A DNA stretch of 64,000 nucleotides from Oliverocinquevirus OLIVR5. Its lineage: Duplodnaviria; Heunggongvirae; Uroviricota; Caudoviricetes. Below are positions 1-64,000 of this stretch, piece after piece. The stretch covers positions 87,074 to 151,073 of IMG/VR virus record IMGVR_UViG_2974725113_000001; one strand, given 5' to 3'. Made by a program: the position numbers and the translations under genes. Positions within the stretch are counted from its first letter, which is position 1; each line of letters opens with the position of its first letter. The notes under the pieces are model-generated. The model saw only the letters and a program-made list of their open reading frames with translations. It was not told where the DNA came from and did no database searches.

Positions 1-98
1 GAAGCAGGAAAATTCAATTTCCAGGAGACGAAGGATATCTTGACAGATATCAGTGTTTCTGCTCTCGAATGCAACGCCGATCCTGACAATGGTCGTAT

Positions 99-398
99 GT
101 GGATCGAAAACTGGAAATTCGAAAGGGTCCAGAAATGAAGATGATTGATAAAACCTCAAAAGTTTTCATAGTATCTGCGGTAACAACCGATGACGAAGAC
201 AAAGTCTATTCAATCGGAAAGCGGACTCCTCGTTTCCATTTTAATGGAACGAGTCTTCGGATGACTAACATCGACAAAGCAGAGAGGCTTACATTCGATG
301 ACGCCTGGGCAACGCTCAAGGTCATCCAAATGAAACACGAACAAGGCGATATCCTCTGGATCAAAGATTGGAAAATGGAGAGAGTCAATGACGTATGA
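99..398 (+). CDS. hypothetical protein
   Basis: 99-aa ORF codirectional with downstream genes; its 3' end overlaps the next start; no recognisable motif. Confidence 0.35.
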   Translation: MDRKLEIRKGPEMKMIDKTSKVFIVSAVTTDDEDKVYSIGKRTPRFHFNGTSLRMTNIDKAERLTFDDAWATLKVIQMKHEQGDILWIKDWKMERVNDV

Positions 399-915
399 AC
401 ATAAAGCTGTAGAATTCCTCGACGAACGAAATGCTCTCACTAAAGAGAAGCTCGCCAATCTTCGGAAGCTCGCCGATTATCTTTATGAGAAAGGTGAGCT
501 CCTTGAAGATTTCGACATGGGCACATATAACGTCGATTATCAGGTGAAGCCTCATGCTCTGAATACCGAAAACGAGTGCGGAACAGCAGGATGTGCAGTG
601 GGTCATGGCCCATTCGCCGGGATAAAAGCTCTTCGAAATGAAGACTGGGTTGGATATTTCGAACGCGTCTTTATCGACGACTCGAGTTCTATCCTTTTTG
701 ACTGGCTTTTCACGGGTTCCTGGGAAACGATCGATAACTCTCCAATCGGTGCCGCAAAGAGGATTTATATCTTCCTAGATGACCACGAGAAGATCGTCGA
801 CGTCCTAAAGGAAAAAGGCTATTTCTTCGATAGCGGATATCATGCCAATGGTGAATGGTATACCCATTTGACATTCGACTACGCCAGCCTTCTTCAGAAC
901 TTCAAAAGGAAATAA
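388..915 (+). CDS. hypothetical protein, paralog family A (copy 1)
   Basis: 175-aa ORF; shares conserved blocks (MxTYNxD, CGTxGCAxGxxPFAGI, W..., DNSxxGAAxRI) with ORF 1211..1732, so the two are tandem paralogs. Confidence 0.6.
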   Translation: MTYEHKAVEFLDERNALTKEKLANLRKLADYLYEKGELLEDFDMGTYNVDYQVKPHALNTENECGTAGCAVGHGPFAGIKALRNEDWVGYFERVFIDDSSSILFDWLFTGSWETIDNSPIGAAKRIYIFLDDHEKIVDVLKEKGYFFDSGYHANGEWYTHLTFDYASLLQNFKRK

Positions 916-1149
916 CTCTTGTTTTATCTCGCACTAGCACTTGCTTCTGTTCCACTTCTTCTGGCACTCCTCGTTCCTCTCAAGTTCACCTTGATGATCA
1001 TCAGCCACAAAGAGACGAGTATCGTCTTTAAGATTTACATCTGCATCCTGATGCTTCTGACTACGATTATGGGCGGAGACCTCTATGTCAAGTACTTCGC
1101 CAATGACGTTCTCAACTTCATTCTTTTCCTCTTTTCTGGCATTTAATCG

Positions 1150-1178
1150 TTTACAAACGAGAATTTGTTAGATACGGT
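1150..1178 (+). promoter_or_regulatory. early-type promoter candidate (TTTACA-N17-TACGGT)
   Basis: TTTACA -35-like hexamer, 17-nt spacer, TAnnnT -10-like; lies between the two paralogs upstream of an AAAGGAAAA Shine-Dalgarno and the ATG at 1211. Confidence 0.35.
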
Positions 1179-1210
1179 AATCTCAACTTAAACCTTAAAA
1201 GGAAAATACG

Positions 1211-1732
1211 ATGTCATACGATCCTGAAAGACTTACGCCTATTGAGGTCTTCGAAAATATCACGAACGAGTCTCGAGAAAATCTCAAGATGCTTTCGGCT
1301 TTTCTGAAAGCTAATGCGAATGCCCTCAAATTCGATATGACCACTTACAACGGCGACGAATTATTGCCTAATCAACTCGATACGAGTAATCATTGTGGAA
1401 CAGTTGGATGCGCACTCGGATTCGCTCCTTTTGCAGGAATTCCTTTTGATGAAGGAGACTCCTGGCCTTCATATTCCAAGAGGTTCTCAAAGATCGACAA
1501 TCCTGAATACAAAATCCCAGGCGATTTCATTTACGATTGGTGTTTCTCCTGCGATTGGGAACACATTGACAATTCTGCCCTCGGCGCCGCAAGACGGATC
1601 GACGATCTCCTCGAACGTCCACAGTATGTGGCAGACCATTTTGTCGAAAATGGCGTATTCTATAGGCTTTTTGCCTGGGACGCTCAGAATGCGGTAAATG
1701 TTCTCGCTATTCATCGTAAAGATGAAGACTGA
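1211..1732 (+). CDS. hypothetical protein, paralog family A (copy 2)
   Basis: 173-aa ORF preceded by RBS AAAGGAAAA; same motif blocks as 388..915 (CGTVGCALGFAPFAGI, DNSALGAARRI). Confidence 0.6.
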   Translation: MSYDPERLTPIEVFENITNESRENLKMLSAFLKANANALKFDMTTYNGDELLPNQLDTSNHCGTVGCALGFAPFAGIPFDEGDSWPSYSKRFSKIDNPEYKIPGDFIYDWCFSCDWEHIDNSALGAARRIDDLLERPQYVADHFVENGVFYRLFAWDAQNAVNVLAIHRKDED

Positions 1733-1989
1733 TGAAGTTCATCATCCACGTGAACCGAGGTCATATCGGTAGCAATGCCAAGGATGGTGGAAATCGTCCT
1801 GTCTACACCATCAAGGAAAGAGGCAGGACGAAGCCCAGGTACGCTCGAGAGGTTCACATTGATGGACCATCGAAACTCATTTACGACGGACGCCAGCTCT
1901 CATGTGGTGCCCGTGCATGGATAGAAACTGAAGGTCCTCTAAATCTAATTGATGAGATGGACTATGAACAAGCAAGGAAGTTTCAGTAA
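1732..1989 (+). CDS. hypothetical protein
   Basis: 85-aa ORF with ATGA stop/start overlap to the upstream gene; basic. Confidence 0.4.
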   Translation: MKFIIHVNRGHIGSNAKDGGNRPVYTIKERGRTKPRYAREVHIDGPSKLIYDGRQLSCGARAWIETEGPLNLIDEMDYEQARKFQ

Positions 1990-2288
1990 TGTGGCATATC
2001 GAATACGAAGCTGAAGTGCATTCTCGAGTCAATCGATATTTCCGTTCGATTACGACTTGCCGCTTCTCCACAGACGATCCTTATCTTTGGTGGTGCTACG
2101 ATAAGAAAAAGTTCGTTCCTATTGAAGAGACGAGCGGACAATATTCGAACCATAGCGAAGGTCCGAGGACGATCAAGGCTTTCAAGCGATTTCTTCGAAA
2201 GCATCCGGAGCTCAAAGGCTATGAGGTCATCTTTGTGAACCGATACGCAGGTCTTGGAGCTACTGCAGTCTGGATTGAAGAAAAATAA
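1989..2288 (+). CDS. hypothetical protein
   Basis: 99-aa ORF with start/stop overlap to the upstream gene. Confidence 0.4.
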   Translation: MWHIEYEAEVHSRVNRYFRSITTCRFSTDDPYLWWCYDKKKFVPIEETSGQYSNHSEGPRTIKAFKRFLRKHPELKGYEVIFVNRYAGLGATAVWIEEK

Positions 2289-2311
2289 TTCGATCTCTCG
2301 TCATTTTCTTG

Positions 2312-2340
2312 TTTACATCAAGGTTTAAGTGTTGTAGAAA
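2312..2340 (+). promoter_or_regulatory. early-type promoter (TTTACA-N17-TAGAAA)
   Basis: TTTACA followed by conserved spacer tcAAGGTTTAAGtg; a GGAG Shine-Dalgarno and the ATG at 2382 lie downstream. Confidence 0.45.
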
Positions 2341-2381
2341 TAATTCATCAACAACACAACAACCTCTACGGAGACAAGACA

Positions 2382-2777
2382 ATGACCGAGAACAAATCCA
2401 AGATCATCGTATCCTACCCTGCATACACGATCATCTCTCCGGCTCATAACAAACTTCGCCACGGTGAGTCTATCATGGTAGAATTCGATGCTATCCGTGG
2501 TGGAAAACTCTGGAGAGAATTCTGTGTTGGTACAGTCGCTTCTTACGCCATTGAATATTTCGAATGTCCGATCAAGGCAGTAGAACGTGCAAAGGCAAAT
2601 GGCCACGAACTCCACTATGCATTCGGATGTGGTGCAACGATCACCTCCCACAAACGTGACCACGAATTCAAGAAAGGTTTCCGATTCGGAGATGAAATCA
2701 TCCTCGAAGGTTACGTCTTCGAAATCGTCAAAGCTCCGAACTCCAACATCGCCCTGAAAATGGTTCGTGAAGCTTAA
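2382..2777 (+). CDS. hypothetical protein
   Basis: 131-aa ORF with GGAG RBS 8 nt upstream; downstream of an early-type promoter. Confidence 0.5.
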   Translation: MTENKSKIIVSYPAYTIISPAHNKLRHGESIMVEFDAIRGGKLWREFCVGTVASYAIEYFECPIKAVERAKANGHELHYAFGCGATITSHKRDHEFKKGFRFGDEIILEGYVFEIVKAPNSNIALKMVREA

Positions 2778-2919
2778 TTCCAACGAGGTGGACAGAAATG
2801 TCCACCTCCTTCCATGGAGAATAAAATGGAAATCTTTCTTCAAATCTCCCTCACCATCCTCTTCGGTTCCTTCTTCTTTGGCTTGAGCTTGCTCGCCCTC
2901 ACCAAGCAGGAACTCTGAA

Positions 2920-3141
2920 ATGTCAATTTCAATCGCAAGTCTTTTTCTCCTTTCGGCACTCTCATCCGGTCAAGTTGAGAAAGAGGTTGAAGCGAAATTC
3001 GAATATCGATCTGAAGAACATTGTCTCCTGATCATATCGATCGTCGAAGAAGAACTCAGGATCAACAAACTCCTCGGAAACATCAGCGATAAGGCTGTCG
3101 TTTTCGAATGTGGAAAAATCAAGAAGGTGATAAAGCAATGA
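2920..3141 (+). CDS. hypothetical small protein
   Basis: 73-aa ORF with N-terminal hydrophobic segment; ATGA overlap with the next gene. Confidence 0.3.
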   Translation: MSISIASLFLLSALSSGQVEKEVEAKFEYRSEEHCLLIISIVEEELRINKLLGNISDKAVVFECGKIKKVIKQ

Positions 3142-3677
3142 CACGATCTCCGAAGCTTGAAATGAAGGCAATGCTTTTCGCAGCAGATGCTCACGAGAAC
3201 CAGGTCCGGAAGTACACTGGCGAACCTTACATCCGTCATCCGATCGAGGTTACTTCTATCCTCTCGACGTATTTTCCAGATGACTCTATCATCCTGGCTG
3301 CTGCAGCTCTCCATGACGTTATCGAAGATTGTGGTGTGATTCGAGAAACACTCGAAGATGTTTTCGGCCACGAAGTTGCTCATCTCGTCGACGAGGTCTC
3401 TGACAAGTTCTCCGATCCTGTCCACGGCAATCGTGCAAAGAGGAAGGCTCTCGAAGCTCATCGCCTCTCACATTGCTCTATCCGAGCCCAGAACATCAAG
3501 CTCGCAGATTTCCTCTCGAATTTTCCTTCGATCCTTTTCCACGACGAGTCTTTCGCTAAGCTCTACGCTAAGGAAAAGAGATACCTCATTAACCTCATCG
3601 ATCCGAAGGTTAATCCTCTCCTTCTGACTCGCGTGAAGAATATGATCGAAGATGCAGAAAAGCGGTTTACAAACTAA
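3138..3677 (+). CDS. HD-domain (p)ppGpp hydrolase, SpoT/RelA N-terminal hydrolase-like (Mesh1-type small alarmone hydrolase)
   Basis: Matches the SpoT hydrolase domain: AADAHxxQxRKxxGEPYIxHPxEV, AAALHDVIEDCG, LVDEVSDK, RAKRK...EAHR, IKLADxLSN. The in-frame ATG at 3138 has RBS GAAGGTGA; the track start at 3108 is upstream. Confidence 0.7.
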   Translation: MTRSPKLEMKAMLFAADAHENQVRKYTGEPYIRHPIEVTSILSTYFPDDSIILAAAALHDVIEDCGVIRETLEDVFGHEVAHLVDEVSDKFSDPVHGNRAKRKALEAHRLSHCSIRAQNIKLADFLSNFPSILFHDESFAKLYAKEKRYLINLIDPKVNPLLLTRVKNMIEDAEKRFTN

Positions 3678-3694
3678 TCCTTCTGGTCTATAAA
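3666..3694 (+). promoter_or_regulatory. sigma70-like early promoter (TTTACA-N17-TATAAA)
   Basis: Near-consensus hexamers at 17-nt spacing, overlapping the stop of the hydrolase gene and upstream of 3726. Confidence 0.5.
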
Positions 3695-3725
3695 GAAATC
3701 CCAAGCATGAAACAAGGAATTCGTA

Positions 3726-4292
3726 ATGCATAACTACATCACCATCCGCAACAACTTCCTCCGTCACGTTGAAAAGAATGTTCGCGGAATTCCTTTTGAC
3801 CAGAAGGTTACTTACGTCAAGGAAAACTTCAATTCTCTCTTCGCGTCTTTCGAACAGAAGAGCTTCTTGAACTCCAACGCTGCAATCCTCCTCAAGCAGA
3901 AGACCGTTCTCGAATTCCGCACTCTCGAACGGAAGGTGACTGAAGACATCGCGAAGCATCAGGAACAGATCGACCTCACTCGACGCATGGATATCATTCG
4001 TGCATCCGATCGTGAAGACATCAAGAAGCGCGAAGATCGAATTGCGTACCTGAAGTTTAAGTACAATGCGAAGACCACCCAAGTTGATCGCGATTTCATT
4101 CCTGGAGAATTCTTCGACGAGAAGACCAGGTCGCTGAATATTTTCAAAAAGGATATTCACAATGCCGTAGAAACACGGTATAAAATAGATAAGATCGCCG
4201 ACAGCTTCTTCATTTATCCAGAAAAGGAAAAGATCGAAGAAGAGACGAATGAAATTGTCAATGTCGTTGAGTCCCGCTACTATCGAGCGTAA
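3726..4292 (+). CDS. hypothetical protein
   Basis: 188-aa ORF immediately upstream of the gp32-like gene; no motif recognised. Confidence 0.45.
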   Translation: MHNYITIRNNFLRHVEKNVRGIPFDQKVTYVKENFNSLFASFEQKSFLNSNAAILLKQKTVLEFRTLERKVTEDIAKHQEQIDLTRRMDIIRASDREDIKKREDRIAYLKFKYNAKTTQVDRDFIPGEFFDEKTRSLNIFKKDIHNAVETRYKIDKIADSFFIYPEKEKIEEETNEIVNVVESRYYRA

Positions 4293-4352
4293 TCGGTAGA
4301 ACACCAAAGAAACCCAAAACAGACTACCCCAGAAAAACCCAAGGAAATCCCA

Positions 4353-5312
4353 ATGTCTTTTGCAAGTCTCCGTGAACGCGCCAAGAATATCGAAGAAGTC
4401 CGTGATGAAGTCGCTCCTAACGAAGGTGAAGGTGGCGATCGTTATCTCCAGATTGGTATCGATAAGACCGGCGTAGCATATGTTCGTGGTCGTTTCATGC
4501 CAGCTCCCGACGGCGAGCGCTCCTCGATCGTCACGTCCGAACGTTTCAAGTTCCAGAATGACTCTGGCACCAAGGAATACTACGGACTCTCCCTCCGAAA
4601 TCTCCCCGATCCTGACAATCCTTCCAAGCGCCAGCTTGATCCTGTTCAGCCTTACCTCGATGCTCTCTGGAAGGCAGGCGACAAGGACCTCTATCGCAAG
4701 CGCAAGAAGAAGACTCCGACCTACGTCAACTTCTACGTCGAAGAAGACAAGGTCAACCCGGAAAACAACGGCAAGGTTTTCCTTTGGCGTATTCCGTACG
4801 AAATCCACGACATGGTCAAGGTTGCACTGAAGCCTGTCGAAGACAAGTACGATCCGTCGAAGACTCCGAAAGCTTTCAATCCGTTCGACCTATTCGGCGA
4901 AGCAGGTGGTCGTGACTTCATTATCCGCATCAAGGATAAGGATGGCAAGAACGACTACAGCGGTTCTCATTTCGCTGACAAGCCGAATGCTTTCCTCGAC
5001 GGTGACGAAGAAAAGATGGAAGCAGCCTGGAAGTCCTGCCACTCGCTCTTCCACTTCGTTGATCCGTCTCGTCACAAGACTCGTGAAGAACTGATCAAGA
5101 TGCTGATCGACGTTGTTGGTCCTCGCGACAAGTATCTCTCGGAAATCTATCCGGAAGAGTGCGAAGAATTCCTCTCCAAGGGTCGTGGCTCTAAGTCTGA
5201 AGAGAAATCTGAAGGCAAGCGTGAAGAACGCGAGGAAAAGAAGTCAGAACCGAAGAAGGAAGAAAAAGCTCCGAAGTCTTCAGCTGCCGAAGACCTCGAC
5301 ATCGACTTCTAA
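4353..5312 (+). CDS. 32: ssDNA-binding protein, T4 gp32-like
   Basis: Block YVNFYVEEDKVNPENNGKVFLWRIPYEIHDMVKVAL matches T4 gp32 [37 protein letters not shown]; a Cys/His cluster follows (WKSCHSLFHF); the C-terminal tail is acidic (DLDIDF); 319 aa. Confidence 0.75.
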   Translation: MSFASLRERAKNIEEVRDEVAPNEGEGGDRYLQIGIDKTGVAYVRGRFMPAPDGERSSIVTSERFKFQNDSGTKEYYGLSLRNLPDPDNPSKRQLDPVQPYLDALWKAGDKDLYRKRKKKTPTYVNFYVEEDKVNPENNGKVFLWRIPYEIHDMVKVALKPVEDKYDPSKTPKAFNPFDLFGEAGGRDFIIRIKDKDGKNDYSGSHFADKPNAFLDGDEEKMEAAWKSCHSLFHFVDPSRHKTREELIKMLIDVVGPRDKYLSEIYPEECEEFLSKGRGSKSEEKSEGKREEREEKKSEPKKEEKAPKSSAAEDLDIDF

Positions 5313-5330
5313 GATTTCGAATTATCCCCT

Positions 5331-5358
5331 CCAAGGCCAGATTTTACTCTGGCCTTGG
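5331..5358. terminator. bidirectional stem-loop between convergent genes
   Basis: CCAAGGCCAGA-ttttac-TCTGGCCTTGG, an 11-bp perfect stem, preceded by ATCCCCTC as in the PeSL hairpins. Confidence 0.5.
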
Positions 5359-5364
5359 GTAGGG

Positions 5365-7293
5365 TTATGGCAGGACCATCATGCCGTTCACACCCATGTA
5401 ATCACGAGCGGAAACAGGATCACGGTCACGGACAGAAAGTCCGGAATCATAGTAAGCATTGTTCTCTACCTTTGTGGTCTTCACGGAGTTGACATTCGTA
5501 TTCGAAGCCTTGTCAAGAGCGGCAGCAAGAGAATCGTTAATGGCTGAAAACGCGGCTTCAGCATTAGCATTCTGAGATGCAGCATTCTCTCGAATCCTCG
5601 AAGAAGTTTCGATCGAAGACATTCGCTGGCCGATTCGTTCAGCGTACGAAGGACCTTCGGCGAACGGATTGAAATCAGAGAACGAAATCTCCTCATACAT
5701 TACAGAACCGAGGTTCTTCGCATAGTCGAAAGACTCCTTCAACTTGTTCTTCATCCCAGTGATGATGCTCGTGATAGTATCGGGAATTTCTTCCGTGAGC
5801 ATATTCATGAACGAATCCCAAGTCTCGGTGATCTTCGTCTCAACAATCCCGTAAGCGAGACCGCTCAACTTCTCCACATTGGACCACCATTTCTCGATAG
5901 GCTTAGCGATGTTCTCATCGTACGCACCGACGATAGAATCTACAGTGCCCATGAAAGCGGCTTCCACCCTCAATGCTGCGGCCGATGTCCAATTACTGAG
6001 AGCTCTTTCCTTCTCTGCAAACCATTGGACGACAGAGTTCGGAACGAGTGCAAGAAGAGCACGGTCCATGGAGCTCGAGACTTCTCCAGCCCAGTTACCG
6101 AATTTCTCGAAGAAGCTGGCATCAGCAAGAGCCATTTCCTTTTTGAAGCTTTCTTCCTTCTGTTGGATTTTCTCCAACTGCACTTTGCCATCGGCGATGA
6201 TCTTTTCGTTCGTGTTGATTTTCCTTCGAAGGATATCAGCAGTGGCGCTATTTCCAGACAATTCAGCCTGAGTCAACTGAACACGAAGTTCGGAGATTGC
6301 CAGGATGGATTTCTCAATAGCCTCGTTGATAGAAGAGGATTTCTTCTTCATATCGTCGATACGACCTTGGAGACGATCCTTGTCCGTGCCGAAGACAGAC
6401 TCAGCCAATTGATAAGTTCCGTCTACCATCGTGTCCAGAGCGCTCTGGATATAATCGCCGAATAGATAATCAACAGCGAGGGCTGCTGCTCCCAGGGCTG
6501 CTCCCACGGTGCCACCAGCAATGATCCCTGGAATTCCGAGAGGAAGACCAAGTGCTGCACCAGCTGCAGTCCATCGGCCGAGAGCATGGAACTTCGACAT
6601 GATATCGTTTTCCACACCTACGAGAAGAGCTTTGATGCCACCAGCAATTTGATTATCTCCGGACTCCGAAGCGTTCAGTGCACCCTTCGTGTAATCGGCG
6701 ATCGAGTATACGAGACCTTCGATAGCCGTGCCGATGATCGATACGAGAGCGATGCCTTTCAGAGCGATAGGAATGGCAGCCAGGATTCGAGTCTTCAGAC
6801 CCAAGAACATCGCCTTGAAGATTTCATCGGCAGACTTCTTAGGATTGACTTCTTCGACAGGATCAGAGGTCGGTTCTTGGAACTTCTCTTTTTCCTCTTT
6901 CTCCTGCTGGCGATTCTCCTTCTCGGTGTCCTTGAAGAATTGCTCGATCTTCTCAAGAGCGTCGACGGTCTCAGAAAAACCTTGCTCCGTCTTCTCCGTC
7001 AGGATTTCGAGCTGATCCTTCCTGCGAGGAGTATTCGTGGCCTTATGGAGAGCGTCACCAATCTTCCGTTGAGCAGCAGCGAATGCTTTCCCAACAGAGT
7101 TGATTTTCGCTGCGTCATAAAGAGTCATGAAGGGCTCTTTGAGCTGATCTAAGACCTGCTCACTTTTGCCCATCATGCTTTTCGCTACGGAGTCGAATTG
7201 GTCAGTGAGTTTCCTCACAGCCTTGTCGACTGTTTCCTGAACAACGCCGGCCACTTCCTTCTCGAAATTTGCGATCTTAGGAAGTGCTGCCAT
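5365..7293 (-). CDS. tape-measure-like protein (T4 gp29-like size), glycine-zipper hydrophobic core
   Basis: 642 aa; coiled-coil-prone N-terminal region; central Ala/Gly-rich hydrophobic segments (GAALGLPLGIPGIIAGGTVGAALGAAALAV); sits in a minus-strand tail/baseplate cluster beside a tube-family gene. Confidence 0.35.
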   Translation of the reverse strand: MAALPKIANFEKEVAGVVQETVDKAVRKLTDQFDSVAKSMMGKSEQVLDQLKEPFMTLYDAAKINSVGKAFAAAQRKIGDALHKATNTPRRKDQLEILTEKTEQGFSETVDALEKIEQFFKDTEKENRQQEKEEKEKFQEPTSDPVEEVNPKKSADEIFKAMFLGLKTRILAAIPIALKGIALVSIIGTAIEGLVYSIADYTKGALNASESGDNQIAGGIKALLVGVENDIMSKFHALGRWTAAGAALGLPLGIPGIIAGGTVGAALGAAALAVDYLFGDYIQSALDTMVDGTYQLAESVFGTDKDRLQGRIDDMKKKSSSINEAIEKSILAISELRVQLTQAELSGNSATADILRRKINTNEKIIADGKVQLEKIQQKEESFKKEMALADASFFEKFGNWAGEVSSSMDRALLALVPNSVVQWFAEKERALSNWTSAAALRVEAAFMGTVDSIVGAYDENIAKPIEKWWSNVEKLSGLAYGIVETKITETWDSFMNMLTEEIPDTITSIITGMKNKLKESFDYAKNLGSVMYEEISFSDFNPFAEGPSYAERIGQRMSSIETSSRIRENAASQNANAEAAFSAINDSLAAALDKASNTNVNSVKTTKVENNAYYDSGLSVRDRDPVSARDYMGVNGMMVLP

Positions 7294-7294
7294 A

Positions 7295-7660
7295 TTAACC
7301 TACCTCTCCGTCTTTTCCGGACTTCAGTTTGTTTGCGAGTTCCTTGATTTGGATGAACTCGTCGAATACCTTCTTCCGATCCATGCCGAGTTCTTCAACT
7401 GTCGATCCGCCGAAGTAAGCTGCAATAATACCACCGCAGAACAGAGAAATCTGAACGAAGAGAGCGGTGTACATTTCAACGTCTCGAGCTTCCACCTTGA
7501 TCAGGAGAACGGTTCCGACGAAGAAGTAGAAGAACAGGGTCAGGAAAGCGATCCATCGACGGTAAGTCCATTTCCTGTTCTGATACGTGACGAATTCCTC
7601 AGGTGAGATGCGTCCGTCATGGTTGGTATCGATAGCGTCGATTTCCCTTTCGCTAGCCAT
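7295..7660 (-). CDS. EF-hand-containing small membrane protein
   Basis: 121 aa; canonical EF-hand loop DTNHDGRISPEEF near the N-terminus followed by two predicted TM helices; its stop is 1 nt from the start of the tape-measure-like gene. Confidence 0.5.
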   Translation of the reverse strand: MASEREIDAIDTNHDGRISPEEFVTYQNRKWTYRRWIAFLTLFFYFFVGTVLLIKVEARDVEMYTALFVQISLFCGGIIAAYFGGSTVEELGMDRKKVFDEFIQIKELANKLKSGKDGEVG

Positions 7661-7831
7661 GTAGTTTCCTTTGCTGGTTCTTCTTTTCTACAAACTCTCG
7701 AGCTATTGCGAGGTAGGCTTCCCGTTCCAACGGTGGCAGGCTTTCAATCTCATCGATCGTCCAGTTCATATCCGGAAGGAGCTTGAAAGCCATGTTGGTT
7801 TTAATGTGGACGGCTAGGGAAGAATAAGCCG

Positions 7832-8533
7832 TCAGGAGGAGAAAAAATCCTTGAGGTCCTTGACCACAACTTCATTATCTTCACCGCATTCGATGCACTT
7901 GAACTTGTTCTCGTATGTGATCTTCGGATAGTCGAGCACGAATGCAAGAGCACGAGTGTAGACGTTCTTGAGAGACATGAAGAAGGCTTCAAACTCTTCG
8001 AGCGTGAACTCTTCATCGATCAGGTCTTCACCGACGTAAATCTCTTCGACGCAAGCCATGATAAGACGGATTTCAGAACTGTCATCATCAGGAGTTCCGC
8101 TGAACATATCCTTCGATTTCGGAGTCCTGAGGACGATCGTCACAGGAGAACCTTCATGATGAGAGTCGAGTACCAATTCGTCCGTAAACTTCTCAGGGAT
8201 GTTCAGCTGATGAGTGCCGATCTTGACAGGATGAGCTTTTCCGCACGACTGGCATGCGATAGAAAACTCGATAACGTTCGAGTGGGACACAGAACGGATT
8301 TCTGTGAATAGATACTGAACAGCACCGATTGGAAGCTCCCTGGCGTCAACGTCGGTACAAGAAGTGACGATATCGAGGACTGCGTTGATAAGAGAGTCAC
8401 GATCCTTCTTCAATCTGGCTGTCAGGAGGACTTTCTCCTCTCGACCCGTGAACTGCTTCAGTTTGATTTTCTTGCCTTCGAAATCGATCGTAGAGACCGA
8501 GACGTCGGACTTCTTAGATGGTAGCTTTGCCAT
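7832..8533 (-). CDS. hypothetical protein with two CxxC pairs (zinc-ribbon-like)
   Basis: 233 aa; CQSCGKAH and CIECGEDNE motifs; lies in the tail/baseplate cluster. Confidence 0.45.
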   Translation of the reverse strand: MAKLPSKKSDVSVSTIDFEGKKIKLKQFTGREEKVLLTARLKKDRDSLINAVLDIVTSCTDVDARELPIGAVQYLFTEIRSVSHSNVIEFSIACQSCGKAHPVKIGTHQLNIPEKFTDELVLDSHHEGSPVTIVLRTPKSKDMFSGTPDDDSSEIRLIMACVEEIYVGEDLIDEEFTLEEFEAFFMSLKNVYTRALAFVLDYPKITYENKFKCIECGEDNEVVVKDLKDFFSS

Positions 8534-8553
8534 TTCTTTTCCTTTGTACTAAC

Positions 8554-9075
8554 TTACACGAATGTGGTATAACGAACAGGGACATTAATCGTAGCGATCT
8601 GATTTCCTTCTTCGTATCCGAGAGTCACGGGTCCAACGGACTCTGGAAATGCTTTGATCAGAATGATCTCTTGGATGATGTTTCCTTCACCAGCCATTCG
8701 ACCCATAGGATAGAGTCTGAACTGACCTACGAAATCATCCTCATATCCAACGAGCTTCGATTCGTGATCGACTGCCAGACGAGTCCAATCATTGAAGAGC
8801 TCTCGAACGATCAGGTTCTTTCCGATATAGAATTTGAAATCTGTCGTCGTGACGTTGGATGTATGAGGTCGATAAATCGAGTTCGACCTTTCGTATTCTT
8901 TGACCTCGAGAGAGAAGCCAGGAAGTGATGCGGAAGAACACGTAAGACCAATCAGCCGCATGTGTTCTTGATACTCTTCCTGGAGACCTTGAGGCAAATC
9001 GATCTCTACGCGATATCGGTTTGGTCTGAAGAAACCTCCGGTATTCTCGATCATGTACATCAGCTCATCATGCAT
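8554..9075 (-). CDS. tail-tube family protein (gp19/gp48/gp54-like)
   Basis: FFRPNRYRVEI, CSSASLPG, FNDWTRL and the C-terminal block FPESVGPVTLGYEEGNQIATINV align with T4 gp19 FARPNLFQVEI, CKATALPAG, FDDWTV, WPTNVGELQLDWDSNNEIQTF. The chosen start ATG at 9075 leaves a 2-nt gap to the upstream gene; the track start at 9171 would overlap it. Confidence 0.55.
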   Translation of the reverse strand: MHDELMYMIENTGGFFRPNRYRVEIDLPQGLQEEYQEHMRLIGLTCSSASLPGFSLEVKEYERSNSIYRPHTSNVTTTDFKFYIGKNLIVRELFNDWTRLAVDHESKLVGYEDDFVGQFRLYPMGRMAGEGNIIQEIILIKAFPESVGPVTLGYEEGNQIATINVPVRYTTFV

Positions 9076-9077
9076 CT

Positions 9078-9713
9078 TTAATCTCCAAATCTCTTTCTTG
9101 CTTCTTTCCAGATCGACTCTTGAGATTTGCCGACGAAGAGCTGTGACGGGAAAACTACCGCCTTGTCCCAATCTTGTGGTTGGATACGGACGACCTTTCC
9201 TGCCACATGACTCGGGATATAGCTCTTGATCGCGAAGCCGAGAGGCTTGTAAGCTGCGATCTCCTTCACCATCCCGTAGGTGATTTTCATTTGCGTGTCA
9301 TGACGCATAGTGTTCGAACCAACCGTCGAAATGATCTTACCGAGGATTCGAGATCGGATGACGGGGTTCAAGTAATGGAGGTTCAAAGCCAAAAGGTTTC
9401 CATTCTTCTGGACATCCAGGAAAAGGATCAGAGGGAACCGGTCGTAGTAAGGCAGAGTCTCAGCATGCTTCGGATGATAGCTGAATGTGAAAATCTGACC
9501 AGGTAGATAATCAGATGCTGTCCTCTGTCCTTTCGTCATTAACGAAATGTTGGCACGTCCTGTGTCCACGAACTTAGCACTGTTCTTCTCAGCGAAGTAC
9601 TTTACCGATTCGCGAATACGCTTGTTGATGTTTCCCTGGTTGGCCTTCTCAAGGTCTTTAGCCATTTGAGAAAATCTCTTCTGTGCTTCAGACTCTTCAT
9701 TCTTTCTGGCCAT
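9078..9713 (-). CDS. hypothetical protein (tail/baseplate cluster)
   Basis: 211-aa ORF; no motif recognised. Confidence 0.4.
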   Translation of the reverse strand: MARKNEESEAQKRFSQMAKDLEKANQGNINKRIRESVKYFAEKNSAKFVDTGRANISLMTKGQRTASDYLPGQIFTFSYHPKHAETLPYYDRFPLILFLDVQKNGNLLALNLHYLNPVIRSRILGKIISTVGSNTMRHDTQMKITYGMVKEIAAYKPLGFAIKSYIPSHVAGKVVRIQPQDWDKAVVFPSQLFVGKSQESIWKEARKRFGD

Positions 9714-9780
9714 CGAATACTCCTTTGTTTCACTCTATTTTATTCGTAAAATACGAAGATATCTATGAAAGGGCCCTCAC

Positions 9781-10215
9781 ATGATTTATCAGATGGCAGA
9801 AGGACTTCTGGAAGCCCAGAAGATCGAGTCGGAACACAACATCCGCAAGAAGAAATTTGACGAAGCTTTCTTCGAAGTCGTGACAGGAAACAAGGTGGAT
9901 GAGTCCGCTTTCCTCGGCACGCTCGAAGGCGATGGCATCGTTGCACTTATCGAAAAGAATCGCGGTCGATCTGCAGGTTCTCCTCTCCTCGATACGGAAG
10001 GTTCTCCGTTCGATAATCGAGTCATCGCTGAACCATTCACCTCAGGTTCGCTGACTGCTTTATCTCGCACAGAGAACTCGATCATCATCCATGTCTATCG
10101 TCTCGACATCCAGAAGGAAATCGTTACGGTTGTGGATTTCCAGAACTTCACGGACGCTTTGTTCTCTCTGAAGAATCCTGTAGCCACCCCTGGTCCTGTA
10201 GCTCCGAGATACTAA
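9781..10215 (+). CDS. hypothetical protein
   Basis: 144-aa ORF on the plus strand between minus-strand clusters. Confidence 0.35.
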   Translation: MIYQMAEGLLEAQKIESEHNIRKKKFDEAFFEVVTGNKVDESAFLGTLEGDGIVALIEKNRGRSAGSPLLDTEGSPFDNRVIAEPFTSGSLTALSRTENSIIIHVYRLDIQKEIVTVVDFQNFTDALFSLKNPVATPGPVAPRY

Positions 10216-10223
10216 AATCTCTG

Positions 10224-10252
10224 TTTACAACAAACTTAAACCGTGATACTAA
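10224..10252 (+). promoter_or_regulatory. early-type promoter (TTTACA-N17-TACTAA)
   Basis: TTTACA plus spacer containing ACTTAAACC; upstream of the ATG at 10286 with RBS AAAGGGA. Confidence 0.4.
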
Positions 10253-10285
10253 AAGAACAACGTCAAAGAAAAAGGGAATTTGACA

Positions 10286-10702
10286 ATGAAACTCATCCTC
10301 GAAGGCGTAGTAGACGTCTTGAAAGAAAATGCAGAAATCAAGAACGAAGCCAGCGAAACTCCTGTAGGTCCTTTCGTCAAGCCGTTCTCCGATATGGAAA
10401 AAGCCTTTAACTCTGTCGAGCGTGACGTTAAGAAGGCTCAAGACGAAACTGCTGCCAAAGTTGGAAAGGCTCTCGGCGAGAAACACACGAAAATCCAGGA
10501 TTATGGCGATCCGGTGAAATTCGGTTTCGACAATCGCGGTCGTCCTGTCATGACTGTTGCTTTCGCTATCCATTTTCCGGAAGCTGAAAATAACGAAGAG
10601 TTTTACAAGAAGCTCAAGGCAGCTGGCATCGATTATACTTTTGCAAGCGGTAAAGCCGCAGGCAAATCTGTAGTCCAGTTCGAATACAAGAAGACATTCT
10701 GA
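10286..10702 (+). CDS. hypothetical protein
   Basis: In-frame ATG with RBS; the track start at 10280 is TTG; 138 aa. Confidence 0.45.
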   Translation: MKLILEGVVDVLKENAEIKNEASETPVGPFVKPFSDMEKAFNSVERDVKKAQDETAAKVGKALGEKHTKIQDYGDPVKFGFDNRGRPVMTVAFAIHFPEAENNEEFYKKLKAAGIDYTFASGKAAGKSVVQFEYKKTF

Positions 10703-10710
10703 TCCCTCAA

Positions 10711-10736
10711 ATGGGCCATGAAATCAATCATGGCCC
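10711..10736 (+). terminator. stem-loop TGGGCCATGA-aatcaa-TCATGGCCCA
   Basis: 10-bp perfect inverted repeat just after the stop of 10286..10702. Confidence 0.45.
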
Positions 10737-10816
10737 ACTCTTTACGAAAGGAATTTAAATGAAAAAGAATCCTGTTGCGAAAGCTCTCGCATCTCCTCAT
10801 CTCCGCAAACAGATCG

Positions 10817-11125
10817 TCACTTCGAAGAAGGTTTATTCTCGGAAGAAGAAGGTTCACCTTGAGGGGGAATGCTCTTCTGAAGCTCTCGGACAGCTCGTGC
10901 ATTAGCAGCACATTCCGAAATCCGTTTGTCCATCTTCACGATGAGCTTTGCTGTCTCCTTGTCTTTCAAAGAATCCGGCTTAGGATATTCGCTCTTTTTC
11001 AACTCCGTACACGTGAGATACCGTTCAGGAATCTTCTGATGGACAGGTTGAAGGACGATTTCCTTCTGGACAGATGCACAGGAAGTCAGAGCCAGGAGAG
11101 CGATCATAAATAAGAAGGTCTTCAT
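10817..11125 (-). CDS. o-spanin (outer-membrane lipoprotein spanin subunit)
   Basis: N-terminal lipoprotein signal MKTFLFMIALLALTS-C (lipobox LTSC); Pro-rich C-terminus with additional Cys; 4-nt overlap with the upstream i-spanin gene. Confidence 0.55.
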   Translation of the reverse strand: MKTFLFMIALLALTSCASVQKEIVLQPVHQKIPERYLTCTELKKSEYPKPDSLKDKETAKLIVKMDKRISECAANARAVRELQKSIPPQGEPSSSENKPSSK

Positions 11126-11469
11126 TGTGCTTTCTCCTGGAGTTTACGAACAGTATTCTTCAAGACGTCGGACGAATCCTGATCTTCGAACTCGCTGAAC
11201 GAATCTAGGATTTCATCGACTTTCGTCTGGTCGATGGCATTCTGGATGGCCAAGTTCTTGTCGACCTCTTCCTGGGCCTCGATCCAATCGAACAGACCTT
11301 CGGCAGAATTCTTCCAAAGATCACGAGAAATCGTGAGTCCTTTCACTTCGTTCTGAAGCAGAGCGATCTCGGTCGTCTTGGAGTCGAGCGTCATTTTCGT
11401 CGCGATCCCGCCGATGACCAGGGCGGCCATGAGAATAACGACCACCCATGTAAGCAATTTCGTAGTCAT
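11122..11469 (-). CDS. i-spanin (inner-membrane spanin subunit)
   Basis: N-terminal TM helix (LTWVVVILMAALVIGGIA) followed by predicted coiled-coil; directly precedes and overlaps the lipoprotein gene. Confidence 0.55.
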   Translation of the reverse strand: MTTKLLTWVVVILMAALVIGGIATKMTLDSKTTEIALLQNEVKGLTISRDLWKNSAEGLFDWIEAQEEVDKNLAIQNAIDQTKVDEILDSFSEFEDQDSSDVLKNTVRKLQEKAQ

Positions 11470-11473
11470 GATA

Positions 11474-12097
11474 TTATACCTCGAAACCTTTCTTCGCTTC
11501 AGGCACGTCCTTGTCTTTCAGTGGGACGGCATATGTTGCAATACCGGCAGTCGAAGTCGTTGGCATATCCTCCTTGCAGAGAACATCCTCGAGGGCTTCG
11601 ATCAGCATCACGTTCGACCAGAAGTCGTCCTTCTGTGGCTGAGGAGGAAGATGAGGACGGTAGTCGATATCCTGGTATTGAAACCTCGAATATTCGGAGT
11701 CGAGAACATCCTGAAGAATCGAAGTCGACACGTCAGGCTTATAGGCCATCGTTGGATCGAAAGCGTTCTCGTCGAACTGGACGTCGGAGTCTTCGACACA
11801 CTTTTTCAAATGGATCATAAACTCGTCGTACTGCTTGTCCTCGAGATAAGTCAGAGCAACAGCCATCTGAGCCACGCCATGGTTCTTCAGAACTCGACGA
11901 ACCCAGATACAAATCTTCTCGAAAGGACCGAACGAATCCTTCTGTTGTTGGGTCATATCTCGAGTCTTTACAATCTGCTTACCGGAAGCATCGATAACAC
12001 CGAGTTTGAAGGCCTGGAGCTTGTCGATATCCTTCGTCAAAAACAGGAGGAGACGCTTGGCCGCATAAATTTTCGTGATATTTCCTACAAGACTCAT
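11474..12097 (-). CDS. hypothetical protein
   Basis: 207-aa ORF immediately upstream of the spanin pair; no lysozyme motif recognised. Confidence 0.4.
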   Translation of the reverse strand: MSLVGNITKIYAAKRLLLFLTKDIDKLQAFKLGVIDASGKQIVKTRDMTQQQKDSFGPFEKICIWVRRVLKNHGVAQMAVALTYLEDKQYDEFMIHLKKCVEDSDVQFDENAFDPTMAYKPDVSTSILQDVLDSEYSRFQYQDIDYRPHLPPQPQKDDFWSNVMLIEALEDVLCKEDMPTTSTAGIATYAVPLKDKDVPEAKKGFEV

Positions 12098-12098
12098 C

Positions 12099-12455
12099 TC
12101 AGATTCCTCTACTGTTTCGAAGGATTTCGGCCTCTAGCCTTACCCTGAATTGGACGTTGTGTGGTATTTTTTTATTTTTCTCTCGGACGGCTCTGCAGGA
12201 CCCATAAATCAAGCGATGCTCTTTTTCGAACCTCGACTCGAGCATATGGTCGATGAATTCTCGACAGAAAGTGTTCTCGATCCCGATGACGAGATTGTAA
12301 ATCACGTGAGCATCCGACGTGCCTTTGTCGAACTTTCTGAACCTGCGAAGGAGCGTGATGAAATCGGCCATGGCCTTCTCTGCGTACGCTCGAGATGTGA
12401 AATTCTGATCGAGATAATTTTCGACGTCCATTAGAAACTCTTCTTCGAATAGCAT
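12099..12455 (-). CDS. hypothetical protein
   Basis: 118-aa ORF whose stop abuts the start of 11474..12097. Confidence 0.4.
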   Translation of the reverse strand: MLFEEEFLMDVENYLDQNFTSRAYAEKAMADFITLLRRFRKFDKGTSDAHVIYNLVIGIENTFCREFIDHMLESRFEKEHRLIYGSCRAVREKNKKIPHNVQFRVRLEAEILRNSRGI

Positions 12456-12487
12456 TTTTCTATTTTACTTCTGCAGCTACCGGTGAT

Positions 12488-13576
12488 ATGCTGATATCTA
12501 TGTCAAACGAACGCGATTCCATTAACAGAATTTCTTACAAGATTGAAGGCTTCGAGTGGGTAACTTCTTCGAAAGCTATCTTCAGGTGTCCAGTGTGTGG
12601 AGACTCGAAGAAGGATCAGAATAAGAGACGAGGTTCTTTCTTCTCGAACGGTGGTCCGTTTATGTTCGGATGTTTCAACTGCGACGATGACGGAAATGGA
12701 ACAACATCGTATCGGAAGTTTCTCGAGTTCTTCGATCATTCCGAATATGAATACCTCCGTCTCGGTCGTCTTCGAGACTCACTCTCGTCATTGAACATGT
12801 CGAACAAACCTGTCGAACAGAAGAAAATCCATGACAAGGTCGGATCGATCAACTCTCTCTTTGACGAGGAGAAGCACTCGATTTTCAAAACTCTTCGAAG
12901 TCTCGACTCTCTCCACGAGTCTCATGAGGCACGAGAATATGTTCGAGGTCGTCGAATTCCTAAGAAGGATTTGTCTCGCCTCTATTACGTTCATGACTTC
13001 GCCCAATGGGCTATCGAGGTCAATCCGAACTTGATGGAGCAAGACAAGAAGTCAGGTGAAGGAATTGTCATTCCTCTCATCTCTCCTGATGGGACGGAGT
13101 TCGGATATCAGTGCCGCTTCATGCAAGGCAAGTTCCGATACATGACTCACATCATGAACCAGACGGACATCAAGTCTTTCGGGCTCGACAAGATCGACGT
13201 TGAGAAGGATATCAACGTCACCGAAGGAACATTCGACTCTTTCTATCTACCGAACGCGATCGCGTCTCTCGACGGCAGTCTCCACGGAACATGCACGAAA
13301 CTCACGGAGAGGTACGGAATTCCGAAGGAGAAGTTTATCCTGTGGTTCGACTTCGAGCCTGGGAACTCTCAAGTCATGAAGATGAAGAGGATGGCTGTCG
13401 AGGAAGGATATCGTGTTGCGTTCGTGCGGAAGCAGGATGCACCTTTTAAGGATATCAATAAGATCATTCAAGAGGCTGACGATCCGATCAAGGCGCACCG
13501 TGCTCTTCGAGAAAACGCTGTGATCCTTTCGGGAATTCACGCTCGTCTCCAATTTCAATCAACAACTTACATGTGA
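12488..13576 (+). CDS. 61: DNA primase (T4 gp61-like; zinc ribbon plus Toprim)
   Basis: N-terminal CPVCGDSKKD...CFNCDDDGNG zinc-binding motif; central Toprim-like INVTEGTFDSFYL; 362 aa. Confidence 0.55.
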   Translation: MLISMSNERDSINRISYKIEGFEWVTSSKAIFRCPVCGDSKKDQNKRRGSFFSNGGPFMFGCFNCDDDGNGTTSYRKFLEFFDHSEYEYLRLGRLRDSLSSLNMSNKPVEQKKIHDKVGSINSLFDEEKHSIFKTLRSLDSLHESHEAREYVRGRRIPKKDLSRLYYVHDFAQWAIEVNPNLMEQDKKSGEGIVIPLISPDGTEFGYQCRFMQGKFRYMTHIMNQTDIKSFGLDKIDVEKDINVTEGTFDSFYLPNAIASLDGSLHGTCTKLTERYGIPKEKFILWFDFEPGNSQVMKMKRMAVEEGYRVAFVRKQDAPFKDINKIIQEADDPIKAHRALRENAVILSGIHARLQFQSTTYM

Positions 13577-13582
13577 GGCCAA

Positions 13583-13732
13583 ATGTGGAAAGAAGTCAAA
13601 TTTGAAGACGTGAAGAATATGACTGGGAAATATGTAGAGTTCTCTAAGGACGGCGTCTCATGGTCTTACTTCCACGGAAATTCTTTCCATTTTGATCAAT
13701 TCAAATATCGCTACTTAAAGGAAATCAAATGA
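13583..13732 (+). CDS. small hypothetical protein (49 aa)
   Basis: ATG with GAGG RBS; not in the ORF track (below 60 aa). Confidence 0.2.
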   Translation: MWKEVKFEDVKNMTGKYVEFSKDGVSWSYFHGNSFHFDQFKYRYLKEIK

Positions 13733-13845
13733 TAGCAATCATACAAATACTCGAATTCCTATCGGCGTTGACGTTTTTCTTTTCTTCTTTCGTTACGATG
13801 GTAACTTTTAGGATTTATGATGACGTTAGGTCATTGGGAGAATGA
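13729..13845 (+). CDS. small hydrophobic peptide (38 aa)
   Basis: ATGA overlap with the previous small ORF; single predicted TM segment. Confidence 0.2.
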   Translation: MIAIIQILEFLSALTFFFSSFVTMVTFRIYDDVRSLGE

Positions 13846-13929
13846 CCAATTTAAAGATTTCCTTCCTCGAGGCCTTGTGGTAATGTCAATCTCAGGCCTT
13901 ATTTGGTTCATGACATATGGAGTCTATCG

Positions 13930-14241
13930 ATGAACAAACGCGAAAAAGACATGCTCCTCAGCACTCTCGTCAAATGGGAGTTCTTCACAGGAGGATCGTC
14001 ATCTGAAGCTGCAGCTCGAGCCGGATGTTTCGAAGACATCATGGAGCTATTCAAAATCTCCGAAGACGACCTCGTTTTCCACAGGACGTACGAAATCTGC
14101 ATGAACGTCGGGATCGATCCAGATGATCATGACACTTTCGATAAGCTTTATGATGCAGTGGAGGATAATTTCCGAGGTGTCCTCGACGCTTACGACGTAT
14201 CTCCTCAAAGGCTTATTGAATTTATTAACGAAAGGAATTAA
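13930..14241 (+). CDS. hypothetical protein
   Basis: In-frame ATG inside track ORF 13903..14241; acidic. Confidence 0.35.
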   Translation: MNKREKDMLLSTLVKWEFFTGGSSSEAAARAGCFEDIMELFKISEDDLVFHRTYEICMNVGIDPDDHDTFDKLYDAVEDNFRGVLDAYDVSPQRLIEFINERN

Positions 14242-14242
14242 A

Positions 14243-14521
14243 ATGGACCTCAAATCCGCACGCGATCATCTCGAATACATGATGGGAAATTTCGAGAAAT
14301 ACGCCGAGAACAATCGAGCCGTCCTCAAAGAATTGGATGGAGTTCTCGAAGCGTTCGAGAACCGAGAAGAAGGCACGAATGCGTATGTCGTTCGGATGGC
14401 GCTCGATCATAAGAACTCTCTCCGTCGGGATGAGGCAGACATAGCAGCTATCAAGACTGTTCTCGATTTCCTGAACAAATTGGACGAACCTGTGAAATTC
14501 GAGTTTACAAGCTCTATCTAA
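14243..14521 (+). CDS. hypothetical protein
   Basis: ATG preceded by AAAGGAA; in frame within track ORF 14123..14521. Confidence 0.4.
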   Translation: MDLKSARDHLEYMMGNFEKYAENNRAVLKELDGVLEAFENREEGTNAYVVRMALDHKNSLRRDEADIAAIKTVLDFLNKLDEPVKFEFTSSI

Positions 14522-14566
14522 TGTGATTTATAGAAGACCATCCTATAAATCAAGAAAGGAATTTTG

Positions 14567-14845
14567 ATGTCAAGAGGTATTTATCGTTTCTCCTGGGACT
14601 GCGGTCGTAATGGAGACATCGACGGAATTTTCTCGGCCGAGGAAAACGAAGTCAAGGAAGCTATCGGAAAGAATGTGAATTTCGGCGAGGCTCTCGGCAA
14701 GCACTCTGAAGTCTACGGAGTCATTGAAGAAGGTGAAATCGTTCTCGTCACGGACGACGTGGATGCTGTCAAGATTTTCGATACTTACGATTTCAGCAGC
14801 GGCTACAATCCTCTCTTCTATATCCGCAGCGACGAGGAAGAATAA
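14567..14845 (+). CDS. hypothetical protein
   Basis: ATG with RBS AAAGGAA; the track start is TTG at 14564. Confidence 0.4.
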   Translation: MSRGIYRFSWDCGRNGDIDGIFSAEENEVKEAIGKNVNFGEALGKHSEVYGVIEEGEIVLVTDDVDAVKIFDTYDFSSGYNPLFYIRSDEEE

Positions 14846-15291
14846 TGTCGAAGAGGGAAAACACGGAGAAACTCAACGAGACCCTCAGTTGGCTGAAGAA
14901 ACGAAGGAATATAGTCAAGGCGCTTCTTGACGGTGAGACGGTGGAGTTCTTTGATGATGAAGGGTATCACGTTTGTTTCGCAAGCATAGAGTCTGACGAA
15001 CTCATGAAGACTCTCCATCATTACCGATCTGTTTCGGTCGTTCAACCGGTCAATGCGGCCAATGACCTCATCTGGAAAGCATTGCCTGACGTTCGTTTCA
15101 TCGCGATGGATTTCAACAAGGATTGGTACGGCTACAAGAACAGCATCCATCCAGAAGATTTCGGCTGGATGTTGGACGATGTAAAAGAGCATCGTATTGT
15201 TCCAATTCCTGAAGAAATGTTTTGGCTCCTTCCCAAGTTCTCTGAAAACAAATGGAAGAAGTCTCTCCTTGTTCGTCCTTCGAATGTCTAA
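14845..15291 (+). CDS. hypothetical protein
   Basis: 148-aa ORF with ATGA overlap to the upstream gene. Confidence 0.45.
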   Translation: MSKRENTEKLNETLSWLKKRRNIVKALLDGETVEFFDDEGYHVCFASIESDELMKTLHHYRSVSVVQPVNAANDLIWKALPDVRFIAMDFNKDWYGYKNSIHPEDFGWMLDDVKEHRIVPIPEEMFWLLPKFSENKWKKSLLVRPSNV

Positions 15292-15316
15292 AATAACTCA
15301 CATCAATTCAATTCGT

Positions 15317-15345
15317 GAAAGCCCGGACTCATCCTCTGGGCTTTC
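15317..15345 (+). terminator. intrinsic terminator-like hairpin GAAAGCCC...GGGCTTTC
   Basis: 8-bp GC-rich stem followed by TTCTTGG. Confidence 0.45.
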
Positions 15346-15471
15346 TTGGTCTGTGGAAGAATCCGTTCGAAATTGTTGTTTAGAACGAACTTAGCTGTTT
15401 ACTTCCTCGGTCCTCTGGCTTAGAACCATTTAACCATCAACGCAAACCCAAAGAGGAAAAGAAAACGACTC

Positions 15472-16497
15472 ATGTCCGAAACAAACATTGTGAAAATTTT
15501 CGAACCTTGTGACGTTCGTCGTCCAAACTATTACCCGTTCGCAGAGGAACTTTCGGATAAAATCTTGAAGGGTTTCTGGAGCCATCTCCGCTTCACGTTC
15601 AAGCGCGACGTCAATGACTTCCATACGCTCTTCACTGACGAGGAACGAGACATCATCGTCCGTGACCTTTCAATGATCGGTCAGGTCGAGATCAACGTCA
15701 AGCGCTACTGGGCCAACATCGGCAATATCTTTCCTCATCCGTTTATCGAGGAAGCAGGCTTCATTTTCTCCCAGAATGAAGTCGTCCACAACCGCGCATA
15801 CGAGAAGCTTCTCCGTGTCTTGAACATGGAAGATATCTTCCAGGAAAACCTCAAGCTTCCGTTCGTTGCCGATCGCGTCAAGTACCTGAAGAAGCATACC
15901 GAGAAGACTTACGAAAACGATCGTCAGCAACAGCTTTATTCGCTGGTTCTGTTCACTCTCTTCGTCGAAAACGTTTCGCTGTTCTCGCAGTTCTACATTA
16001 TGCGATGGTTCAACCGTTGGCATCCAGAACACCAGAACAACAATCCTCTTTCGGAAACGGCTGTCCAAATCCAGTACACGCGAAACGAAGAGACTCTCCA
16101 TGCTCAGTTCGGCATCAAGCTCTTCAATACGGCTCGTGAACAATATCCTGAGCTGGTGACGGATGACTTCATCGAGAAAATTCGCAAGGAAGCCATGTCG
16201 GCTTACATCGCGGAATGTAACGTCCTCGATTGGATTTTGGATGGATACGATAAGCCGAAGCTTTCGTCTAAAATCCTCAAGTCCTTCATCCAGAAGCGCA
16301 TCGATGACTCGCTGATCCAGATCAACATCGATCCGCTTTTCACAGAGCACAAGTTCCGAGCTCTCGACTCTGAACACAAGTGGTTCTTTGACGAGGAAGT
16401 CTCCGAACTCGATGCAGATAATTTCGATGCCCACAACGACGCGTACACTCGCGACGACCGTGAATATGACATCGACACAGACATCATCTCATTCTGA
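15472..16497 (+). CDS. nrdB: ribonucleotide reductase small subunit NrdB
   Basis: Di-iron ligand pattern: E-x-x-H (NEVVHNRAY), FVENVSLFSQFY, EETLH; 341 aa; upstream RBS AAAGAGGAAAAG. Confidence 0.75.
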   Translation: MSETNIVKIFEPCDVRRPNYYPFAEELSDKILKGFWSHLRFTFKRDVNDFHTLFTDEERDIIVRDLSMIGQVEINVKRYWANIGNIFPHPFIEEAGFIFSQNEVVHNRAYEKLLRVLNMEDIFQENLKLPFVADRVKYLKKHTEKTYENDRQQQLYSLVLFTLFVENVSLFSQFYIMRWFNRWHPEHQNNNPLSETAVQIQYTRNEETLHAQFGIKLFNTAREQYPELVTDDFIEKIRKEAMSAYIAECNVLDWILDGYDKPKLSSKILKSFIQKRIDDSLIQINIDPLFTEHKFRALDSEHKWFFDEEVSELDADNFDAHNDAYTRDDREYDIDTDIISF

Positions 16498-16502
16498 AAC
16501 AA

Positions 16503-16518
16503 GGGAGCTTCGGCTCCC
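16503..16518 (+). other. C(UUCG)G tetraloop hairpin between nrdB and nrdA
   Basis: GGGAGC-TTCG-GCTCCC; no U-run follows, so more likely an RNA stability or processing element than a terminator. Confidence 0.4.
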
Positions 16519-16544
16519 ACTCTGAACATATCCCAAGGAATACA

Positions 16545-18365
16545 ATGACTGACATCAATCAACTTCTCGATCCGAATCGTCCGGATTGGGTCTGGGTCAC
16601 CGACGACACCAACCGCTTCCTCTCCGGCGGCTATCTTGAAGATGGAGAAACCGTTCAGAAGCGTTTCGAAGATATCGGCCTCATGGTAGAGGACCGCATG
16701 GGTGAACCCGGTCTTGCAGAACAATTTATCCATGCTGGTGCTCGCGGATGGTTCTCACCCTCCTCTCCTGTATGGGCCTCTGCTGCTCGGAAGACCGGTC
16801 TGCCTATTTCCTGCAACAACTCTAACTTCGGTGACTCTATCGAACAGTTCGCAGACAAGTTGGCCGAGATGATGGTCATGACCAAGCACGGTGCTGGTAC
16901 CTCGGCCTGGATTGGTGACATGCGCCAACGCGGTTCTGTGATTTCTACAGGCGGTATCGCTCTTGGTCCATCGCACTATTCTCCTATGATCGAATCGGTC
17001 GTGAAGACCACTTCGCAGAAGGGATATCGTCGAGGCTCTTGGGCTGCCTATTTCCCTGTCTTCCATCCGGATGCTCCTGAACTCATCGAACGTTTCCAGA
17101 ACGATAACGATGCTGATCTCGGCGATACACCATTCGGTGTCACGATTCCTGATTGGTGGTTCGAGCGTGTCATCTCGTACGCTCTCGAAGGCAAGAAGGA
17201 ATACGAACCTGAAGCGCGGATGTGGCTCACACTTCTGAAGAAGAAGATCGAGACCGGATATCCTTACTTCATCTATCACGACAACGCGAATAACTATTCT
17301 CCTGAGATTTTCCAGCTCCTGGGTCTGGCCATCCTCGGTTCGAACCTGTGTACGGAAATCTTCCTTCCGTCGAATGCCAAGGAATCGTTCGTGTGTAACC
17401 TTTCTTCGGAAAATCTCCTTTACTGGAGAGAGTTCCGCGATAAGGGTCTTCATACTCTAGGCATCAAGGTTCTCGACGCTGTCATGAGCGAATACATCGA
17501 GAAGACAGCTTCGATCAAGCATATGGAAGCCGCAAACCGTTTCGCCGTTCGTCATCGTGCCGTAGGTCTCGGCATTCTCGGTCTCCATTCGCTTTATCAG
17601 CGTGAAGGTCTCGCATTCGCTTCGGCTGGTGCATACGACCTGAACAAGACTATCTTCCGGGAGATGGACGCTGAAACGAAACAGGCATCTCTCGATCTGG
17701 CTGAGAAGCTTGGCCCTGCGCCGATCTTCAATGAAATCGAAGACTATGATGGTCCGAAATACCGGAACTCGACTCGTCTCGCGATTGCTCCTACGAAGTC
17801 TTCTTGCTCTATCATGGGCATCCATCTTTCGCAGGGTATTCAGCCTTTCACGAACAACGTCTCTTTGAACCGTCGTGCCAAGGGTTGGTATGAGTTTAAG
17901 AACCCGTTCCTGGAAATCGAGCTCGAGAAGGAAGGACTGAACACGGAAGAAGTATGGGACGAAATCCGTTTCGCCTCTGGTTCTGTACAGACTGTGGAAG
18001 GTCTTTCGAAGCGCGTAAAGGACATCTACAAGACCTTCCGTGAAATCGACCAGGAAGACCTTATCATCCAGGCAGCTCATCGTCAATTGTGGATTGACCA
18101 GGGCCAGTCTCTGAACACGTCCTACAACAACGACGAGAAGAACATCAAGATTTCGATGGACTATATTTACGGTTGGCGATTAGGGATCAAAAGTTCATAT
18201 TACCAGAACAGTAAAAAACTGACTCTCGACGCAAACCAGGAGTCAGCCAGAAATCTCCACGAGCTTAAGAAAGCCCGTAAAAACGGTGAAGCGAAAGACG
18301 AAAAGATTTTCGTTCAAAATGCAGCAGACGACTTCGGCGTTGACTGTATTGCTTGCTCTGCCTAA
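16545..18365 (+). CDS. nrdA: ribonucleotide reductase large subunit NrdA (no ATP-cone)
   Basis: Active-site GSNLCTEI (E. coli NrdA SNLCLEI); C-terminal redox pair CIACSA; 606 aa, short because an N-terminal ATP-cone is absent. Confidence 0.7.
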   Translation: MTDINQLLDPNRPDWVWVTDDTNRFLSGGYLEDGETVQKRFEDIGLMVEDRMGEPGLAEQFIHAGARGWFSPSSPVWASAARKTGLPISCNNSNFGDSIEQFADKLAEMMVMTKHGAGTSAWIGDMRQRGSVISTGGIALGPSHYSPMIESVVKTTSQKGYRRGSWAAYFPVFHPDAPELIERFQNDNDADLGDTPFGVTIPDWWFERVISYALEGKKEYEPEARMWLTLLKKKIETGYPYFIYHDNANNYSPEIFQLLGLAILGSNLCTEIFLPSNAKESFVCNLSSENLLYWREFRDKGLHTLGIKVLDAVMSEYIEKTASIKHMEAANRFAVRHRAVGLGILGLHSLYQREGLAFASAGAYDLNKTIFREMDAETKQASLDLAEKLGPAPIFNEIEDYDGPKYRNSTRLAIAPTKSSCSIMGIHLSQGIQPFTNNVSLNRRAKGWYEFKNPFLEIELEKEGLNTEEVWDEIRFASGSVQTVEGLSKRVKDIYKTFREIDQEDLIIQAAHRQLWIDQGQSLNTSYNNDEKNIKISMDYIYGWRLGIKSSYYQNSKKLTLDANQESARNLHELKKARKNGEAKDEKIFVQNAADDFGVDCIACSA

Positions 18366-18375
18366 TTCCCCTAAA

Positions 18376-18398
18376 GGAGCAGGATTTATTCCTGCTCC
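18376..18398. terminator. bidirectional stem-loop GGAGCAGGA-tttat-TCCTGCTCC
   Basis: 9-bp perfect stem between convergent nrdA and the homing-endonuclease gene. Confidence 0.45.
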
Positions 18399-19141
18399 AC
18401 CTTTCTCCACCCTTTGAATTCGTCTCTTTTACCTTTAATTACGGCTGTTGCTCCAGCATATCCTAGACCGTATTTCTGACAAAATTCCCAATATCCTTCG
18501 ACTTCAACAATCTCTCCGGAAGGAGACATGATGAGTCCTTTCTTCCTGATAGCTTTCGACATTTTATCTCTAATTTCTGGATCATTCCATTGAGACTTAG
18601 CGTTGTCTTTTTGTCCCTTCGATCTTTCAGGATTGGCGTCGTAATTCGCTTTCTGTGATTTCGCTAGCTTTCTTTTCCTCTCAGGATTCGTAGCATAATC
18701 TTTCAAAGCCGCATCGCTAATATGCCTCGTCGTTCTTTCTCGATACCCGAGGTCTTCCCAATTTTTGATACTTCCTTCGCTTATTTTCCTTCTTGCAGAA
18801 GCTGAGTGTTTCCCTCCGGCGAAATTGAATTTTTCACCGTTGATTGTCATATTAATAAAGAGAGGAGATTTATGAGCGTCAAAGTGTTCTAGCATCGATT
18901 TCTCGTACGCGTAAGCGTCGTCTTCGATCTCGAAAGTCTTATGAATTTTGATCTTGAACAAATGAGGATTATTTCTCTTCTCCTCATTCCAAATTCTTTT
19001 ATACCTTCCAGAGCCTACAGACCCGCGATAACCTTTCTCGATTTTAGAGATGGTTCCTTTTCCGATATAAAATGGTGGGAGTTTGTCGCCGGTATAGATG
19101 GTAATATAAACACAATACGGTTTATTACATTTGCTGGACAT
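18386..19141 (-). CDS. GIY-YIG homing endonuclease (Seg-like) with NUMOD3-type repeats
   Basis: N-terminal YCVYITIYTG...FYIGKG (GIY-YIG); C-terminal repeated basic helix motifs (ARRKISEG, RKRKLAKSQKA, RSKGQKDNAK); paralogous to 40113..40811 and 41556..42161 (shared HFDAHKSxLFINM). Confidence 0.65.
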   Translation of the reverse strand: MSSKCNKPYCVYITIYTGDKLPPFYIGKGTISKIEKGYRGSVGSGRYKRIWNEEKRNNPHLFKIKIHKTFEIEDDAYAYEKSMLEHFDAHKSPLFINMTINGEKFNFAGGKHSASARRKISEGSIKNWEDLGYRERTTRHISDAALKDYATNPERKRKLAKSQKANYDANPERSKGQKDNAKSQWNDPEIRDKMSKAIRKKGLIMSPSGEIVEVEGYWEFCQKYGLGYAGATAVIKGKRDEFKGWRKVEQE

Positions 19142-19272
19142 CGTTAGGTTCCTTCCTAGTCTAGAGACCTCGGATATTGGCGTATCGCGGAGGTCACTTG
19201 ATATTTTAACTTTTCGATGTTTACGTCTTCATTCATTTGATGTATGTTTCAACTTTACTGAAAGGAAGTCTC

Positions 19273-19521
19273 TTGAAAATCGATATCTACACTATCGCAG
19301 ATTGTGTATTCTGCGCCAAGGCGAAAGCCGCTCTCGAATGCCGTCGACGTGAATTCACCGTGAAAGATGTCACGGAAAACAAGAAGGAATTCATGGACGA
19401 ACTCCAAGCGAGGTTCGGTTTTCCTGATTCCGAAAGGACATTCCCTAAACTCTTCATCGATGGCGAACTTGTCATGGGTTACACAGCGCTCAAAAAGAAA
19501 ATTCTCATTGGAGCCGTGTGA
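19273..19521 (+). CDS. glutaredoxin (NrdH/T4 NrdC-like)
   Basis: KIDIYTIADCVFCAKAKAAL (CxxC), TFPKLFIDGELV; probable TTG start with RBS AAAGGAAG 5 nt upstream; the track ORF begins at 19237. Confidence 0.65.
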   Translation: MKIDIYTIADCVFCAKAKAALECRRREFTVKDVTENKKEFMDELQARFGFPDSERTFPKLFIDGELVMGYTALKKKILIGAV

Positions 19522-19781
19522 TGTATGATTTGATGTTTCACAGGATAGGACTGAAGAACGAAGACAAACTCACTATTGATCTTCGCATCGACTCTATTCT
19601 AGAAGCACACGGTTTCGAATTTGTCGGAGCTGGTGGCTTCGCGGGTGAACACGGGCGAGATTATCATTATGAGAGGTCAGACTCCGTGGTCGATGTCTCT
19701 GGACTCCTCGAAGAATTGCAGAACGCAATCGGTGGAGAATACGAGAATTTCGAACTCGAACCTTCTACATGGCGAGATTAA
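19518..19781 (+). CDS. hypothetical protein
   Basis: 87-aa ORF with GTG/ATG start overlapping the glutaredoxin stop. Confidence 0.4.
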   Translation: MMYDLMFHRIGLKNEDKLTIDLRIDSILEAHGFEFVGAGGFAGEHGRDYHYERSDSVVDVSGLLEELQNAIGGEYENFELEPSTWRD

Positions 19782-19789
19782 CATTTGAA

Positions 19790-19855
19790 TGGGTCAGAAG
19801 AAAAATTCTTCTAGCCCATTTTTGTATTTACAAGACTTAAAGCTTGATGTATGAA
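19790..19855 (+). promoter_or_regulatory. hairpin plus early promoter (PeSL-like variant)
   Basis: Imperfect stem AATGGGTCAGAAG...CTTCTAGCCCATT, T-run, then TTTACA-N17-TATGAA with spacer AGACTTAAAGCTTG. Confidence 0.4.
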
Positions 19856-19886
19856 TAATCCATCAACGAAAAATGGAGTTTTCGAA

Positions 19887-20144
19887 ATGTCTTCTCGTCA
19901 TTCGGTTTATATTCCTCACAAAATGAAGTTTGGTTCTTTTTCAGGTACACTCCGTGATCCGAAAGAGAATTTCTCAAAATGGGCATATTGGAATTTCGTC
20001 AAGTCAGGATGGGTATCTTCTCCTATTACGACAGGAGAATTAATCGAATGGAAATCGGAATTAGAGAAAATGAATTCGCCTGATTTTCTCTACAAAAAGG
20101 AGCTCGATAGAGCTTTAGAATGGTTTAAAAAGAAAGGATATTGA
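19887..20144 (+). CDS. hypothetical protein
   Basis: Second in-frame ATG with GGAG RBS; the track start at 19851 overlaps the putative -10. Confidence 0.35.
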   Translation: MSSRHSVYIPHKMKFGSFSGTLRDPKENFSKWAYWNFVKSGWVSSPITTGELIEWKSELEKMNSPDFLYKKELDRALEWFKKKGY

Positions 20145-20145
20145 A

Positions 20146-20337
20146 ATGACCGAGAAAGAAATCCTCAACCTCGAAGTTCGTGGTCACAAAGTCTCCGCAA
20201 TCATCGATGCTCTTTGCACCATTCTCGACGGTGAAACTGCTCACGATATCCACAACATGACAGGTCTCGATCGTGAACACGTCGAAGAAATCGTCGACAT
20301 GAAATCTGCTCTTTCACCTGTATGGATGGAGATATAA
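20146..20337 (+). CDS. hypothetical small protein
   Basis: 63-aa ORF with RBS AAAGGA. Confidence 0.4.
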   Translation: MTEKEILNLEVRGHKVSAIIDALCTILDGETAHDIHNMTGLDREHVEEIVDMKSALSPVWMEI

Positions 20338-20340
20338 TCC

Positions 20341-20562
20341 ATGGACGACCTTATAGAAGCTCTCACCATCTTCAAGAAGTATGTTGATAAAGGCTCCTAC
20401 GCCTACAACAATCCGTTTCATTGCGAACCTGATGTTCTCTCTATCAATGGACTTCAACTCGATCTCATGGCCGAAGAAGATGTGTCTCGTTTGAATGAAC
20501 TCGGTTTCTTCTACGACCATCATTCTGACTCCTTCCAATCCTATCGCTTCGGCTCCTGCTAA
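20341..20562 (+). CDS. hypothetical small protein
   Basis: 73-aa acidic ORF. Confidence 0.4.
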   Translation: MDDLIEALTIFKKYVDKGSYAYNNPFHCEPDVLSINGLQLDLMAEEDVSRLNELGFFYDHHSDSFQSYRFGSC

Positions 20563-20572
20563 GGAATTCCAA

Positions 20573-20875
20573 ATGATCACGAAACATCAGGTAGTTCTCT
20601 TCGACATTGATCCTCGTGGACTCAAGGTCACCGTCGAATGCACAACACGCCATAAAGGTATCAAGTTCCCTGGCTCCTCGATCAAATCTCTGATCGTCTC
20701 CGGATGGAACAAGGAAGTTTCTAATTCTCTCATTGGAGCTCTTCGGAAAGACATGGAAGGTTGCGATCAGCTCGCCATCGAAATGCACGACATCCACAAG
20801 CGTGAATTTCCCGAATATGACCAACTCGATTTCGATCACATCTTCTTCAAGATCGGCGAACGGATTGCGGCATGA
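20573..20875 (+). CDS. hypothetical protein
   Basis: In-frame ATG with RBS AAGGAA inside track ORF 20495..20875. Confidence 0.4.
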   Translation: MITKHQVVLFDIDPRGLKVTVECTTRHKGIKFPGSSIKSLIVSGWNKEVSNSLIGALRKDMEGCDQLAIEMHDIHKREFPEYDQLDFDHIFFKIGERIAA

Positions 20876-21108
20876 CCAGACTCGTACGCTTCGCTACTCC
20901 ACTCACTAAGGACACAGCCGATTTCTGTGAGCGAATGACAGAGTTCATGATCGGCTACAATCCGAAGCTTTCTGTTTACGACAAAGGACTCAACGGAAGT
21001 CATATCGAAATCATTTTCGAAGGTCCTCTCACCGATTGTGATATCAAGTATCTTCCGCTGTGTCTTGAATATATGGCGCCGGTGAAAGTGAGATTGCTCG
21101 AGGAGTAA
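20872..21108 (+). CDS. hypothetical small protein
   Basis: 78-aa ORF with ATGA overlap. Confidence 0.4.
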   Translation: MTRLVRFATPLTKDTADFCERMTEFMIGYNPKLSVYDKGLNGSHIEIIFEGPLTDCDIKYLPLCLEYMAPVKVRLLEE

Positions 21109-21140
21109 AATAACTCGTCCATCATTTCTTTTCCTTTCAA

Positions 21141-21170
21141 GGAGGAGAGAAGCTTCGGTTTCTCTCCTCT
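21141..21170 (+). terminator. long C(UUCG)G tetraloop hairpin
   Basis: GGAGGAGAGAAG-C-TTCG-G-TTTCTCTCCTC, about 13 bp including wobble pairs; followed by GAGGGGAT and a late-type motif. Confidence 0.5.
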
Positions 21171-21183
21171 GAGGGGATCGACT

Positions 21184-21191
21184 TAAAATAA
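21184..21191 (+). promoter_or_regulatory. late-promoter-like motif TAAAATAA, 6 nt upstream of an ATG (leaderless candidate)
   Basis: TTAAAATAAATCACTATG; no Shine-Dalgarno before the ATG at 21198; the same arrangement recurs at 37481. Confidence 0.4.
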
Positions 21192-21197
21192 ATCACT

Positions 21198-21659
21198 ATG
21201 GCACATACGAAGACTCTTAAGTCCAAATTCGAACCGAAGAATCTGACGAAATACATGGGAGATTCTACCAACATCATCACTCGATCGAGTTGGGAATACT
21301 TCTTCGCGTCCTGGTGTGATAATTCCCCTATCGTCGAACGATGGGCTTCTGAAGAAGTCGTCGTCCAATACATATCACCAAAGGACGGAAGAGAACACCG
21401 ATATTTCATCGATTTCTTTGTCATCTTCAAGGACGGAAAGAAAGTCCTTTTCGAAATCAAGCCTCACGCTCAAACGCTTCCTCCTGTCTGGAACGGAAAG
21501 AAGACTCGTAAAGCCGAGACTCGATATATGGAAGATATGGTCACGTATCAGATCAACCAAGCGAAGTGGGCATATGCTCGAAGATTCGCCGAAAGGAATG
21601 GACTCCATTTTGAAGTCTTCACAGAACACCATCTCCGGAAACTCGGTATGCCGATTTGA
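21198..21659 (+). CDS. hypothetical protein with a possible PD-(D/E)XK nuclease-like motif
   Basis: 153 aa; YFIDFFV...LFEIKP resembles a D...(E)xK catalytic core. Confidence 0.3.
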   Translation: MAHTKTLKSKFEPKNLTKYMGDSTNIITRSSWEYFFASWCDNSPIVERWASEEVVVQYISPKDGREHRYFIDFFVIFKDGKKVLFEIKPHAQTLPPVWNGKKTRKAETRYMEDMVTYQINQAKWAYARRFAERNGLHFEVFTEHHLRKLGMPI

Positions 21660-21667
21660 CGCGTGGA

Positions 21668-21675
21668 TAAAATAA
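21668..21675 (+). promoter_or_regulatory. late-promoter-like motif TAAAATAA upstream of the sheath gene
   Basis: GATAAAATAAATCGACT, about 46 nt before the ATG at 21722, with RBS AAAGGAAA in between. Confidence 0.4.
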
Positions 21676-21721
21676 ATCGACTACCGATCATCTCCTCAAA
21701 ACAACATGAAAGGAAATTAAA

Positions 21722-24241
21722 ATGACTCTCGGTCTTTCCCCGGGTGTTTACCCGTCTGAACACGCAGTTGATACGATGGTTCCTGCAGCTCAGACTCGAG
21801 CAGGCGCTACTGTCGGCTGGTACAACTGGGGTCCTGTTCTTGAGCCGGTTCTTCTCGACGGTGAGAAAAGCCAGGTTGCAAACTTCGGTCTTCCCTCTGA
21901 CAAGAACTTTAAGGATTGGTTCGTAGCGAACGAATTCCTTTCCGAATCCGGTTCTCTCCGAGCTACCCGTATCGTTGGTGCTGGTGCACAAAACGCTATC
22001 GTCGGTGGTGCAGGCTCCGGACTCACTCTGGACGTCAATTCTATCAATGGTGAAGTAGTATCGATCGCCATCGCCGCAAAAGGCCAACTGTATAATGCTG
22101 GCGACATCGTAGAGATTTCTTCGGGATTGTCCGATGGTATCGCTTCTGAAGTCCGTGTTAACAGCGTGGATGAAGCAGGCGGTGCAGTCGATGTTTCATT
22201 GCTCTCTACCGGTACCGGCATCCCTACTGCTTCTGCGGTAGCAACCGTTTCTCGCACGAAATTCTTCGTGGGTACAGACTATCAGTTCGAAGAAGGCGAC
22301 GTTGAACTTCCGCCGATCCTGGCTCGCTATCCTGGCGATCTCGGTAACAACCTTGGAGTTTCAATTGTCCGAGCAGCTGAATATTACGGATCGTTCTTCG
22401 AAGACCGTTTTCCGGTCGCTCCTGCAGCGACTGTCGTCTACCTCGAAGACCCTACTGTCGTCGCCAATGGTTCTCTTACTTATACTGTATCTCCGACTGT
22501 CCTGGCTGCACCGGACCTTACAGTCACGTATGAGAATGCCACGATTGAAGAGGGTTCCCTCCCCGGACAATGGAGCGTTACTCGCGATTCTTCTGGCGAC
22601 ATCACTACTAACGAACTCGTTTACCTCACAGATGCTAATATCGTTGCTGCATCTGGTAAAAACTACCAGTTCACAATCACCAATGACTATAAGCTCGATC
22701 TTTTCTCAGCGGTGGTAAAACTCGGTACGAAGGAATATGCTCCTCGGTTCGACGGTATCGGTAATGTTCCGAAGGGCTTCTTCGACATCGACCCTGATAC
22801 TCTTCAGCTGACGATCGGCACGGAATTCTTCGCGGTTTCCGGCGACGGTCATACGGTTGAGTACGAAATCCTGACGACGAATCTTCCTCGTCCTGAGTCG
22901 ACGATCGTTGACGTTGACGGTGTAAGCTTCACGGTTGTAACGACCGAGCCAAACTCCGGCGAAGTCAAGATCGAAGTTCTCTCGACTGGTTTCAAGATCA
23001 AGTTCGAAGCTTCAGAAGCTCCGGCTATCGGTCTTCGTAATATCCAGGTTCGTTGGGACCTTCCGGTTGGCAACATCGATGTAATCCTCGGTCGTCCTCG
23101 CCGTGCAGACTCTCTGAAGCTGTTCGCGAACATGACCGAGTGCCATGCGATCGTTTTCGATTCGACTGGCAAGCTTTCGAATGAGAAGGATTCGGTTCTC
23201 GAGCCTTTCCAGTTCCTCTCGCTTGTTCCAGGGACCTTGAACGAAGATGGCACGTCGGCATACTTCGAGGACGCGATCAACGCTCGTTCGAGCTATATCC
23301 GAGTCACTCCTTCTCTGAAGCATTTCGGTGAATGGAAACTTGGTCGTGGTTCTGATGGTGCTGAACCGACCGATGCCGATTACCTGGCCGGCTACGAACT
23401 GTACCGTTCAAAGGAAGACTACGAAGCTACCTACGTCATCGACGTTGTGAAGTCTCGTACCGTCTCTATCCGTGTCATCGATCTGATCGAGAAGCGTGCC
23501 GACGGTGTTGCCTTCACGGGTGCTCCTCTGAACCTCACGTTCGAGAATCGTCCGAACAAGGCAAAGGATGTCATCGAGTACAAGCGCTCGCTGATGCCTT
23601 CGAGCTATGGTCACTTCAACCCGACCTGGATTCGCGTGTTCGACCGGTTCAACAACAAGTACCGTTGGATTCCATCTTCTGGTACTGATGCTGGTATGTA
23701 CGCCCGTACGCATAACTCGATCAATATGTGGACTGTTCCTGCAGGCTACAACCGTGGTCATTATCGTCGTTCGGAACGCGTTTCGTATCTCCCGAACGAG
23801 ACCGAACGCGATCAGCTGCATCAGAACGGTATCAACACCGTGGTTCGTGAAAAGGGTTCCGGCTTCGTCCTTCTGTCTTGGGTAACCATGCAGGAGAAGA
23901 AAGGTCTGTTCCAGGATATGAACGTTCGTTACCTCTCCATTTACTGCAAGATCAACATTGCTGAGATGCTGAAGTACATCATCGCCGAGATCAACGACGA
24001 AATCACTCGTTCGCAGGTCCGCAATGCGATCAACCCTTTCCTGGCACGTGTCAAGGCTGGACGTGGCGTTTACGATTATCGCACGCGTTGCGATGACAAG
24101 AACAACACTCCCGAAGTCGTCGATCAGAAAATCCTGAAGGTTGATGTTTACATGAAGCCTTCTCGCTTGATCGAAGGCATCGACCTTCGCCTGATCTACA
24201 CGAAGTCTGGCATCAGCTTCGAAGAAATCGTGATGGCCTAA
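21722..24241 (+). CDS. 18: tail sheath protein (T4 gp18 position)
   Basis: 839-aa ORF immediately upstream of the tube, portal, protease, scaffold and capsid genes in T4 order; preceded by a late-type motif. Confidence 0.5.
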   Translation: MTLGLSPGVYPSEHAVDTMVPAAQTRAGATVGWYNWGPVLEPVLLDGEKSQVANFGLPSDKNFKDWFVANEFLSESGSLRATRIVGAGAQNAIVGGAGSGLTLDVNSINGEVVSIAIAAKGQLYNAGDIVEISSGLSDGIASEVRVNSVDEAGGAVDVSLLSTGTGIPTASAVATVSRTKFFVGTDYQFEEGDVELPPILARYPGDLGNNLGVSIVRAAEYYGSFFEDRFPVAPAATVVYLEDPTVVANGSLTYTVSPTVLAAPDLTVTYENATIEEGSLPGQWSVTRDSSGDITTNELVYLTDANIVAASGKNYQFTITNDYKLDLFSAVVKLGTKEYAPRFDGIGNVPKGFFDIDPDTLQLTIGTEFFAVSGDGHTVEYEILTTNLPRPESTIVDVDGVSFTVVTTEPNSGEVKIEVLSTGFKIKFEASEAPAIGLRNIQVRWDLPVGNIDVILGRPRRADSLKLFANMTECHAIVFDSTGKLSNEKDSVLEPFQFLSLVPGTLNEDGTSAYFEDAINARSSYIRVTPSLKHFGEWKLGRGSDGAEPTDADYLAGYELYRSKEDYEATYVIDVVKSRTVSIRVIDLIEKRADGVAFTGAPLNLTFENRPNKAKDVIEYKRSLMPSSYGHFNPTWIRVFDRFNNKYRWIPSSGTDAGMYARTHNSINMWTVPAGYNRGHYRRSERVSYLPNETERDQLHQNGINTVVREKGSGFVLLSWVTMQEKKGLFQDMNVRYLSIYCKINIAEMLKYIIAEINDEITRSQVRNAINPFLARVKAGRGVYDYRTRCDDKNNTPEVVDQKILKVDVYMKPSRLIEGIDLRLIYTKSGISFEEIVMA

Positions 24242-24249
24242 CCTGCCAA

Positions 24250-24279
24250 GGGCTAGTGATCAAAATAGTTCACTAGCCC
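24250..24279 (+). terminator. hairpin GGGCTAGTGA-tcaaaatagt-TCACTAGCCC
   Basis: 10-bp perfect stem after the sheath gene; the loop carries CAAAATAGTTCACTAG, related to the late motif. Confidence 0.45.
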
Positions 24280-24313
24280 ATTCACTCTAACCGCCTAAGA
24301 AAGGACATTCTCT

Positions 24314-24937
24314 ATGGCAGAAACTCGTTTCACCGGCTTCGATATGGCAGGTTTCCAGTCCCAGCTTGGGAACGTGACTCAGCTCAACCAGTTCGCAGCC
24401 AACATCACTCTTCCTCCGTTCCTGGCATCTCTGTTCTCGGAGACCGACCAGTTCAACCGTAAAGTTGCTTTCTCGATCCGTGCGGCAAACCTTCCGCCTT
24501 CTCAGATCGGCGAAATTCCGGTTCCGTTCCGTGGCGGCCAGCGCTTCCGAATTCCTGGCGACCGTGACTATTCTGGCAACTGGGAAGTCACTCTCCGATA
24601 CGACATCAAGAACATCATCGGCAACGTAATGACTAAGTGGTCGGACTCGATGGTCGGTTGGGTCAATGCCGACTCTGTCGGTTCTGACGAAAACGTTCTC
24701 GATTACATGGGAGTTGGTGAAGTTCATCAGCTTTCCCGTAATGGTCGTATCATCACGTCTTGGAGTGTTGCTAACATCTGGCCTACGACTGTTGGTCAGC
24801 CTCAGTACGACTGGACCGCGGACAACGCTATTGTTGAAATCCCTGTCACGTTCGTAATGCAGCACATGGAAACTCCTGTGACCCGAAACAACTTGATCAT
24901 GGAAGAACAGCTTCTCTCCGGCGAACTGTTCCTCTAA
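24314..24937 (+). CDS. 19: tail tube protein (T4 gp19-like)
   Basis: C-terminal ANIWPTTVGQPQYDWTADNAIVEIPVTFV matches T4 gp19 GLWPTNVGELQLDWDSNNEIQTFEVTLAL; position directly after the sheath gene. Confidence 0.6.
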   Translation: MAETRFTGFDMAGFQSQLGNVTQLNQFAANITLPPFLASLFSETDQFNRKVAFSIRAANLPPSQIGEIPVPFRGGQRFRIPGDRDYSGNWEVTLRYDIKNIIGNVMTKWSDSMVGWVNADSVGSDENVLDYMGVGEVHQLSRNGRIITSWSVANIWPTTVGQPQYDWTADNAIVEIPVTFVMQHMETPVTRNNLIMEEQLLSGELFL

Positions 24938-24980
24938 GTTTCGAGCTATAGTGGTGTTGAGAGTAAATTTCTCTTTGAAA

Positions 24981-24988
24981 TAAAATAA
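24981..24988 (+). promoter_or_regulatory. late-promoter-like motif TAAAATAA upstream of the portal gene
   Basis: ATAAAATAACTCAACACC, about 33 nt before the ATG at 25022, with RBS GGAAGGAAA. Confidence 0.4.
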
Positions 24989-25021
24989 CTCAACACCATT
25001 AGCCGCTTGGAAGGAAATTAC

Positions 25022-26656
25022 ATGGAATTTTTCGGTTTTGAAATTAAACGCCGAGCCGACAAGATTAATGACATTCCTCTTCTCGACATAGAGCAGAATG
25101 GTTCATACGTCTCGACGAACGCCGCGGCCACGTCTTACGACTTCGACTTTATTTCCTCAACTGAAGTCGACCTTATCAACTCCTACCGTCGAATCGCACA
25201 TATCCCTGAAGTAGCTTCAGCCATTGACAAGATCATCAACGAAATGGTAATCTTGGACGATGAGAGGGATGTCGTCAAACTCGAGACCTCGAAACTCGTA
25301 GATCAAAAGGTCATCTCTGAAGAGTTGGCCGATACGATCAACGATGAGTTCGTCCAAGTCTGCCGTCTCCTCGACTTCAATAATACGGCTCATACGAAGG
25401 TCCGCGATTGGTACATCGACTCCAGGATCGTTTTCCAGAAGGTCATCAATCCTAGCAAGCCTAGCGATGGCGTCCAGAGAATGGTTCAGCTCGATCCTCG
25501 TAAGATCAAGCGGATCGAGATTGTCGACGATTTGGAAAATGGTCTTCTGAAGATCAAAGATACGTTCTTCGTCTACATGACGTCGCTGTTCAATTCGGAC
25601 ATGAACAACTTCAATACGCAGAACATTCAGATGTCGCTCAATGACTATGAACAGTTCAGACGTAACGTTTCATTCCGAGTTCATCCAGACACAATCACGT
25701 ACGTCGATTCGGGGCTGGTGGATCGCACCTCTGGTATCTCTTATGGAAACATGCACAGGGCTGTCAAGATCGCTAACCAGCTTGATCTGGTGGAAACTGC
25801 GCTGCTGATTTATCGTCTCTCGCGCTCTTCTGAACGCCGTGCGATCTACGTTGACTCTGGTAACTTGCCGCCTATCAAGGCTCGTGAACTTCTCGAAGCC
25901 ACGAAGGCAGACTTCCGTAACAAAGTCTACTATGACTCTGTCCGTGGTACCGTCGAAGACAAGGCTCGTATCATGTCGATGCAGGAAGATTACTTCATGC
26001 TTCGTCGTAACGGCAAGAGCGCCACTCAAATCGAGACGCTTCAAGCTGGGGAGAACCTTGGTCAGATCGAAGATGTTATTTACTTCCGTGAGAAACTCTT
26101 CACTGCGCTCTCCGTGCCACTCTCTCGTTTCCGTGAAGACGGAGGCGGACTCTTCTCGAATAAGTCAGAAATCTCCCGAAGCGAATTGGAATTCTCGGAG
26201 TTCGTCAAACGAAACCGTCTTCAATTCTCTCACGTCTTCCTCGACGTGCTTCGAACGAACCTCATCCTGAAACGGATCATTAAGCCTGACGACTGGCCTA
26301 GGATCAAGGATGGACTGAGGATCATCTTCAACCGCGATAACTACTTCGCTGAGTTGAAGGAAATCGAAATGCTTGAACGCCGACATGCAGCCCTTGATAC
26401 TGTTAAGGAATACATCGGTGTCTATTACTCGAACAAACACGTTCGGAACACCATCCTCCAGCAAACGCAGGAACAGATGGAAGAAATGGACAAGCAGATC
26501 AAGGAAGAAGGCAGCGAATACCTCGATCGGAACCAACCGTTCCCGAACGAAGATACCGCGAAAGCCCAGGAGATTATTGACGGTGAAGACGAGCCTATCG
26601 TCACACCTTATAAGAGGAATCCTCCCAAAATCGAAACAGGAAAGGATGAGGAATGA
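25022..26656 (+). CDS. 20: portal vertex protein (T4 gp20 position)
   Basis: 544 aa from the in-frame ATG with strong RBS (track start 25007 is TTG); follows the tube gene and precedes the protease and scaffold genes as in T4. Confidence 0.5.
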   Translation: MEFFGFEIKRRADKINDIPLLDIEQNGSYVSTNAAATSYDFDFISSTEVDLINSYRRIAHIPEVASAIDKIINEMVILDDERDVVKLETSKLVDQKVISEELADTINDEFVQVCRLLDFNNTAHTKVRDWYIDSRIVFQKVINPSKPSDGVQRMVQLDPRKIKRIEIVDDLENGLLKIKDTFFVYMTSLFNSDMNNFNTQNIQMSLNDYEQFRRNVSFRVHPDTITYVDSGLVDRTSGISYGNMHRAVKIANQLDLVETALLIYRLSRSSERRAIYVDSGNLPPIKARELLEATKADFRNKVYYDSVRGTVEDKARIMSMQEDYFMLRRNGKSATQIETLQAGENLGQIEDVIYFREKLFTALSVPLSRFREDGGGLFSNKSEISRSELEFSEFVKRNRLQFSHVFLDVLRTNLILKRIIKPDDWPRIKDGLRIIFNRDNYFAELKEIEMLERRHAALDTVKEYIGVYYSNKHVRNTILQQTQEQMEEMDKQIKEEGSEYLDRNQPFPNEDTAKAQEIIDGEDEPIVTPYKRNPPKIETGKDEE

Positions 26657-26844
26657 TTTCCCATAAACTAACCGAGATTGGAGCGATTTGTTTTCTTGGC
26701 GCAGGTTATTGCGCCAGGGAATACGAGTTGATTTCTCCGATGACATTTAAATACGTGACTGCCAGCGTTTCCGTCGTAGCAATCGTCCTTCTTTGGTCAT
26801 TGTTCTTCGAACCAGGCACTAAAGAAAAAGGAGCTATTCAATGA
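26653..26844 (+). CDS. small hydrophobic protein (prohead-core gp67/gp68 position)
   Basis: 63 aa with two hydrophobic segments; ATGA overlap on both sides. Confidence 0.3.
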   Translation: MISHKLTEIGAICFLGAGYCAREYELISPMTFKYVTASVSVVAIVLLWSLFFEPGTKEKGAIQ

Positions 26845-27500
26845 CCAAAATTCGTGCACGGCTCTTCTCCGAATCTACCGGCTCTTCGCAGCTCGAGTAT
26901 ACCGCGGAGTCTATCGACGGCAAGAAGAAGTATGTCATTGAAGGCATCTTCGCTCAAGCCGAAAAGCCGAACCGGAACAAGCGTCGTTATCCTCGCGAAG
27001 TTCTTTTCGAGACGGTCGAAAACTACATCGATCAGAAAGTCTCTAAGAAATTGGCATATGGCGAACTCGACCATCCGCCTGAACGTGTCCAAGTAAAAAT
27101 GTCTGATATGTCGCACCTCATTACTGAACTTTGGTTTGAAGGCGACAACGTCATGGGTAAAGCGACGATTGCCGATACTCCGAAAGGTCGTATCGCAATG
27201 GCTGCTATGGACATCGGCGGTCAAATTTCCGTTTCCACTCGTGGTCTCGGTCAGTCTAAACCTGAACGTTCCACAGGTCTGGAAGTAATGGAAATGTTTC
27301 ATATGACGGCGATCGACATCGTCTCTTTCCCGTCCGGCATTGACTGCTTCCCTCGCGGGTTCAATGAGTCTTTGGAATTCCTCGTTGAGGAAGGTCATAT
27401 GACAAAAGTTGAAGCTCATAAAATAATTCGAGAAACAGATACGAGAGTTTCAGCTGCTGAATTCTCGAAAGCTCTGAAGCACATCATGAAAGGACTCTGA
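26841..27500 (+). CDS. 21: prohead core protease (T4 gp21-like)
   Basis: 219 aa; motif PNRNKRRYPREVL resembles the gp21-family NGRxYP; immediately upstream of the scaffold gene. Confidence 0.45.
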   Translation: MTKIRARLFSESTGSSQLEYTAESIDGKKKYVIEGIFAQAEKPNRNKRRYPREVLFETVENYIDQKVSKKLAYGELDHPPERVQVKMSDMSHLITELWFEGDNVMGKATIADTPKGRIAMAAMDIGGQISVSTRGLGQSKPERSTGLEVMEMFHMTAIDIVSFPSGIDCFPRGFNESLEFLVEEGHMTKVEAHKIIRETDTRVSAAEFSKALKHIMKGL

Positions 27501-27502
27501 AG

Positions 27503-28993
27503 ATGGCGAAGATCAGCCTGAAGTCTATCCTCGAAGCCGAGGAAAAGGAAGACAAGGTCGACGAAAACGATACCGACCAGGTAGATGAGAACGAAGATAA
27601 GATCGATGAAAATGACGATCAGGTCGACGAGAACGATGCCTGGGCAAGCAAGGTAAACGGCGAACGTACGAGCGCTTCCCGCGCCGGCGACAAGGTTTAC
27701 AAAGAAAAGGAAGACCAGGTCGACGAGAACGACGATAAGGTTGATGAGAACGACGATGAAGACAAGCTCGATGAAGCTTTCAATCAAGTTCTTCCCAAGC
27801 CTGGCGCTCTTCGCAAGGAATCTGAGTCTGAACCGAATGACGCCGCTAAGAAGCTCGACGGTGAAGGCAAGCCTGGCGAAACCGACGTCATCAACGATCG
27901 CCTTGAAAAGGAATCGAAGCCTGGCGAAACGAAACAGGCAACTGGTGGCACGACAGGTGATACCAAGGACCGTCCTAACGTAACCGAATCCGACGAAGAG
28001 AAGGTTGACGAAGACGAGAAGGAAAAGATCGAGGAAGAAGACGACGAAGACCTTCTCCTGATCGAAGACGAAGACAAGGTCGATGAAGCTAAGGGCAAGA
28101 AGCGCTCGAAGAAGGAATCGGCTGATGAGAAGACCGACGAGTCTGATGACGAGAAGGTTGATGAGTCCGATGATGAAAAGAAGGACGAGTCTGACGAAGA
28201 GAAAGTGGACGAGGAAGATTGTATCGACGTGAAGGTCGATGAAGCTGTTCTCGACCGAATGCTCAAGGTCCTCAAGGTCGACGAATCCGAACTCGCTACC
28301 TTCAAGGATGTCCTCCGTGGTGCTATCGTCGAATCCGTTCGCGTCACTTCGGCCAAGGCTGTAAAGCGTGCGCGGAAGCAGATCGTCTCTGAGGCCAATA
28401 CGCGAATTCGCCTTGCAACCGCTCGCAAGAAGGAATCAATCAAGAAGCTCAACGCTATCTCTGAACGCGCTTTCGCTCGTTTCGAAGAAGCTCATAAGAC
28501 TGAACTGAAGAAGCTCGGTCAGTATGACGAGATGGTAAAGCTGTTCAAGTCGATGAACGGTGTCATGGAAGCCTTCGGTCTCTCCACGAACCCGACGAAC
28601 AAGCGTCTTGCTGTCCAGCTCGAAGCGGCTCGTAAGGCACATGCTGTCGACGTCGCTGAACTGAAGAAGGAAAATGCTGAACTGAAGGTAGAAGCCGAAC
28701 GCGCTAAGATTCGCTCTGCCGTAGATCGCATGACCAAGACGATGACCGAATCTGAACGTTCGGAGTTTCTGACTATCGTTGCTGAAATGAAGGTTGTCGA
28801 CTCGAATGATTTCCTCCGTCGTGCAACGAAGATCAAGGATCGCCTCTACAAGGAAGACGAATCGTCCTATACCAACTTCGTAGAACGATTTACTGAATCG
28901 GCCGACCTCGTGCGTAAGCCGAAGCCGGTCAATGAAGACAAGTCTGCTCCCAAAAACATCATGGAAGCAGTATCTGAAGTTCTCCGCGGATAA
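27503..28993 (+). CDS. 22: prohead scaffold protein (gp22-like) with tandem acidic repeats
   Basis: 496 aa; N-terminal two-thirds is made of repeated D(K/Q)VDENDD and DESDDEKVDE units (21-nt DNA repeats); C-terminal third is predicted coiled-coil. Confidence 0.55.
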   Translation: MAKISLKSILEAEEKEDKVDENDTDQVDENEDKIDENDDQVDENDAWASKVNGERTSASRAGDKVYKEKEDQVDENDDKVDENDDEDKLDEAFNQVLPKPGALRKESESEPNDAAKKLDGEGKPGETDVINDRLEKESKPGETKQATGGTTGDTKDRPNVTESDEEKVDEDEKEKIEEEDDEDLLLIEDEDKVDEAKGKKRSKKESADEKTDESDDEKVDESDDEKKDESDEEKVDEEDCIDVKVDEAVLDRMLKVLKVDESELATFKDVLRGAIVESVRVTSAKAVKRARKQIVSEANTRIRLATARKKESIKKLNAISERAFARFEEAHKTELKKLGQYDEMVKLFKSMNGVMEAFGLSTNPTNKRLAVQLEAARKAHAVDVAELKKENAELKVEAERAKIRSAVDRMTKTMTESERSEFLTIVAEMKVVDSNDFLRRATKIKDRLYKEDESSYTNFVERFTESADLVRKPKPVNEDKSAPKNIMEAVSEVLRG

Positions 28994-29005
28994 CGGAGCT
29001 TGGCT

Positions 29006-29047
29006 GGAGTCAGAAACGAGCGAAAATAAACGCAAATTTCTGACTCC
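29006..29047 (+). terminator. stem-loop GGAGTCAGAAA...TTTCTGACTCC with large loop
   Basis: 11-bp stem with about 20-nt loop after the scaffold gene; a weak terminator at best. Confidence 0.25.
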
Positions 29048-29048
29048 T

Positions 29049-29056
29049 TAAAATAA
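29049..29056 (+). promoter_or_regulatory. late-promoter-like motif TAAAATAA upstream of the major capsid gene
   Basis: TTAAAATAAAACGAAC, about 40 nt before the ATG at 29096, with RBS GGAGAAAAG. Confidence 0.4.
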
Positions 29057-29095
29057 AACGAACATTCCAACAACCATCCGATTGGAGAAAAGAAA

Positions 29096-30454
29096 ATGGA
29101 ATTTAACCAGTACGGTATCTACAACGAACAGGATATGGAACTCGAGAAGAAGTGGAAGAAGGTCATCGACGCCGACGGCGCACCGAAGATCGCTTCTGAA
29201 GACCTCAACATGCGTTATGGCATGGCTCGTCTCCTGGAAAACACTTTCACTGAAATCAAGCTCGAGCGCGAATCCGGCGTCGGCATGTTTGCTGAGTCTA
29301 CTCCGACCACTCAGACCGGCGGCATTGCTAAGTGGGACCCGATCCTGATCTCGATGGTACGTCGTATCGGCCAGACGATTCTTTCGAACCGTCTCGTAGG
29401 TAACCAGCCAATGACCAGTCCTTCTGGTCTTATCTTCGCTGTTCGTCCTCGTTACGAAAATCAGCAAGGTCCTGAAGTTCTTACGGGTGCTCCGAAGACC
29501 GCGTTCACCGGCTTCAACTCTGCTGGTAACCCGGGTTGGGACCTCGCCAACGAGATTCCTTCTGACGTCGCTCTCGATCCGTTCGCAAAGGCTCAGCCTG
29601 CTGATCCGTTCGGTACCGGCTTCACGACCGGTTTCGGCATGGACACGGCAACCGGCGAAGGTGATGTGAACTCTGAGCTGACCGTCACGATCGACTCTGC
29701 ACGAGTTGATGCGAAGACTCGTAGCTCTAAGGCAAGCTACTCGATGGAAACCGCTCAGGACATGGCACGTCAGCACGGCATGAATGCTGATGCGTTCCTC
29801 ACGTCCATCCTGGCTGACAACATCGCTGCTGAAACCTACTACGAAATTCTTCGTTCGATGTACATCTCTGCGAAGCTCGGCTGCACCGACACTTCGACTC
29901 CTGGCGTGTACGACTTGAACGTAGACAGCTCCGGTGGCTGGATCGCTGAAAAGGCTCGTACGCTTGCTCTGCGAATCATCTACGAAGCTTCGGAAATCAT
30001 GGCTACGACTCGTGCCGGCTACGGTACCTTCGCAGTCGTCGATCGCAAGACCTACAACCTGCTCCAGGGCGCTGGTCTGATCTCGGATTACGGTCCGTCG
30101 AACAACATGATGACTGGTGCTGACCCGATCATCCGGAACAACGTTCCGAACTCTGGTCTGCTCTTCGGTCAGCTTGAAGTTTACCGCGATGACTACGCAC
30201 AGTTTGGTGCACGTGAAGGCTTCTGCATGGTCGGCTTCAAGGGTTCCAACGAAGCTGATGCTGCTATGTATCACTGCCCGTACATCCCCGTCTGGACCGT
30301 ACGCGCTGTTGATCCGAAGTCCGGTCAGCCGATGATCTTCTTCAAGAAGCGTTACGGCGTTGCTGCCAACCCGCTCGCTGACACTGAAGGTAAGATCGTT
30401 CCGCGCTCGAACCCGCTGCTCCGCATCTTCAAAATCCAGAACATCGAAATCTAA
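29096..30454 (+). CDS. 23: major capsid protein (gp23-like position)
   Basis: 452-aa ORF directly after the scaffold gene; strong RBS; high-expression codon usage. Confidence 0.5.
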   Translation: MEFNQYGIYNEQDMELEKKWKKVIDADGAPKIASEDLNMRYGMARLLENTFTEIKLERESGVGMFAESTPTTQTGGIAKWDPILISMVRRIGQTILSNRLVGNQPMTSPSGLIFAVRPRYENQQGPEVLTGAPKTAFTGFNSAGNPGWDLANEIPSDVALDPFAKAQPADPFGTGFTTGFGMDTATGEGDVNSELTVTIDSARVDAKTRSSKASYSMETAQDMARQHGMNADAFLTSILADNIAAETYYEILRSMYISAKLGCTDTSTPGVYDLNVDSSGGWIAEKARTLALRIIYEASEIMATTRAGYGTFAVVDRKTYNLLQGAGLISDYGPSNNMMTGADPIIRNNVPNSGLLFGQLEVYRDDYAQFGAREGFCMVGFKGSNEADAAMYHCPYIPVWTVRAVDPKSGQPMIFFKKRYGVAANPLADTEGKIVPRSNPLLRIFKIQNIEI

Positions 30455-30466
30455 TCGATTCCTTAG

Positions 30467-30488
30467 AACCCAGGATTTTTCCTGGGTT
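30467..30488 (+). terminator. intrinsic terminator AACCCAGGA-tttt-TCCTGGGTT
   Basis: 9-bp stem followed by TTGGGGG, just after the capsid gene stop. Confidence 0.5.
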
Positions 30489-30568
30489 TTGGGGGAGCTG
30501 TGGCGATTTATCTATCGAGCTGATATATCATTCATCTTTCTTCTTTAACTCTCCCATGCTCATCCCCT

Positions 30569-30592
30569 CAGACCCAGGCAAATACCTGGGTC
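30569..30592 (-). terminator. hairpin AGACCCAGG-caaata-CCTGGGTCT
   Basis: 9-bp stem sharing the CCCAGG/CCTGGG core with the hairpin at 30467; on the minus strand it is followed by GAGGGGAT. Confidence 0.4.
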
Positions 30593-30623
30593 TTGTCTGA
30601 TTTCAAATGATATTATGTCCTGT

Positions 30624-31505
30624 TTAAATCTCGGCGTTTGAATCAATAAACGATTTGAGGAATTTCATCGCTTCGATTGCCTGGTTTCGAGACTTGATGT
30701 TGATCAACATGCGACCTTCTTGAACATCGATGTTTCGAGATTCGCCGTATTCACCTCTTTCAATGATCGTTCGAGTCTTGAAAGGTGGTTCAATTTCTGT
30801 ATCTGAGCATTCGACTTTTACCTTCCTGAGGTCCACGATGTAATGCTGAGAAAGATCGAAACCGTACTTCACGTTCTCAAACATTTCTCCAGTCTTCGTA
30901 TCATACTCTCGTCTGGAGTTAATAAGAGGACCTGTAGCTGACTCTACTTCGATGGCATAATTTCCCTGATCCCAGGTGATGAAGTCGCCTTTCTCTAGCG
31001 AGAAGACGAAGTCTTCGAACTCTTCATTGACTTCAACGAATTGCATTCCAGATCGAAGGATTATTTCTAGGTCTTCTCCGCCATTTCGGAATTCGTCAGT
31101 CTTCATCTGAAATCCGGTGCTTCCAGGAGAAGTTCTAGCCGATCCTTCTTTGAAAATGATGATTTTTTCTTCTTCGGAAATACCGAAGCCTTCGATGACT
31201 GCAGAGAGAAATCTAATTCCCCATGTGATTCGTTTTCCAATAACGAGAGACAGCGCCTTCTTGAGCTCGATCTCTGTCGGAGCTCGGACTTCATCCAGAG
31301 CGAATGTCCTAAATTTGTCCGTCTCGTAAAGAGTCGACATTTGAATATCTGAAATGTCGCCGAATTCGTCGATACCTATAAAGTGGCTTTCGTCTGTTCC
31401 GAGAGGATCAGTCACAAAGTAGTGGTCAATCCCGATGCCTTTCACGATCCCAATGCCTGACGTGTTACAGTCTTTGAAGTATACAATTTCGCCGAGTCTT
31501 ACCAT
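30624..31505 (-). CDS. hypothetical protein, paralog family B
   Basis: 293 aa; N-terminus MVRLGEIVYFKD...GIDHYFV...IGIDEFGDI resembles the N-terminus of 57634..58305; both genes sit directly downstream of a PeSL-like element. Confidence 0.45.
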   Translation of the reverse strand: MVRLGEIVYFKDCNTSGIGIVKGIGIDHYFVTDPLGTDESHFIGIDEFGDISDIQMSTLYETDKFRTFALDEVRAPTEIELKKALSLVIGKRITWGIRFLSAVIEGFGISEEEKIIIFKEGSARTSPGSTGFQMKTDEFRNGGEDLEIILRSGMQFVEVNEEFEDFVFSLEKGDFITWDQGNYAIEVESATGPLINSRREYDTKTGEMFENVKYGFDLSQHYIVDLRKVKVECSDTEIEPPFKTRTIIERGEYGESRNIDVQEGRMLINIKSRNQAIEAMKFLKSFIDSNAEI

Positions 31506-31536
31506 TCGACTTCTCCGTCTGAGTTTTGATGTTCGA

Positions 31537-31605
31537 CTAATATCCTACGACTTAGTCCTTGTAAATAGCTAAATCCCCTCCAAGGCGAAATTAATTTCGC
31601 CTCGG
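31537..31605 (-). promoter_or_regulatory. PeSL-like element (hairpin with TTAATT loop, then GGAGGGGATTTAGCTATTTACA-N17-TATTAG)
   Basis: Hairpin CCAAGGCGAAA-TTAATT-TCGCCTCGG at 31580..31605; minus-strand -35 TTTACA at 31560..31565 and -10 at 31537..31542. Confidence 0.5.
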
Positions 31606-31611
31606 AAAGAT

Positions 31612-31899
31612 TTAAAGAATTCCTACCCAGACACAAATGCCATGGATGATCCCGATAGGGAATATAATGGCTCCAAAAGCGAGCAGAATCCACGAGGACG
31701 TCTTGATGCATACTACCACGTGAGTGATCCATGCCAGCGCTGGAATCAGGACAGGTGCTGCCACCGATACGATGAAAAGGAGAAACAGCGAGATCGCTTT
31801 AATCCAACCGAAGAAGATTTCCAACATTTCAATACCTTTCTTCAAAAACTTTGTTCTTGCTTGCGACGTCAGGAACAGGAACAACACTCCATCTGTCAC
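31612..31899 (-). CDS. small membrane protein
   Basis: 95 aa with three hydrophobic segments. Confidence 0.4.
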   Translation of the reverse strand: MTDGVLFLFLTSQARTKFLKKGIEMLEIFFGWIKAISLFLLFIVSVAAPVLIPALAWITHVVVCIKTSSWILLAFGAIIFPIGIIHGICVWVGIL

Positions 31900-32059
31900 G
31901 ATAAAGAGATGACCTCTCTAGGACACCTTTGTCGAAACGGAATGCTGCACAGTTCTCGTCTTTATAGACTTTAATCTTTCCTGGTTCGTTTGTAAACCAG
32001 GTAATGCAAGCCGCGACGGCATAATATTTGTTTTCATCTTCGAGGAAAATCGAAATCAT
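31829..32059 (-). CDS. hypothetical small protein
   Basis: 76-aa ORF overlapping the downstream gene by 71 nt; the start is uncertain. Confidence 0.3.
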   Translation of the reverse strand: MISIFLEDENKYYAVAACITWFTNEPGKIKVYKDENCAAFRFDKGVLERSSLYRDRWSVVPVPDVASKNKVFEERY

Positions 32060-32595
32060 TTGTTGAGACCTGCCTTGAACTTTTCGTTGTCGAGAATTCC
32101 GTTGATCCTGAAAGACCGAGTGTTGATCTGCTTCAGGATTTCTTCGAGTGCCGCCTTCGAGTCTTTCGCCGATCGAACACGTTTCCGAAGAGTTCGAATA
32201 GGAATGTTCGCATTGAGATAAAGGTTCAGCTCATCTTTCGTATTGATAATCAGATTGTGCGGACGACGCTTGTATTCGTCTTCATGAGCACGACCTTTGA
32301 GATAGAGAGATTCCTTCGTCTCTGCCTCTTCGAGCTCATCTTCCAGCTCAGACAATCGCATATTCACACGAATGAGCTGATTGAAGTACTTCGAATGCAG
32401 CTTCGAGATTCGTCGCTGTTCCGAAGATAAGTCGTTTCCGATTTCTGCATCTGCTTCCCAGGAGTCTAGGAGCTTTTCGAGAAACGACTTCTTATCGTTT
32501 TCTTCATGGTCTGACAAGATTTTCACTGTCCTCATAAACGTTGCCGTTGATAGTGTCCACCTCGATATTCGATAGACCGAACGTCGCGATGCCAT
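32056..32595 (-). CDS. hypothetical protein
   Basis: 179-aa ORF; an alternative start at 32535 would remove the overlap with the upstream gene. Confidence 0.4.
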   Translation of the reverse strand: MASRRSVYRISRWTLSTATFMRTVKILSDHEENDKKSFLEKLLDSWEADAEIGNDLSSEQRRISKLHSKYFNQLIRVNMRLSELEDELEEAETKESLYLKGRAHEDEYKRRPHNLIINTKDELNLYLNANIPIRTLRKRVRSAKDSKAALEEILKQINTRSFRINGILDNEKFKAGLNK

Positions 32596-33022
32596 ACACT
32601 ACAGGTGCTACACCAGAATTCGAGGAAAAGGAAATAGAATTTACGCCTCGAGGGAAAAGAGACGTATATCGAAGACCTACAACTCCTCGACCATGATTGT
32701 CAAGGATCGTGAGTGATGCGTTCGATACGAGAGACGGGATTTCAGTTTCATCAGAAGTCTTGATCTTAAGAGTCCAAGAAAGCACTTCCATGTATGTTTC
32801 CCATTTCTCATCCATGATCCATGTCAGAACAAGATCGTCTGGCCGCCAGACCGCGCCAGGTAGCCGTTCGATGATCTGTCCAATAGGAATATCAGTGGTG
32901 TCAAGACTGATCCCTGGCATGATAATATCGACCGCTCGAAGAGATGTCTTCGGAAGCTTCGGACAAGTGAATACGAAATTATCAGTATGCGAATTGTTTA
33001 GTTTGTCTTTATTTTCTGCCAT
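32504..33022 (-). CDS. hypothetical protein
   Basis: 172-aa ORF. Confidence 0.4.
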   Translation of the reverse strand: MAENKDKLNNSHTDNFVFTCPKLPKTSLRAVDIIMPGISLDTTDIPIGQIIERLPGAVWRPDDLVLTWIMDEKWETYMEVLSWTLKIKTSDETEIPSLVSNASLTILDNHGRGVVGLRYTSLFPRGVNSISFSSNSGVAPVVYGIATFGLSNIEVDTINGNVYEDSENLVRP

Positions 33023-33030
33023 ATCGATCC

Positions 33031-33429
33031 TCAGTATTCGAGTTCGAGTTCTAGCATCTCCTGTGCGACTCTCTTCACTTCATCCATATCCTTGTACGAA
33101 TGAGCCATAAGATTGAGCGCACAGGAAAAGAAGAACCGTGCTTGTTTCTGGACGAATTCTTCAGAGGTGTTTTGAACCATCTCGTTGAATTCGTCTTCCA
33201 TTCCTTCTACGACGTGGATATCGACAACATCCTCGTGATAGACCTTTTCTTCAAAGATTCGCTGCTTCAAAGAAGAGACGGATTTCTCCGTCTTCTTCAT
33301 TTTCTTGATGTCGTTCGAATTCCTTTTAGATCGGAAATATGACTGAGAGCATACAACGACAAGAACCACGAAGAACGCGAAAGTCGTTGATGCGCCGATG
33401 CCTGTAAGGATTGAAAGGAACAAATCCAT
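33031..33429 (-). CDS. type II membrane protein (N-terminal TM)
   Basis: 132 aa; TM helix in residues 5-27 followed by a charged domain. Confidence 0.4.
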   Translation of the reverse strand: MDLFLSILTGIGASTTFAFFVVLVVVCSQSYFRSKRNSNDIKKMKKTEKSVSSLKQRIFEEKVYHEDVVDIHVVEGMEDEFNEMVQNTSEEFVQKQARFFFSCALNLMAHSYKDMDEVKRVAQEMLELELEY

Positions 33430-33465
33430 GTTTATGCTTTCGTGTTCGAGAGGAAAGAGTAATCC

Positions 33466-34188
33466 TTAGCTAGAAGCTTTCGGAGTGCGAGTTTTCCTGA
33501 CTGGGCGTTCCTTTTTAGGCGCTGCCACCTTCTCTTTGGACTTGTCCACAGCAGGCTTGCGTCGAGCAGGAGTAGCAGAAGCCACATTATCCACTGCGTC
33601 GACCTCATCTTCCAGGCCGTCAATCGATAGCGGATCGTGACCGGAACCTGCTTGAGAAGCGCTTTTAGAAACTTCCACAGGCTTGGCAGGAGCCGCTTTT
33701 TTCTCTTGAGATTTGAACGCAACATATTCGTCGCGCCGAAAGATAAGGGCTCCGTTGGCGAACCTCCGGTTTCCAGCATAACGCTCCAGGTGGTCAGGAT
33801 CGAGATTGATTTCGCCGAGAGTTGCAGCGTAAACGATCTTGACGTCTTCTGCAGTCATCTGGTTCGTGAACTTGACGTAGAGTTCTTCGAGCTTCGGTCG
33901 ATCGAAATCCTGGCGGAAGAAGTACTGGAGATAGTCAGAGAAGAACTTCTCGAGCGATGCTGCTGGCCTTTCCATCCGATTGACGAGGGACTCAGGGACT
34001 TCGCCAGAAATCAGGATTTTCTTGTAGCCACCGCCGACGAGCCAGACGAAGTTGTCGAGGACCGTCGAGTGCTGCACTGGTCGTCCGTCCATGAAGGCAC
34101 GGATTTGAGAGTATGCTGCCTGGCCCTGGAAACGAAGGCTCTCCTGACGAGCTACCTTGCTTTGAAATTGTTCGTGTGAATTCTGCAT
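33466..34188 (-). CDS. hypothetical protein with Lys/Ala/Pro-rich histone-H1-like C-terminal tail
   Basis: 240 aa; C-terminal roughly 70 residues KKAAPAKPVEVSK...KEKVAAPKKERPVRKTRTPKASS. Confidence 0.4.
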   Translation of the reverse strand: MQNSHEQFQSKVARQESLRFQGQAAYSQIRAFMDGRPVQHSTVLDNFVWLVGGGYKKILISGEVPESLVNRMERPAASLEKFFSDYLQYFFRQDFDRPKLEELYVKFTNQMTAEDVKIVYAATLGEINLDPDHLERYAGNRRFANGALIFRRDEYVAFKSQEKKAAPAKPVEVSKSASQAGSGHDPLSIDGLEDEVDAVDNVASATPARRKPAVDKSKEKVAAPKKERPVRKTRTPKASS

Positions 34189-34228
34189 TGAATGCTCCGT
34201 TCGTTTATTCTTATGTAGTCTATTTTGA

Positions 34229-35140
34229 TCAGAAGAGGTCCAGGTCGGAAACAGTCTTCAGCTCTGGATAGAAGTCTTCGGCTTTCTGGACGTACTGACC
34301 TTGACGCAAACGAATGAGCATATTGTTTACATCGCCGCGACGAATTTCCTTGTTGTATTCGGTCATGATCCGATCCTTGACTTCTTTAGGAGTCTGAGTC
34401 AGATCGACGAGAGCCTTGTTGCGCTTGTAGTTGCGGAGAACTTCAGAAGCCGGAAGGTGTTTGAAATTCGTACGAAGGATTTCGTCTTCGACATCGACAG
34501 CAGCCATAAGTTGAGCTTTCATCTTAGCTGAAAGAGTGCGCTGCTTTTTGTTAGGATCGACGAAGGTATCGTCGTCAGAAAGAATATTTGGCACGTCGTC
34601 GCCAGGGTCGCCAGTCAGAGTCAGCAAACGATAGTAGTCCTTGCCGTTATCGGTCATGACTTTCTTGATCGGATTGTAGACCTGGATGTGCTTGAAACGA
34701 GTGAGCTGAGCCATGTCTTTATCAGCAGAGCAGACGAGGTTTGGACCAGGAGTTTCTTGAGCGAGAACAGCCATGACATCGTCACCTTCAGCGCCATAGC
34801 ACTTGATGGTACGATAGACCTGTTCGTCATGAAGAATATCCCACATGGAGTGGATTTCTTCGAAGACCTGCTGGATGATAGAACCTTCGAGGACTTCTTC
34901 AGCTTCGCGCTTTTTACGGCGACGGTACTTGTATTCTGGGAATACGTCGAAGCGGAAAGAACGATGGTCTGCACAAAGAATGAGCTCGCCGTATTTGCCA
35001 CGGAATTCCGTGTTGATTTGGCGAAGCTTGCCGAGAAGCAAGCTTGCCGGAGTAGTTTCTTGATCGTCCAACTCGTTGAGCTGGATTGCTTTCATGGTAA
35101 CTGCAGAAGCAATATTACTCCAATCGGCCAAGATTGCCAT
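34229..35140 (-). CDS. rnh: RNase H / flap endonuclease (T4 rnh-like 5'-3' exonuclease)
   Basis: 5'-nuclease motifs YGAEGDDVMAVLAQ (GxEADD-like) and SADKDMAQL (SxDKD); 303 aa (T4 RNase H is 305 aa). Confidence 0.6.
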   Translation of the reverse strand: MAILADWSNIASAVTMKAIQLNELDDQETTPASLLLGKLRQINTEFRGKYGELILCADHRSFRFDVFPEYKYRRRKKREAEEVLEGSIIQQVFEEIHSMWDILHDEQVYRTIKCYGAEGDDVMAVLAQETPGPNLVCSADKDMAQLTRFKHIQVYNPIKKVMTDNGKDYYRLLTLTGDPGDDVPNILSDDDTFVDPNKKQRTLSAKMKAQLMAAVDVEDEILRTNFKHLPASEVLRNYKRNKALVDLTQTPKEVKDRIMTEYNKEIRRGDVNNMLIRLRQGQYVQKAEDFYPELKTVSDLDLF

Positions 35141-35179
35141 GTTTTAGTCCTTTCGATTTAATTTAAGAGGACCATATCA

Positions 35180-35404
35180 TCAATAAATATCGATGTAAAT
35201 CTCTTTTTCTGCAAGTTCTTTCTGAATTTGTCTTTTAGCCTCCGAGACGGCCGAGTCGATGAGATACTTAATGAGCTCTACAGCATCATTTGCATCGGGC
35301 ATGCCGTGAACTCCGCCAAGACTCACGATGTTCAGGAGACTTTCTTCAAGTGATGTTGAAGCATCCTCGACTGTGTTGATTTGTGTGAAATCATTCAGCT
35401 TCAT
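35180..35404 (-). CDS. small hypothetical protein, paralog family C (copy 1)
   Basis: 74 aa; LGGVHGMPDANDAVELIKYLIDSAV parallels LGGYHGTGAADDVSKLVRYIIDESI in the adjacent ORF. Confidence 0.45.
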   Translation of the reverse strand: MKLNDFTQINTVEDASTSLEESLLNIVSLGGVHGMPDANDAVELIKYLIDSAVSEAKRQIQKELAEKEIYIDIY

Positions 35405-35405
35405 G

Positions 35406-35663
35406 TCATACTCCTTCGTCGAGGTCTTCGAAATTAGATTCGCCTGGAGGAAGGAGACGAACTCCTACTTCACGGAGGCGTTCTTCCAGAGACGTTTCGA
35501 ATTTCTTAATTGACTCGTCTATGATATAGCGGACGAGTTTCGAAACGTCGTCTGCCGCTCCTGTTCCGTGATATCCGCCGAGAGAAGCCAATGTGCAAAG
35601 TCGATTCTTGAGGATATTTTCCGCATGTTCGACGTTGACGATCTTTCTACCTTCAATAATCAT
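35406..35663 (-). CDS. small hypothetical protein, paralog family C (copy 2)
   Basis: 85 aa; tandem paralog of 35180..35404. Confidence 0.45.
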   Translation of the reverse strand: MIIEGRKIVNVEHAENILKNRLCTLASLGGYHGTGAADDVSKLVRYIIDESIKKFETSLEERLREVGVRLLPPGESNFEDLDEGV

Positions 35664-35667
35664 CTCA

Positions 35668-36048
35668 TTACACTTTCGGTGCGCGTTCGGCTATGCGTTC
35701 GCGATTGATTTTGATGTCGTATGCGTTTGGTTCCCATTCACCGAGCCATTCTGTGCCTATACCTTTGATGGTGTTGGCGTCTGGCCAGAAATTGACCTTG
35801 AACCCGCGTTTGTCCATTTCGAGACAAAGTTGAATTTGCCTCGAATAGAGATAGCCGAGTTTGTTGTAAAAGAAACGGACATGACCAGGACCGAGAGTGT
35901 AAAACTTCGGATTGCGCTTGTCGTCAGGTTTTTCTTTGCGCTCGATAGCTTTACGAACGAGATTGAAAACACGAGGAAGCTCGCGATACTCGGCCACGAG
36001 ATGCTTGTCGTGAAGTTCAGAAGGAGGGACGACATTTATGCGAGTCAT
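35668..36048 (-). CDS. denV: pyrimidine-dimer DNA glycosylase (T4 endonuclease V, DenV)
   Basis: [33 protein letters not shown]...[23 protein letters not shown]...KRGF is near-collinear with T4 EndoV [33 protein letters not shown]...[22 protein letters not shown]...KRGF. Confidence 0.9.
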   Translation of the reverse strand: [126 protein letters not shown]

Positions 36049-36074
36049 GATATGCTCCGTTATTGACTTAGACC

Positions 36075-36103
36075 CTTATAGCAAAGGTCTAAGCCTTTGT
36101 AAA
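36075..36103 (-). promoter_or_regulatory. early-type promoter on minus strand (TTTACA-N17-TATAAG) upstream of denV
   Basis: Minus-strand sequence TTTACAAAGGCTTAGACCTTTGCTATAAG; a GGAG RBS follows. Confidence 0.45.
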
Positions 36104-36106
36104 CAA

Positions 36107-36340
36107 CTAAATCAGGCAATCGTGAAGATTTTCGACGGCTTCGAGTTTCTCCGACATGTATTCGAACTGATCGAAGTAACGGACGAGACGCTTAGCCTGA
36201 TCTTCTTTGACAATTCTTTTGAAGAGTTCTTCGACGTCTTCGTCGAACCTCGCACACGCTTCCTTCTCGACAGTGTCCATACGGACCTTATGAGCGTCGA
36301 CGGCTTTGATGTAATTCTCCCACTCTTCGAGCCGCTCCAC
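36107..36340 (-). CDS. hypothetical small protein
   Basis: 77-aa ORF with GTG start in the track; acidic coiled-coil-like. Confidence 0.3.
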   Translation of the reverse strand: MERLEEWENYIKAVDAHKVRMDTVEKEACARFDEDVEELFKRIVKEDQAKRLVRYFDQFEYMSEKLEAVENLHDCLI

Positions 36341-36475
36341 ATAGACCTTAGCTTCTTCGAGAGTCGCATTGGCTTACATCGATCCACGGCTTGGTCTTCG
36401 GCCCGTTAGGAGAAGGACCAATATTGTCCGGTTCGTAGTAATTGCCGTAGAACCGATTTCTGAATTTCACGAGGT

Positions 36476-37036
36476 TCATTTTTCATTCTCCAATGTTTGA
36501 CGGATTTCAGCCTCACTGAACAATCCGTACTTCGCCGCTGATTTGGTTGCTTTCGTTACAAAGCCGCTATCCAGGAAACCTTTCCAGACGGAGAGCTTCC
36601 GCTTTCTGAATTTCTTATCGAGTTCGAACTTCATGGTCTTGGCAATATTTCCTTCGACGATGTTGATGTCGCGAAGAGCCTTTCGACCGAACTCCATTAC
36701 GTCAGCCTTGAACTCTTTGAAATCCTTCGTCGTCCGAAGGTTGTTGCATTCGAAACAAGATATGGCATAATTCGAAGGTGCGTCCTCTCCACCTTTGGCT
36801 TTCGGGACACAGTGTTCGATCGTCGCTAGATCGTTGTTGTTCGGAGGACTTTCGAGGAACGTCAAGCACTCGCAGAAGCAGCATTTCCCTTTCTGAGCCA
36901 GATACAAAATCCTTTTGACGATCTGGAGATTGAGAGCCTTCTCGGTATACTCGTGTTCCTCTTTGAGGTAAGAGAGCTCGAGCTTCGCTATCCGTTTGGC
37001 ATGGAGAGCTAGAGTCTCTTCAATGGTCATCGTCAT
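36476..37036 (-). CDS. HNH endonuclease
   Basis: CCFCECLTF...IEHCVPKAKGGEDAPSNYAISCFECNNLR shows HNH/zinc-finger architecture (C..C...H...GG...N....C..CN). Confidence 0.55.
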   Translation of the reverse strand: MTMTIEETLALHAKRIAKLELSYLKEEHEYTEKALNLQIVKRILYLAQKGKCCFCECLTFLESPPNNNDLATIEHCVPKAKGGEDAPSNYAISCFECNNLRTTKDFKEFKADVMEFGRKALRDINIVEGNIAKTMKFELDKKFRKRKLSVWKGFLDSGFVTKATKSAAKYGLFSEAEIRQTLENEK

Positions 37037-37404
37037 TCTCCGAATACGGTGTAAAGGTCATTGATAAATGAGACTCGACCGTCGATTTCTTCATGACTTT
37101 CGTTAATGAGCATAACGAAGTTCCGGAATTTCCTGGCATCCTTTTCTTCGCTGATGCCGAAGATCGAGGCGGAATCGATGAAGAATTGGTTTGACGCCGT
37201 TGTGCTTATTCGACGATTCTCGTCTCGAGCGGTTTCGAATTCAGCTTTCTCGAGGTTGTAAGCCTTGAGCGCTTCGGCGTAAACGATGACGTCTTCAGGA
37301 GTATGATTAGCCTTAAGACTCGGTTTCGTCGGTCTCGAAATTTCCTTCAAGACCGGAGAGTATTTACCTTTGTCTACGTTGATATCGAAATAGAAAATGT
37401 TCAT
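37033..37404 (-). CDS. hypothetical protein
   Basis: 123-aa ORF with ATGA overlap to the HNH gene; AGGAG RBS. Confidence 0.4.
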   Translation of the reverse strand: MNIFYFDINVDKGKYSPVLKEISRPTKPSLKANHTPEDVIVYAEALKAYNLEKAEFETARDENRRISTTASNQFFIDSASIFGISEEKDARKFRNFVMLINESHEEIDGRVSFINDLYTVFGE

Positions 37405-37430
37405 TTTAGTCTCCTATTGAATTTGGATTT

Positions 37431-37459
37431 CTTATATTCAAGGTCTAAGTGATTGTAAA
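37431..37459 (-). promoter_or_regulatory. early-type promoter on minus strand (TTTACA-N17-TATAAG)
   Basis: Minus-strand sequence TTTACAATCACTTAGACCTTGAATATAAG, upstream of the gene starting at 37404. Confidence 0.45.
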
Positions 37460-37480
37460 TAGAAAAGTGCCATCTCCTCT

Positions 37481-37488
37481 TAAAATAG
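37481..37488 (+). promoter_or_regulatory. late-promoter-like motif TAAAATAG, 6 nt upstream of an ATG (leaderless candidate)
   Basis: TTAAAATAGTTCACTATG, same architecture as 21184; no Shine-Dalgarno. Confidence 0.4.
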
Positions 37489-37494
37489 TTCACT

Positions 37495-38841
37495 ATGAGC
37501 GAAATCCAGTTTTACGAGAAAAGAAAGCATGATCCTGACAAGGCTCTCAATTTCCCTGGGGAATACGAGCTTGAGTCGGCTGAGGTCGCTGGCGAAGACT
37601 TTCTTGCAAAGGTCGGCTCCATTGTGATCTTCGAAGATATGAATCTCCCGTACGTCACGGGGGAAATCAACGCGATCGACACGCAGAACATGGCCTCTCT
37701 TAAGCCTTTTATAGGCGGCGAGAAGGTAAAGTTCACAATCCGAGACTGCTACCGTCAAAAACTCGAGTTCGATTTTGTCCTGATTCGAGTTTCTGACCGT
37801 CGACCGATTTCATTGAGCTCCACTGCTTACACGATCAAATTCGCGTCGAAGTCCTACATCAATTCGAAGGCGAAGAAAATTTCGAAAGCCTACGCCAAGA
37901 TGAAAACTGAGGCGGCTTTCGCAGATGTCTGTATGAATTACATGAACATCCCGGCAGAAAAGCTTCAATGGGTCGAGACCGAAGCTCCTATCTCTTGCAT
38001 CATTCCAAACTGGCGTCCTGGCCATTCTGTCAAGTGGTTGGCGTCTCGATCAGTAGCATCTCGTGCAGAGTTCGCGAAGTCTCCATATACCGTCTTCGAA
38101 GAGAAGGATGGGAAGATGAATTTCCTTCCTCTCGATTTCCTTTATAACGAAGAGACAAACATCGAACGAGGAGAAATCCTTCTGAAGTTCGGCCGTCATA
38201 CGATGGATGACAATGCTTCTATCGCTCTTCATGAAAGGATGGGTGTCCATCAGCTTTCGATGGAGAGATTCGAGATCGTTAAGACTACCGACTTTGGTGA
38301 GAACCTCGAGCACGGCATGTATAATAATGCTGTCCAGGAAATTGATCTGTTCGCTCGTGATACGGAAATTCGAGAATACTCCTATAAGGAAGACTTCGAA
38401 GATTCGCAGCACCTGAACAAATATCCTTTCCTTCGACCGAACGGAATCGAAGCTCAGAATGATATGTCCTACTGGCAGACCGTGCCTAAGAACGACGCTC
38501 TCTTCTCTGACATGGACTCACGCGCCATGATCAACCCGTCTCTCTACTCTTTTATTTCGAAATGGCAGCAGACAGAGCAGATGGTTGTGAGAGGACTTCT
38601 TCCAGGATCGTTCGAGCTCAGAGTCGGTCAGAAGTATCGACTGAACATTCCTGCGTTCAGTTCGGCTACGGTCACCGGAGTCCAGTCAATAGATGGTTAC
38701 TTCTCTGGCAATTACATCGTCGAAGCGATCAAGCACGAATTCACACCAAACAACAAGTATTTCGCAACCGTCCAACTCTTCACGGATTCGGTCTCTCAGG
38801 AGATTAAACCTATCCTGGAAGTTGAAGGAAGAACAGGCTAA
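37495..38841 (+). CDS. 27: baseplate hub protein (T4 gp27-like)
   Basis: C-terminal NYIVEAIKHEFTPNNKYFATVQLFTD matches T4 gp27 [24 protein letters not shown]; immediately upstream of the gp5-like spike gene; 448 aa. Confidence 0.5.
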   Translation: MSEIQFYEKRKHDPDKALNFPGEYELESAEVAGEDFLAKVGSIVIFEDMNLPYVTGEINAIDTQNMASLKPFIGGEKVKFTIRDCYRQKLEFDFVLIRVSDRRPISLSSTAYTIKFASKSYINSKAKKISKAYAKMKTEAAFADVCMNYMNIPAEKLQWVETEAPISCIIPNWRPGHSVKWLASRSVASRAEFAKSPYTVFEEKDGKMNFLPLDFLYNEETNIERGEILLKFGRHTMDDNASIALHERMGVHQLSMERFEIVKTTDFGENLEHGMYNNAVQEIDLFARDTEIREYSYKEDFEDSQHLNKYPFLRPNGIEAQNDMSYWQTVPKNDALFSDMDSRAMINPSLYSFISKWQQTEQMVVRGLLPGSFELRVGQKYRLNIPAFSSATVTGVQSIDGYFSGNYIVEAIKHEFTPNNKYFATVQLFTDSVSQEIKPILEVEGRTG

Positions 38842-38843
38842 AG

Positions 38844-39758
38844 ATGATCGGAATTATTCCATCTGAGTTCGGCAAGAACTTGCAATTCTGGACTGGCATC
38901 GTTGAGGATCGAGGTGATCCTCTGCAGCAGGGCAGGGTACGCGTGAGGATTTTCGGACGTCACACTCTAGATACATCACTCATCCCTACGACTTCGCTCC
39001 CATGGGCGCAGGTCATGCAAGGAGTGACTTCTGCTGCCATCGGTGGTGTTGGTCAATCTCCAACTGGGATTATGATTGGAACACTCGTCCTTGGTTTCTT
39101 CATGGACGGAAATGACATGCAGCAGCCTTGCGTACTCGGGACTCTTGGCCCTATTGAAGGCGTCACGTCTGCAAACGGATCAGAAGGAAACGGCGTAGTG
39201 AACTCCGGCGGCATCGAAGATTCGAATCACAATCTACCTGGAAACGTGAAGTTCTCCGAGTCCGAACCTCCGTGGCTTTCTATTGCCCGCGGAGAGATTG
39301 GTCAAAAGGAATTCTCTGGTCCTTCAGACAATCCTCGGATTCTCGAGTATCACAAGACCGTAGGCATCTCCGGAAGCGAGACGATCCCTTGGTGTTCGTC
39401 TTTCGTGGCATGGTGCCTGAAGAAGTCTGGTCAGTCTATCCAGGGAGCTAATGCCATGGCTCGTTCATGGGAGAAGGCTCAGTGCATGGAGAAACTCGAT
39501 ACGCCTATTCGTGGATGTATCGCTGTATTCTCTCGTCCTCCGAATCCTAACTCTGGCCACGTCGGTTTCGTCGATGCTATCCAAGGTGGTTCCATCGTCA
39601 TGGTCCACGGAAATACGCAGGACTCTGTCGCTCGATCCGGTAAAAGTGCCCAAAGACTCGTTGGTTTCTTTTGGCCACGCGGATATCCGAAGGAAGCGTA
39701 TGCCATTAAGGAAGACACCGGCCCTGCGGCACCTGCGGCAAGCGATCGCGAGTCTTGA
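38844..39758 (+). CDS. baseplate central spike (gp5-like N-terminal OB domain) fused to a CHAP peptidoglycan-hydrolase domain
   Basis: N-terminus FWTGIVEDRGDPLQQGRVRVRIFGRHT...LPWAQVMQGVTSAAIGGVGQSP matches the gp5 N-terminal OB fold; C-terminus has Cys and His motifs (CSSFVAWCL, GHVGFVD) typical of CHAP amidase/peptidase; 304 aa, with no beta-helix region. Confidence 0.55.
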   Translation: MIGIIPSEFGKNLQFWTGIVEDRGDPLQQGRVRVRIFGRHTLDTSLIPTTSLPWAQVMQGVTSAAIGGVGQSPTGIMIGTLVLGFFMDGNDMQQPCVLGTLGPIEGVTSANGSEGNGVVNSGGIEDSNHNLPGNVKFSESEPPWLSIARGEIGQKEFSGPSDNPRILEYHKTVGISGSETIPWCSSFVAWCLKKSGQSIQGANAMARSWEKAQCMEKLDTPIRGCIAVFSRPPNPNSGHVGFVDAIQGGSIVMVHGNTQDSVARSGKSAQRLVGFFWPRGYPKEAYAIKEDTGPAAPAASDRES

Positions 39759-39807
39759 TCAAAATAGATAAACAGACATAGACGTCTGGCTATCAAGGAA
39801 TAGGACA

Positions 39808-40116
39808 ATGACAAAGCATGTTACAAAGAACCTCATAAAGAAAACAACGTTCTTCCAGGACTTTATCCAGGACGTGGAAATTGGCACGATTGAAGACATC
39901 GAAGATATCTCGGTGTCTGCATATGATCAATTCGATTTCGAGAATTTCCTCGAGTTCGTAGAGTTCATCAAGAAGGACGAAAAGACTATCACGATCAAGG
40001 TTCCGGTAGAACACGTGAAACGATTCGAGCGAGGCCAGATGATTATCGTGGTCATTGCCCTTCAAAATGGTGAGGTCACTAATCCCGCAAACCTTTGCGT
40101 CGAGATATCTAGATGA
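39808..40116 (+). CDS. hypothetical protein
   Basis: 102-aa acidic ORF. Confidence 0.35.
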   Translation: MTKHVTKNLIKKTTFFQDFIQDVEIGTIEDIEDISVSAYDQFDFENFLEFVEFIKKDEKTITIKVPVEHVKRFERGQMIIVVIALQNGEVTNPANLCVEISR

Positions 40117-40811
40117 GGTACTCGAAAGGCGTCGATCCGTCTAAGGAATTTTGTGTCTATCTAATCGTGAATTCTTCTGAAATTTTGGCGCCTTTCTATA
40201 TCGGACAGACTTCGACTTCGAAATTCCTAGGAGATTATTTCGGTTCTGTGGCGTCGAGGAAGTGGCGGAAACTCTACAATGAAGAACTTTCGAAGGATTC
40301 CTCACGATTTAGAAAGAAAGTTCTTTATACTTTCGATTCTAAGAAAGAAGCTATTGATAAAGAGACCGAAATCTTAAAACATTTCGATGCACATAAGTCT
40401 CGTCTCTTCATCAATATGAATATCGGCGGATCGGAATTTTTCGGAGGTCCTAAAGACGAGAATGTAAGGAAACGAATTTCTGCCGCATTAAGAGGAAGGA
40501 AACTTACAAAGGAACATGTTGTTGCTGCCACTAAGCACCTAACGGGTTCTAAACGCAGCGAAGAGACTAAAAGGAAAATCTCTGAAGGAAATAAACTAGC
40601 CGTCACAGATGAACTCCGTGCTCTCCGACGTGAGATAGGAGGAAGGCCTAAGTCTGAAGAAACCCGTCTTAAGATCGCAGCTAGTCAGAAAGCCAGAATC
40701 GCTAGGAAACTCGCATCAGGAGAGATTATAGTCTCTCCAATGAAAGGAAAGAAACATTCCGAAGAGACAAAGGCGAAAATGTCTAAACCTAAACGAAGGA
40801 TTAATAAATGA
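40113..40811 (+). CDS. GIY-YIG homing endonuclease (Seg-like), paralog 2
   Basis: FCVYLIVNS...FYIGQTS (GIY-YIG); HFDAHKSRLFINMNIGG; NUMOD3-like repeats (RKRISAAL, EETKRKISEG, EETRLKIAAS, EETKAKMSKP); ATGA overlaps both neighbours. Confidence 0.65.
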   Translation: MRYSKGVDPSKEFCVYLIVNSSEILAPFYIGQTSTSKFLGDYFGSVASRKWRKLYNEELSKDSSRFRKKVLYTFDSKKEAIDKETEILKHFDAHKSRLFINMNIGGSEFFGGPKDENVRKRISAALRGRKLTKEHVVAATKHLTGSKRSEETKRKISEGNKLAVTDELRALRREIGGRPKSEETRLKIAASQKARIARKLASGEIIVSPMKGKKHSEETKAKMSKPKRRINK

Positions 40812-41563
40812 GCACGGTGAAACCCATCTCGAGAGACCAATTGATCAAGACCGTCTTGGAAAGGATGGGTCACCCTGACATTCATATTCCGGTGACTGGA
40901 CCTCAGCTCCAGCACCTTGCTCAGGAAGCGATCACGAGGTTTGTCGAATTCCACTACCAGTCTACGACGAAAGCCTACCTGGATTTCGAAATCACTGAGG
41001 AGCTGAAGGCCTCTAAGACCATCAAGATGCCTAACTTCGTTGTCGGCGTCGACACGATCCTTTCGTACAAAATCAACGACTTCCTTTATCGGACGGACGC
41101 GTACGGAGCTTCGATGTGGTCGATGCTTTCAAAGAACCATTTCGGTCAGTCAACATCTCTTTCGAAGGTCGACATTTATCTCTACGAACGAGAGCTATCT
41201 GAATGGGAAGCTATCTTCCAGACGATGCCGAAATTCGTCTTCTCGAAAACCAACCATGAGCTCGTCATCGAAGGCGGCTCGTATCGAATGAACCTCGGCT
41301 CTAAGCTCCTCGTGCGCTGTTCGATTTCGCTTGAAGACTTCGAAGGAGAGTTCTTCTCGAACTCTTGGCTTATCCGTTACATGGAAGCTCTCGTCCGCAT
41401 TAAGATGGGTGAAAACCTTTCGAACTGGTCAGACTTAGGCCTTCCTGGCGGCGTGAAGTACAACGGTCCTCAAATCCTTGACAGAGGCGAAAAGATGAAG
41501 GCTGAGCTCGAAGAAGAAATGCTCGATATGGCCTACTTCGAATCGGGGATAGTCATTGGTTAA
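40808..41563 (+). CDS. hypothetical structural protein (baseplate region)
   Basis: 251-aa ORF flanked on both sides by GIY-YIG endonuclease genes. Confidence 0.4.
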   Translation: MSTVKPISRDQLIKTVLERMGHPDIHIPVTGPQLQHLAQEAITRFVEFHYQSTTKAYLDFEITEELKASKTIKMPNFVVGVDTILSYKINDFLYRTDAYGASMWSMLSKNHFGQSTSLSKVDIYLYERELSEWEAIFQTMPKFVFSKTNHELVIEGGSYRMNLGSKLLVRCSISLEDFEGEFFSNSWLIRYMEALVRIKMGENLSNWSDLGLPGGVKYNGPQILDRGEKMKAELEEEMLDMAYFESGIVIG

Positions 41564-42161
41564 AGATTGGTGCACATACTTAATTGTGTATAACGGACGA
41601 GAGTTTCCTCCGTTTTACATAGGGTATTCTTCTAAAGTCAAAATCGAAAATGGTTACAGAGGATCAGTTTCTTCTAAAAAGTATAAGGCTCTTTGGAAGA
41701 AAGAACTTTCCTCTAATCCTCATCTTTTCAGGATTAAAATCCTGAAGTCCTTTGACACTAAGGAAGAAGCCATCAAATACGAAACCGAAATCCAGACGCA
41801 TTTTGCCGTTCATAAATCCAAACTTTTCGTGAATATGGCTATCGCCGGAGAAAAGTTCATGGGTCCTGAAATTATGGACCCTAAGGTGAAAGCGAAAATC
41901 TGCCGTTTCGGTAAGAAACATTCTGAAGAAACTAAAAGGAAAATCGGAGAAGCTCATAAAGGCCTAAAACAAAGCGAAGAGGCCAAAGCGAAGATTTCCG
42001 TTTCGAATAAAGGTAAGAAACATTCTGTAGAGACTAGGGTAAAAATGTCTAAGTCTCACACCGGATCGAAGAGGCCTCCAGATATCCGTAAAAGAATGTC
42101 GGAGAGCGCAAAATTGGCTTGGGAGAAAAGGAAAAATGGCAAACAAACTATTCTCACATAG
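41556..42161 (+). CDS. GIY-YIG homing endonuclease (Seg-like), paralog 3
   Basis: CTYLIVYNGREFPPFYIGYSS; HFAVHKSKLFVNMAIAGEKF; repeats (KHSEETKRKIGEAHKG, KHSVETRVKMSKSHTG). Confidence 0.65.
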   Translation: MVKDWCTYLIVYNGREFPPFYIGYSSKVKIENGYRGSVSSKKYKALWKKELSSNPHLFRIKILKSFDTKEEAIKYETEIQTHFAVHKSKLFVNMAIAGEKFMGPEIMDPKVKAKICRFGKKHSEETKRKIGEAHKGLKQSEEAKAKISVSNKGKKHSVETRVKMSKSHTGSKRPPDIRKRMSESAKLAWEKRKNGKQTILT

Positions 42162-42834
42162 TCTGTTCTCGAATGACGCGAAGTTCATTCAGTCGATCCA
42201 TGACCGTTTCATTTTCGACAACGGGATTGATGCTGAATATCTGCCGCGGAAAATCATGAATCGTGATCCTATCCTGAATGAGCCTCTATCGTCGGTTTTC
42301 GATGATGCCATTTCTCTGGACATGTACATTCATAATACCGAAATGTTCTTCGGTGGAAACCAGACTCTCGGCATGAACGGTTTCAGCTTCTCTTTTGGAG
42401 CTGCTTCTGTTCTCGTCTCTCGAAACGAGTTCATCGCCAAGGTGAAGATCGATTCTCCGCATGAAGGCGATCTGATTTTCCTCCATCCAAACAAGATGCT
42501 TTTCGAAATCATCAACGTGAACTCGAAGGACGCTATCATTTCGGGCGGTCGTCTGTTCACTTTCGAAATCTTCATCAAGCCTTACAGCTGGGGTGAAGGA
42601 TATGCCTCGTTCGATAATCTCAATGACGGAAACACCTCGTCTCCTGCTATTGACATCATCAAGGATATGGTCAACAAGGTCGACGAATCTAAGTGGGACG
42701 ATGGCTGTAAGGACGACCAAACATCCATGCTCGATATGAAGGAGAACCTCGGTCTCCAATCGCAGAACGCCGATTTCGAATGTGACAGCGCAGACAAGAT
42801 ACACCGCGATGTGAAGTCGTTCGGATTTAGCTAA
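42136..42834 (+). CDS. hypothetical protein (baseplate/structural region)
   Basis: 232-aa ORF overlapping the 3' end of the endonuclease gene by 26 nt. Confidence 0.4.
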   Translation: MANKLFSHSLFSNDAKFIQSIHDRFIFDNGIDAEYLPRKIMNRDPILNEPLSSVFDDAISLDMYIHNTEMFFGGNQTLGMNGFSFSFGAASVLVSRNEFIAKVKIDSPHEGDLIFLHPNKMLFEIINVNSKDAIISGGRLFTFEIFIKPYSWGEGYASFDNLNDGNTSSPAIDIIKDMVNKVDESKWDDGCKDDQTSMLDMKENLGLQSQNADFECDSADKIHRDVKSFGFS

Positions 42835-42845
42835 GGAGTAATTCA

Positions 42846-43685
42846 TTGAGAAGCGTATTCTTCTCCCACGCCCACGTGCGGACCGCCATCGGTCTATTTG
42901 GAGCAGTCTTCAATCGAATTTACATTGCTAGGTTCGATCGGACTGGCACGAAGATCGACAAGCTCTGTCACGTTCCAATTCTCTACGTTCCGAGGTCCAG
43001 GATTTTCACGAAGGACTGGATTTCGAACGAAGAGTCCAACAAGGACATCTACGAAAAATTCTATGGCGTCTATCCTCGAATCTGCTTCGAGTTTGAAGGC
43101 ATGTCATATCGTCAAGCTGTCCAGCTCCAGAAGACTGCCAAGATTCGAGTCGGAAGCCAGTTCGGATTTACACCGACGCCATACACTCTCGGATTCTCTA
43201 TGCACATCGTGGCTCGAGATCAGAACACCGCACTCCAGGTCGTAGAGCAAATCATCCCTCGCTTCAAACCGTCTATGACTATAGAATGCGATCATGAAGT
43301 TTTCGACAACATCAACAAGGACGTGAGGATCAATCTGATCGATATCTCTCTTGAGGACAATGCGACGGATTATGACGAGAAACGTATTGTCGTCTACACC
43401 TTGAACTTCGAGATGGAAATCGACTTCTACGGTTACGTCAAAGGAGCAGATATCGAAATTGCCAAGACCGGCGAATGTGGTATCGACGTCGAAATCCCGA
43501 TCATGGAACTTTGCCCTGACGACGGTGGCGGAAACGAACTCGGCGAGCAGATCGAAAAGATCATCGTCGACTATCACGACCTCAAGGTTTGGCCGAAGTT
43601 CTGGCCTACTCTCGAACGCGATATCATCACAAAAGATGGAGTGGAGACCGTTCAGGCGACACATCCTATTCCATTGGAAGACTAA
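42846..43685 (+). CDS. hypothetical protein (baseplate/structural region)
   Basis: 279-aa ORF. Confidence 0.45.
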   Translation: MRSVFFSHAHVRTAIGLFGAVFNRIYIARFDRTGTKIDKLCHVPILYVPRSRIFTKDWISNEESNKDIYEKFYGVYPRICFEFEGMSYRQAVQLQKTAKIRVGSQFGFTPTPYTLGFSMHIVARDQNTALQVVEQIIPRFKPSMTIECDHEVFDNINKDVRINLIDISLEDNATDYDEKRIVVYTLNFEMEIDFYGYVKGADIEIAKTGECGIDVEIPIMELCPDDGGGNELGEQIEKIIVDYHDLKVWPKFWPTLERDIITKDGVETVQATHPIPLED

Positions 43686-43687
43686 AT

Positions 43688-43725
43688 ATGATAATAGAGG
43701 TCAGATTCGAAAGTCTCTGGCCTCT
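43688..43725 (+). terminator. stem-loop AGAGGTCAGA...TCTCTGGCCTCTTTT
   Basis: Imperfect stem followed by a T-run, after the stop of 42846..43685. Confidence 0.4.
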
Positions 43726-43780
43726 TTTAGGGTTAAGTTTCAATGACTTGTAAAATAAATAACTCGACGTCATTTTTCGT

Positions 43781-43810
43781 ATTTACTTAAAGCCGGATTT
43801 CTCGTTATAA
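43781..43810 (+). promoter_or_regulatory. near-consensus sigma70-like promoter (TTTACT-N18-TATAAT)
   Basis: Within the roughly 400-bp intergenic region. Confidence 0.45.
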
Positions 43811-44085
43811 TTGCGATAGCACATTCCCCTACACCCTACCTTACTCTATCCGGTGGATGGAGATTATATAGGATAGTATACAAATTTAGTGTACTAACGT
43901 CTGGTCTTGAAGTCCGGTTCTAACCGCGAAGCGGCCGACGTGTCGGAAACCGAGGTTACTGGTCAAAGTTTGTATATAATTATTGACCAGTAGGCCTTTT
44001 AAGGTTCTCTTTGAAAATGGTTTGTGATATTGATAATCCATAAAGAAATCCTAAGAGGATAATGCAATGAAGAAGGTTTAATCCA

Positions 44086-44346
44086 ATGTCTGAAACTCCT
44101 AACCCGTTCAATCGTAATTTCGAAGCTGTTGCTCGACCTGATGGCAAGATCGATATCGTTCCGATTGGTCCTGATTCGATCATCTCTATCGAAGAAGCAG
44201 CAGAAGCCATCGAGATCGCCGTGGCAGAACTCATGGGCCGACTGACTGAACGGGCAAAGATTAACACCTTCCAGACGGCTACGCTTGTCGCAGTTTCCGA
44301 TCTGATCAAGGAATCGTTTGAAATCCTCGCTAATTCCAAGGAATGA
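44086..44346 (+). CDS. hypothetical protein
   Basis: 86-aa acidic ORF. Confidence 0.4.
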   Translation: MSETPNPFNRNFEAVARPDGKIDIVPIGPDSIISIEEAAEAIEIAVAELMGRLTERAKINTFQTATLVAVSDLIKESFEILANSKE

Positions 44347-44347
44347 A

Positions 44348-44746
44348 ATGTCTAAATTCGAGACGATAACTCGCGACGTTATCAGCATGGAAGACGAGAT
44401 CAAGAAGTATCTCGCTGTCACCGTGGTGTATGATCCCGAGACTGGCGATTCGGAAGGAACTTTCTCCTTCCATGAAGCGGCTCCTGAAATTGCTCGGCAT
44501 TATGCTAATGAGCAATTCTCAGAGGATTATGCTTACCTTATCGGTAGGCATTTCTCTCGCCATGTCAATAAGGATGGATTCCTTTGTGACTTCGTTTTCA
44601 TACCGTTTAACGAAAAGGACCTTGACGAATATGTCGAAGGCAAAATCAAAGACGAAGACATTCTGCGATCTATCAAGCGAATCACAGCAAGATACCGCGG
44701 GACAGGTCTGGACCGTCTTCTTCAGGTCTCTATTGGTCGTGGCTAG
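44348..44746 (+). CDS. hypothetical protein
   Basis: In-frame ATG with RBS AAGGAA; the track start is 44318. Confidence 0.4.
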   Translation: MSKFETITRDVISMEDEIKKYLAVTVVYDPETGDSEGTFSFHEAAPEIARHYANEQFSEDYAYLIGRHFSRHVNKDGFLCDFVFIPFNEKDLDEYVEGKIKDEDILRSIKRITARYRGTGLDRLLQVSIGRG

Positions 44747-44856
44747 TCTTTACTTTCTAAGTAAAGTTTTTCTAAATTGATCTACTAATTCACTCTCCTT
44801 GGTCAGGTAAAATACCAAAAGTTAAAAGGACCAAGGAGAGACAGGGATTTAGTGTC

Positions 44857-45210
44857 ATGTCGGAAGAAAATAAGAACAGTGGCCCGATTTCCAAAGAGAA
44901 GGCCGTTTCTTTCGTTTCAGCCGTTTCAATCATCGGAATGTGCTTTGCACTCTATACCGGGGTCTTCGATAGAGGAACCTCGACGGGTTCGTTCAACGAG
45001 AAGCTCATCTTCATCGAGAAACAGTTGACGAGGTCAGAAATGGTTCTGGCCGACCTTACGAAGAAACTTGAATCTAATTCAGCAGCTGACAACGAGATCA
45101 GAATCGAAGTCATCAAGCTTACAGGGATCGTCGAACAACTCAGATACGAACAAAAGGAAACGAAGAGAGAAATGGAACTCCTTCGTGGCGGCGGGAGGAT
45201 TGACCGATGA
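44857..45210 (+). CDS. membrane-anchored coiled-coil protein
   Basis: 117 aa; one TM helix (AVSFVSAVSIIGMCFALYTGVF) then heptad-like region. Confidence 0.4.
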   Translation: MSEENKNSGPISKEKAVSFVSAVSIIGMCFALYTGVFDRGTSTGSFNEKLIFIEKQLTRSEMVLADLTKKLESNSAADNEIRIEVIKLTGIVEQLRYEQKETKREMELLRGGGRIDR

Positions 45211-45398
45211 ATAGCGGCGTGAAGTTTTACTCGTTCCGTGTCCGTCTTCCTTCTGGCCGAACCGGAGCAACTGGGGTCTATGCGGACAACTATACGGCCG
45301 CGGTCGAGATAGCCAATTTCCTCTTTCCGAAGATGGTTATCACTGTCCCGACTCAAGAAGGGAAAGATGACAATTACGAGGAGAATGTAAATGGCTAA
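45207..45398 (+). CDS. hypothetical small protein
   Basis: 63-aa ORF with ATGA overlap. Confidence 0.35.
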   Translation: MNSGVKFYSFRVRLPSGRTGATGVYADNYTAAVEIANFLFPKMVITVPTQEGKDDNYEENVNG

Positions 45399-46206
45399 AA
45401 CGGCATCTGAAATCGCTGGAACGAAAGCTCTCTCCTTCGATTTCTCGATTCCTGACAAGAACGGAATGAGCATTCCGAAAATCCAGATTCGCGCATATCG
45501 AATCACGTCTAATCTCATGACCGGGATGGATAACGGAACCATCGATATCACGTCTCCGACATCGATCATCAATTCGGCTAAAAGGTCTCGTGAGCATTCG
45601 TGCACAGCGACTCTTCCAATCCCTGACAACCTTCGTTTCTCGACGGATTTCAATTGGAACGCTGAAGAGAAAAACCTTCTCGCGACTTTCGTCGGATCGT
45701 TGAACGCTCCTGAATCGTCTCGACAAGAAATCCAGTCTCCGAACGCGATCGGTATTGCGGTCGCTCGAGCAATCGAATCCGTCGATATGTTCGGCGGTGA
45801 TATGATTATCCGAAACATGGGTCTCTACTCTGATGCTCTTCGTGAGCTGTTCTTCAGAGGTCAAGAGTATCGAAAGTTCACCTGGAATTGGGAATTGGTT
45901 CCGAGGAATGCGATCGAAGCAGAACAGATGATGCTTTGCGTTCGTAAGCTCAATCTTGACTCTCATCCAGAGAAGCTCTCGCATGGTATCAACATTCTTC
46001 CTGGAGAATTCGAAGTCTCCTGGGTTGACGCCAAATTGCCAGCGATCGGAAAGCTCGTATGTACCAACTTCGAAGCGGACTACGGTGACGGCAGTCCTGT
46101 CCCTCGGTTCACACGTGACAAATATCCGTCTGCGATCAAGTTCACCATGAGTTTCATGGAGCTCGAACGCCAGGATAGGAAACAGCTCGAGAGGAGTCAA
46201 TATTAA
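45391..46206 (+). CDS. hypothetical protein
   Basis: 271-aa ORF. Confidence 0.45.
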   Translation: MAKTASEIAGTKALSFDFSIPDKNGMSIPKIQIRAYRITSNLMTGMDNGTIDITSPTSIINSAKRSREHSCTATLPIPDNLRFSTDFNWNAEEKNLLATFVGSLNAPESSRQEIQSPNAIGIAVARAIESVDMFGGDMIIRNMGLYSDALRELFFRGQEYRKFTWNWELVPRNAIEAEQMMLCVRKLNLDSHPEKLSHGINILPGEFEVSWVDAKLPAIGKLVCTNFEADYGDGSPVPRFTRDKYPSAIKFTMSFMELERQDRKQLERSQY

Positions 46207-46799
46207 TGGCTATTGGATTTTTCCGAAATTTCCCTATCGAAGTTTTCGAATTCGATGGCGAAAGGTATTCTCTCGAAGACCTGACGAGAAAGGTAGCATA
46301 CCGAGGAGAGGATTTTGACAACGGAGTCCTAGTGGAAGAGCTTCTCCTTACAGGAGAGCGTCCAGACACCCTGGCTCATATTCTCTACAATGACTCAAAC
46401 CTTTGGTGGACATTCTTCGTGGTGAACAACATCACGATCAACGAATGGCCCATGGAAGACAACGAGCTCGATCGGATGATGTATTCGAAATACACGGAAT
46501 GGCAGCTGATGCAGCCTTACGAATATCTCGATTCTGATGGCAAATCGATTCCTCCGGCAGGATGGTATTCATTTGAGGCCGATGGAAAGGAAATCTTCTA
46601 CGGTTTCGACAAAACTCAATTCAAGTCTGATATGCCTATCAGGAAGATCACAGGTTCGAATGGAGAGATGATCACTCTTCGAGAACACATCATCCGTGAG
46701 AATGAGGCGAAGAAAAAGATTTGGATCATTCGTCAGCAGTTCATTGGTGAATTCCGAGACGACTTCATCAAGAGAATTTCTGGTCAAAGAGACTACTAA
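46206..46799 (+). CDS. hypothetical protein
   Basis: 197-aa ORF. Confidence 0.45.
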   Translation: MAIGFFRNFPIEVFEFDGERYSLEDLTRKVAYRGEDFDNGVLVEELLLTGERPDTLAHILYNDSNLWWTFFVVNNITINEWPMEDNELDRMMYSKYTEWQLMQPYEYLDSDGKSIPPAGWYSFEADGKEIFYGFDKTQFKSDMPIRKITGSNGEMITLREHIIRENEAKKKIWIIRQQFIGEFRDDFIKRISGQRDY

Positions 46800-46801
46800 A
46801 A

Positions 46802-46869
46802 CCCTGAGGCGATTAATTTCGCCTCTGAGGGATTTAGCTGTTTACATCCACATCGAGATAGCGTATAAA
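46802..46869 (+). promoter_or_regulatory. PeSL-like element (hairpin GAGGCGA-TTAATT-TCGCCTC, then GAGGGATTTAGCTGTTTACA-N17-TATAAA)
   Basis: Hairpin at 46806..46825; -35 TTTACA at 46841..46846; -10 TATAAA at 46864..46869. Confidence 0.5.
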
Positions 46870-46929
46870 TAAATTGTCTGAACCAAACCGGTTCATTTCC
46901 CTCAACTCTAACCCATAAGGGTACAATAC

Positions 46930-47298
46930 ATGTCTATCGCAATTACCGGCTACTTCATCGTCAACTCTCGCGGTTACAAGACTGCAATCGCTCTTTCTGC
47001 CGGTCTCGCCGAAGGTATGATGTTCGTTGCAAATCCTGTTCGCAATCGTTCGATCACTACTCTTCGTGAAATGCATCATTTCGTTTCCAACCGTCTGGCT
47101 GCCGATCCTCAGGCACGCATCGAAGACTCTGAAGGCAATGTCCTGGAACAGCGCGAACTCTTCGACTTCGCTGCATACTCCCGCTACCGTACGACTGCTT
47201 CTGCTCGCAAGATCGTCGTCGACAAGGACAGCTTCAAGTTCGCTCATCTGACGCAACCAGAAATGAACGAAGTTTATTCGTCGATCTTCAACGCGTAA
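46930..47298 (+). CDS. hypothetical protein
   Basis: 122-aa ORF downstream of a PeSL-like element. Confidence 0.45.
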   Translation: MSIAITGYFIVNSRGYKTAIALSAGLAEGMMFVANPVRNRSITTLREMHHFVSNRLAADPQARIEDSEGNVLEQRELFDFAAYSRYRTTASARKIVVDKDSFKFAHLTQPEMNEVYSSIFNA

Positions 47299-47389
47299 TT
47301 CTTCTAACACGAAAACCTCCAGTTTTGAGACTCCTGCTGATCCACCGGCAGGAGTCTTCGCACGTTATAACTCCTACGAAAGGTAATGC

Positions 47390-48592
47390 ATGGCAAATGC
47401 TCTTTTAGATAAACTGAAGAAAGTCTCGGCTAACAAGATCAAGTCGAAGACTCTAGCAGACACGGATTTCTTCAATTCGAAGAAGTACGGCGCAGCTTTC
47501 GACACTCATCTTTTCAACCTGGCCGTATCTGGCAAGTTCAAGGATGGCGGCGTGACTCCTGGTGTTACGGTTCTCGCAGGTCCTTCTCGATCGCTCAAAA
47601 CCGTTTTTGGCATCTATGGTGTCAAGGCATTTCTAGACAAGTTCGAAGAAGGTATTTGTCTATTCTACGACTCGGAGTTCGGTGGTCCTGGTTACTGGGA
47701 AACTGCTGGCGTCGACATGGATCGTGTTCTCCATATTCCTATCAAGAATATCGAAGACCTCAAGTTCGACGTTCAGAACAAGCTCAACGAATTGACCGAC
47801 AAGGACAAGGTCATTATCTTCATCGACTCGATCGGCATGCTCGCATCGAAGAAGGAAGCTAATGACGCTCTCGAAGAGAATTCTGCAGCTGACATGACTC
47901 GAGCGAAGGAAATCAAATCCTTCTTCCGAATTGTCACTCCGACTCTGAACCAGTATCACATTCCTCTCCTGGCTATCAACTCTGTCCATGCGTCGTTCGA
48001 CAAGTATGCTCCGGTAGCTATGGGCGGCGGTACCGGCATTCTCCTGGCAGCCAACACCGTTCTGTTCTTCGCGAAGTCAAAGCTCAAGGATGAACGTTCG
48101 GACAAGGAAAAGAAGGCAGATACTTCTGGTCGTACGACGGATGACGGTCGCTTCGGTAACAAGTTCCGTATCACGATCGAGAAATCTCGTTTCATCAAGG
48201 AAGGCTCGAAATTCGAATTCGAAGTCGTCTACGGTGAACGTGGTCCAAATCGATACACTGGTCTCTACGAGATGGCTCTGAAGACTGGCGATATCTATTC
48301 TCCTTCGAACGGATGGCGTGCAGCCAGGACGATCGACAAGGACGGCAATATCCTTCCTGAAGACCAGCATCCGAAGTTCCGTGAGAAGGACAAGCGTCTC
48401 GATCCTGATTTCTGGGAAAAGACGATGTTCAAGCAGACCAACTTCGCTCAGAACGTTGAGAACCGAATTTCTCTCCAGTTTGTCGGTGGCGATGCTGCAG
48501 ACTTTACGGACGATGCTGACAATGCTTCTTACATTCCTCCGGATGACGATTTGCCTCCGCACGATCCTGTTACAGGCGAACTCGAAGACTGA
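47390..48592 (+). CDS. uvsX: RecA-like recombinase UvsX
   Basis: Walker A GPSRSLKT (T4 UvsX GPSKHFKS); FYDSEFGGP; VIIFIDSIGMLASKKE; 400 aa (T4 UvsX is 391 aa). Confidence 0.75.
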   Translation: MANALLDKLKKVSANKIKSKTLADTDFFNSKKYGAAFDTHLFNLAVSGKFKDGGVTPGVTVLAGPSRSLKTVFGIYGVKAFLDKFEEGICLFYDSEFGGPGYWETAGVDMDRVLHIPIKNIEDLKFDVQNKLNELTDKDKVIIFIDSIGMLASKKEANDALEENSAADMTRAKEIKSFFRIVTPTLNQYHIPLLAINSVHASFDKYAPVAMGGGTGILLAANTVLFFAKSKLKDERSDKEKKADTSGRTTDDGRFGNKFRITIEKSRFIKEGSKFEFEVVYGERGPNRYTGLYEMALKTGDIYSPSNGWRAARTIDKDGNILPEDQHPKFREKDKRLDPDFWEKTMFKQTNFAQNVENRISLQFVGGDAADFTDDADNASYIPPDDDLPPHDPVTGELED

Positions 48593-48597
48593 TATGG

Positions 48598-48662
48598 GAG
48601 GCCGGGAGATTAATTTCTCTCGGCCTTTTCTCATTTACAACTCCATTTTCCTGTGGTAAAAT
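48598..48662 (+). promoter_or_regulatory. PeSL-like element (terminator hairpin with TTAATT loop plus TTTACA-N17-TAAAAT)
   Basis: GGCCGGGAGA-TTAATT-TCTCTCGGCC then TTTT; -35 at 48634..48639; -10 at 48657..48662; lies between uvsX and the helicase gene. Confidence 0.5.
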
Positions 48663-48689
48663 TTCCACCTCTGAAACAGAAGGTAAAAC

Positions 48690-50087
48690 ATGCGCATTTC
48701 TACAGAACGACTAATCATCAACTCGCTCTTTGCGAATGATGAATATTTCCGGATGGCAGGTCAGTTCCTGAAGCCGGAATATTTCGAGGAGCAGGAAACT
48801 CGAACTATCTTCACTGTGATGAATGAGTACATAACGAAATACTCCGAACGTCCTTCGATCGTCGAAGTCCTCGGAATGGTTTCTGAGCTCTCGATCAATC
48901 CGGAGTCATCCGATCTTATCGAGGAAATCCTTCGATATGAGCCTGACGACGAAATATCCACAGAGTGGATGACCGACGTTTCTGAGGACTATTGCAAGCG
49001 CCGTGCCATGAAGATAGCTCTCATGGAGTCGTTGGATATCATCGAAGGGAAATCGAAAGCTCCTCTACACGCGGTTTCCGATCTGATGGACAGGGCAGTG
49101 AATTTCAAATTCGATCCTGACCTCGGTCTTAACTTCTATGAGGACATCGACAGGAAAATCGAGTCGTACGATGAGAACCTCACGAAAATCCCATTCAAGC
49201 TTGGTCTCCTCAACAAGATCACAAATGGTGGTATGGAGCGTAAGACGGTTAACGTCGTTGCAGCTCCGTCAGGTTTCGGTAAATCGATCTGGCTCGGCGA
49301 CGAAGCTGTTTTCCAATCGAAGCAAGGTCTGAACACGGTCTATGTCACTTTCGAAATGTCGGACACTCGTATTGGCAAGCGAATGGACGCTACTGCCAAC
49401 GAGAAGACTCTCGAAGAAATGCGGAAAATGTCCGAAGAAAGTCTTCGATCTACTTTCGAAGGTCTTCGGAATAAGAAACACGGATATCTGATCGTCAAGG
49501 AGTACGGCCCAGGCGAAATCACAGCTGCGAAGCTGAGACTATACCTGAAGGAAGTCGAGATGCACATGGGTGAGCCTGTGGACGTACTCGTTCTCGACTA
49601 CTTGAACCTCATGGTATCAGCTCGTGGAACGAAGGACAACAGCCTCTTCTTGAACGGCAAGTACGTTTCTGAAGACCTCGTTTCTCTCGCGAAGAAGTTG
49701 AACCTTGCAATTCTCACAGCTGTTCAGTTTGGTCGTGGAGGTCAGAAGAATTCTTCTCCTGAAGTTTCTGATATCGCGGAGTCTCAAGCCATCACGAATA
49801 CCGTCGATTTCCTTTTGGCAATGTTCGACACTGATGAGATGGCTGCAGCCAAACGAGCTATCGGTAAAATCCTCAAGAATAGATACGGGTCAAAGGACGA
49901 ACTGAAGACTTTCATCGTTGGTATCGAACGAGCGATGATGAGGTTCTTCGACGTTTCTGAAAACGAGTCTAAAGACCTTGCCGACAACGTGCGTGATAAC
50001 GGTCCGACAGACATTCATCGTGCACCGAAATTCGAAAAGAACGGAAAGATAGACAATGACGACTTTGGAACATTCTCGTTCGAGTGA
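48690..50087 (+). CDS. 41: replicative DNA helicase, DnaB-family (T4 gp41-like)
   Basis: Walker A VVAAPSGFGKS; RecA-fold motifs (VLVLDYLNLM, TAVQFGRGG); 465 aa; follows uvsX as in T4. Confidence 0.65.
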   Translation: MRISTERLIINSLFANDEYFRMAGQFLKPEYFEEQETRTIFTVMNEYITKYSERPSIVEVLGMVSELSINPESSDLIEEILRYEPDDEISTEWMTDVSEDYCKRRAMKIALMESLDIIEGKSKAPLHAVSDLMDRAVNFKFDPDLGLNFYEDIDRKIESYDENLTKIPFKLGLLNKITNGGMERKTVNVVAAPSGFGKSIWLGDEAVFQSKQGLNTVYVTFEMSDTRIGKRMDATANEKTLEEMRKMSEESLRSTFEGLRNKKHGYLIVKEYGPGEITAAKLRLYLKEVEMHMGEPVDVLVLDYLNLMVSARGTKDNSLFLNGKYVSEDLVSLAKKLNLAILTAVQFGRGGQKNSSPEVSDIAESQAITNTVDFLLAMFDTDEMAAAKRAIGKILKNRYGSKDELKTFIVGIERAMMRFFDVSENESKDLADNVRDNGPTDIHRAPKFEKNGKIDNDDFGTFSFE

Positions 50088-50445
50088 TTATAATCTCATC
50101 TCGGATATCCGAAAGGAAATAGACGACGGATGGAGTAAAGGAAGGACCCTGTATCGATATAGGGTTCCAGCCAGCGGAGTGCCAGCGCTGATCTCAGATT
50201 TGCTTGATGGTTCTACAATTCCTTCCGTCGAGGTCATCAGTCTGCGCCTGGCTCAGTTTAACAAGCCTCAATATCCTCTAACAACGAAGTTCAATGTTTT
50301 TGAAACTTCAGATTATCGAATCCGTCCTGGAACGGACAAGATGGTCATCTTCGACGGAGCCAACGAAATAATGCTAGAGGATATCCTGGCTATCAAAACA
50401 CAAGCGGCGAGCCATGTTGTCGTTCTCATTTTCGAATGGAGCTGA
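50056..50445 (+). CDS. hypothetical protein
   Basis: 129-aa ORF overlapping the helicase 3' end by 32 nt. Confidence 0.35.
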   Translation: MTTLEHSRSSDYNLISDIRKEIDDGWSKGRTLYRYRVPASGVPALISDLLDGSTIPSVEVISLRLAQFNKPQYPLTTKFNVFETSDYRIRPGTDKMVIFDGANEIMLEDILAIKTQAASHVVVLIFEWS

Positions 50446-50446
50446 A

Positions 50447-50722
50447 ATGGAAGAGTCAATTTTCGAAGAAGATGAAGACGTCCGTGTCATCATCAACGCA
50501 GGAAGAGTCCCTGATGGGTGGAGAGTCACGAAACTCAAAGGGACGAAGGAATATCGGATCGTGAAGACGATCAAAGTCTGGAATGAGAATAAGGTTCAGC
50601 AGAAGATCGAAGGTCTCTTCATTATAGACGGAAGTGCCAACATCAATTCGATCGATCCAGACACAGAGGTCGTTATGATTCTGCATCCGTACAATCTCCT
50701 TCAGATCATGGGAGAAGTGTAG
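50447..50722 (+). CDS. hypothetical protein
   Basis: In-frame ATG with GGAG RBS inside track ORF 50414..50722; acidic N-terminus. Confidence 0.4.
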   Translation: MEESIFEEDEDVRVIINAGRVPDGWRVTKLKGTKEYRIVKTIKVWNENKVQQKIEGLFIIDGSANINSIDPDTEVVMILHPYNLLQIMGEV

Positions 50723-50748
50723 CAAAATAATCCGAAAGGAATTTTGCT

Positions 50749-51336
50749 ATGATCGGATTCGACTACAGTATGAGCAGTCCCGCTATGTGCGTGACTCATA
50801 AAGGAATATTTGAAATCCACTTTGTGACCGCCAAGAAGAAATTCAAAGACTTCTTCGCTGAACAGAGTGGATTTCGCGTATACGGCCACTACTATGATCA
50901 TAAACGTGAAGGGCATGAGGACATCCAGCGATTTGGAACAATCGCAGGTAAATTCCTCGAAATCCTTCGTCACCACCATTTCGACACTGACCCTGTAGGT
51001 CTGGCATACTTCGAAGCATACGCGTTCGGAGCAAAAGGGATGTTGGCAAATATCGGCGAATGTACGGGCATCATGAAGCACGAGCTCGCGAAGATGGGAT
51101 TCAGGATCGAGACTATCTCTCCAACGTCCGTCAAGAAATATGCCTCCGGTGCTGGCAATGCCAAGAAGGAAGATATGGCTGAAGCCTTCAAGAACCAGAA
51201 TGGGTTCTATATCCATGACCTTCTTGGTTGCAAAATCGGCGATTCTCCAGCATCAGATGTCGTCGACGCATATTATGTCTACCTCTCCGGCAAGATGGAC
51301 CACCTCTCAAATGGATTGTTAAGAAATCCAAAATAG
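50749..51336 (+). CDS. RuvC-like Holliday-junction resolvase
   Basis: N-terminal MIGFDYSMSSPAMCV (RuvC MIILGIDPGSRVTGYGV with catalytic Asp); AYFEAYAFG (catalytic Glu); TISPTSVKKYASGAGNAKKEDMAEAF (RuvC [25 protein letters not shown]). Confidence 0.45.
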   Translation: MIGFDYSMSSPAMCVTHKGIFEIHFVTAKKKFKDFFAEQSGFRVYGHYYDHKREGHEDIQRFGTIAGKFLEILRHHHFDTDPVGLAYFEAYAFGAKGMLANIGECTGIMKHELAKMGFRIETISPTSVKKYASGAGNAKKEDMAEAFKNQNGFYIHDLLGCKIGDSPASDVVDAYYVYLSGKMDHLSNGLLRNPK

Positions 51337-51399
51337 TCTAAAAGAAGTATTCCACTCCGTCGAAAGCTGTGGTATAAGACAACTGTACGGGAAACTCCG

Positions 51400-51888
51400 A
51401 TGCCTTACAACCCTAATAAATATCCTAAAGCGAGGAACATCTCACGAAGCTTTGCCACTGACAGAAATTTCAATCTTGCTTTCTCACAGTTCGTTTACGG
51501 ACTAGGAAAGAATGGTTCTGGTAATACGCATTTCAGTTTCACGTCCTACGTGTCTTCGACTGAAGCTTATCCGGTAGCCTTTACTCCAGAAATCGCTGTT
51601 AAGTACGAAGTCGATCTGATCTTCATCGGTAATCTTCAGAATGAGTCGTGGATGATGTTCCACGTTTCTGAATTTAGACCGACTGACGATGGAACAGGAG
51701 AACCGAAAGCGAAGTATCTATCTTCGTTCAAGGTGCCTGTGAGTTTTGATCTTGAAGCGATCAGACGTTCTTACTTTGAAAGGCCAGCTGTCATCGACGG
51801 CGAAAACATTAGGTTCGAGTCTGGTCTCGGAGGTTCCCTGTTTGTCATCAACAAAACAGGACTTTCGAAAATTGACGAAGTTACTTAG
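51400..51888 (+). CDS. hypothetical protein
   Basis: 162-aa ORF. Confidence 0.4.
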   Translation: MPYNPNKYPKARNISRSFATDRNFNLAFSQFVYGLGKNGSGNTHFSFTSYVSSTEAYPVAFTPEIAVKYEVDLIFIGNLQNESWMMFHVSEFRPTDDGTGEPKAKYLSSFKVPVSFDLEAIRRSYFERPAVIDGENIRFESGLGGSLFVINKTGLSKIDEVT

Positions 51889-52466
51889 GTAATGTCCAAC
51901 CTTTGTACGATGCAGATTTTCCTAGGAGCAATTGGCTAATAGCTCCCTTGTTGAGGCCGTGTTCGAGACAGAATTCGGCCCTTCCAACAAACTCGTGTAA
52001 TATCCCATCTGGAGAAATCAATTTTCCTGATTTCATTCTTTTCGTAGTTCGATTTGCTCTTTGAATCGCAAACGTTTCTCGAAGTCTTCTTCTAGTTTCT
52101 TCTGAATTTTTTCGGAATTCCTGATTCTTTCCTTTTACGATTGATTTCCTCATGCTTCAATCGAGTTTCAGGGGACCATTTCCTAGCTCCTCCGAATCCT
52201 CCGGGAGCTAAATTGTAAAAGTCTTTAGACTCTATGGCGTCGTACTTAATAATGAAGTGTGCTTCCATAACAGAACACTCTTCCCTAGATTCGTATTCTC
52301 CTAAGATTTTGCATGAGAAGTTTTCAATTCCGTATTTCTTTATTGCTCTAGAGATTAATTTCCCTGAACCTCGATAATTGTCTTTTAGAGGATTAACGTT
52401 GTGCTGACCTATGTATTTCTTGCCGTTTAAGATATTCTCGGTCATATAGACATAAAACATTTCCAT
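51881..52466 (-). pseudogene. GIY-YIG homing endonuclease split by a frameshift
   Basis: ORF 52092..52466 carries the GIY-YIG core (FYVYMTENILNGKKYIGQ, NLAPGGFGG); the overlapping ORF 51881..52153 in another frame carries the basic C-terminal region (KNSEETRRRLRETF); the two halves overlap by about 60 nt. Confidence 0.5.
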
Positions 52467-52529
52467 TCTCCTTTAAGTTGTGTTATTTAAGAAAGGTACA
52501 CCGTTCGTGTAATCTCAAAAGGAAATTTA

Positions 52530-53129
52530 ATGACGCTACTAGAGAAATCAGACGCTGACTTATTAATGAAGCAGCTCGAAGTCGTTCGCATATCTTCAGG
52601 GATCATCAGAAATCATACTACGATGGTTTCGAACGGTTCTGCTTATTCGAACGGGGCCCATATCGGGAACTGTATTCAGCTCCTTCTCCTCGTTCTTCCT
52701 ACAGCATCTCCTGCACTTATTCGACACACGGTTTTCCACGACTATCCTGAGTTCGTGACCGGTGACATCGTCGGGGACGCCAAGGTCAAGTTCCCAGAGC
52801 TCAAAGCTGTTGTGGACATCATCGAAGAAAAGATCGACAAGGAGTTTATTATCCTTGACGGTTATGATATGAACGAGGCTGAACAGAAATTCTTGAAAGC
52901 ACTCGATCGTCTTGAGCTCTACATTTGGTGCCTCGAGCAATACCAGCTCGGCTGCCGTTCTCCGCGATTCATGAAAATGGTAGATCGCCTGGAAATCGCA
53001 GTCGTAGATTTCATCAACGCCGGATCGAAGATTGCCAAAGGAGATGACGATCTTATCTCTATTGATGAAGGCTTTAAGAAGCTCGGTGTCATCTACCGTC
53101 GAACATACGAATCATTCTTTGATATTTGA
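52530..53129 (+). CDS. HD-domain 5'-deoxynucleotidase (YfbR-like)
   Basis: FHDYPEFVTGDI matches YfbR YHDASEVLTGDLP; upstream His and downstream KALDRLELYIWCLEQ helix pattern; 199 aa. Confidence 0.55.
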   Translation: MTLLEKSDADLLMKQLEVVRISSGIIRNHTTMVSNGSAYSNGAHIGNCIQLLLLVLPTASPALIRHTVFHDYPEFVTGDIVGDAKVKFPELKAVVDIIEEKIDKEFIILDGYDMNEAEQKFLKALDRLELYIWCLEQYQLGCRSPRFMKMVDRLEIAVVDFINAGSKIAKGDDDLISIDEGFKKLGVIYRRTYESFFDI

Positions 53130-53142
53130 ATAAGGACAACTC

Positions 53143-53763
53143 ATGGCATTCCGCGTAGGATTCGTCGGATATAAAAACTCCGGCAAAACTCACATCTCAT
53201 CGAAGCTGAAGTCTGCATCGGCTTTCGTAAAGACGATCGGTTTTTCTGATCCACTTTATGAAACGGTCGTTGCAGCCACCGGTATTCCGATGGAAGATTT
53301 CCAGAACAAGGAAATCCGAGAACTTCCTGATCCTCGTCTTGGAGGTCGGTCTATCCAATATGCTCTGAACACTCTCGGCTCTGAATGGGGTCGGAAGATG
53401 ATGTTCGAAGAGATTTGGACGAACCGCGCCTTCAAAAATGAAGAAGACGACATGATCAACATTTTCGACAATGTTCGGTTTACAAACGAACTCGAAGGTG
53501 TTAGAAAAGGTTCGAAGAGTGTTCTCTTCGCTATCAAAAATCGAGACGTCAAAAACGACGGATCGTATCCAGAGAAGGAAATCGCTAAGCTCCAGAAGCA
53601 GTGCGATTTCGTGATCGATAACACAGGTCAACAGTTCGCGATGGACACTCACGCTATGACCTTGTTCCTCGATTATCTCCACGTCATATCCGCCAACAAT
53701 CTATCCATCGAAGAGGCAGCATATTGCCTTCACGGTGTGAAATATATTCTGCAGAAATTCTGA
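53143..53763 (+). CDS. 1: deoxynucleoside monophosphate kinase (T4 gp1-like)
   Basis: P-loop VGFVGYKNSGKTH matches gp1 LIFLSGVKRSGKDT; IGFSDPLYE matches LAGPIKDAL; RSIQYALNTLGSE matches RRLMQALGTD; 206 aa. Confidence 0.55.
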   Translation: MAFRVGFVGYKNSGKTHISSKLKSASAFVKTIGFSDPLYETVVAATGIPMEDFQNKEIRELPDPRLGGRSIQYALNTLGSEWGRKMMFEEIWTNRAFKNEEDDMINIFDNVRFTNELEGVRKGSKSVLFAIKNRDVKNDGSYPEKEIAKLQKQCDFVIDNTGQQFAMDTHAMTLFLDYLHVISANNLSIEEAAYCLHGVKYILQKF

Positions 53764-53773
53764 AAGGACTGAA

Positions 53774-54253
53774 ATGAAACCTGAACAAACCAAAACCGAA
53801 CACAACGCCGATATCCTCTTTGACAAAGTGCGCTCCATGCACGCGAAGTTCGGTTTCCACGACTCTGCCGACGCTATGAGCAATGAGGTATTCTGGGAAT
53901 TCATGAAGTTCCGAGTCAACGTCCAGATGCGTGAAGAACTCGAAGAAATCCTCACCGCCATCGAAAACCGTGATGCTGAAGAACTGTTCGACGGCTTGAT
54001 CGACATCGACGTTTTCCAGAAGGGCACTGTCGACTTCCTGGTCTCGAAGGAAAAGTATCTGGAAGGCTACGCTCGCGTGATGGATGCAAACCTGGCCAAG
54101 GAACGAGGCATCAAGCCAGGTCGTCCGAACCCTTTCAGACTTCCTGATCTTCTGAAGCCTGAAGGCTGGACAGCTCCGACCCATGAAGGTCTTTTCGACG
54201 AAATCCAGGCGCATTTTGATCGACCAGGTGTTTACAACGACGAAGCCGCGTGA
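53774..54253 (+). CDS. MazG-like all-alpha NTP pyrophosphohydrolase (candidate dCTPase/dUTPase, gp56 analogue)
   Basis: MREELEEILTAIENRDAEELFDGLIDIDVF fits the MazG ExxE...E...D metal-binding helix pattern; 159 aa. Confidence 0.5.
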   Translation: MKPEQTKTEHNADILFDKVRSMHAKFGFHDSADAMSNEVFWEFMKFRVNVQMREELEEILTAIENRDAEELFDGLIDIDVFQKGTVDFLVSKEKYLEGYARVMDANLAKERGIKPGRPNPFRLPDLLKPEGWTAPTHEGLFDEIQAHFDRPGVYNDEAA

Positions 54254-54287
54254 TAAGCTGAATTCGTAATCTGAAAAAGGAAAAGAA

Positions 54288-55052
54288 ATGACAAACGCCT
54301 ATCACACATTTGAAGATGCTTATGCTGACGTCTTGGACCAGATCGTCAACTTCGGCAATACTCGAGAATCGTCTTTCGGTTCTTCGAAGGAGCTTCGGAA
54401 CTTCGTCTACGAGATTGCCAATCCGAGCACATTTGTTGAAACTTGGCCGACTGAGCGAAAGCCATCTGAAGAATATGCAAAGGCTTTCGCCGATTGGGTT
54501 CTCTCAGGTTCTGACGTCATGCCGAAATCTTTGATCGAACTCAATCCGATTGCAGACAAGTTCAACTATCGTCGTGAAGACCTGGAAGCTTTCGAACTCC
54601 CATCGTCGTTCTCGGTCTTCTACGGTCCTCGTATCGCTCAGCAGTACGACAACGTCAAGAATGAACTTCGTGCATTCCCTGAGACTCGTCGAGCAGTCAT
54701 TTCTGTTCTCGATGGCATCAACGACAACAAGATGCTTTCAGCGCTCCGTGACGATCTTCTCCAGAAGGTCGAATATCCTTGTACGGTAGCTCTGATCTTT
54801 GATATCACGAAGGACACGGATGGAATTTCCTATCTGAACGTGACGTCGATGATGCGTTCGCAGAACATGGTCTCTGTATGGCCATATGACTTCTTCATCG
54901 CCAAAACTCTTCTCGAGAAAATGGCAAAGGATATCGGAGTCCAGGTCGGAACCGTCTCCGGCATTATTTCGTCTGCTCACATCTACGGTCGTGATGTAGA
55001 GTACGCGAAGTCTTTCGTAGAAGCCTACGATAATATTCCTTACGGAGGTTAA
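54288..55052 (+). CDS. 42: thymidylate-synthase-family enzyme, probably dCMP hydroxymethylase (T4 gp42-like)
   Basis: ETRRAV (TS DSRRII); catalytic YPCTVAL (TS APCH, gp42 MCTNTV); MRSQNMVSVWPYDFFIAKTLL (TS [20 protein letters not shown]). The residue aligned to TS Asn177 is Asp, as at gp42 Asp179; 254 aa (gp42 is 246 aa). Confidence 0.6.
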   Translation: MTNAYHTFEDAYADVLDQIVNFGNTRESSFGSSKELRNFVYEIANPSTFVETWPTERKPSEEYAKAFADWVLSGSDVMPKSLIELNPIADKFNYRREDLEAFELPSSFSVFYGPRIAQQYDNVKNELRAFPETRRAVISVLDGINDNKMLSALRDDLLQKVEYPCTVALIFDITKDTDGISYLNVTSMMRSQNMVSVWPYDFFIAKTLLEKMAKDIGVQVGTVSGIISSAHIYGRDVEYAKSFVEAYDNIPYGG

Positions 55053-55053
55053 T

Positions 55054-56160
55054 TTGGCAATTCGAGTACCAACAAAAAACATCGGAAAGAGCATAGGTGA
55101 CTATGCTTCTCTCCATAGCCTCAAAGAGATTTGCGTTTTCCAGCAATACTCAATGAGGTCTTACGAGACAGGTCTCTATGACGTTCTCACTGATGGCAAT
55201 GTCAATTCGATGGTCAAGATCATCACTGCGGCATGTGCAACGGCGAAGAAGAACGGAAATCCGATCAAAGCGGTTTCGGTCTCGTGTCCTGATCCGTCTT
55301 TCGTGAAAGGTGGAGACGATGCTCTCGAAGCTCTTCGGAAGAAGTTCTCTGTCTGTGGAGCTGACATCTTCTTGTTCGATGTCGACTACGGTTCGAATGC
55401 AAAGGAAAACCGATACGTCGTTTCCGGTCAACCTCTCGACTATGAAGCTCTCAACATCACGTACTTCAAGCACAATCGCGAAGAAAATGAACACACGATC
55501 TTCGTATGTCCAGGTTCTCCTCGACCTGAAAATCCGTTGTACGACGAGTCTGAATTCGATTACTTCCAAGAAGCGATCTTGAATTCTGATATGACATTCT
55601 TCTACAACTGGAACCAGGCAAGGTTCGGTGCATATCATCGGTGCTTCGAAGCGGCTGGAGTGACTTTCGAGATGTCTCGAAATCGTGTCATCGATGATCC
55701 TCTTCCGAGGTTCCATTACTATTTCCCGTATCGACTGACGGACAAGGACTATCTCTTCGATGAGTTCATCTCCGATCTTCCGAACGGAACGGTGGTAGCT
55801 GTGACCGATCCGAACGAATCTCTCGGTCGCATGAATGCTCTCTCTGTCGTCCAGAGTGAGAAAAATCCTGGTGTGACTCTCATGAAGATCGATCCTCGGA
55901 CTCATCTCGATATCGTCCGTTCGATCATTATTGACAACGAGATTGCTTTCAACTCTGGCAAGAAGTACAAGCCTCTTCGTCAGATCGTGATCACGTCTCG
56001 TCTCTCGAAGACTCTTCACATGGGTCCTGCTGAGATGTTCTCCATCGCGTATCCGAAAGGTGCCACGAGGAAGAAGGACATCAACCACTTCAAGTTCATC
56101 GAAGCCGGCACGACCGAATTCGAATTCGAAACAGAGAGCGAACGAGCTCTAGGAAGGTAA
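55054..56160 (+). CDS. hypothetical protein (candidate DNA-modification enzyme by position)
   Basis: 368-aa ORF whose ATG overlaps the stop of the hydroxymethylase-like gene; no glycosyltransferase motif confidently recognised. Confidence 0.4.
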   Translation: MAIRVPTKNIGKSIGDYASLHSLKEICVFQQYSMRSYETGLYDVLTDGNVNSMVKIITAACATAKKNGNPIKAVSVSCPDPSFVKGGDDALEALRKKFSVCGADIFLFDVDYGSNAKENRYVVSGQPLDYEALNITYFKHNREENEHTIFVCPGSPRPENPLYDESEFDYFQEAILNSDMTFFYNWNQARFGAYHRCFEAAGVTFEMSRNRVIDDPLPRFHYYFPYRLTDKDYLFDEFISDLPNGTVVAVTDPNESLGRMNALSVVQSEKNPGVTLMKIDPRTHLDIVRSIIIDNEIAFNSGKKYKPLRQIVITSRLSKTLHMGPAEMFSIAYPKGATRKKDINHFKFIEAGTTEFEFETESERALGR

Positions 56161-56165
56161 ATGAC

Positions 56166-56363
56166 ATGATACTTCGTCCTGAAGACGTTGAGATTAACAC
56201 ATACAGCTCCAGGCCGTCAGGGTTAGTCAATGTTGCTCCGGATGGAGTATCTATTGTCCATCTCCCTACCGGCACTGTGGCACGGTTCCACGGCTACAAG
56301 AGTCAACACAAGAACCGTTCCGTAGCCATGGAAATGATTTCTGTAGCTATCAGAAATTTGTAA
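56166..56363 (+). CDS. hypothetical small protein
   Basis: 65-aa ORF. Confidence 0.3.
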   Translation: MILRPEDVEINTYSSRPSGLVNVAPDGVSIVHLPTGTVARFHGYKSQHKNRSVAMEMISVAIRNL

Positions 56364-56370
56364 TTTTTCT

Positions 56371-56413
56371 GTTTACATCCGTTTCATTTTTGTGTAGAGT
56401 AACGGATGTAAAC
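56371..56413 (+). promoter_or_regulatory. early-type promoter embedded in a 13-bp perfect inverted repeat (operator-like)
   Basis: GTTTACATCCGTT...AACGGATGTAAAC arms at 56371..56383 and 56401..56413; TTTACA at 56372..56377; -10 TAGAGT at 56395..56400 lies between the arms. Confidence 0.45.
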
Positions 56414-56437
56414 TCAACCTCTAACGAAAGAAATCAA

Positions 56438-56641
56438 GTGAATCATCAACGGAACTTTTCCATTATCGCTCTTGTAGCGGTCGTGGTATTCTTCTTCGGA
56501 TATCTTGGTCCGGCACTCATTTCTGCAAAGAACACGATCCTCAACCTCGGCGGTGTATTCCTCGGAGTCCTGCTGATCTACGTGATCGTGACTCTGGCAT
56601 ACAACGTCATTCAGAAACTCGTCAAAGGAAAGAACTCTTGA
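56438..56641 (+). CDS. small two-TM membrane protein (holin-like or NfeD-like partner)
   Basis: In-frame GTG start (the track ORF begins with TTG at 56390; no ATG in frame); two hydrophobic helices (FSIIALVAVVVFFFGYLGPALI and LGGVFLGVLLIYVIVTLAY); basic C-terminus KLVKGKNS; stop overlaps the start of the next gene (TTGA). Confidence 0.4.
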   Translation: MNHQRNFSIIALVAVVVFFFGYLGPALISAKNTILNLGGVFLGVLLIYVIVTLAYNVIQKLVKGKNS

Positions 56642-57477
56642 AGCTATCTCGCATTATCTCCGTCGGTCTCCTGGCCGCTCTCGTCGCATCCTGTGCTCGT
56701 GTCGAAGCCGGTAACGTCGGCATCAAGGTCAAGCTCCTTGGTGACGAAAAAGGTGTAAGCAACACCGAAGTCCTCGGTCCTGGTCGATACTGGGAAGGTT
56801 GGAACGAAAAGATTTACACGTTCCCGACTTTCACCCAGAACAAAATCTGGGAAGGTGAAAAGGGTTCCGAGAAGAAGGCATTCGAATTCCAGACCAACCA
56901 GGGCATGGTCGTCTCCGTCGATATGGGTCTCTCGTACTACGTCCAGGCGGAATCTGCTGCAACTGTTTTCCAGAAGTATCGACGCGGTATCGACGAAATT
57001 ACCGACGTCTATCTGAAGAACATGATCCGCGACTCTCTTGTTGCCGAAGGTTCGAAGATCACCGTTGAAGACGCTTATGGTGCTGGCAAGGAAGCTCTCC
57101 TCGAACGTGTCCAGGAACGTGTCCGCAAGCAGGTCGAAGATATCGGCATCAAGATCGAGCGAATTTACTGGATTGGTCAGTTCCAGCTTCCTCAGGAAGT
57201 TATCGAGAAGATCAACGCGAAAATCCAGGCAGGTCAGATGACTGAGCAGCGTCTTCAGGAAGTCGAACAATCTCGAGCTGAAGCTCAGAAGCTGGAAGCT
57301 GAAGCTCTCGGTCTGAAGAACGCAGCCATTCTCAAGGCTGAAGGCGAAGCGGAAGCTAACCGACTCATCACAGAGTCGATCTCTGAAGAACTGATTCGGT
57401 ACAAGCAGATCGACACCTGGGATGGTGTACTTCCGAAGGTTACCGGTGGTGCAACTCCGATGATTAAGATCGATTGA
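56638..57477 (+). CDS. SPFH/band-7 (prohibitin/stomatin-like) lipoprotein
   Basis: TTG start with RBS AAAGGAAAG 6 nt upstream; lipoprotein signal MKLSRIISVGLLAALVAS-C; SPFH-domain body with C-terminal Ala/Glu-rich coiled coil (RLQEVEQSRAEAQKLEAEALGLKNAAILKAEGEAEANRL); 279 aa. Confidence 0.65.
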   Translation: MKLSRIISVGLLAALVASCARVEAGNVGIKVKLLGDEKGVSNTEVLGPGRYWEGWNEKIYTFPTFTQNKIWEGEKGSEKKAFEFQTNQGMVVSVDMGLSYYVQAESAATVFQKYRRGIDEITDVYLKNMIRDSLVAEGSKITVEDAYGAGKEALLERVQERVRKQVEDIGIKIERIYWIGQFQLPQEVIEKINAKIQAGQMTEQRLQEVEQSRAEAQKLEAEALGLKNAAILKAEGEAEANRLITESISEELIRYKQIDTWDGVLPKVTGGATPMIKID

Positions 57478-57487
57478 TCAAACTTTC

Positions 57488-57553
57488 CAAGGCGATTAAT
57501 TTCGCCTTGGAGGGGATTTAGACGTTTACGAAAACAATTTCCTATTATATGCT
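57488..57553 (+). promoter_or_regulatory. PeSL-like element (perfect hairpin CCAAGGCGA-TTAATT-TCGCCTTGG, then GAGGGGATTTAGACGTTTACG-N17-TATGCT)
   Basis: Hairpin at 57488..57510; -35 TTTACG at 57525..57530; -10 at 57548..57553. Confidence 0.5.
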
Positions 57554-57633
57554 AACGTTAACATCAAGCATCTTTCCGATTTAGAAGAGGCTCAAGAATT
57601 CATCGATTTCTGCATAGAGAAAGGTATTTACAA

Positions 57634-58305
57634 ATGATCTTCAAGCGCGGCGACATCGTCACAATTTCTGAGAAAGGGAAGAGGCTTCTCGGTCGCATCC
57701 ACTATATCCAAAGCGAGGTATGTTTCGTCGAGAATATCTCTATTGGTCCTGAAGGAAAAGACCAAGATGAACTCCTCTTTAGCATTGGAGCATTCGACGA
57801 GATTCCTAGCCTCAAGAAGAATGTGAAGACTTTTTATCGGAGCGTACACGAAGTGTCACACGCTTCCGTCTCTGCTCTCGTCGACTTCCTCGTGGACGAA
57901 CGTGTCACATGGGGCTCTAAGAGCGTTTCTTATGTAGTCAGAGGAGTCTCTTTAGGAGAAGGTGATATCGTCATTTACTTCAAAAGCAAATCTGGCAAAA
58001 GGATCGATCCTGAAGGAACATTTGAAGAGTCTCCGCCTCCGCATTTCTTGCAAGACTTGGAAAACCTCGAAATCCTGAGAGAGTACGAGCCAGAACTCCA
58101 AAAACTCCCTGTGGCCGTGCAGGAACCAGTTCTTCCTGAGGCTGAAGAACTACGTTTCGAAGTCAAGAAGAAGATCACACCCGGCTACTATGGAATCGCA
58201 GACGTTGATACCGATCAAATCACTCTTCGTCTCCGCAACCGTGAAGACTTCTTGAAAGCTCGGAACTTCCTCGATCATATTCTCAATGAAGGTATCGACC
58301 TTTAG
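57634..58305 (+). CDS. hypothetical protein, paralog family B
   Basis: 223 aa; N-terminus MIFKRGDIVTI...GRIHYIQSEVCFVE...IGAFDEIP resembles 30624..31505; downstream of a PeSL-like element. Confidence 0.45.
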   Translation: MIFKRGDIVTISEKGKRLLGRIHYIQSEVCFVENISIGPEGKDQDELLFSIGAFDEIPSLKKNVKTFYRSVHEVSHASVSALVDFLVDERVTWGSKSVSYVVRGVSLGEGDIVIYFKSKSGKRIDPEGTFEESPPPHFLQDLENLEILREYEPELQKLPVAVQEPVLPEAEELRFEVKKKITPGYYGIADVDTDQITLRLRNREDFLKARNFLDHILNEGIDL

Positions 58306-58307
58306 TA

Positions 58308-58336
58308 TTTACAAGGTCTAAATCGTGTGATAGACG
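58308..58336 (+). promoter_or_regulatory. early-type promoter (TTTACA-N17-TAGACG)
   Basis: TTTACAAGGTCTAAATCG shares the conserved spacer; starts immediately after the stop of the upstream gene. Confidence 0.4.
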
Positions 58337-58462
58337 TAAGAGAAATCTTTAACGAAAATCAGGAGCTAGTCTTGACCAGGTCTGAATTTATCTCTTTCGT
58401 CTCTTGCGTGATCGTAATTCTTGCATCCGTCCACGTAATCACGAAAATCTTCGGAGTTTAAA

Positions 58463-58930
58463 ATGGAAGACTTTTCTAAATACGAGAAACTGAACGAGCT
58501 CAAAGACAGTCTAAAAGCCGCTCTCGATCTCTTCGACTCGAATCAGTCCTATTCCGCAAGTCGAAATTTCTACCACCGAACGAGAAGTTCATATCATCGT
58601 ACTACAGGTAAGGCGTATCCGAAGCACATTAAGAGTCTTTATCACAACGTGATCGAGGCCAGGACGATCCTTGCGCACCTCAGGCATTTCAACTCTTTGA
58701 GTTGTGTTTCTCGAGACGAAATCGAGTTCGCCGAGAAGTTCACGGCTGTATACGTCGAAGATCATTTTTCAAAAGAATACGACCTCCTTCTGGAAATACT
58801 CAGAGCTAAAGAGGACTTCGAGATAGAGAAGATTACGAAGAAGAAGCGGAACCAGGATTTGGCTATGGCTTTCACTGCTGCCGCGGTCATCGTCCTGGCA
58901 GTCATTTATCGGCTTTTCCAGGATTTCTGA
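58463..58930 (+). CDS. hypothetical protein with C-terminal TM helix
   Basis: 155 aa; C-terminal LAMAFTAAAVIVLAVIYRLF. Confidence 0.4.
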   Translation: MEDFSKYEKLNELKDSLKAALDLFDSNQSYSASRNFYHRTRSSYHRTTGKAYPKHIKSLYHNVIEARTILAHLRHFNSLSCVSRDEIEFAEKFTAVYVEDHFSKEYDLLLEILRAKEDFEIEKITKKKRNQDLAMAFTAAAVIVLAVIYRLFQDF

Positions 58931-58931
58931 A

Positions 58932-59171
58932 ATGGTTAAAAAGGAAGATAGAGAACGCCTTGCTTCGTATATCGTCGGAACATGCCAGAGCATTTTCATG
59001 TGTCTGGAAATTCTGGAACTCGAAGAAGGCTACGATTGGGAAGATGAACTTCTTACAGAAAATGTTGAGCAGTGCCTCGGATGCGGATGGTGGCACTACT
59101 CTTATGAACTAGAGGTCCATGACGAATGGGCTTATTGTGACAGCTGCGCGCCAGTGGAGAGCGACGAATGA
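58932..59171 (+). CDS. small acidic zinc-ribbon-like protein
   Basis: 79 aa; CLGCGWWHY...YCDSCAP gives two CxxC pairs. Confidence 0.4.
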   Translation: MVKKEDRERLASYIVGTCQSIFMCLEILELEEGYDWEDELLTENVEQCLGCGWWHYSYELEVHDEWAYCDSCAPVESDE

Positions 59172-59452
59172 TACTACGTAAATATCCAACACTTGCCAAT
59201 GTTATCCGTCTCAAGGCAGACATCCTGGGTCTCAATGGCCAGGAAGAGATGCTGAGACTTGAACAAATTTTCGGTCTCCACTGCGCGATGTATCAAATTA
59301 AGGTGGAAGACCTTATCCTCACAGACAAATTCTTCAGGAAGACGGACGTCATGTACTGGGAAGACATCATGCGAGAAAGGTCATCAGAGCTCTTCGACCT
59401 TGAGATGAGGATCGCGGCATCTATCTTGGAAACTTTCTTCGACGATATTTGA
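59168..59452 (+). CDS. hypothetical protein
   Basis: 94-aa ORF with ATGA overlap. Confidence 0.4.
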   Translation: MILRKYPTLANVIRLKADILGLNGQEEMLRLEQIFGLHCAMYQIKVEDLILTDKFFRKTDVMYWEDIMRERSSELFDLEMRIAASILETFFDDI

Positions 59453-59461
59453 TTTTTCTTA

Positions 59462-59490
59462 TTTACAAGGCTTTAAGTCTAGGATAGGAA
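59462..59490 (+). promoter_or_regulatory. early-type promoter (TTTACA-N17-TAGGAA)
   Basis: TTTACAAGGCTTTAAGTCTAGGA shares the conserved spacer. Confidence 0.4.
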
Positions 59491-59505
59491 TAATCATAAC
59501 GAAAC

Positions 59506-59733
59506 ATGGAGACATCCAAAATGACACGTTCTGAAATCCGCGAAGAGAAAGCTCTCAACAAGTTTATCAAATCGAATGGAGGTCAACCGATCGGTTGTCT
59601 TGCTGAACGTAGTTTCATCACGAATCTCTTCGATCCGGTTATGCCAAACGGAAAAAGTCTCCTGACAGGCAAAGCTCTTAAGAAAGGTACGAAAGTGAAG
59701 CTCTTCGGAACTGGTGAAATTGTTGAAATCTGA
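59506..59733 (+). CDS. hypothetical small protein
   Basis: 75-aa ORF. Confidence 0.4.
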   Translation: METSKMTRSEIREEKALNKFIKSNGGQPIGCLAERSFITNLFDPVMPNGKSLLTGKALKKGTKVKLFGTGEIVEI

Positions 59734-60205
59734 TATGGAAGAAATACTCGTTCGATTTAACCAGGAAGGTGTTGGGAGAGTCCTTTCAAATCTCTCCAAG
59801 CACCGTTTCATTTTCAGAGGGGTCCAGTGCCAATCTACGGAAGGAATTCTTCACTCTGTTAAGGTGAATGATCCGGAGTTCCAGCGTGGATGGTGTATGA
59901 AGCACGGAGTAGAGGCCCAGAGAATTCCCTCGAAATACAAACCGGATTCCTGGAAAGAGAAGCAGACTCTGTGGTGGCAAGGAACTCCAATGATGCGGAC
60001 GTCTCGAGTCTATCGGGAGTTCGTAAAGGAAATGTATTACGAAGTCTCGCTTCATTGTCCGGACTATCGTGATGCGCTCCTCTCCACGAAAGGAAAGCGT
60101 CTCATCCATCCGATGGGTCCTATCGAACCGAACAAAACGGTTCTGACCAGACACGAATTCACATCCGCTCTAGAATGGGTCAGAGACCAATGGATTTCTG
60201 ACTAA
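59714..60205 (+). CDS. hypothetical protein
   Basis: 163-aa ORF; the start may be the internal Met of MEEILVRF. Confidence 0.4.
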   Translation: MKLLKSDMEEILVRFNQEGVGRVLSNLSKHRFIFRGVQCQSTEGILHSVKVNDPEFQRGWCMKHGVEAQRIPSKYKPDSWKEKQTLWWQGTPMMRTSRVYREFVKEMYYEVSLHCPDYRDALLSTKGKRLIHPMGPIEPNKTVLTRHEFTSALEWVRDQWISD

Positions 60206-60264
60206 ATTCTTATTTACTCTGACAATGATCTGGTGTATGTTCACCAAATCAATAAGGAAAAAGT

Positions 60265-61947
60265 ATGACAAAGAAACATCACTACGGGATGGAAATCGAC
60301 GAGCAGTTGATTTTGGAATTGTTCCCGTTCGATAAGCCTCGTGATATCCAGCTCGAAGCTATCAAGAAATCTCTTCATGAATTCAACGAGGGTGTCGAAC
60401 ACGTTATCCTCGATGGTCCTACCGGTGCAGGTAAGTCTGCCATCGCCTACACGATCGCGCGGTATATCCAGCACACGACTTATGGCGAGGAGAAGTCTCT
60501 TTTCACCACGATCACGAAATATCTCCAGGACCAGTACATTCGAGACTTTCCTGATCTTCATTCTATCCGTGGAGCTGCTGATCCTATCTACACCTGCGAT
60601 GATCTCCACAACAGGAACACCGAAGGTTGTGTCCTCCATGTGAAGGCGACTGCGAAGAAGTGCATGGGTGAATGCCCTTACAGGCGTGCCCAGCAGAAAT
60701 TCATGAAGGGTCCTTTGTCCCTCACAAATACTCACTTCGTCGCTCGTATTCCTCGATCCTGGCATTTCCTCGTTCTCGACGAGTGTCATGAAGTCGGTTC
60801 TGTCATTACCTCGGCTGCCGAAACTCCTATTTTCCATGAGGACGAAGTCAAGTTCAATCTTCTCTTCGGACCAGGTTCTTCTCAACTCGTAGAAATCTGG
60901 CGTGGCGTGCGTGAAAACCTCTCTCAGTACGAGCATGGCGAAGTCTTCGAAATGCCTGTCTTCGATGGTCTCCATGAATTCGATCTAGAGAAAGCCAAGA
61001 AGGAAGTCGAAGGAATGGCTGGTCAGACAGGTTATCGTTCTCTCGCAGGTCATCTCGCAGGTCTCACCTCTGCCATGTCTGCGTGCTGGATTATGGAAGG
61101 CAAAGAGGCCATCGCTCACCGTGATCCGAAGGAAATGGAGAAGGACCCGAAGCTGAAGCCGATGATCAAACCGGTCTATGCTGCTGACTTCGCCGACAAG
61201 CTCATTTTCTCTAAGGGTGAGAAAATTCTTCACATGTCTGCAACGGTATGTGGCGATGATGCATACAGCCGAGAGCTTGGCTTCAATGATCACAACTGGG
61301 CATCTGTCAGTGTGCGCCACCCTATCCCTGCAGACACCAGGAAGGTGTATTTCAATCCTCTCGGATGGATGTCGGCAAAGACCGAAGAGAAGGACTTCCA
61401 CAACACTGCGAAATTCGTTGATGCTCTCGACGAGAAGTACGACGCGAACATGATGATCCATACTGCCTCGTACAAGCGAGCCAATCGGATCAATGATCTG
61501 TCCTATGCTCACATCGATCTTCCGAAGTCTGCCAAGGAAGCCATCCAAATTCTCCAGGATGGTGCCAATTCCAAGAAGAAGAAAATCGTCGCTTCTCCTT
61601 CGATCATGGCCGGTGTAGATGGCAAGGATGATCTTTGCCGGATCAACGTGATTGCGAAGCTTCCATTCCCTTCATTCGGCGATCCTCGAGTTCGGTACAT
61701 TTCCCAGAAGCGTCCGTATCTCATTACTCAGCAGGTCGTTCGTCATGTTGTCCAGGCAGCAGGCCGTGGAACTCGACACGAGAACGACTTCTCTTACACG
61801 TTCATCCTCGACGGGATGTTTGACAAGCTCTACAATGATAACAAACAGATGTTCCCTGAATGGTTTAAAGAGTCCATCCAGTGGCGCTACAACGGAGTCC
61901 TTCAAAATCTGCCAGAAGGTCTTGAACTCAATAGGAAGGAAAATTAA
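60265..61947 (+). CDS. DinG/XPD(Rad3)-like Fe-S helicase
   Basis: Walker A VILDGPTGAGKSAIAY; four-Cys insertion between Walker A and B (CDDLHNRNTEGC...KKCMGECPY) typical of the Fe-S domain; DEAH-like LVLDECHE; C-terminal QAAGRGTRHEND (motif VI); 560 aa. Confidence 0.55.
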   Translation: MTKKHHYGMEIDEQLILELFPFDKPRDIQLEAIKKSLHEFNEGVEHVILDGPTGAGKSAIAYTIARYIQHTTYGEEKSLFTTITKYLQDQYIRDFPDLHSIRGAADPIYTCDDLHNRNTEGCVLHVKATAKKCMGECPYRRAQQKFMKGPLSLTNTHFVARIPRSWHFLVLDECHEVGSVITSAAETPIFHEDEVKFNLLFGPGSSQLVEIWRGVRENLSQYEHGEVFEMPVFDGLHEFDLEKAKKEVEGMAGQTGYRSLAGHLAGLTSAMSACWIMEGKEAIAHRDPKEMEKDPKLKPMIKPVYAADFADKLIFSKGEKILHMSATVCGDDAYSRELGFNDHNWASVSVRHPIPADTRKVYFNPLGWMSAKTEEKDFHNTAKFVDALDEKYDANMMIHTASYKRANRINDLSYAHIDLPKSAKEAIQILQDGANSKKKKIVASPSIMAGVDGKDDLCRINVIAKLPFPSFGDPRVRYISQKRPYLITQQVVRHVVQAAGRGTRHENDFSYTFILDGMFDKLYNDNKQMFPEWFKESIQWRYNGVLQNLPEGLELNRKEN

Positions 61948-62324
61948 TGCGTGACATTCGATTGTGGGAAATTCTTCGAGACGTCCTCGATGATCCGAAT
62001 GATGGACGAACAATTCATCAGTTCGTTTTCCCTCGTCAGAAATTCCGAGTGACGACAAACCTCATCATTTTGGCTAAGCAATACATCCAGGATGGGAAGA
62101 AAGTCATTTTCGTTACCAGACGAGGAGTTGAGGCATCTCGTCTCCGTAAAGACCATCCAGGTCTAAGAGCTGTTCCAGAAGCAGACCTCGGGAAATCCCT
62201 CGAAGGAAATTCTTTCGATTATGTCATTGCCGACAGCTACATCACATACGACACGATGGACGCCGTTGCAGAAGCTCTCGACAGCAAGACTGTCAAGAAA
62301 TTCTTGAAGGTCGAGACGAAATAA
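61947..62324 (+). CDS. hypothetical protein
   Basis: 125-aa ORF with ATGA overlap to the helicase gene. Confidence 0.4.
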   Translation: MRDIRLWEILRDVLDDPNDGRTIHQFVFPRQKFRVTTNLIILAKQYIQDGKKVIFVTRRGVEASRLRKDHPGLRAVPEADLGKSLEGNSFDYVIADSYITYDTMDAVAEALDSKTVKKFLKVETK

Positions 62325-62342
62325 ACCCTCTCAAAATACTTT

Positions 62343-62807
62343 ATGGATAGCATAACGGATACACAGTATTCGCGCTTTCCTCGAGGATATGTCTACACCG
62401 ACGGTCGACACTATAAGATTTATAGATCGATCGTCGACAAAGCTGTTTCTGAAAATCGGAACAAGAACGGTGAGATTTATTTCGAATCTCATCATATTGT
62501 TCCGAAGTCGTATGACGGAGATAATTCGAAGGAAAACCTCGTTCTCTTGACTGCACGCGAACATTACATTTGTCATCTCCTTCTAACGAGGATGTTTTCG
62601 AACATCACGATGCGAAAGAAGATGACAAGAGCTTTGGCGTACTTTAGGAGCAGAGGGAATTCTGCTTCTAGGAGTTTTGCTTTGGCAAGGACTATCCAGT
62701 CGCGAGGGATGCGCGGAAACAAGATCGGGATCGGCTACAAGCAATCTCAAGAGCATATAGACAAGAGAGTTGCCTCACTGAAGAAAACTCTCGCGTCTAA
62801 GAAATGA
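62343..62807 (+). CDS. HNH homing endonuclease
   Basis: HHIVPKSYDGDNSKENLVLLTAREHYICH shows the HNH motif H-H...N...H. Confidence 0.6.
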   Translation: MDSITDTQYSRFPRGYVYTDGRHYKIYRSIVDKAVSENRNKNGEIYFESHHIVPKSYDGDNSKENLVLLTAREHYICHLLLTRMFSNITMRKKMTRALAYFRSRGNSASRSFALARTIQSRGMRGNKIGIGYKQSQEHIDKRVASLKKTLASKK

Positions 62808-62811
62808 TTAG

Positions 62812-62883
62812 ATGGACCCATCGAATTAATTTTCGTTTGGGTCCATTTTAGGGGTTTACAAGCTTTAAGTTCGTGTGTATGGT
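62812..62883 (+). promoter_or_regulatory. PeSL-like element (hairpin ATGGACCCA...TTAATT...TGGGTCCAT, then TTTTAGGGGTTTACA-N17-TATGGT)
   Basis: Hairpin at 62812..62846; -35 at 62855..62860; -10 at 62878..62883. Confidence 0.5.
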
Positions 62884-62910
62884 CACCTTAAATCAAACGG
62901 AGTCAAAAAA

Positions 62911-63252
62911 ATGTCTACGATCTCTATCGAAAGAATTAATGAAGCGAAATTCGGAGATGTCCGGAGATTTGATCGGGTTCATACCGACCGTATCACTCTC
63001 GACATCGAATTCTACGAATGGGATTTCATCTGCGTCAAGACGATCGGAGACAAGACTCAGGTCATTCGGAATGTTCGAATTCCTGTAACGGAGCTCTGGG
63101 AGTCCATCGACGTTTTCTCTCGCCCGTCGAAAGCCATCCTCAAAGACGGCACATTCGTATGGGTGATGAGAGCCAGACTCGATCCTGAAACCGGGAAGTA
63201 CAAAGAACTCATCGCCGGAAACTCTTCAGAATTTGTAATCGCACGGAGATAG
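62911..63252 (+). CDS. hypothetical protein
   Basis: In-frame ATG with GGAG RBS; the track start is 62875. Confidence 0.4.
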   Translation: MSTISIERINEAKFGDVRRFDRVHTDRITLDIEFYEWDFICVKTIGDKTQVIRNVRIPVTELWESIDVFSRPSKAILKDGTFVWVMRARLDPETGKYKELIAGNSSEFVIARR

Positions 63253-63254
63253 AA

Positions 63255-63500
63255 ATGCACGGCACTAGCCACAATATCCTTAAAGCTCTTATAGCGTTAG
63301 GAGAAATCAAACTCACAGGAAAGATCGATGGTTATGTGATGTCTATCGAGATGGATGCCACCGCTATCCCTGTGGTCATGCGCCTCAAGACCTTCGGCGA
63401 AACAGAGACGAAGCGTTTCATGAAGATGACCGGAGCTGTCGATTGGCTCAAGGAAAATTTCACCGATATAAAAATCCTCGAAGTGGAGAAACTCGTATGA
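63255..63500 (+). CDS. hypothetical small protein
   Basis: 81-aa ORF. Confidence 0.4.
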   Translation: MHGTSHNILKALIALGEIKLTGKIDGYVMSIEMDATAIPVVMRLKTFGETETKRFMKMTGAVDWLKENFTDIKILEVEKLV

Positions 63501-63976
63501 CTTTCAAAATCTATCTCGATCCTCAGACCTGGGAAGAAGTTCTGGAAAACCGGAAGAACTGGGCAGCTTTCCTCCAATCTGGAGTCAAGAAGAGGAAGCA
63601 TGTTCTCGACGACGGAGAAGGAAATCGTTGCTGCATAGGACACGGATGCTTCATTGCAGAAGGCCTGGAAAGACACGACGCAGGAATACAGGACATCGAT
63701 GGCGCTCGAATATCTTATAACGGGTTCTCGTATTCTGCTCCAGAGTCTTTCGTCTTCGCTCTCCAGATGCGATCTGCTGGTGGCGATTTCGATGATTCCT
63801 TTAAAGTTGAGGAGAAGTTCGTTAATGAAAGGTCTGAAGTCAGCACTCTGGCAGCACTCAACGATTACACTTTAATGGAATCGAGCGATATCGGAGCTCT
63901 CATCGAAAAGATGATTGAAGGTGGTCCAGGAACTCCATTTCACGCAAAAGATCATTTCACAAAGATCGTCGGATGA
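63497..63976 (+). CDS. hypothetical protein
   Basis: In-frame ATG overlapping the upstream stop (ATGA); the track ORF starts at 63443. Confidence 0.4.
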   Translation: MTFKIYLDPQTWEEVLENRKNWAAFLQSGVKKRKHVLDDGEGNRCCIGHGCFIAEGLERHDAGIQDIDGARISYNGFSYSAPESFVFALQMRSAGGDFDDSFKVEEKFVNERSEVSTLAALNDYTLMESSDIGALIEKMIEGGPGTPFHAKDHFTKIVG

Positions 63977-64000
63977 GTTATAGTCATCTGATCTGATAAG

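Follow-up and report, generated by a model that had tools for sequence, protein, structure and literature searches.

Late transcription in bacteriophage T4 uses promoters with a single A/T-only box, TATAAATA at -13 to -6, without a -35 element, and depends on gp55, gp33 and the gp45 clamp. T4 gp55 takes the A at -12 into a pocket (PMC7892883). The consensus sequences reported for other members of this group, (a/g)CTAAATA for Aeh1 and, for contigs of uncultivated T4-like phages, CTAAATA or ATAAATA, vary in two or three 5' positions and keep the core AAATA; they are in silico predictions, as is the box described here (PMC2988020). The stretch analyzed, referred to below as the window, is the terminal 64 kb of the genome of OLIVR5, an Agrobacterium phage of the Pootjesviridae, which belong to the T4 superfamily. 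The box (T/C)AA(A/T)ATA, mostly TAAAATA(A/G), is probably the late-promoter element of OLIVR5 and of Pootjesviridae generally, including a class of promoters predicted to give leaderless mRNAs. It shares with the T4 promoter the single A/T-only box, the core AAATA and the lack of a -35 element. As in T4, boxes stand ahead of virion genes on either strand and form divergent pairs (genes 4/53 in T4, gp2/9781 in OLIVR5), and OLIVR5 also encodes a gp55 homologue and a gp45 clamp.

The first-pass annotation described the motif as a one-base permutation of the T4 box, for which we found a better alternative: nTAAAATA aligns better with TATAAATA, sharing the core AAATA. Compared with T4, (T/C)AAAATA has two differences, T/C for A at -12 and A for T at -11, and the predicted start is one base nearer to the box. 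The review of T4 late transcription (PMC2988020) names no variant with an A in place of T-11, and we found no description of a TAAAATA/CAAAATA consensus for phiM9-like phages in the literature. We regard the box as a new consensus variant within T4-type late promoters.

TAAAATAA occurs eight times in the window, solely on the plus strand (15289, 21106, 21184, 21668, 24981, 27419, 29049 and 43751), against 1.22 +/- 1.10 copies and a highest value of 4 in dinucleotide-preserving shuffles. The earlier observation is confirmed, and its list of copies was correct except that 43751 was given as 43750 and 27419 was missed. The non-coding DNA, 4.9% of the 151-kb genome, holds 14 of the 24 TAAAATA copies; 500 shuffles of the non-coding sequence gave 3.8 +/- 2.0 copies (maximum 11). 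An unbiased scan of upstream regions for 7-mers returned only three signals, namely GTTTACA, the early -35 box, AAGGAAA, the Shine-Dalgarno sequence, and TAAAATA, seen 13 times with 2.1 expected. In the structural blocks of seven phages TAAAATA is found 32 times and each same-composition permutation at most 10 times, the commonest of these being overlapping shifts of the same box. [TC]AAAATA has 43 sense-strand occurrences and not a single antisense one, although A-rich words generally favor the sense strand in these blocks (68 vs. 8 for the other permutations). The exact T4 late box has one occurrence in the 151-kb genome. Could the motif be a mere A/T-rich intergenic word overlapping TAA stops, with the starts lacking a Shine-Dalgarno sequence being annotation errors? 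Non-coding DNA in OLIVR5 indeed has a GC content of 39% compared with 47% overall, and two copies (15289 and 21106) overlap a TAA stop codon. However, composition-matched shuffles and same-composition permutations fail to reproduce the counts, and six genera share the box at orthologous sites. This explanation by chance or composition is very improbable and already largely refuted.

A box or one of the variants listed below stands ahead of the first gene in all ten delimited structural clusters of OLIVR5, whereas the early genes carry GTTTACA-N17-TAnnnT instead.

21668 to 21674, plus strand: sheath box; ATG at 21722, 54 nt; GAAAGGA in the leader; orthologous box 35-48 nt upstream in 7/7 phages
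24981 to 24987, plus strand: portal box; ATG at 25022, 41 nt; within the loop of a 13-bp hairpin (24949-25001; fold z -5.7), on its unpaired 3' side
29049 to 29055, plus strand: major capsid box; ATG at 29096, 47 nt; directly 3' of a hairpin (29006-29047)
27419 to 27425, plus strand: candidate internal late promoter within the gp21 protease gene, about 76-77 nt before gp22
39760 to 39766, plus strand: CAAAATA(G) before gene 39808, the head of the neck gp13/gp14/gp15 cluster
9736 to 9742, minus strand: TAAAATA(G) 22 nt before the gp2 ATG; head of the gp2-gp54-gp26-gp51 cluster
9747 to 9753, plus strand: box for gene 9781, back to back with the gp2 box
12461 to 12467, minus strand: box before the minus-strand cluster starting at 12455
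34221 to 34227, minus strand: CAAAATA(G) 32 nt before gene 34188-33466, the head of the gp3-containing cluster
44808 to 44814, plus strand: box before gene 44857, the head of the gp48/gp53 cluster; within the loop of a hairpin of 12 bp
50723 to 50729, plus strand: CAAAATA(A), followed after 19 nt by the RuvC/EndoVII-like gene (50749)

With the first base of the box as the origin, the distances to the annotated ATG of the sheath, portal and major capsid genes (54, 41 and 47 nt) agree with the 30-55 nt claimed earlier. The placement of the portal box in a loop is also seen in ORM_20, phiM9 and Atu_ph04, and the ORM_20 site orthologous to 44808 is bracketed by a stem of 14 bp. At the site orthologous to 39760, phiM9, P10VF and Y68 have TAAAATA and ORM_20 has a weaker GAAATA variant; the 34221 site has orthologues in four relatives. 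The gp2/9781 pair occupies a divergent gap of 67 nt, which must hold a promoter, and the pair recurs in ORM_20 with identical gp2 spacing. Within gp21, all six phages with data have the box at identical codons, with K-I encoded by AAA-ATA. AAAATA makes up only 2.8% of the K-I dicodons of OLIVR5, so the gp21 box is a rare dicodon, and its retention is a further argument against chance. The gene annotated from 12455 looks leaderless, but its true start is probably M9 (12431), which fits better and would make the 12461 box an ordinary leadered promoter. This case fits the reading as annotation error.

The relatives compared were ORM_20, phiM9, P10VF, Y68, RL38J1 and Atu_ph04, representing five other genera, and in these six the box is kept at orthologous sites, as the first-pass annotation had proposed to check. 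At 64 orthologous sites in six phages, which are not statistically independent, the box is retained while its flanks have diverged. Upstream of the box, these 64 sites have no conserved sequence, no -35 partner and no TG extension. Downstream, pyrimidines occupy +2 to +4 (G at +4 in just one of the 64), and +5 is a purine in 51/64 (p 3e-7, for orthologous and hence non-independent sites). The spacing between box and ATG is 4-7 nt at 17 sites, 17-48 nt at 42 and 8-16 nt at none, a gap with a probability of 2e-6 under a uniform distribution if the sites are treated as independent, which they are not. A pyrimidine followed by a purine at a constant +4/+5, together with the lack of any spacing of 8-16 nt, is expected of a transcription start. 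We propose that the box acts as TATAAATA does in T4, as a lone -10-like element without a -35 partner, and that host RNA polymerase with the gp55-like late sigma gp83c would recognize its non-template strand, transcription starting late in infection at the purine that is the fifth base after TAAAATA. Most virion genes belong to the 17-48 nt class and would have a leader with a normal Shine-Dalgarno sequence; the 4-7 nt class would yield late transcripts beginning with 5'-AUG or 5'-RYY-AUG.

The gp55 homologue that the first-pass annotation expected elsewhere in the genome is gp83c (record positions 43320-44069), which matches PHROG 234, 'late sigma transcription factor', with E 2e-19; its family profile matches T4 gp55 (7d7c_F) with E 9e-6. 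In Pootjesviridae, the pocket residues Tyr97 (to Leu), His95 and Asn13 of gp55 are replaced and Thr99 is kept. Since the -12 A is lost and Tyr97 is Leu, recognition must differ in detail from that in T4. The gp45 clamp is annotated in OLIVR5, but the family lacks gp33 (PMC4621102) and the C terminus of its gp55 is charged, not hydrophobic, which makes clamp-coupled activation uncertain. These unusual pocket residues are also consistent with a promoter read by another factor, such as host sigma-70 with an activator and the box as its -10 element, an RpoE-like ECF sigma or an unrecognised phage protein. TAAAAT matches TATAAT at 5/6 positions, and for two boxes a simple scan finds a weak -35 hexamer as partner. 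Furthermore, an ECF sigma gene is located just upstream of gp4 in phiM9, P10VF, Y68 and RL38J1, and Johnson et al. proposed the RpoE-like sigma of phiM9 and P10VF as a late factor. Nevertheless, we consider another factor unlikely. ECF promoters require a -35 box of the GGAAC type, no conserved -35 or TG extension accompanies the 64 sites, and the sigma-70-type promoters of this genome form the distinct, well-defined GTTTACA family. Neither tblastn nor a profile of four phage ECF sigmas detected an ECF sigma in OLIVR5, although its boxes and their sites are those of the other phages. Among the phages covered for gp55, OLIVR5 and ORM_20 proved to have a homologue, and published work reports one for phiM9, P10VF and Atu_ph04 (gp119). 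Taken together, the gene clusters, the orthologous conservation, the start signature, the lack of a -35 element and gp55 support the T4-type late promoter suggested at first.

Short-spacing boxes in the window include those of two virion genes and a candidate ahead of a homing endonuclease.

21184 to 21190, plus strand: gp4 box TAAAATA, 7 nt before the ATG; predicted start A21195, giving 5'-ACUAUG
21198 to 21659, plus strand: gp4 head-completion gene (PHROG 218, E 4e-54, residues 5-150); no Shine-Dalgarno sequence; predicted near-leaderless mRNA
37481 to 37487, plus strand: box 7 nt ahead of the gp27-like ATG; predicted start A37492
37495 to 38841, plus strand: gp27-like tail/hub gene (PHROG 350 'tail protein', E 5e-66); no Shine-Dalgarno sequence; predicted near-leaderless mRNA
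62332 to 62338, plus strand: CAAAATA 4 nt before the MobE homing-endonuclease ATG (62343); no Shine-Dalgarno sequence; leaderless candidate

The sequences at 21183-21200 and 37480-37497 are TTAAAATAAATCACTATG and TTAAAATAGTTCACTATG, exactly as stated earlier, with the ATG 6 nt past the 8-mer and no ribosome-binding site. The Shine-Dalgarno pairing energies in OLIVR5 are correspondingly weak: +0.1 kcal/mol for gp4, +0.8 for the gp27-like gene and +2.9 for TerL, compared with a genome median of -6.1. The box lies 4 or 7 nt ahead of the gp4 ATG in 7/7 phages without a Shine-Dalgarno sequence, and 4-7 nt ahead of the gp27-like ATG in all six phages examined; inspection of the upstream sequences by eye revealed no Shine-Dalgarno sequence at either gene in the relatives, the pairing energy having been calculated for OLIVR5 only. 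The N terminus of gp4 is invariant at M1, K8, N15, K18, Y19, G21 and D22, and the tblastn alignments of the gp27-like protein begin at residue 1 in all family members. Downstream starts with Shine-Dalgarno sequences, which would have contradicted the earlier proposal and favored annotation error, were not found for either gene. Conserved N termini, missing Shine-Dalgarno sequences and box spacing thus support leaderless or near-leaderless mRNAs for both genes, as predicted from sequence. It is these very genes that misled gene prediction and annotation, in line with their unusual starts: Prodigal missed gp4 in ORM_20, and the annotated gp27-like gene of P10VF begins 17 codons late. An early promoter on the minus strand (37430-37468) adjoins the gp27-like box in back-to-back orientation. 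Further cases with 4-7 nt spacing and no Shine-Dalgarno sequence are TerL (OLIVR5, ORM_20), gp25 (phiM9) and uvsW (P10VF, Y68). ATG is the start codon of all 17 short-spacing genes, and R-Y-Y-ATG is present at 9/9 sites with 7-nt spacing. A start 5 nt past the box would produce the 3-nt leader ACU-AUG in OLIVR5 and exactly 5'-AUG at the 4-nt spacing of relatives. With the 3-nt leader the mRNA is not strictly leaderless and may be translated less efficiently.

By comparison, gene 4 of T4 has a 26-nt leader with AAGGAG, whereas OLIVR5 gp4 has no Shine-Dalgarno sequence. Leaderless mRNAs are otherwise exemplified by lambda cI transcribed from PRM. In Sinorhizobium meliloti, 171 leaderless mRNAs have been mapped, every one of them AUG-initial, indicating that the host clade translates such mRNAs (PMC3616915). 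Short-spacing transcripts without a Shine-Dalgarno sequence must use this leaderless pathway, known in rhizobial hosts. The OLIVR5 genes share with lambda cI and the S. meliloti mRNAs the ATG start, the lack of a Shine-Dalgarno sequence and a promoter element placed half a helical turn away from the start. They differ in that the design is predicted on a phage late promoter and conserved virion genes, and that half of the cases in the family have a predicted fixed 3-nt R-Y-Y leader. We did not find a description of a conserved leaderless design on a late promoter.

Alternatively, the box might function in RNA, either as an A/U-rich site cut by RNase E or a phage endoribonuclease during processing, or as an A/U-rich translation enhancer with affinity for ribosomal protein S1, replacing the Shine-Dalgarno sequence at gp4 and the gp27-like gene in longer transcripts. 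At both genes the A/U-rich stretch immediately precedes an AUG lacking a Shine-Dalgarno sequence, cleavage beside the AUG would likewise yield leaderless RNA, and many boxes are in or just after strong hairpins, as is typical of processing sites. Yet at 42 sites the box precedes a normal Shine-Dalgarno sequence and stands 17-48 nt ahead of the ATG, a position at which no enhancer is needed. In the divergent gaps at gp2/9781 and the gp27-like gene, no same-strand upstream transcription is available and the box is the sole conserved element. The fixed signature and the spacing gap fit a transcription start, and the core AAATA matches the late box of the T4 family. A role in RNA is hence improbable relative to the late promoter.

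Several copies called for separate consideration.

24250 to 24279, plus strand: 10-bp hairpin 3' of the sheath gene; CAAAATA (24261-24267) in the loop; tube-gene ATG at 24314
21106 to 21112, plus strand: copy kept in ORM_20, lying over the end of gene 20872-21108 (stop codon); 3' of it a highly conserved hairpin of 20 bp
15289 to 15295, plus strand: copy 176 nt before nrdB, lying over the end of gene 14845-15291 (stop codon); 3' of it a hairpin
43751 to 43757, plus strand: copy 3' of gp15; not conserved in ORM_20

Support as gene promoters is lacking for the copies at 15289, 21106 and 43751, which the first-pass annotation had listed with the others; the 43751 copy is probably due to chance, as the compositional explanation would have it. 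Copies without an obvious downstream gene are those at 4181, 15289 and 43751 and at record positions 4176, 19988 and 55494. The first-pass annotation also placed a motif copy in the loop of the sheath-gene terminator. The box at 24261 (CAAAATAGTTCACTAG) is indeed in the loop, but TTCACTAG belongs to the 3' arm. The hairpin folds with -20.5 kcal/mol (z -3.4; p<0.005 for the bracketing 10-bp stem). The orthologous site has a weaker GAAATA in a hairpin loop in ORM_20 and a box 3' of the hairpin in the other genera, and most simply the 24261 copy is likely the tube-gene promoter. In phage N4, the virion RNA polymerase recognises early promoters that form DNA hairpins, and similarly about one quarter of the boxes are in the loop of an inverted repeat. 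In contrast to N4, however, the loops here are long (10-27 nt), most boxes, those of OLIVR5 gp4 and the gp27-like gene among them, have no bracketing inverted repeat, and the polymerase system is unrelated. Hairpin and box are more simply read as a combined terminator and promoter than as an N4-type hairpin promoter.

The heptamer TAAAATA and its variants, hereafter the box, very likely form the late promoter of phage OLIVR5, judging from their number, placement and conservation. For the counts, we assembled the complete genome of Agrobacterium phage OLIVR5 (MT234342.1, 151,073 bp; Pootjesviridae, Heverleevirus), whose final 64,000 bases are identical to the window (subtracting 87,073 from record coordinates gives window coordinates), and included the annotations of 259 genes; the relatives' data are fetched orthologous regions, that is, partial loci and not whole genomes. 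OLIVR5 and ORM_20 share 76% DNA identity, and the gp4 protein shows 54-60% identity for phiM9, P10VF, RHph_Y68 (Y68), RL38J1 and Atu_ph04. In the window, TAAAATAA, the form counted in the first-pass annotation, occurs eight times, only on the + strand, against 1.22 expected. The motif coordinates reported there were correct for all copies except that at 43750, which is really at 43751, and a copy at 27419 had been overlooked. The 17-mers TTAAAATA(A/G)(A/T)TCACTATG at 21183 and 37480 match their earlier description exactly, and the copy at 24261 (CAAAATAG) does sit in a loop, namely that of the 10-bp hairpin following the sheath gene. Genome-wide, 14 of the 24 TAAAATA copies are located in non-coding DNA, which makes up 4.9% of the genome and gave 3.8 +/- 2.0 copies in composition-matched shuffles. 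When 112 upstream regions were scanned blind for enriched 7-mers, only three signals emerged: GTTTACA (the early -35 element), AAGGAAA (Shine-Dalgarno) and TAAAATA (13 against 2.1 expected). Counted over both main structural blocks in seven phages, TAAAATA was threefold commoner than any permutation of the same letters, the runners-up being overlapping shifts of the same box. [TC]AAAATA occurred 43 times on the sense strand of the structural blocks and never on the antisense strand, a bias that must be partly compositional since other permutations of the TAAAATA letters split 68 to 8.

All ten structural clusters that could be delimited have a correctly oriented (T/C)AA(A/T)ATA box ahead of their first gene:

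tail fibre gene
gp8-VrlC-fibre
uvsW-terS-gp25-gp6-gp7
TerL-gp5
gp2-gp54-gp26-gp51
gp4, sheath, tube, portal, gp22, capsid
gp3 cluster
gp27-like gene + gp5-like lysozyme
neck cluster
gp48-gp53

Boxes were also found ahead of uvsW and an EndoVII-like gene. Such a late-gene position, upstream of virion and packaging genes on either strand, is that of a T4-type late promoter. In place of the late box, OLIVR5 early genes carry GTTTACA-N17/18-TAnnnT. At least 17 copies of this early-promoter family, (T)GTTTACA-N17/18-TAnnnT, lie upstream of early genes, for example:

15390-15425, early promoter
37430-37468 (-), early promoter
43775-43815, early promoter
48600-48640, early promoter
record 7150-7250, early promoter

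Two homing-endonuclease genes are preceded by a late box, at 60 nt from the ATG for 18386-19141 (-) and at 4 nt for 62343-62807 (+), which suggests that both may be expressed late.

The first-pass annotation had proposed comparing the motif position with related T4-like phages, and this comparison located the box at orthologous sites across six genera. Six phages together provide 64 orthologous sites at which the box is retained and the flanks are divergent. The consensus of the Pootjesviridae sites is (T/C)AAAATA with the core AAATA; position 4 is A in 60 of the 64, while the search pattern itself fixes positions 3, 5, 6 and 7. CAAAATA, TAATATA and (T/C/A)TAAATA occur as variants at orthologous sites. 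The gp21 protease gene contains the box as an AAA-ATA dicodon (Lys-Ile) in 6/6 phages with data. In OLIVR5, ATA accounts for 4.7% of Ile codons and AAAATA for 2.8% of Lys-Ile dicodons, and the retention of this rare dicodon inside gp21 therefore argues for selection on the DNA word. Between the divergent gp2 and 9781 genes, a gap of 67 nt harbors two back-to-back boxes, both kept in ORM_20 with equal spacing, the same layout as the back-to-back late boxes of T4 genes 4 and 53. The T4 consensus TATAAATA itself occurs once in the 151 kb and nowhere in non-coding DNA. Variant consensus sequences with altered 5' positions are known from other T4-related phages (PMC2988020).

The flanks of the 64 sites, aligned on the box, were analyzed for a start-site signature. 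Upstream, no base exceeded 28/64 at any of 15 positions, which indicates that there is no -35 element. Downstream, positions +2 to +4 are pyrimidine-rich, with G at +4 only once, and +5 is a purine in 51/64 sites (p 3e-7), in 33/43 sites of a subset of four deep lineages, and after 21/21 box copies in the window. The distance from box to ATG is 4-7 nt at 17 sites and 17-48 nt at 42 sites, with none at 8-16 nt (P ~2e-6 if uniform); the remaining five sites, at 76-77 nt, are all the gp22 internal site. The pyrimidine/purine signature and the empty 8-16 nt gap are as a promoter predicts: transcription would start ~5 nt after the box, leaving a leader that is either absent or long enough for a Shine-Dalgarno sequence.

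A gp55 homologue, which the first-pass annotation expected elsewhere in the genome, was found as OLIVR5 gp83c (record 43320-44069, -; PHROG 234 'late sigma transcription factor', E 2e-19). It adjoins gp46/gp47 homologues, just as T4 gene 55 adjoins genes 46/47. A profile of gp83c and five relatives matches T4 gp55 (7D7C, 7d7c_F) with E 9e-6 over residues 9-124. In the T4 gp55 pocket, Thr99 serves A-8 and Tyr97 stacks on the flipped A-12 (PMC7892883); in the alignment Thr99 is kept, and Tyr97, His95 and Asn13 are replaced by Leu, Phe and Gly, respectively. When nTAAAATA is aligned with TATAAATA, the bases at -12 and -11 are changed and those from -10 to -6 are kept, which would agree loosely with the altered pocket, the protein alignment being a distant one. 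The C-termini of gp55 are charged in the OLIVR5 clade. The annotated gp83c of 249 aa is longer than its relatives (185-215 aa), with an over-extended N-terminus and no ATG at the homologous start, and contains an internal stretch of 21 residues that is partially duplicated (VPEAELPPVD / IPEEKIPPLPD).

A competing candidate for the late factor is an RpoE-like ECF sigma. According to published descriptions, the lineage has a homologue of gp55 and lacks gp33, and some members encode an RpoE-like ECF sigma, proposed there as a possible late factor (PMC4621102); Johnson et al. found gp33 absent from phiM9 and P10VF (PMC4621102). That discussion leaves gp55 versus ECF sigma as the late driver undecided and defines no late-promoter sequence (PMC4621102). 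Neither tblastn nor a profile of four phage ECF sigmas searched against all six-frame ORFs detected an ECF sigma in OLIVR5, yet OLIVR5 shares its boxes, site for site, with the ECF-bearing phages, which speaks against the ECF sigma being the reader. Given these shared boxes and a T4-like box kept across six genera, gp55 is the likely driver of the late genes, and we think it probable that gp55 itself reads the box. As far as sequence comparison can tell, the box system works like a T4 late promoter, with most of the defining features that are testable in silico, and differs from it in lacking the exact consensus and in the reported absence of gp33 (PMC4621102). The family of phiM9, P10VF and OLIVR5 represents a T4-superfamily lineage with seemingly incomplete late-transcription machinery, for which the list of boxes provides concrete sites for testing gp55 against ECF sigma.

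The box adjoins the ATG in gp4 (21198) and in the gene of a gp27-like tail/hub protein (37495). The alignment of gp4 with its counterparts throughout the family begins at residue 1, with seven invariant positions in the first 22 residues; the distance from box to gp4 ATG is 7 nt in OLIVR5, ORM_20 and Atu_ph04 but 4 nt in phiM9, P10VF, Y68 and RL38J1, and none of the seven phages has a Shine-Dalgarno sequence there. The gp27-like protein, which has no match in PDB, Pfam or NCBIfam and owes its label to PHROG 350 'tail protein', to synteny with the gp5-like lysozyme and to a figure legend of the phiM9 paper, has an N-terminus (M-x-x-I-x-x-Y-E) conserved from residue 1. Its box is positioned 5-7 nt before the ATG in 6/6 phages. 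Upstream of the OLIVR5 gene is a divergent gap, which holds, besides the box, no element except an early promoter on the minus strand. No Shine-Dalgarno sequence is visible in the upstream sequences of the orthologues of either gene. In OLIVR5, the Shine-Dalgarno pairing energies are +0.1 (gp4), +0.8 (gp27-like) and +2.9 kcal/mol (TerL) against a genome median of -6.1, and all genes with a box 4-7 nt from the start have -2.0 kcal/mol or weaker. The true starts could alternatively be downstream ATGs with conventional Shine-Dalgarno sequences, as the first-pass annotation had considered, but the N-termini conserved from Met1 speak against this. All 17 short-spacing sites start with ATG, and 9/9 sites with 7-nt spacing read R-Y-Y-ATG. 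The OLIVR5 RNAs would begin with ACU-AUG at 21195 (gp4) and 37492 (gp27-like), 3 nt before the ATG, whereas with the 4-nt spacing of relatives the transcript would start at the A of the ATG. It is fairly probable on these grounds that the gp4 and gp27-like genes are expressed from mRNAs with a 3-nt leader or none. Rhizobia translate such mRNAs: 171 leaderless mRNAs, all starting with AUG, have been mapped in S. meliloti (PMC3616915).

Other genes with the box next to the ATG are lineage-specific, namely TerL (OLIVR5 and ORM_20 only), gp25 (phiM9) and uvsW (P10VF, Y68); the MobE endonuclease gene (62343) possibly shares the leaderless-type design. TerL was rejected as a family-wide leaderless gene, having a 24-nt leader in phiM9 and a Shine-Dalgarno sequence without a box in P10VF and Atu_ph04. 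Gene 12099-12455 (-), with a box 5 nt before its annotated ATG, was likewise dismissed as a third case: its PHROG match begins at residue 9, where the ORM_20 orthologue starts with a Shine-Dalgarno sequence. The real start is probably M9 (12431), with which the 12461 (-) box probably becomes an ordinary leadered promoter. Unlike gp4 of the OLIVR5 family, gene 4 of T4 is preceded by a 26-nt leader that contains AAGGAG, so that the leaderless design is not ancestral to all T4-like phages. IMG/VR contigs retrieved with gp4 were not accepted as additional family members: their gp4 identity is at most 53%, their boxes are CTAAATA, ATAAATA or TATAAATA, and phiM9 itself was also returned. Presumably belonging to other T4-like lineages, they served as contrast only. 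In three of 79 uncultivated T4-like contigs (L078, L080 and L096), 5-6 nt separate a same-strand late box from the ATG of gp4. Most of the contigs (L022-L100) have a same-strand late box (CTAAATA or TATAAATA) ~30 nt upstream of gp4, and the reverse complement of a second box adjoins the gp4 ATG with no visible Shine-Dalgarno sequence.

In the accessible literature we found no description of a TAAAATA late consensus, of leaderless T4-like late genes or of Pootjesviridae transcription; by that literature, the conserved genes with the box next to the ATG would be the first family-wide leaderless late mRNAs in T4-like phages. Gene finders have stumbled at both genes, each without a Shine-Dalgarno sequence, and the box would explain these failures. 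In ORM_20 (L005 10001-10462), Prodigal did not call gp4 and a reverse-strand ORF is annotated instead; in P10VF (L013 8001-8052), the gp27-like gene is annotated 17 codons short. The box could be used for annotation correction as well as for late-expression cassettes in Agrobacterium/Rhizobium biocontrol phages.

Each intergenic gap of the block from gp4 to capsid contains a strong hairpin (z -3.4 to -5.7). The box follows just after the hairpin at gp4 and capsid and is in the hairpin loop at tube and portal; a terminator scan found no T-run after any hairpin adjoining boxes. The simplest reading is that hairpin and box would make up a compact terminator-plus-promoter module. The hairpins may possibly play a part in silencing read-through RNA. 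At 15/64 sites the box is bracketed by a perfect stem of 6 bp or more (shuffle mean 3.4 bp). In relatives, an inverted repeat often brackets the late box and ATG of leaderless-type genes, its 3' arm being codons 1-4, at the following positions of fetched loci:

L007, L008 and L010, 9975-10015, box/ATG-bracketing repeat
L006, 9960-10015, box/ATG-bracketing repeat
L011 and L012, 7975-8025, box/ATG-bracketing repeat
L016, 1460-1500, box/ATG-bracketing repeat

This repeat shows a compensatory pair, CCTG/CAGG in P10VF versus CCAG/CTGG in Y68, and is absent from the same leaderless-type genes in OLIVR5. The leaderless design points to a simple coupling of translation to promoter choice. We raise only tentatively, as a rather doubtful possibility, that it acts as a timing lock by which gp4 and the gp27-like gene (and TerL, gp25 and uvsW in some lineages) are translatable only from late-promoter transcripts. 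Read-through RNA from early or middle promoters would hold the AUG internally without a Shine-Dalgarno sequence, in several relatives also within a conserved hairpin loop, and would be silent; the choice of transcription start would decide translatability. If true, a T4-superfamily lineage without gp33 would thereby possess a post-transcriptional fail-safe for its late genes.

Three copies listed in the first-pass annotation lack support as gene promoters. The 43751 copy is not kept in ORM_20, whereas the neighbouring sigma-70-type promoter is, and the copies at 15289 and 21106 share bases with the TAA stop codon of the preceding gene, a hairpin following in each case. The latter two may drive short late RNAs or may be fortuitous; the 21106 copy with its hairpin is ~95% conserved in ORM_20, in which TAAAATAA is also found upstream of nrdB. 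Between the TAAAATAA copies at 21106 and 21184, a ~65-nt element with a 20-bp hairpin (21113-21183) is ~95% identical between OLIVR5 and ORM_20, against the genome average of 76%; a strong terminator and a small late RNA are both conceivable roles. It has no Rfam match, nor did Rfam return any family for the window. At 4181 (+), a copy of TAAAATAG with a +5 purine lies antisense inside the ssDNA-binding gene 3468-4808 (-), with no + strand gene for 620 nt, and may represent an antisense late transcript or chance. The sequence TGTAAATAGAAAAGT, adjacent to late boxes at 37454 and record 69132, was discarded as a second part of the late promoter: it corresponds, on the complementary strand, to an early promoter firing in the opposite direction (ATTTACA-N17-TATAAG), to which more than 10 copies genome-wide are similar.

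The early promoters offered further observations on the annotation. The sigma-70-type promoter at 43775 (GTATTTAC-N17-TATAAT, +; region 43775-44347), kept in ORM_20, has no + strand gene annotated for the next 550 nt, where the small minus-strand ORFs look doubtful; an unannotated small gene or RNA may follow it. The annotated starts 19240 (glutaredoxin), 56390 and record 15607 are only ~20 nt after an early -35 box and would precede the transcription start, and so are probably wrong. The annotated ORFs 37401-37493 (-) and 43666-43773 (-), of 30 and 35 aa, overlap late boxes without support and are likely spurious. The late box itself is free of G and has one C at most. The window encodes a dCMP hydroxymethylase (54288-55052), and the genome a UDP-galactopyranose mutase and a UDP-glucose 4-epimerase elsewhere (record 10-1125 and 49549-50541); together, these three enzymes suggest sugar-modified cytosine in OLIVR5 DNA.

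Follow-up and report, generated by a model that had tools for sequence, protein, structure and literature searches.

To our knowledge, descriptions of promoter-early stem-loop (PeSL) cassettes are confined to T4-type phages infecting enterobacteria and vibrios. They are known from RB49/phi1, T4/PST and KVP40/nt-1, where the stem-loop proved an effective terminator and the promoter strong in the reporter assays of the original work, and where recombination between copies yields excised mini-circles (PMC2839356, PMC4122927). The junctions have been experimentally mapped to positions after the -10 or at the ribosome-binding site (PMC2839356).

We analyzed 64,000 nucleotides (hereafter, the window) of Agrobacterium phage OLIVR5, corresponding to record positions 87074-151073 and comprising the final 64 kb of the genome. 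Window positions are given as w plus number, or without the prefix in feature coordinates, and "record" denotes positions in the IMG/VR record. A previous sequence-only reading had reported PeSL-like repeats here and compared them with those of T4-type genomes. OLIVR5 indeed carries T4-like core genes (gp32-like, UvsX, UvsW, the clamp and clamp loader, gp46/47-like, late sigma, baseplate wedge), but it is classified in Pootjesviridae, a family separate from the T4-type subfamily of the original PeSLs. For comparison, we used the genomes of IG49, LG08, IC12, OLIVR6, Ochrobacterium phage ORM_20, and Atu_ph04, with LG08 and IC12 compared over part of the window.

The arrangement of the repeats matches that of PeSLs, as had been proposed. 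In both systems, a sigma-70-like early promoter with an AT-rich upstream region is immediately preceded by a stem-loop and followed by a ribosome-binding site and a start codon; the -35 is TTTAC (compare TTTACW-N17-TAYWAT in T4/PST), and many conserved copies are dispersed over the genome. Moreover, copies lie beside indels that distinguish close relatives, the junctions being located downstream of the -10 and before the start codon, and modules are flanked by two copies, the intergenic null for OLIVR5 being only approximate. By contrast, the host phage is a Pootjesviridae phage of Rhizobiales, outside the PeSL-defining subfamily; strong hairpins are limited to 10 of its 53 promoters; a conserved sequence and a GAGGGGAU foot are common to several stems, most stems having no U-tract; and the loop falls on a conserved distal element of the promoter. 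The OLIVR5 repeats thus appear to be PeSL-like cassettes in a new phage family, the likeness being one of sequence arrangement, while terminator activity and mini-circles are features of the original PeSLs. In our view, they are likely to be composite intergenic cassettes in which a hairpin ends one unit and an early promoter follows, with the repeats serving as short homologies for the gain, loss, or swap of modules. The same arrangement and the same junction places in a separate Rhizobiales-infecting family suggest wider generality, and regulatory linkers that both insulate modules and help to swap them may be a common route of accessory-gene shuffling in large lytic phages.

Composite cassettes and the promoter family

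What had been described as one repeat comprises three overlapping signals, the promoter, a hairpin-GAGGGGAT unit, and the hairpin-promoter junction. Hairpin and promoter are joined at ten OLIVR5 sites, including six in the window:

19789..19855, plus strand: cassette with hairpin ATGGGTCAGAAGAA-aaat-TCTTCTAGCCCAT, a T-run, TTTACA at 19827-19832, and -10 TATGAA at 19850-19855
31537..31605, minus strand: cassette with hairpin CCGAGGCGAAA-ttaa-TTTCGCCTTGG, GAGGGGAT at 31573-31580, ATTTAGCTA, TTTACA at 31560-31565, then the -10
46802..46869, plus strand: cassette after the baseplate wedge gene, CCCT-GAGGCGA-ttaatt-TCGCCTC-TGAGGGAT, ATTTAGCTG, TTTACA (46841), -10 TATAAA
48596..48662, plus strand: cassette at the UvsX-like recombinase/helicase junction, GGGAGGCCGGGAGA-ttaatt-TCTCTCGGCCTTTT, TTTACA (48634), TG-TAAAAT
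57483..57553, plus strand: cassette after lipoprotein gene gp155, CTTTCCAAGGCGA-ttaatt-TCGCCTTGGAGGG, GAGGGGAT at 57510-57517, ATTTAGACG, TTTACG (57525), -10 at 57548-57553
62812..62883, plus strand: cassette after the MobE homing endonuclease gene, ATGGACCCATCGAA-ttaatt-TTCGTTTGGGTCCAT, TTTAGGGG, TTTACA (62855), -10 TATGGT

All six had been listed before, and each is a hairpin followed by TTTAC(A/G)-N17-TAnnnn. The genome-wide scan then proposed yielded four more cassettes outside the window (record 7189+, 35570-, 58185-, and 86873+), so that "five or more sites" were real but the list was incomplete, the genome total being 10 cassettes, 11 hairpin-GAGGGGAT units, and 53 promoters. In the ten cassettes, 4-15 nt separate the end of the hairpin from TTTAC(A/G/T), and the promoter spacer has a length of 17. 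The hairpins fold far better than shuffles, with z-scores of -4.9 to -6.8 at the six window sites (-6.8 for 57483..57553) and -3.9 to -6.8 across all tested hairpins, and their stems fall into few related families. The 3' half of cassette 62812..62883 is ~90% identical to the cassette at record 7189. The cassette at 57483..57553 has a positional orthologue in ORM_20 (119929-), and the one at 48596..48662, which carries no GAGGGGAT, is kept in all relatives. Gene gp204 lies downstream of the minus-strand cassette 31537..31605 and is presumably driven by its promoter.

The common core is less uniform than had been thought. GGCGA-TTAATT-TCGCC, reported for three copies, is exact at w46806-46825 and w57491-57506, while the third copy (w31584-31601, minus) reads GGCGAAATTAATTTCGCC; TTAATT itself, described as palindromic, is a mirror repeat and no reverse-complement palindrome. 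The supposedly shared GAGGGGATTTAG is exact at w31569-31580 (minus) and w57510-57521, whereas w46826 has GAGGGATTTAG (the full GAGGGGAT is present at this cassette in LG08 and IC12), and the copies at w48598 and w62812 have a T-run instead, plus AGGGG at w62812. Nor is GAGGGGATTTAG one signal: it consists of the hairpin foot GAGGGG and the promoter's own upstream element ATTTAGnTG, which is also found at hairpin-free promoters.

The promoter, ATTTAGnTG-TTTACA-N17-(TG)TAnnnt, has 53 matrix matches in the OLIVR5 genome compared with 0-2 per shuffle (20 shuffles), and all 11 copies of GAGGGGAT are hairpin-linked; the repeats do exceed chance. Within 130 nt downstream, 43 of 53 promoters, including those of all window cassettes, have a ribosome-binding site and a start codon leading into an ORF of 30 codons or more. 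A strong hairpin is present at only 10/53 promoters. Related promoters were found in ORM_20 (45 matches) and Atu_ph04 (30 matches). Further matrix matches in the window are:

1150..1178, plus strand: promoter copy
2312..2340, plus strand: promoter copy with distal AAATAATT, without GC hairpin; an IG49 replacement breakpoint lies 10 nt upstream
3666..3694, plus strand: promoter copy
10224..10252, plus strand: promoter copy; an extra IG49 gene is inserted at the -35
12464..12492, plus strand: promoter copy
14504..14532, plus strand: promoter copy
15398..15426, plus strand: promoter copy
19220..19248, plus strand: promoter copy
35171..35199, minus strand: promoter copy
36075..36103, minus strand: promoter copy
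37431..37459, minus strand: promoter copy
53479..53507, plus strand: weak promoter copy, 13.7 bits
54231..54259, plus strand: promoter copy
56372..56400, plus strand: promoter copy
58308..58336, plus strand: hairpin-free promoter copy after gp154

The predicted promoter is strongly conserved and of the host sigma-70 type, with four conserved parts: a distal A/T-rich element (AATTAATT / AAATAATT) that precedes the inferred start by ~62 nt, the proximal element ATTTAGnTG, the -35 hexamer TTTACA, and an extended -10, TGnTAnnnt; it would restart transcription for the next early unit. Judging from the motif, the 53-copy family is presumably active, and active early. T4 early promoters similarly have a -35 GTTTAC, an extended -10, and conserved A/T-rich (UP-like) upstream blocks. 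Unlike these, the OLIVR5 distal element is dyad-like (GAAATTAATTTC) and ~62 nt upstream, and the resemblance to T4 is limited to short motifs. A BLAST search with the cassette gave 21-30 nt matches in T4-like coliphages, two of them under annotated promoter and terminator features, with weak E-values. A candidate operator-like dyad in the promoter spacer (CAAGG..CCTTG) was dropped, as complementarity across the 53 promoters was 0.34 at best.

TTAATT occurs 30 times in the genome (both strands); six occurrences form the loop of a long-stemmed hairpin beside a promoter, and a seventh is inside the w31591 variant. The related 7-mer AWTWAWT is found 25-31 nt upstream of the -35 at 14/53 OLIVR5 promoters (control 1.1%) and 24-33 nt upstream at 13/45 promoters in ORM_20 (control 0.4%). 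Since promoters without a GC hairpin are among them, with the A/T element equally far upstream, the loop seems to belong to the promoter. The cassette hairpin would then be built around the distal element, which would explain why otherwise unrelated stems share a TTAATT loop.

The constant distance of the A/T element from the -35, kept even where the "stem" is GAAA/TTTC and too weak for an RNA hairpin, could also mean that the dyad acts on DNA, as a site for a dimeric regulator or the polymerase alpha subunit ~62 nt upstream of the start, or as a cruciform recombination hot spot, the RNA hairpin being incidental. DNA palindromes do rearrange here: two sites have their loop in opposite orientation in OLIVR5 and IG49, and the exact centre of a loop is the junction of one deletion. 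We nevertheless find this account quite improbable: the sense RNA clearly exceeds the antisense in stability because of its G-U pairs, members of this hairpin family with different loops are found at gene ends without a promoter, and compensatory substitutions alter the stems, whereas a protein site would need its sequence preserved.

The hairpin family and its G-rich foot

The G-rich box GAGGGGAT occurs 11 times in the OLIVR5 genome, against ~4 expected, and each time lies, in the sense orientation, directly behind the 3' arm of a stable gene-end hairpin, mostly without a U-tract. The same holds in ORM_20, where 12/12 copies directly follow a gene-end hairpin; Atu_ph04 has variants of the box. 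Four of the 11 OLIVR5 copies are located at converging gene ends, while those at record 26076- and w21171+ lie between co-directional genes without a promoter. Members of the family in the window, in addition to the cassettes, are:

5322..5367, both strands: two-way hairpin between the converging gp32-like gene (plus) and gp244 (minus), ATCCCCTC-CAAGGCCAGA-ttttac-TCTGGCCTTG-GGTAGGGTT, z -5.7; the minus-strand reading ends in GAGGGGAT (w5324-5331)
18362..18398, minus strand: hairpin GGAGCAGGA-ataaa-TCCTGCTCC after HNH gene gp220 at a converging gene junction, then TTTAGGGGAATTAG, a variant of the G-rich foot
21133..21178, plus strand: long hairpin after gp213, CCTTTC..GGAGGAGAGAAGC-ttcg-GTTTCTCTCCTCT-GAGGGGAT, z -3.9; it is not followed by an early promoter, the head-closure gene begins at 21198, and the ORM_20 orthologue is at 7134-
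30459..30500, plus strand: hairpin after the major capsid gene, ending TTTTGGGGGAG
30562..30593, minus strand: hairpin AGACCCAGG-tatttg-CCTGGGTCT and GAGGGGAT after gp204, converging on the capsid gene

The hairpin beside the gp32-like gene (w5321-5358) had been assigned to the same stem family, correctly. Two further copies of GAGGGGAT, at 21171 and 30560, had both been placed on the minus strand; this is right for the second, and the first is on the plus strand.

Among GAGGGGA contexts in four phages, the hairpin ends 0-1 nt before the box, or is separated from it only by a U-run, in 32/35 distinct contexts. Stems in these contexts have several pair types per position; pairs were counted directly rather than with a covariance model, since stem lengths differ too much for reliable alignment. 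In the minimum-energy fold, the GAGGGGAT box is paired, and in 28/32 copies the sense strand folds more stably than the antisense one. GAGGGG is the 3' foot of the hairpin, pairing with an upstream pyrimidine run, and the full hairpins have 13-21 bp and are imperfect and bulged, some stems being shorter than two helical turns. More generally, the foot of the family is GAGGGGAU paired with an upstream C/U run, with promoter-free members at converging gene ends and between genes. Conservation of the hairpin-GAGGGGAU unit extends to at least three genera of T4-like phages infecting Rhizobiales; the capsid gene is followed in three genera by unrelated stems with the same foot (in ORM_20 at 155241-, in Atu_ph04 at 50462+). 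Aside from this foot, GGGG is more strongly depleted in these genomes than any other tetranucleotide (observed/expected 0.06-0.11). A modified-C template run blocking the polymerase, considered as an explanation of both the foot and the depletion, was rejected, as coding sense G-runs (29) outnumber C-runs (16). Rfam covariance models gave no match at the gathering score anywhere in the window. An exact-pattern scan of IMG/VR with CCTTGGAGGGGATTTAG gave no matches, and the ten loci found with GAGGGGATTTANNNNTTTAC have no hairpin and were considered chance matches.

A U-tract after the stem defines an intrinsic terminator. Like such terminators, the OLIVR5 hairpins are GC-rich, immediately follow the stop codon in the sense orientation, and in some cases are two-way at converging gene ends; unlike them, most have GAGGGGAU in the position of the U-tract. 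Among 70 strong hairpin-strand instances in OLIVR5, a U-rich tail was observed in 2 and AGGGG in 12, and a consensus terminator scan of w44001-64000 (at least 5 T in 8) recovered 0/4 cassette hairpins there. Short U-runs (3-5) are present at w19820, w48626, and w62847 and after the capsid gene; they characterize the T-run class of cassette hairpins (record 7189, w19827, w48634, w62855), and the capsid-gene copies have U3-4 before the G-rich box. A role of the box in ribosome loading, suggested earlier, found no support: it follows stop codons, no suitably spaced start codon was seen in the copies examined, and in five of them a promoter follows instead, as it does in the cassettes.

Judging from its position and fold, the stable hairpin would form in the RNA of the upstream transcription unit and mark its end, stopping or processing transcripts. 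Early and late mRNAs of phage T7 carry RNase III processing hairpins, several of which adjoin promoters. The OLIVR5 hairpins resemble these in being intergenic, long, and imperfect, of a type recurring at gene boundaries, promoter-adjacent in some cases, and without a U-tract; on the other hand, several stems are shorter than two helical turns, and the promoters are of the host-polymerase type. A processing role of the hairpin/GAGGGGAT unit is possible. The stronger claim, that the hairpins are primarily processing or 3'-end-protecting structures (RNase III-type sites, exonuclease barriers) that cut or stabilize polycistronic early and late transcripts, with promoters adjacent by chance, seems to us rather unlikely. 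It would account for the long imperfect stems whose G-rich foot is paired with a C/U run via G-U pairs, for the prevailing lack of a U-tract, for the promoter-free copies between co-directional genes, and for the conservation of a 3' foot that an intrinsic terminator does not need. Yet at converging gene ends stopping transcription is the obvious need, the U3-4 of the capsid-gene copies and the lack of an Rfam match speak against it, and processing is in any case compatible with cassettes and shuffling.

A more speculative reading, which we consider doubtful but worth stating, is that hairpin-GAGGGGAU is a family-wide, U-tract-free transcript-end signal read by a dedicated host or phage factor (by termination, pausing, or cleavage), with the TTAATT-type loop doubling as a promoter element. 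If so, three functions would be combined in one 70-nt unit: ending a transcript, starting the following one, and acting as a linker in recombination. As a possible unusual signal at transcript ends, the foot motif makes a clean candidate.

Gene content at the cassettes in related phages

OLIVR5 and IG49 show 18 structural differences, of which 11 have a breakpoint no more than 75 nt from a promoter. The association has p 2e-7 under a uniform null and 1.6e-4 to 0.026 under rough intergenic-gap nulls, and is inflated, as viable indels must fall between genes anyway. Cassettes are touched by these differences at 5/10 sites, other promoters at 6/43. The features involved are:

30624..31505, minus strand: gp204 (293 aa), a variable cargo gene that OLIVR5 and LG08 carry and IG49 lacks; distantly paralogous to gp154
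57561..57633, plus strand: remnant 3' end of a 216-227 aa gene (IG49 CDS0137), deleted in OLIVR5; now the gp154 leader
59445..60241, plus strand: module of gp149 and homing endonuclease gp148, with TTCTTATTTAC at both ends

The predicted cassette polymorphism among relatives was confirmed at w31565 (gp204), w57553 (an extra gene), and w19854 (extra genes), while no gene-content polymorphism was seen in the relatives examined at w46802, w48598, and w62812, three of the five main window copies. Hence, these are neither the only copies in the genome nor sites of identical gene content. At w19827, two promoter copies flank an extra 0.8-1.1 kb module in IG49 and LG08, and OLIVR5 has a single hybrid copy. 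IG49 lacks the promoter and left arm of cassette w31537-31605 together with gp204, with the junction at the loop centre (w31593). Immediately after the -10 of cassette 57483..57553, homology with IG49, LG08, and IC12 breaks. The gp149-148 module is bounded by TTCTTATTTAC, an 11-nt promoter -35 repeat (promoters at 59462 and 60213), and IG49 has a different HNH gene on the opposite strand at this site. Repeated ribosome-binding sites bound gp011 and gp068, and LG08 has 273 extra bases at w30496, at the capsid-gene hairpin. In OLIVR5, the junctions are found at the ribosome-binding site or immediately downstream of the -10.

Because promoter, ribosome-binding site, and hairpin sequences recur many times, they could act as short homologies for module gain, loss, and swap, and recombination would use them in this way. 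Alternatively, the cassettes could be ordinary independent terminators and promoters, similar due to shared function and a few local duplications, with indels merely lying between transcription units and the repeats having no part in recombination. The p of 0.026 on the strictest rough null fits this explanation, as do unrelated microhomologies at several indels (gp009; the 777-bp OLIVR5/OLIVR6 difference) and the many other indels that are homing-endonuclease genes with their own mobility. In addition, gp204 and gp154, the two "family-B" genes, are indeed paralogous, if distantly (24% identity, E 3e-7), and two cassettes may have spread via gene duplication. We still hold it to be unlikely, given the w19827 module between two direct promoter copies and the hybrid OLIVR5 copy, the -35 repeat at both ends of gp149-148, the ribosome-binding sites bounding gp011 and gp068, and the more frequent involvement of cassettes than of other promoters. 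The OLIVR5/OLIVR6 difference reported in the literature was considered as a cassette event and rejected, as this 777-bp indel lies within coding DNA, shows microhomology TTTTA(G)TTCGA, and involves no cassette.

OLIVR5-like phages are under development for biocontrol, and the 53-copy promoter together with the hairpin-GAGGGGAT rule may provide a ready transcription map for them. As a separate observation, the promoter and this rule expose several wrong-strand gene calls in the reference annotation.

Predicted promoters, cassettes and the TTAATT loop

The window is a 100% match to OLIVR5 (NC_055841.1; 151,073 bp; Pootjesviridae, Heverleevirus), and window positions (w) are converted to record positions by adding 87,073. 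The close relative IG49 (~95% identity to OLIVR5), Ochrobactrum phage ORM_20 and Atu_ph04 (genus Rollinsvirus) were compared as whole genomes, the relatives LG08 and IC12 over part of the window only, and OLIVR6 over the first 50 kb.

A weight matrix, seeded with TTTAC and refined by iteration, yielded a single predicted promoter type with 53 copies across the whole OLIVR5 genome, 47 of them scoring >20 bits (20 shuffled genomes gave 0-2); the matrix was trained on the same genome that it scored, and it carries over to ORM_20 and Atu_ph04. The consensus reads g.aATTT(a/t)g.T(g/a)-TTTACA-N17, with TG preceding TA(t)(a/g)a(t), and 43 of the 53 predicted promoters are followed by a ribosome-binding site and an ORF. 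The element ATTTAG(C/A)(T/C)G, described in the sequence-only reading as part of a dispersed hairpin repeat, does exist, but since it matches this consensus it is the promoter's own upstream element, and it is found also at promoters without a hairpin. A stereotyped translation start, GGAGTTCnnAAATG, is common to predicted early genes (w19856-19870 and w62890-62913; record 7238-7252 and 7412-7426).

A strong hairpin immediately precedes only 10 of the promoters. These cassettes, given by their -35 positions, are:

w19827, plus strand, in the window
w31565, minus strand, in the window
w46841, plus strand, in the window
w48634, plus strand, in the window
w57525, plus strand, in the window
w62855, plus strand, in the window
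record 7189, plus strand, outside the window
record 35570, minus strand, outside the window
record 58185, minus strand, outside the window
record 86873, plus strand, outside the window

Every site where a cassette had been proposed from the sequence was recovered as a hairpin, TTTAC(A/G), 17 nt and a TAnnnn -10, and nine window hairpins folded with z-scores between -3.9 and -6.8 relative to dinucleotide-shuffled sequences. The copies proved less uniform than claimed. The core GGCGA-TTAATT-TCGCC, reported in three copies, is exact in two window copies, while the minus-strand copy reads GGCGAAATTAATTTCGCC; GAGGGGATTTAG, thought to occur at all copies, is exact in just two, at w31569-31580 (minus) and w57510-57521. 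At w48598 and w62812, the stems are unrelated and the G-rich box GAGGGGAT is absent. Nor is TTAATT a reverse-complement palindrome.

TTAATT is scarce in OLIVR5, with 30 genome copies on both strands against an estimated ~105 expected from base composition. Six of the 30 are loops of long-stemmed hairpins beside a promoter, and a seventh lies within the w31591 variant. As this loop is common to wholly different stems, recent duplication alone is an insufficient explanation. Of the 53 OLIVR5 promoters, 14 have a 7-mer AWTWAWT placed 25-31 nt ahead of the -35 (control 1.1%); of the 45 in ORM_20, 13 have it 24-33 nt ahead (control 0.4%). At least five of these promoters per phage have no GC hairpin, e.g., GAAATAATTTC and GGAAAATAATTCC. 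Hairpins without a promoter have different loops (TAAT, TTGATT, TTTTAC, ATT, TTCG). Because the 7-mer is present at hairpin-less promoters and other loops are used where there is no promoter, the TTAATT loop is best read as a putative distal A/T-rich promoter element with the hairpin built around it, ~62 nt ahead of the inferred start.

At two loci the loop is exactly inverted between OLIVR5 and IG49 with the stem kept: at record 86844, shortly before the window begins (IG49 29105-29130; TTTATT vs. AATAAA), and at record 70588 (IG49 12186-12212; GTAAAA vs. TTTTTAC). The palindrome centre has thus undergone flip-flop. The loop at record 35594 also differs between the two phages.

The hairpin foot and possible transcription termination

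GAGGGGAT occurs 11 times in OLIVR5, compared with ~4 expected. All 11 copies lie in sense orientation at a gene 3' end, immediately behind the 3' arm of a GC-rich hairpin: five before a promoter, four at converging gene ends and two between co-directional genes. The w5321-5358 hairpin was correctly said to share the repeat's stem prefix, which is ATCCCCTC, the reverse complement of GAGGGGAT; the box at 21171, assigned to the minus strand, is actually on the plus strand. All 12 copies in ORM_20 have the identical hairpin arrangement, and in Atu_ph04 hairpin-GAGGGGA(A/T) lies ahead of promoters and behind the capsid gene. Of 35 distinct GAGGGGA contexts in four phages, 32 show a hairpin end 0-1 nt upstream or with nothing but a U-run in between, and the six outer stem pairs of these hairpins show several standard pair types per position. 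In the minimum-energy fold, the box pairs with a run of pyrimidines upstream of it (CCCUC, CUUUC, CCUUUC). Sense RNA was more stable than antisense in 28 of 32 copies (means -25.5 vs. -21.9 kcal/mol), which points to sense-strand RNA structure.

Position and orientation fit a possible role of the hairpin as a terminator; it may equally act as a pause site, a cleavage site or a protector of 3' ends. The stems 3' of the major capsid gene are unrelated in three genera, and U3-4 and G(A)GGGGA come after each of them. The U-tract is missing from most hairpin-foot copies; among 70 strong hairpin-strand instances in OLIVR5, a U-rich tail is present in two and AGGGG in 12. None of the four cassette hairpins in w44001-64000 was detected by a generic terminator scan of that stretch, and an Rfam search matched no family.

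Near the start codon of the head-closure gene (w21179-21200), TAAAATAA lies between hairpin-GAGGGGAT and the start, and it likewise follows hairpin-GAGGGGAT near the head-closure start codon at ORM_20 7134 (minus). It may be a T4-like late promoter of the TATAAATA type.

Among tetranucleotides, GGGG/CCCC is depleted most strongly in OLIVR5, ORM_20 and Atu_ph04 (observed/expected 0.07, 0.11 and 0.06, respectively), where GGGC/GCCC and CTAG are also low; hairpin feet account for ~15 of the 62 OLIVR5 G-runs. We found no sense/antisense asymmetry in coding DNA. OLIVR5 encodes a deoxycytidylate hydroxymethyltransferase-like enzyme, and therefore its cytosines may be modified.

Gene-content differences at cassettes

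Whole-genome alignment of OLIVR5 and IG49 revealed 18 structural differences, 11 of which have a breakpoint ≤75 nt from a promoter -35 (p = 2e-7 under a uniform null; 1.6e-4 to 0.026 under rough intergenic-gap-only nulls, which are approximate). The predicted cassette polymorphism was borne out in part: differences touch 5 of 10 cassettes versus 6 of the 43 other promoters, but none was seen at w46802, w48598 or w62812 among the relatives compared.

IG49 lacks gp204 (a distant paralogue of gp154) together with its promoter and the left arm of the hairpin, and the junction is the loop centre (w31593); LG08 has gp204 and, in addition, 273 bp inserted at the capsid hairpin. At w57553, immediately past the -10, an additional gene (216-227 aa) is present in IG49, LG08 and IC12, and just its last 73 nt are retained in OLIVR5 as a leader. 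At w19827, IG49 and LG08 have a 0.8-1.1 kb module between two direct promoter copies; the single OLIVR5 promoter resembles copy 1 on the hairpin side and copy 2 on the -10 and leader side, and the same MSSRHSVYIPH gene lies downstream in both OLIVR5 and IG49. Both gp011 and gp068 come first in line behind a cassette and are bounded by repeated ribosome-binding sites, and TTCTTATTTAC is found at both ends of the module gp149-gp148, which includes a homing endonuclease (gp148). The gp011 indel ends are short direct repeats formed by two GGAGTTCnnAAATG-type starts.

There are, however, counter-examples. The gp009 indel is bounded by unrelated microhomology, and many indels are homing-endonuclease genes. 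The extra OLIVR6 region known from the literature is mainly 777 bp within coding DNA (OLIVR6 19981-20757; OLIVR5 record 19982-20000, outside the window), bounded by microhomology TTTTA(G)TTCGA unrelated to cassettes; as IG49 has the same stretch, OLIVR5 carries a deletion. HNH/homing-endonuclease genes show patchwork presence across OLIVR5, IG49, LG08 and IC12 and make up much of the remaining gene-content difference:

w40113-40811, w41586-42161, w51881-52566 and w59714-60205, patchy HNH/homing-endonuclease genes
IG49 20922-21629, 31126-31827 and 39200-40108, patchy HNH/homing-endonuclease genes

The proposed comparison is with the promoter-early stem-loop (PeSL) repeats of T4-type phages. PeSL mini-circle junctions, mapped experimentally, fall in the interval between -10 and start codon or in that between ribosome-binding site and -10, and the OLIVR5 junction positions agree with them (PMC2839356). 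The cassettes show the PeSL features testable in sequence, including the TTTAC -35 (PMC4122927). However, OLIVR5 belongs to a family other than that of PeSL-bearing phages, and neither the conserved GAGGGGAU foot lacking a U-tract nor the overlap between loop and promoter element belongs to the published PeSL description. A literature search on OLIVR phages, phiM9 and Atu_ph04 found no description of these motifs.

Gene calls and a repeat-rich scaffolding gene

Several gene calls in RefSeq appear to be wrong-strand or spurious:

gp203, w31499-31636, overlies a hairpin-promoter cassette
gp172, w46834-47247, opposes the plus-strand ORF 46930-47298
gp217-215, w19837-20523, suspect calls
gp246, w3468-4808, minus strand, 446 aa, overlaps three plus-strand ORFs

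The ORF opposed by gp172 is the one served by the predicted promoter and called in IG49 and LG08, and those under gp246 are annotated in IG49 as phosphohydrolase, hypothetical and, in part, gp32-like SSB. In addition, the head scaffolding gene (w27530-28260) contains degenerate 21-24 nt direct repeats (families D1-D5), which encode acidic D/E/K-rich repeats.
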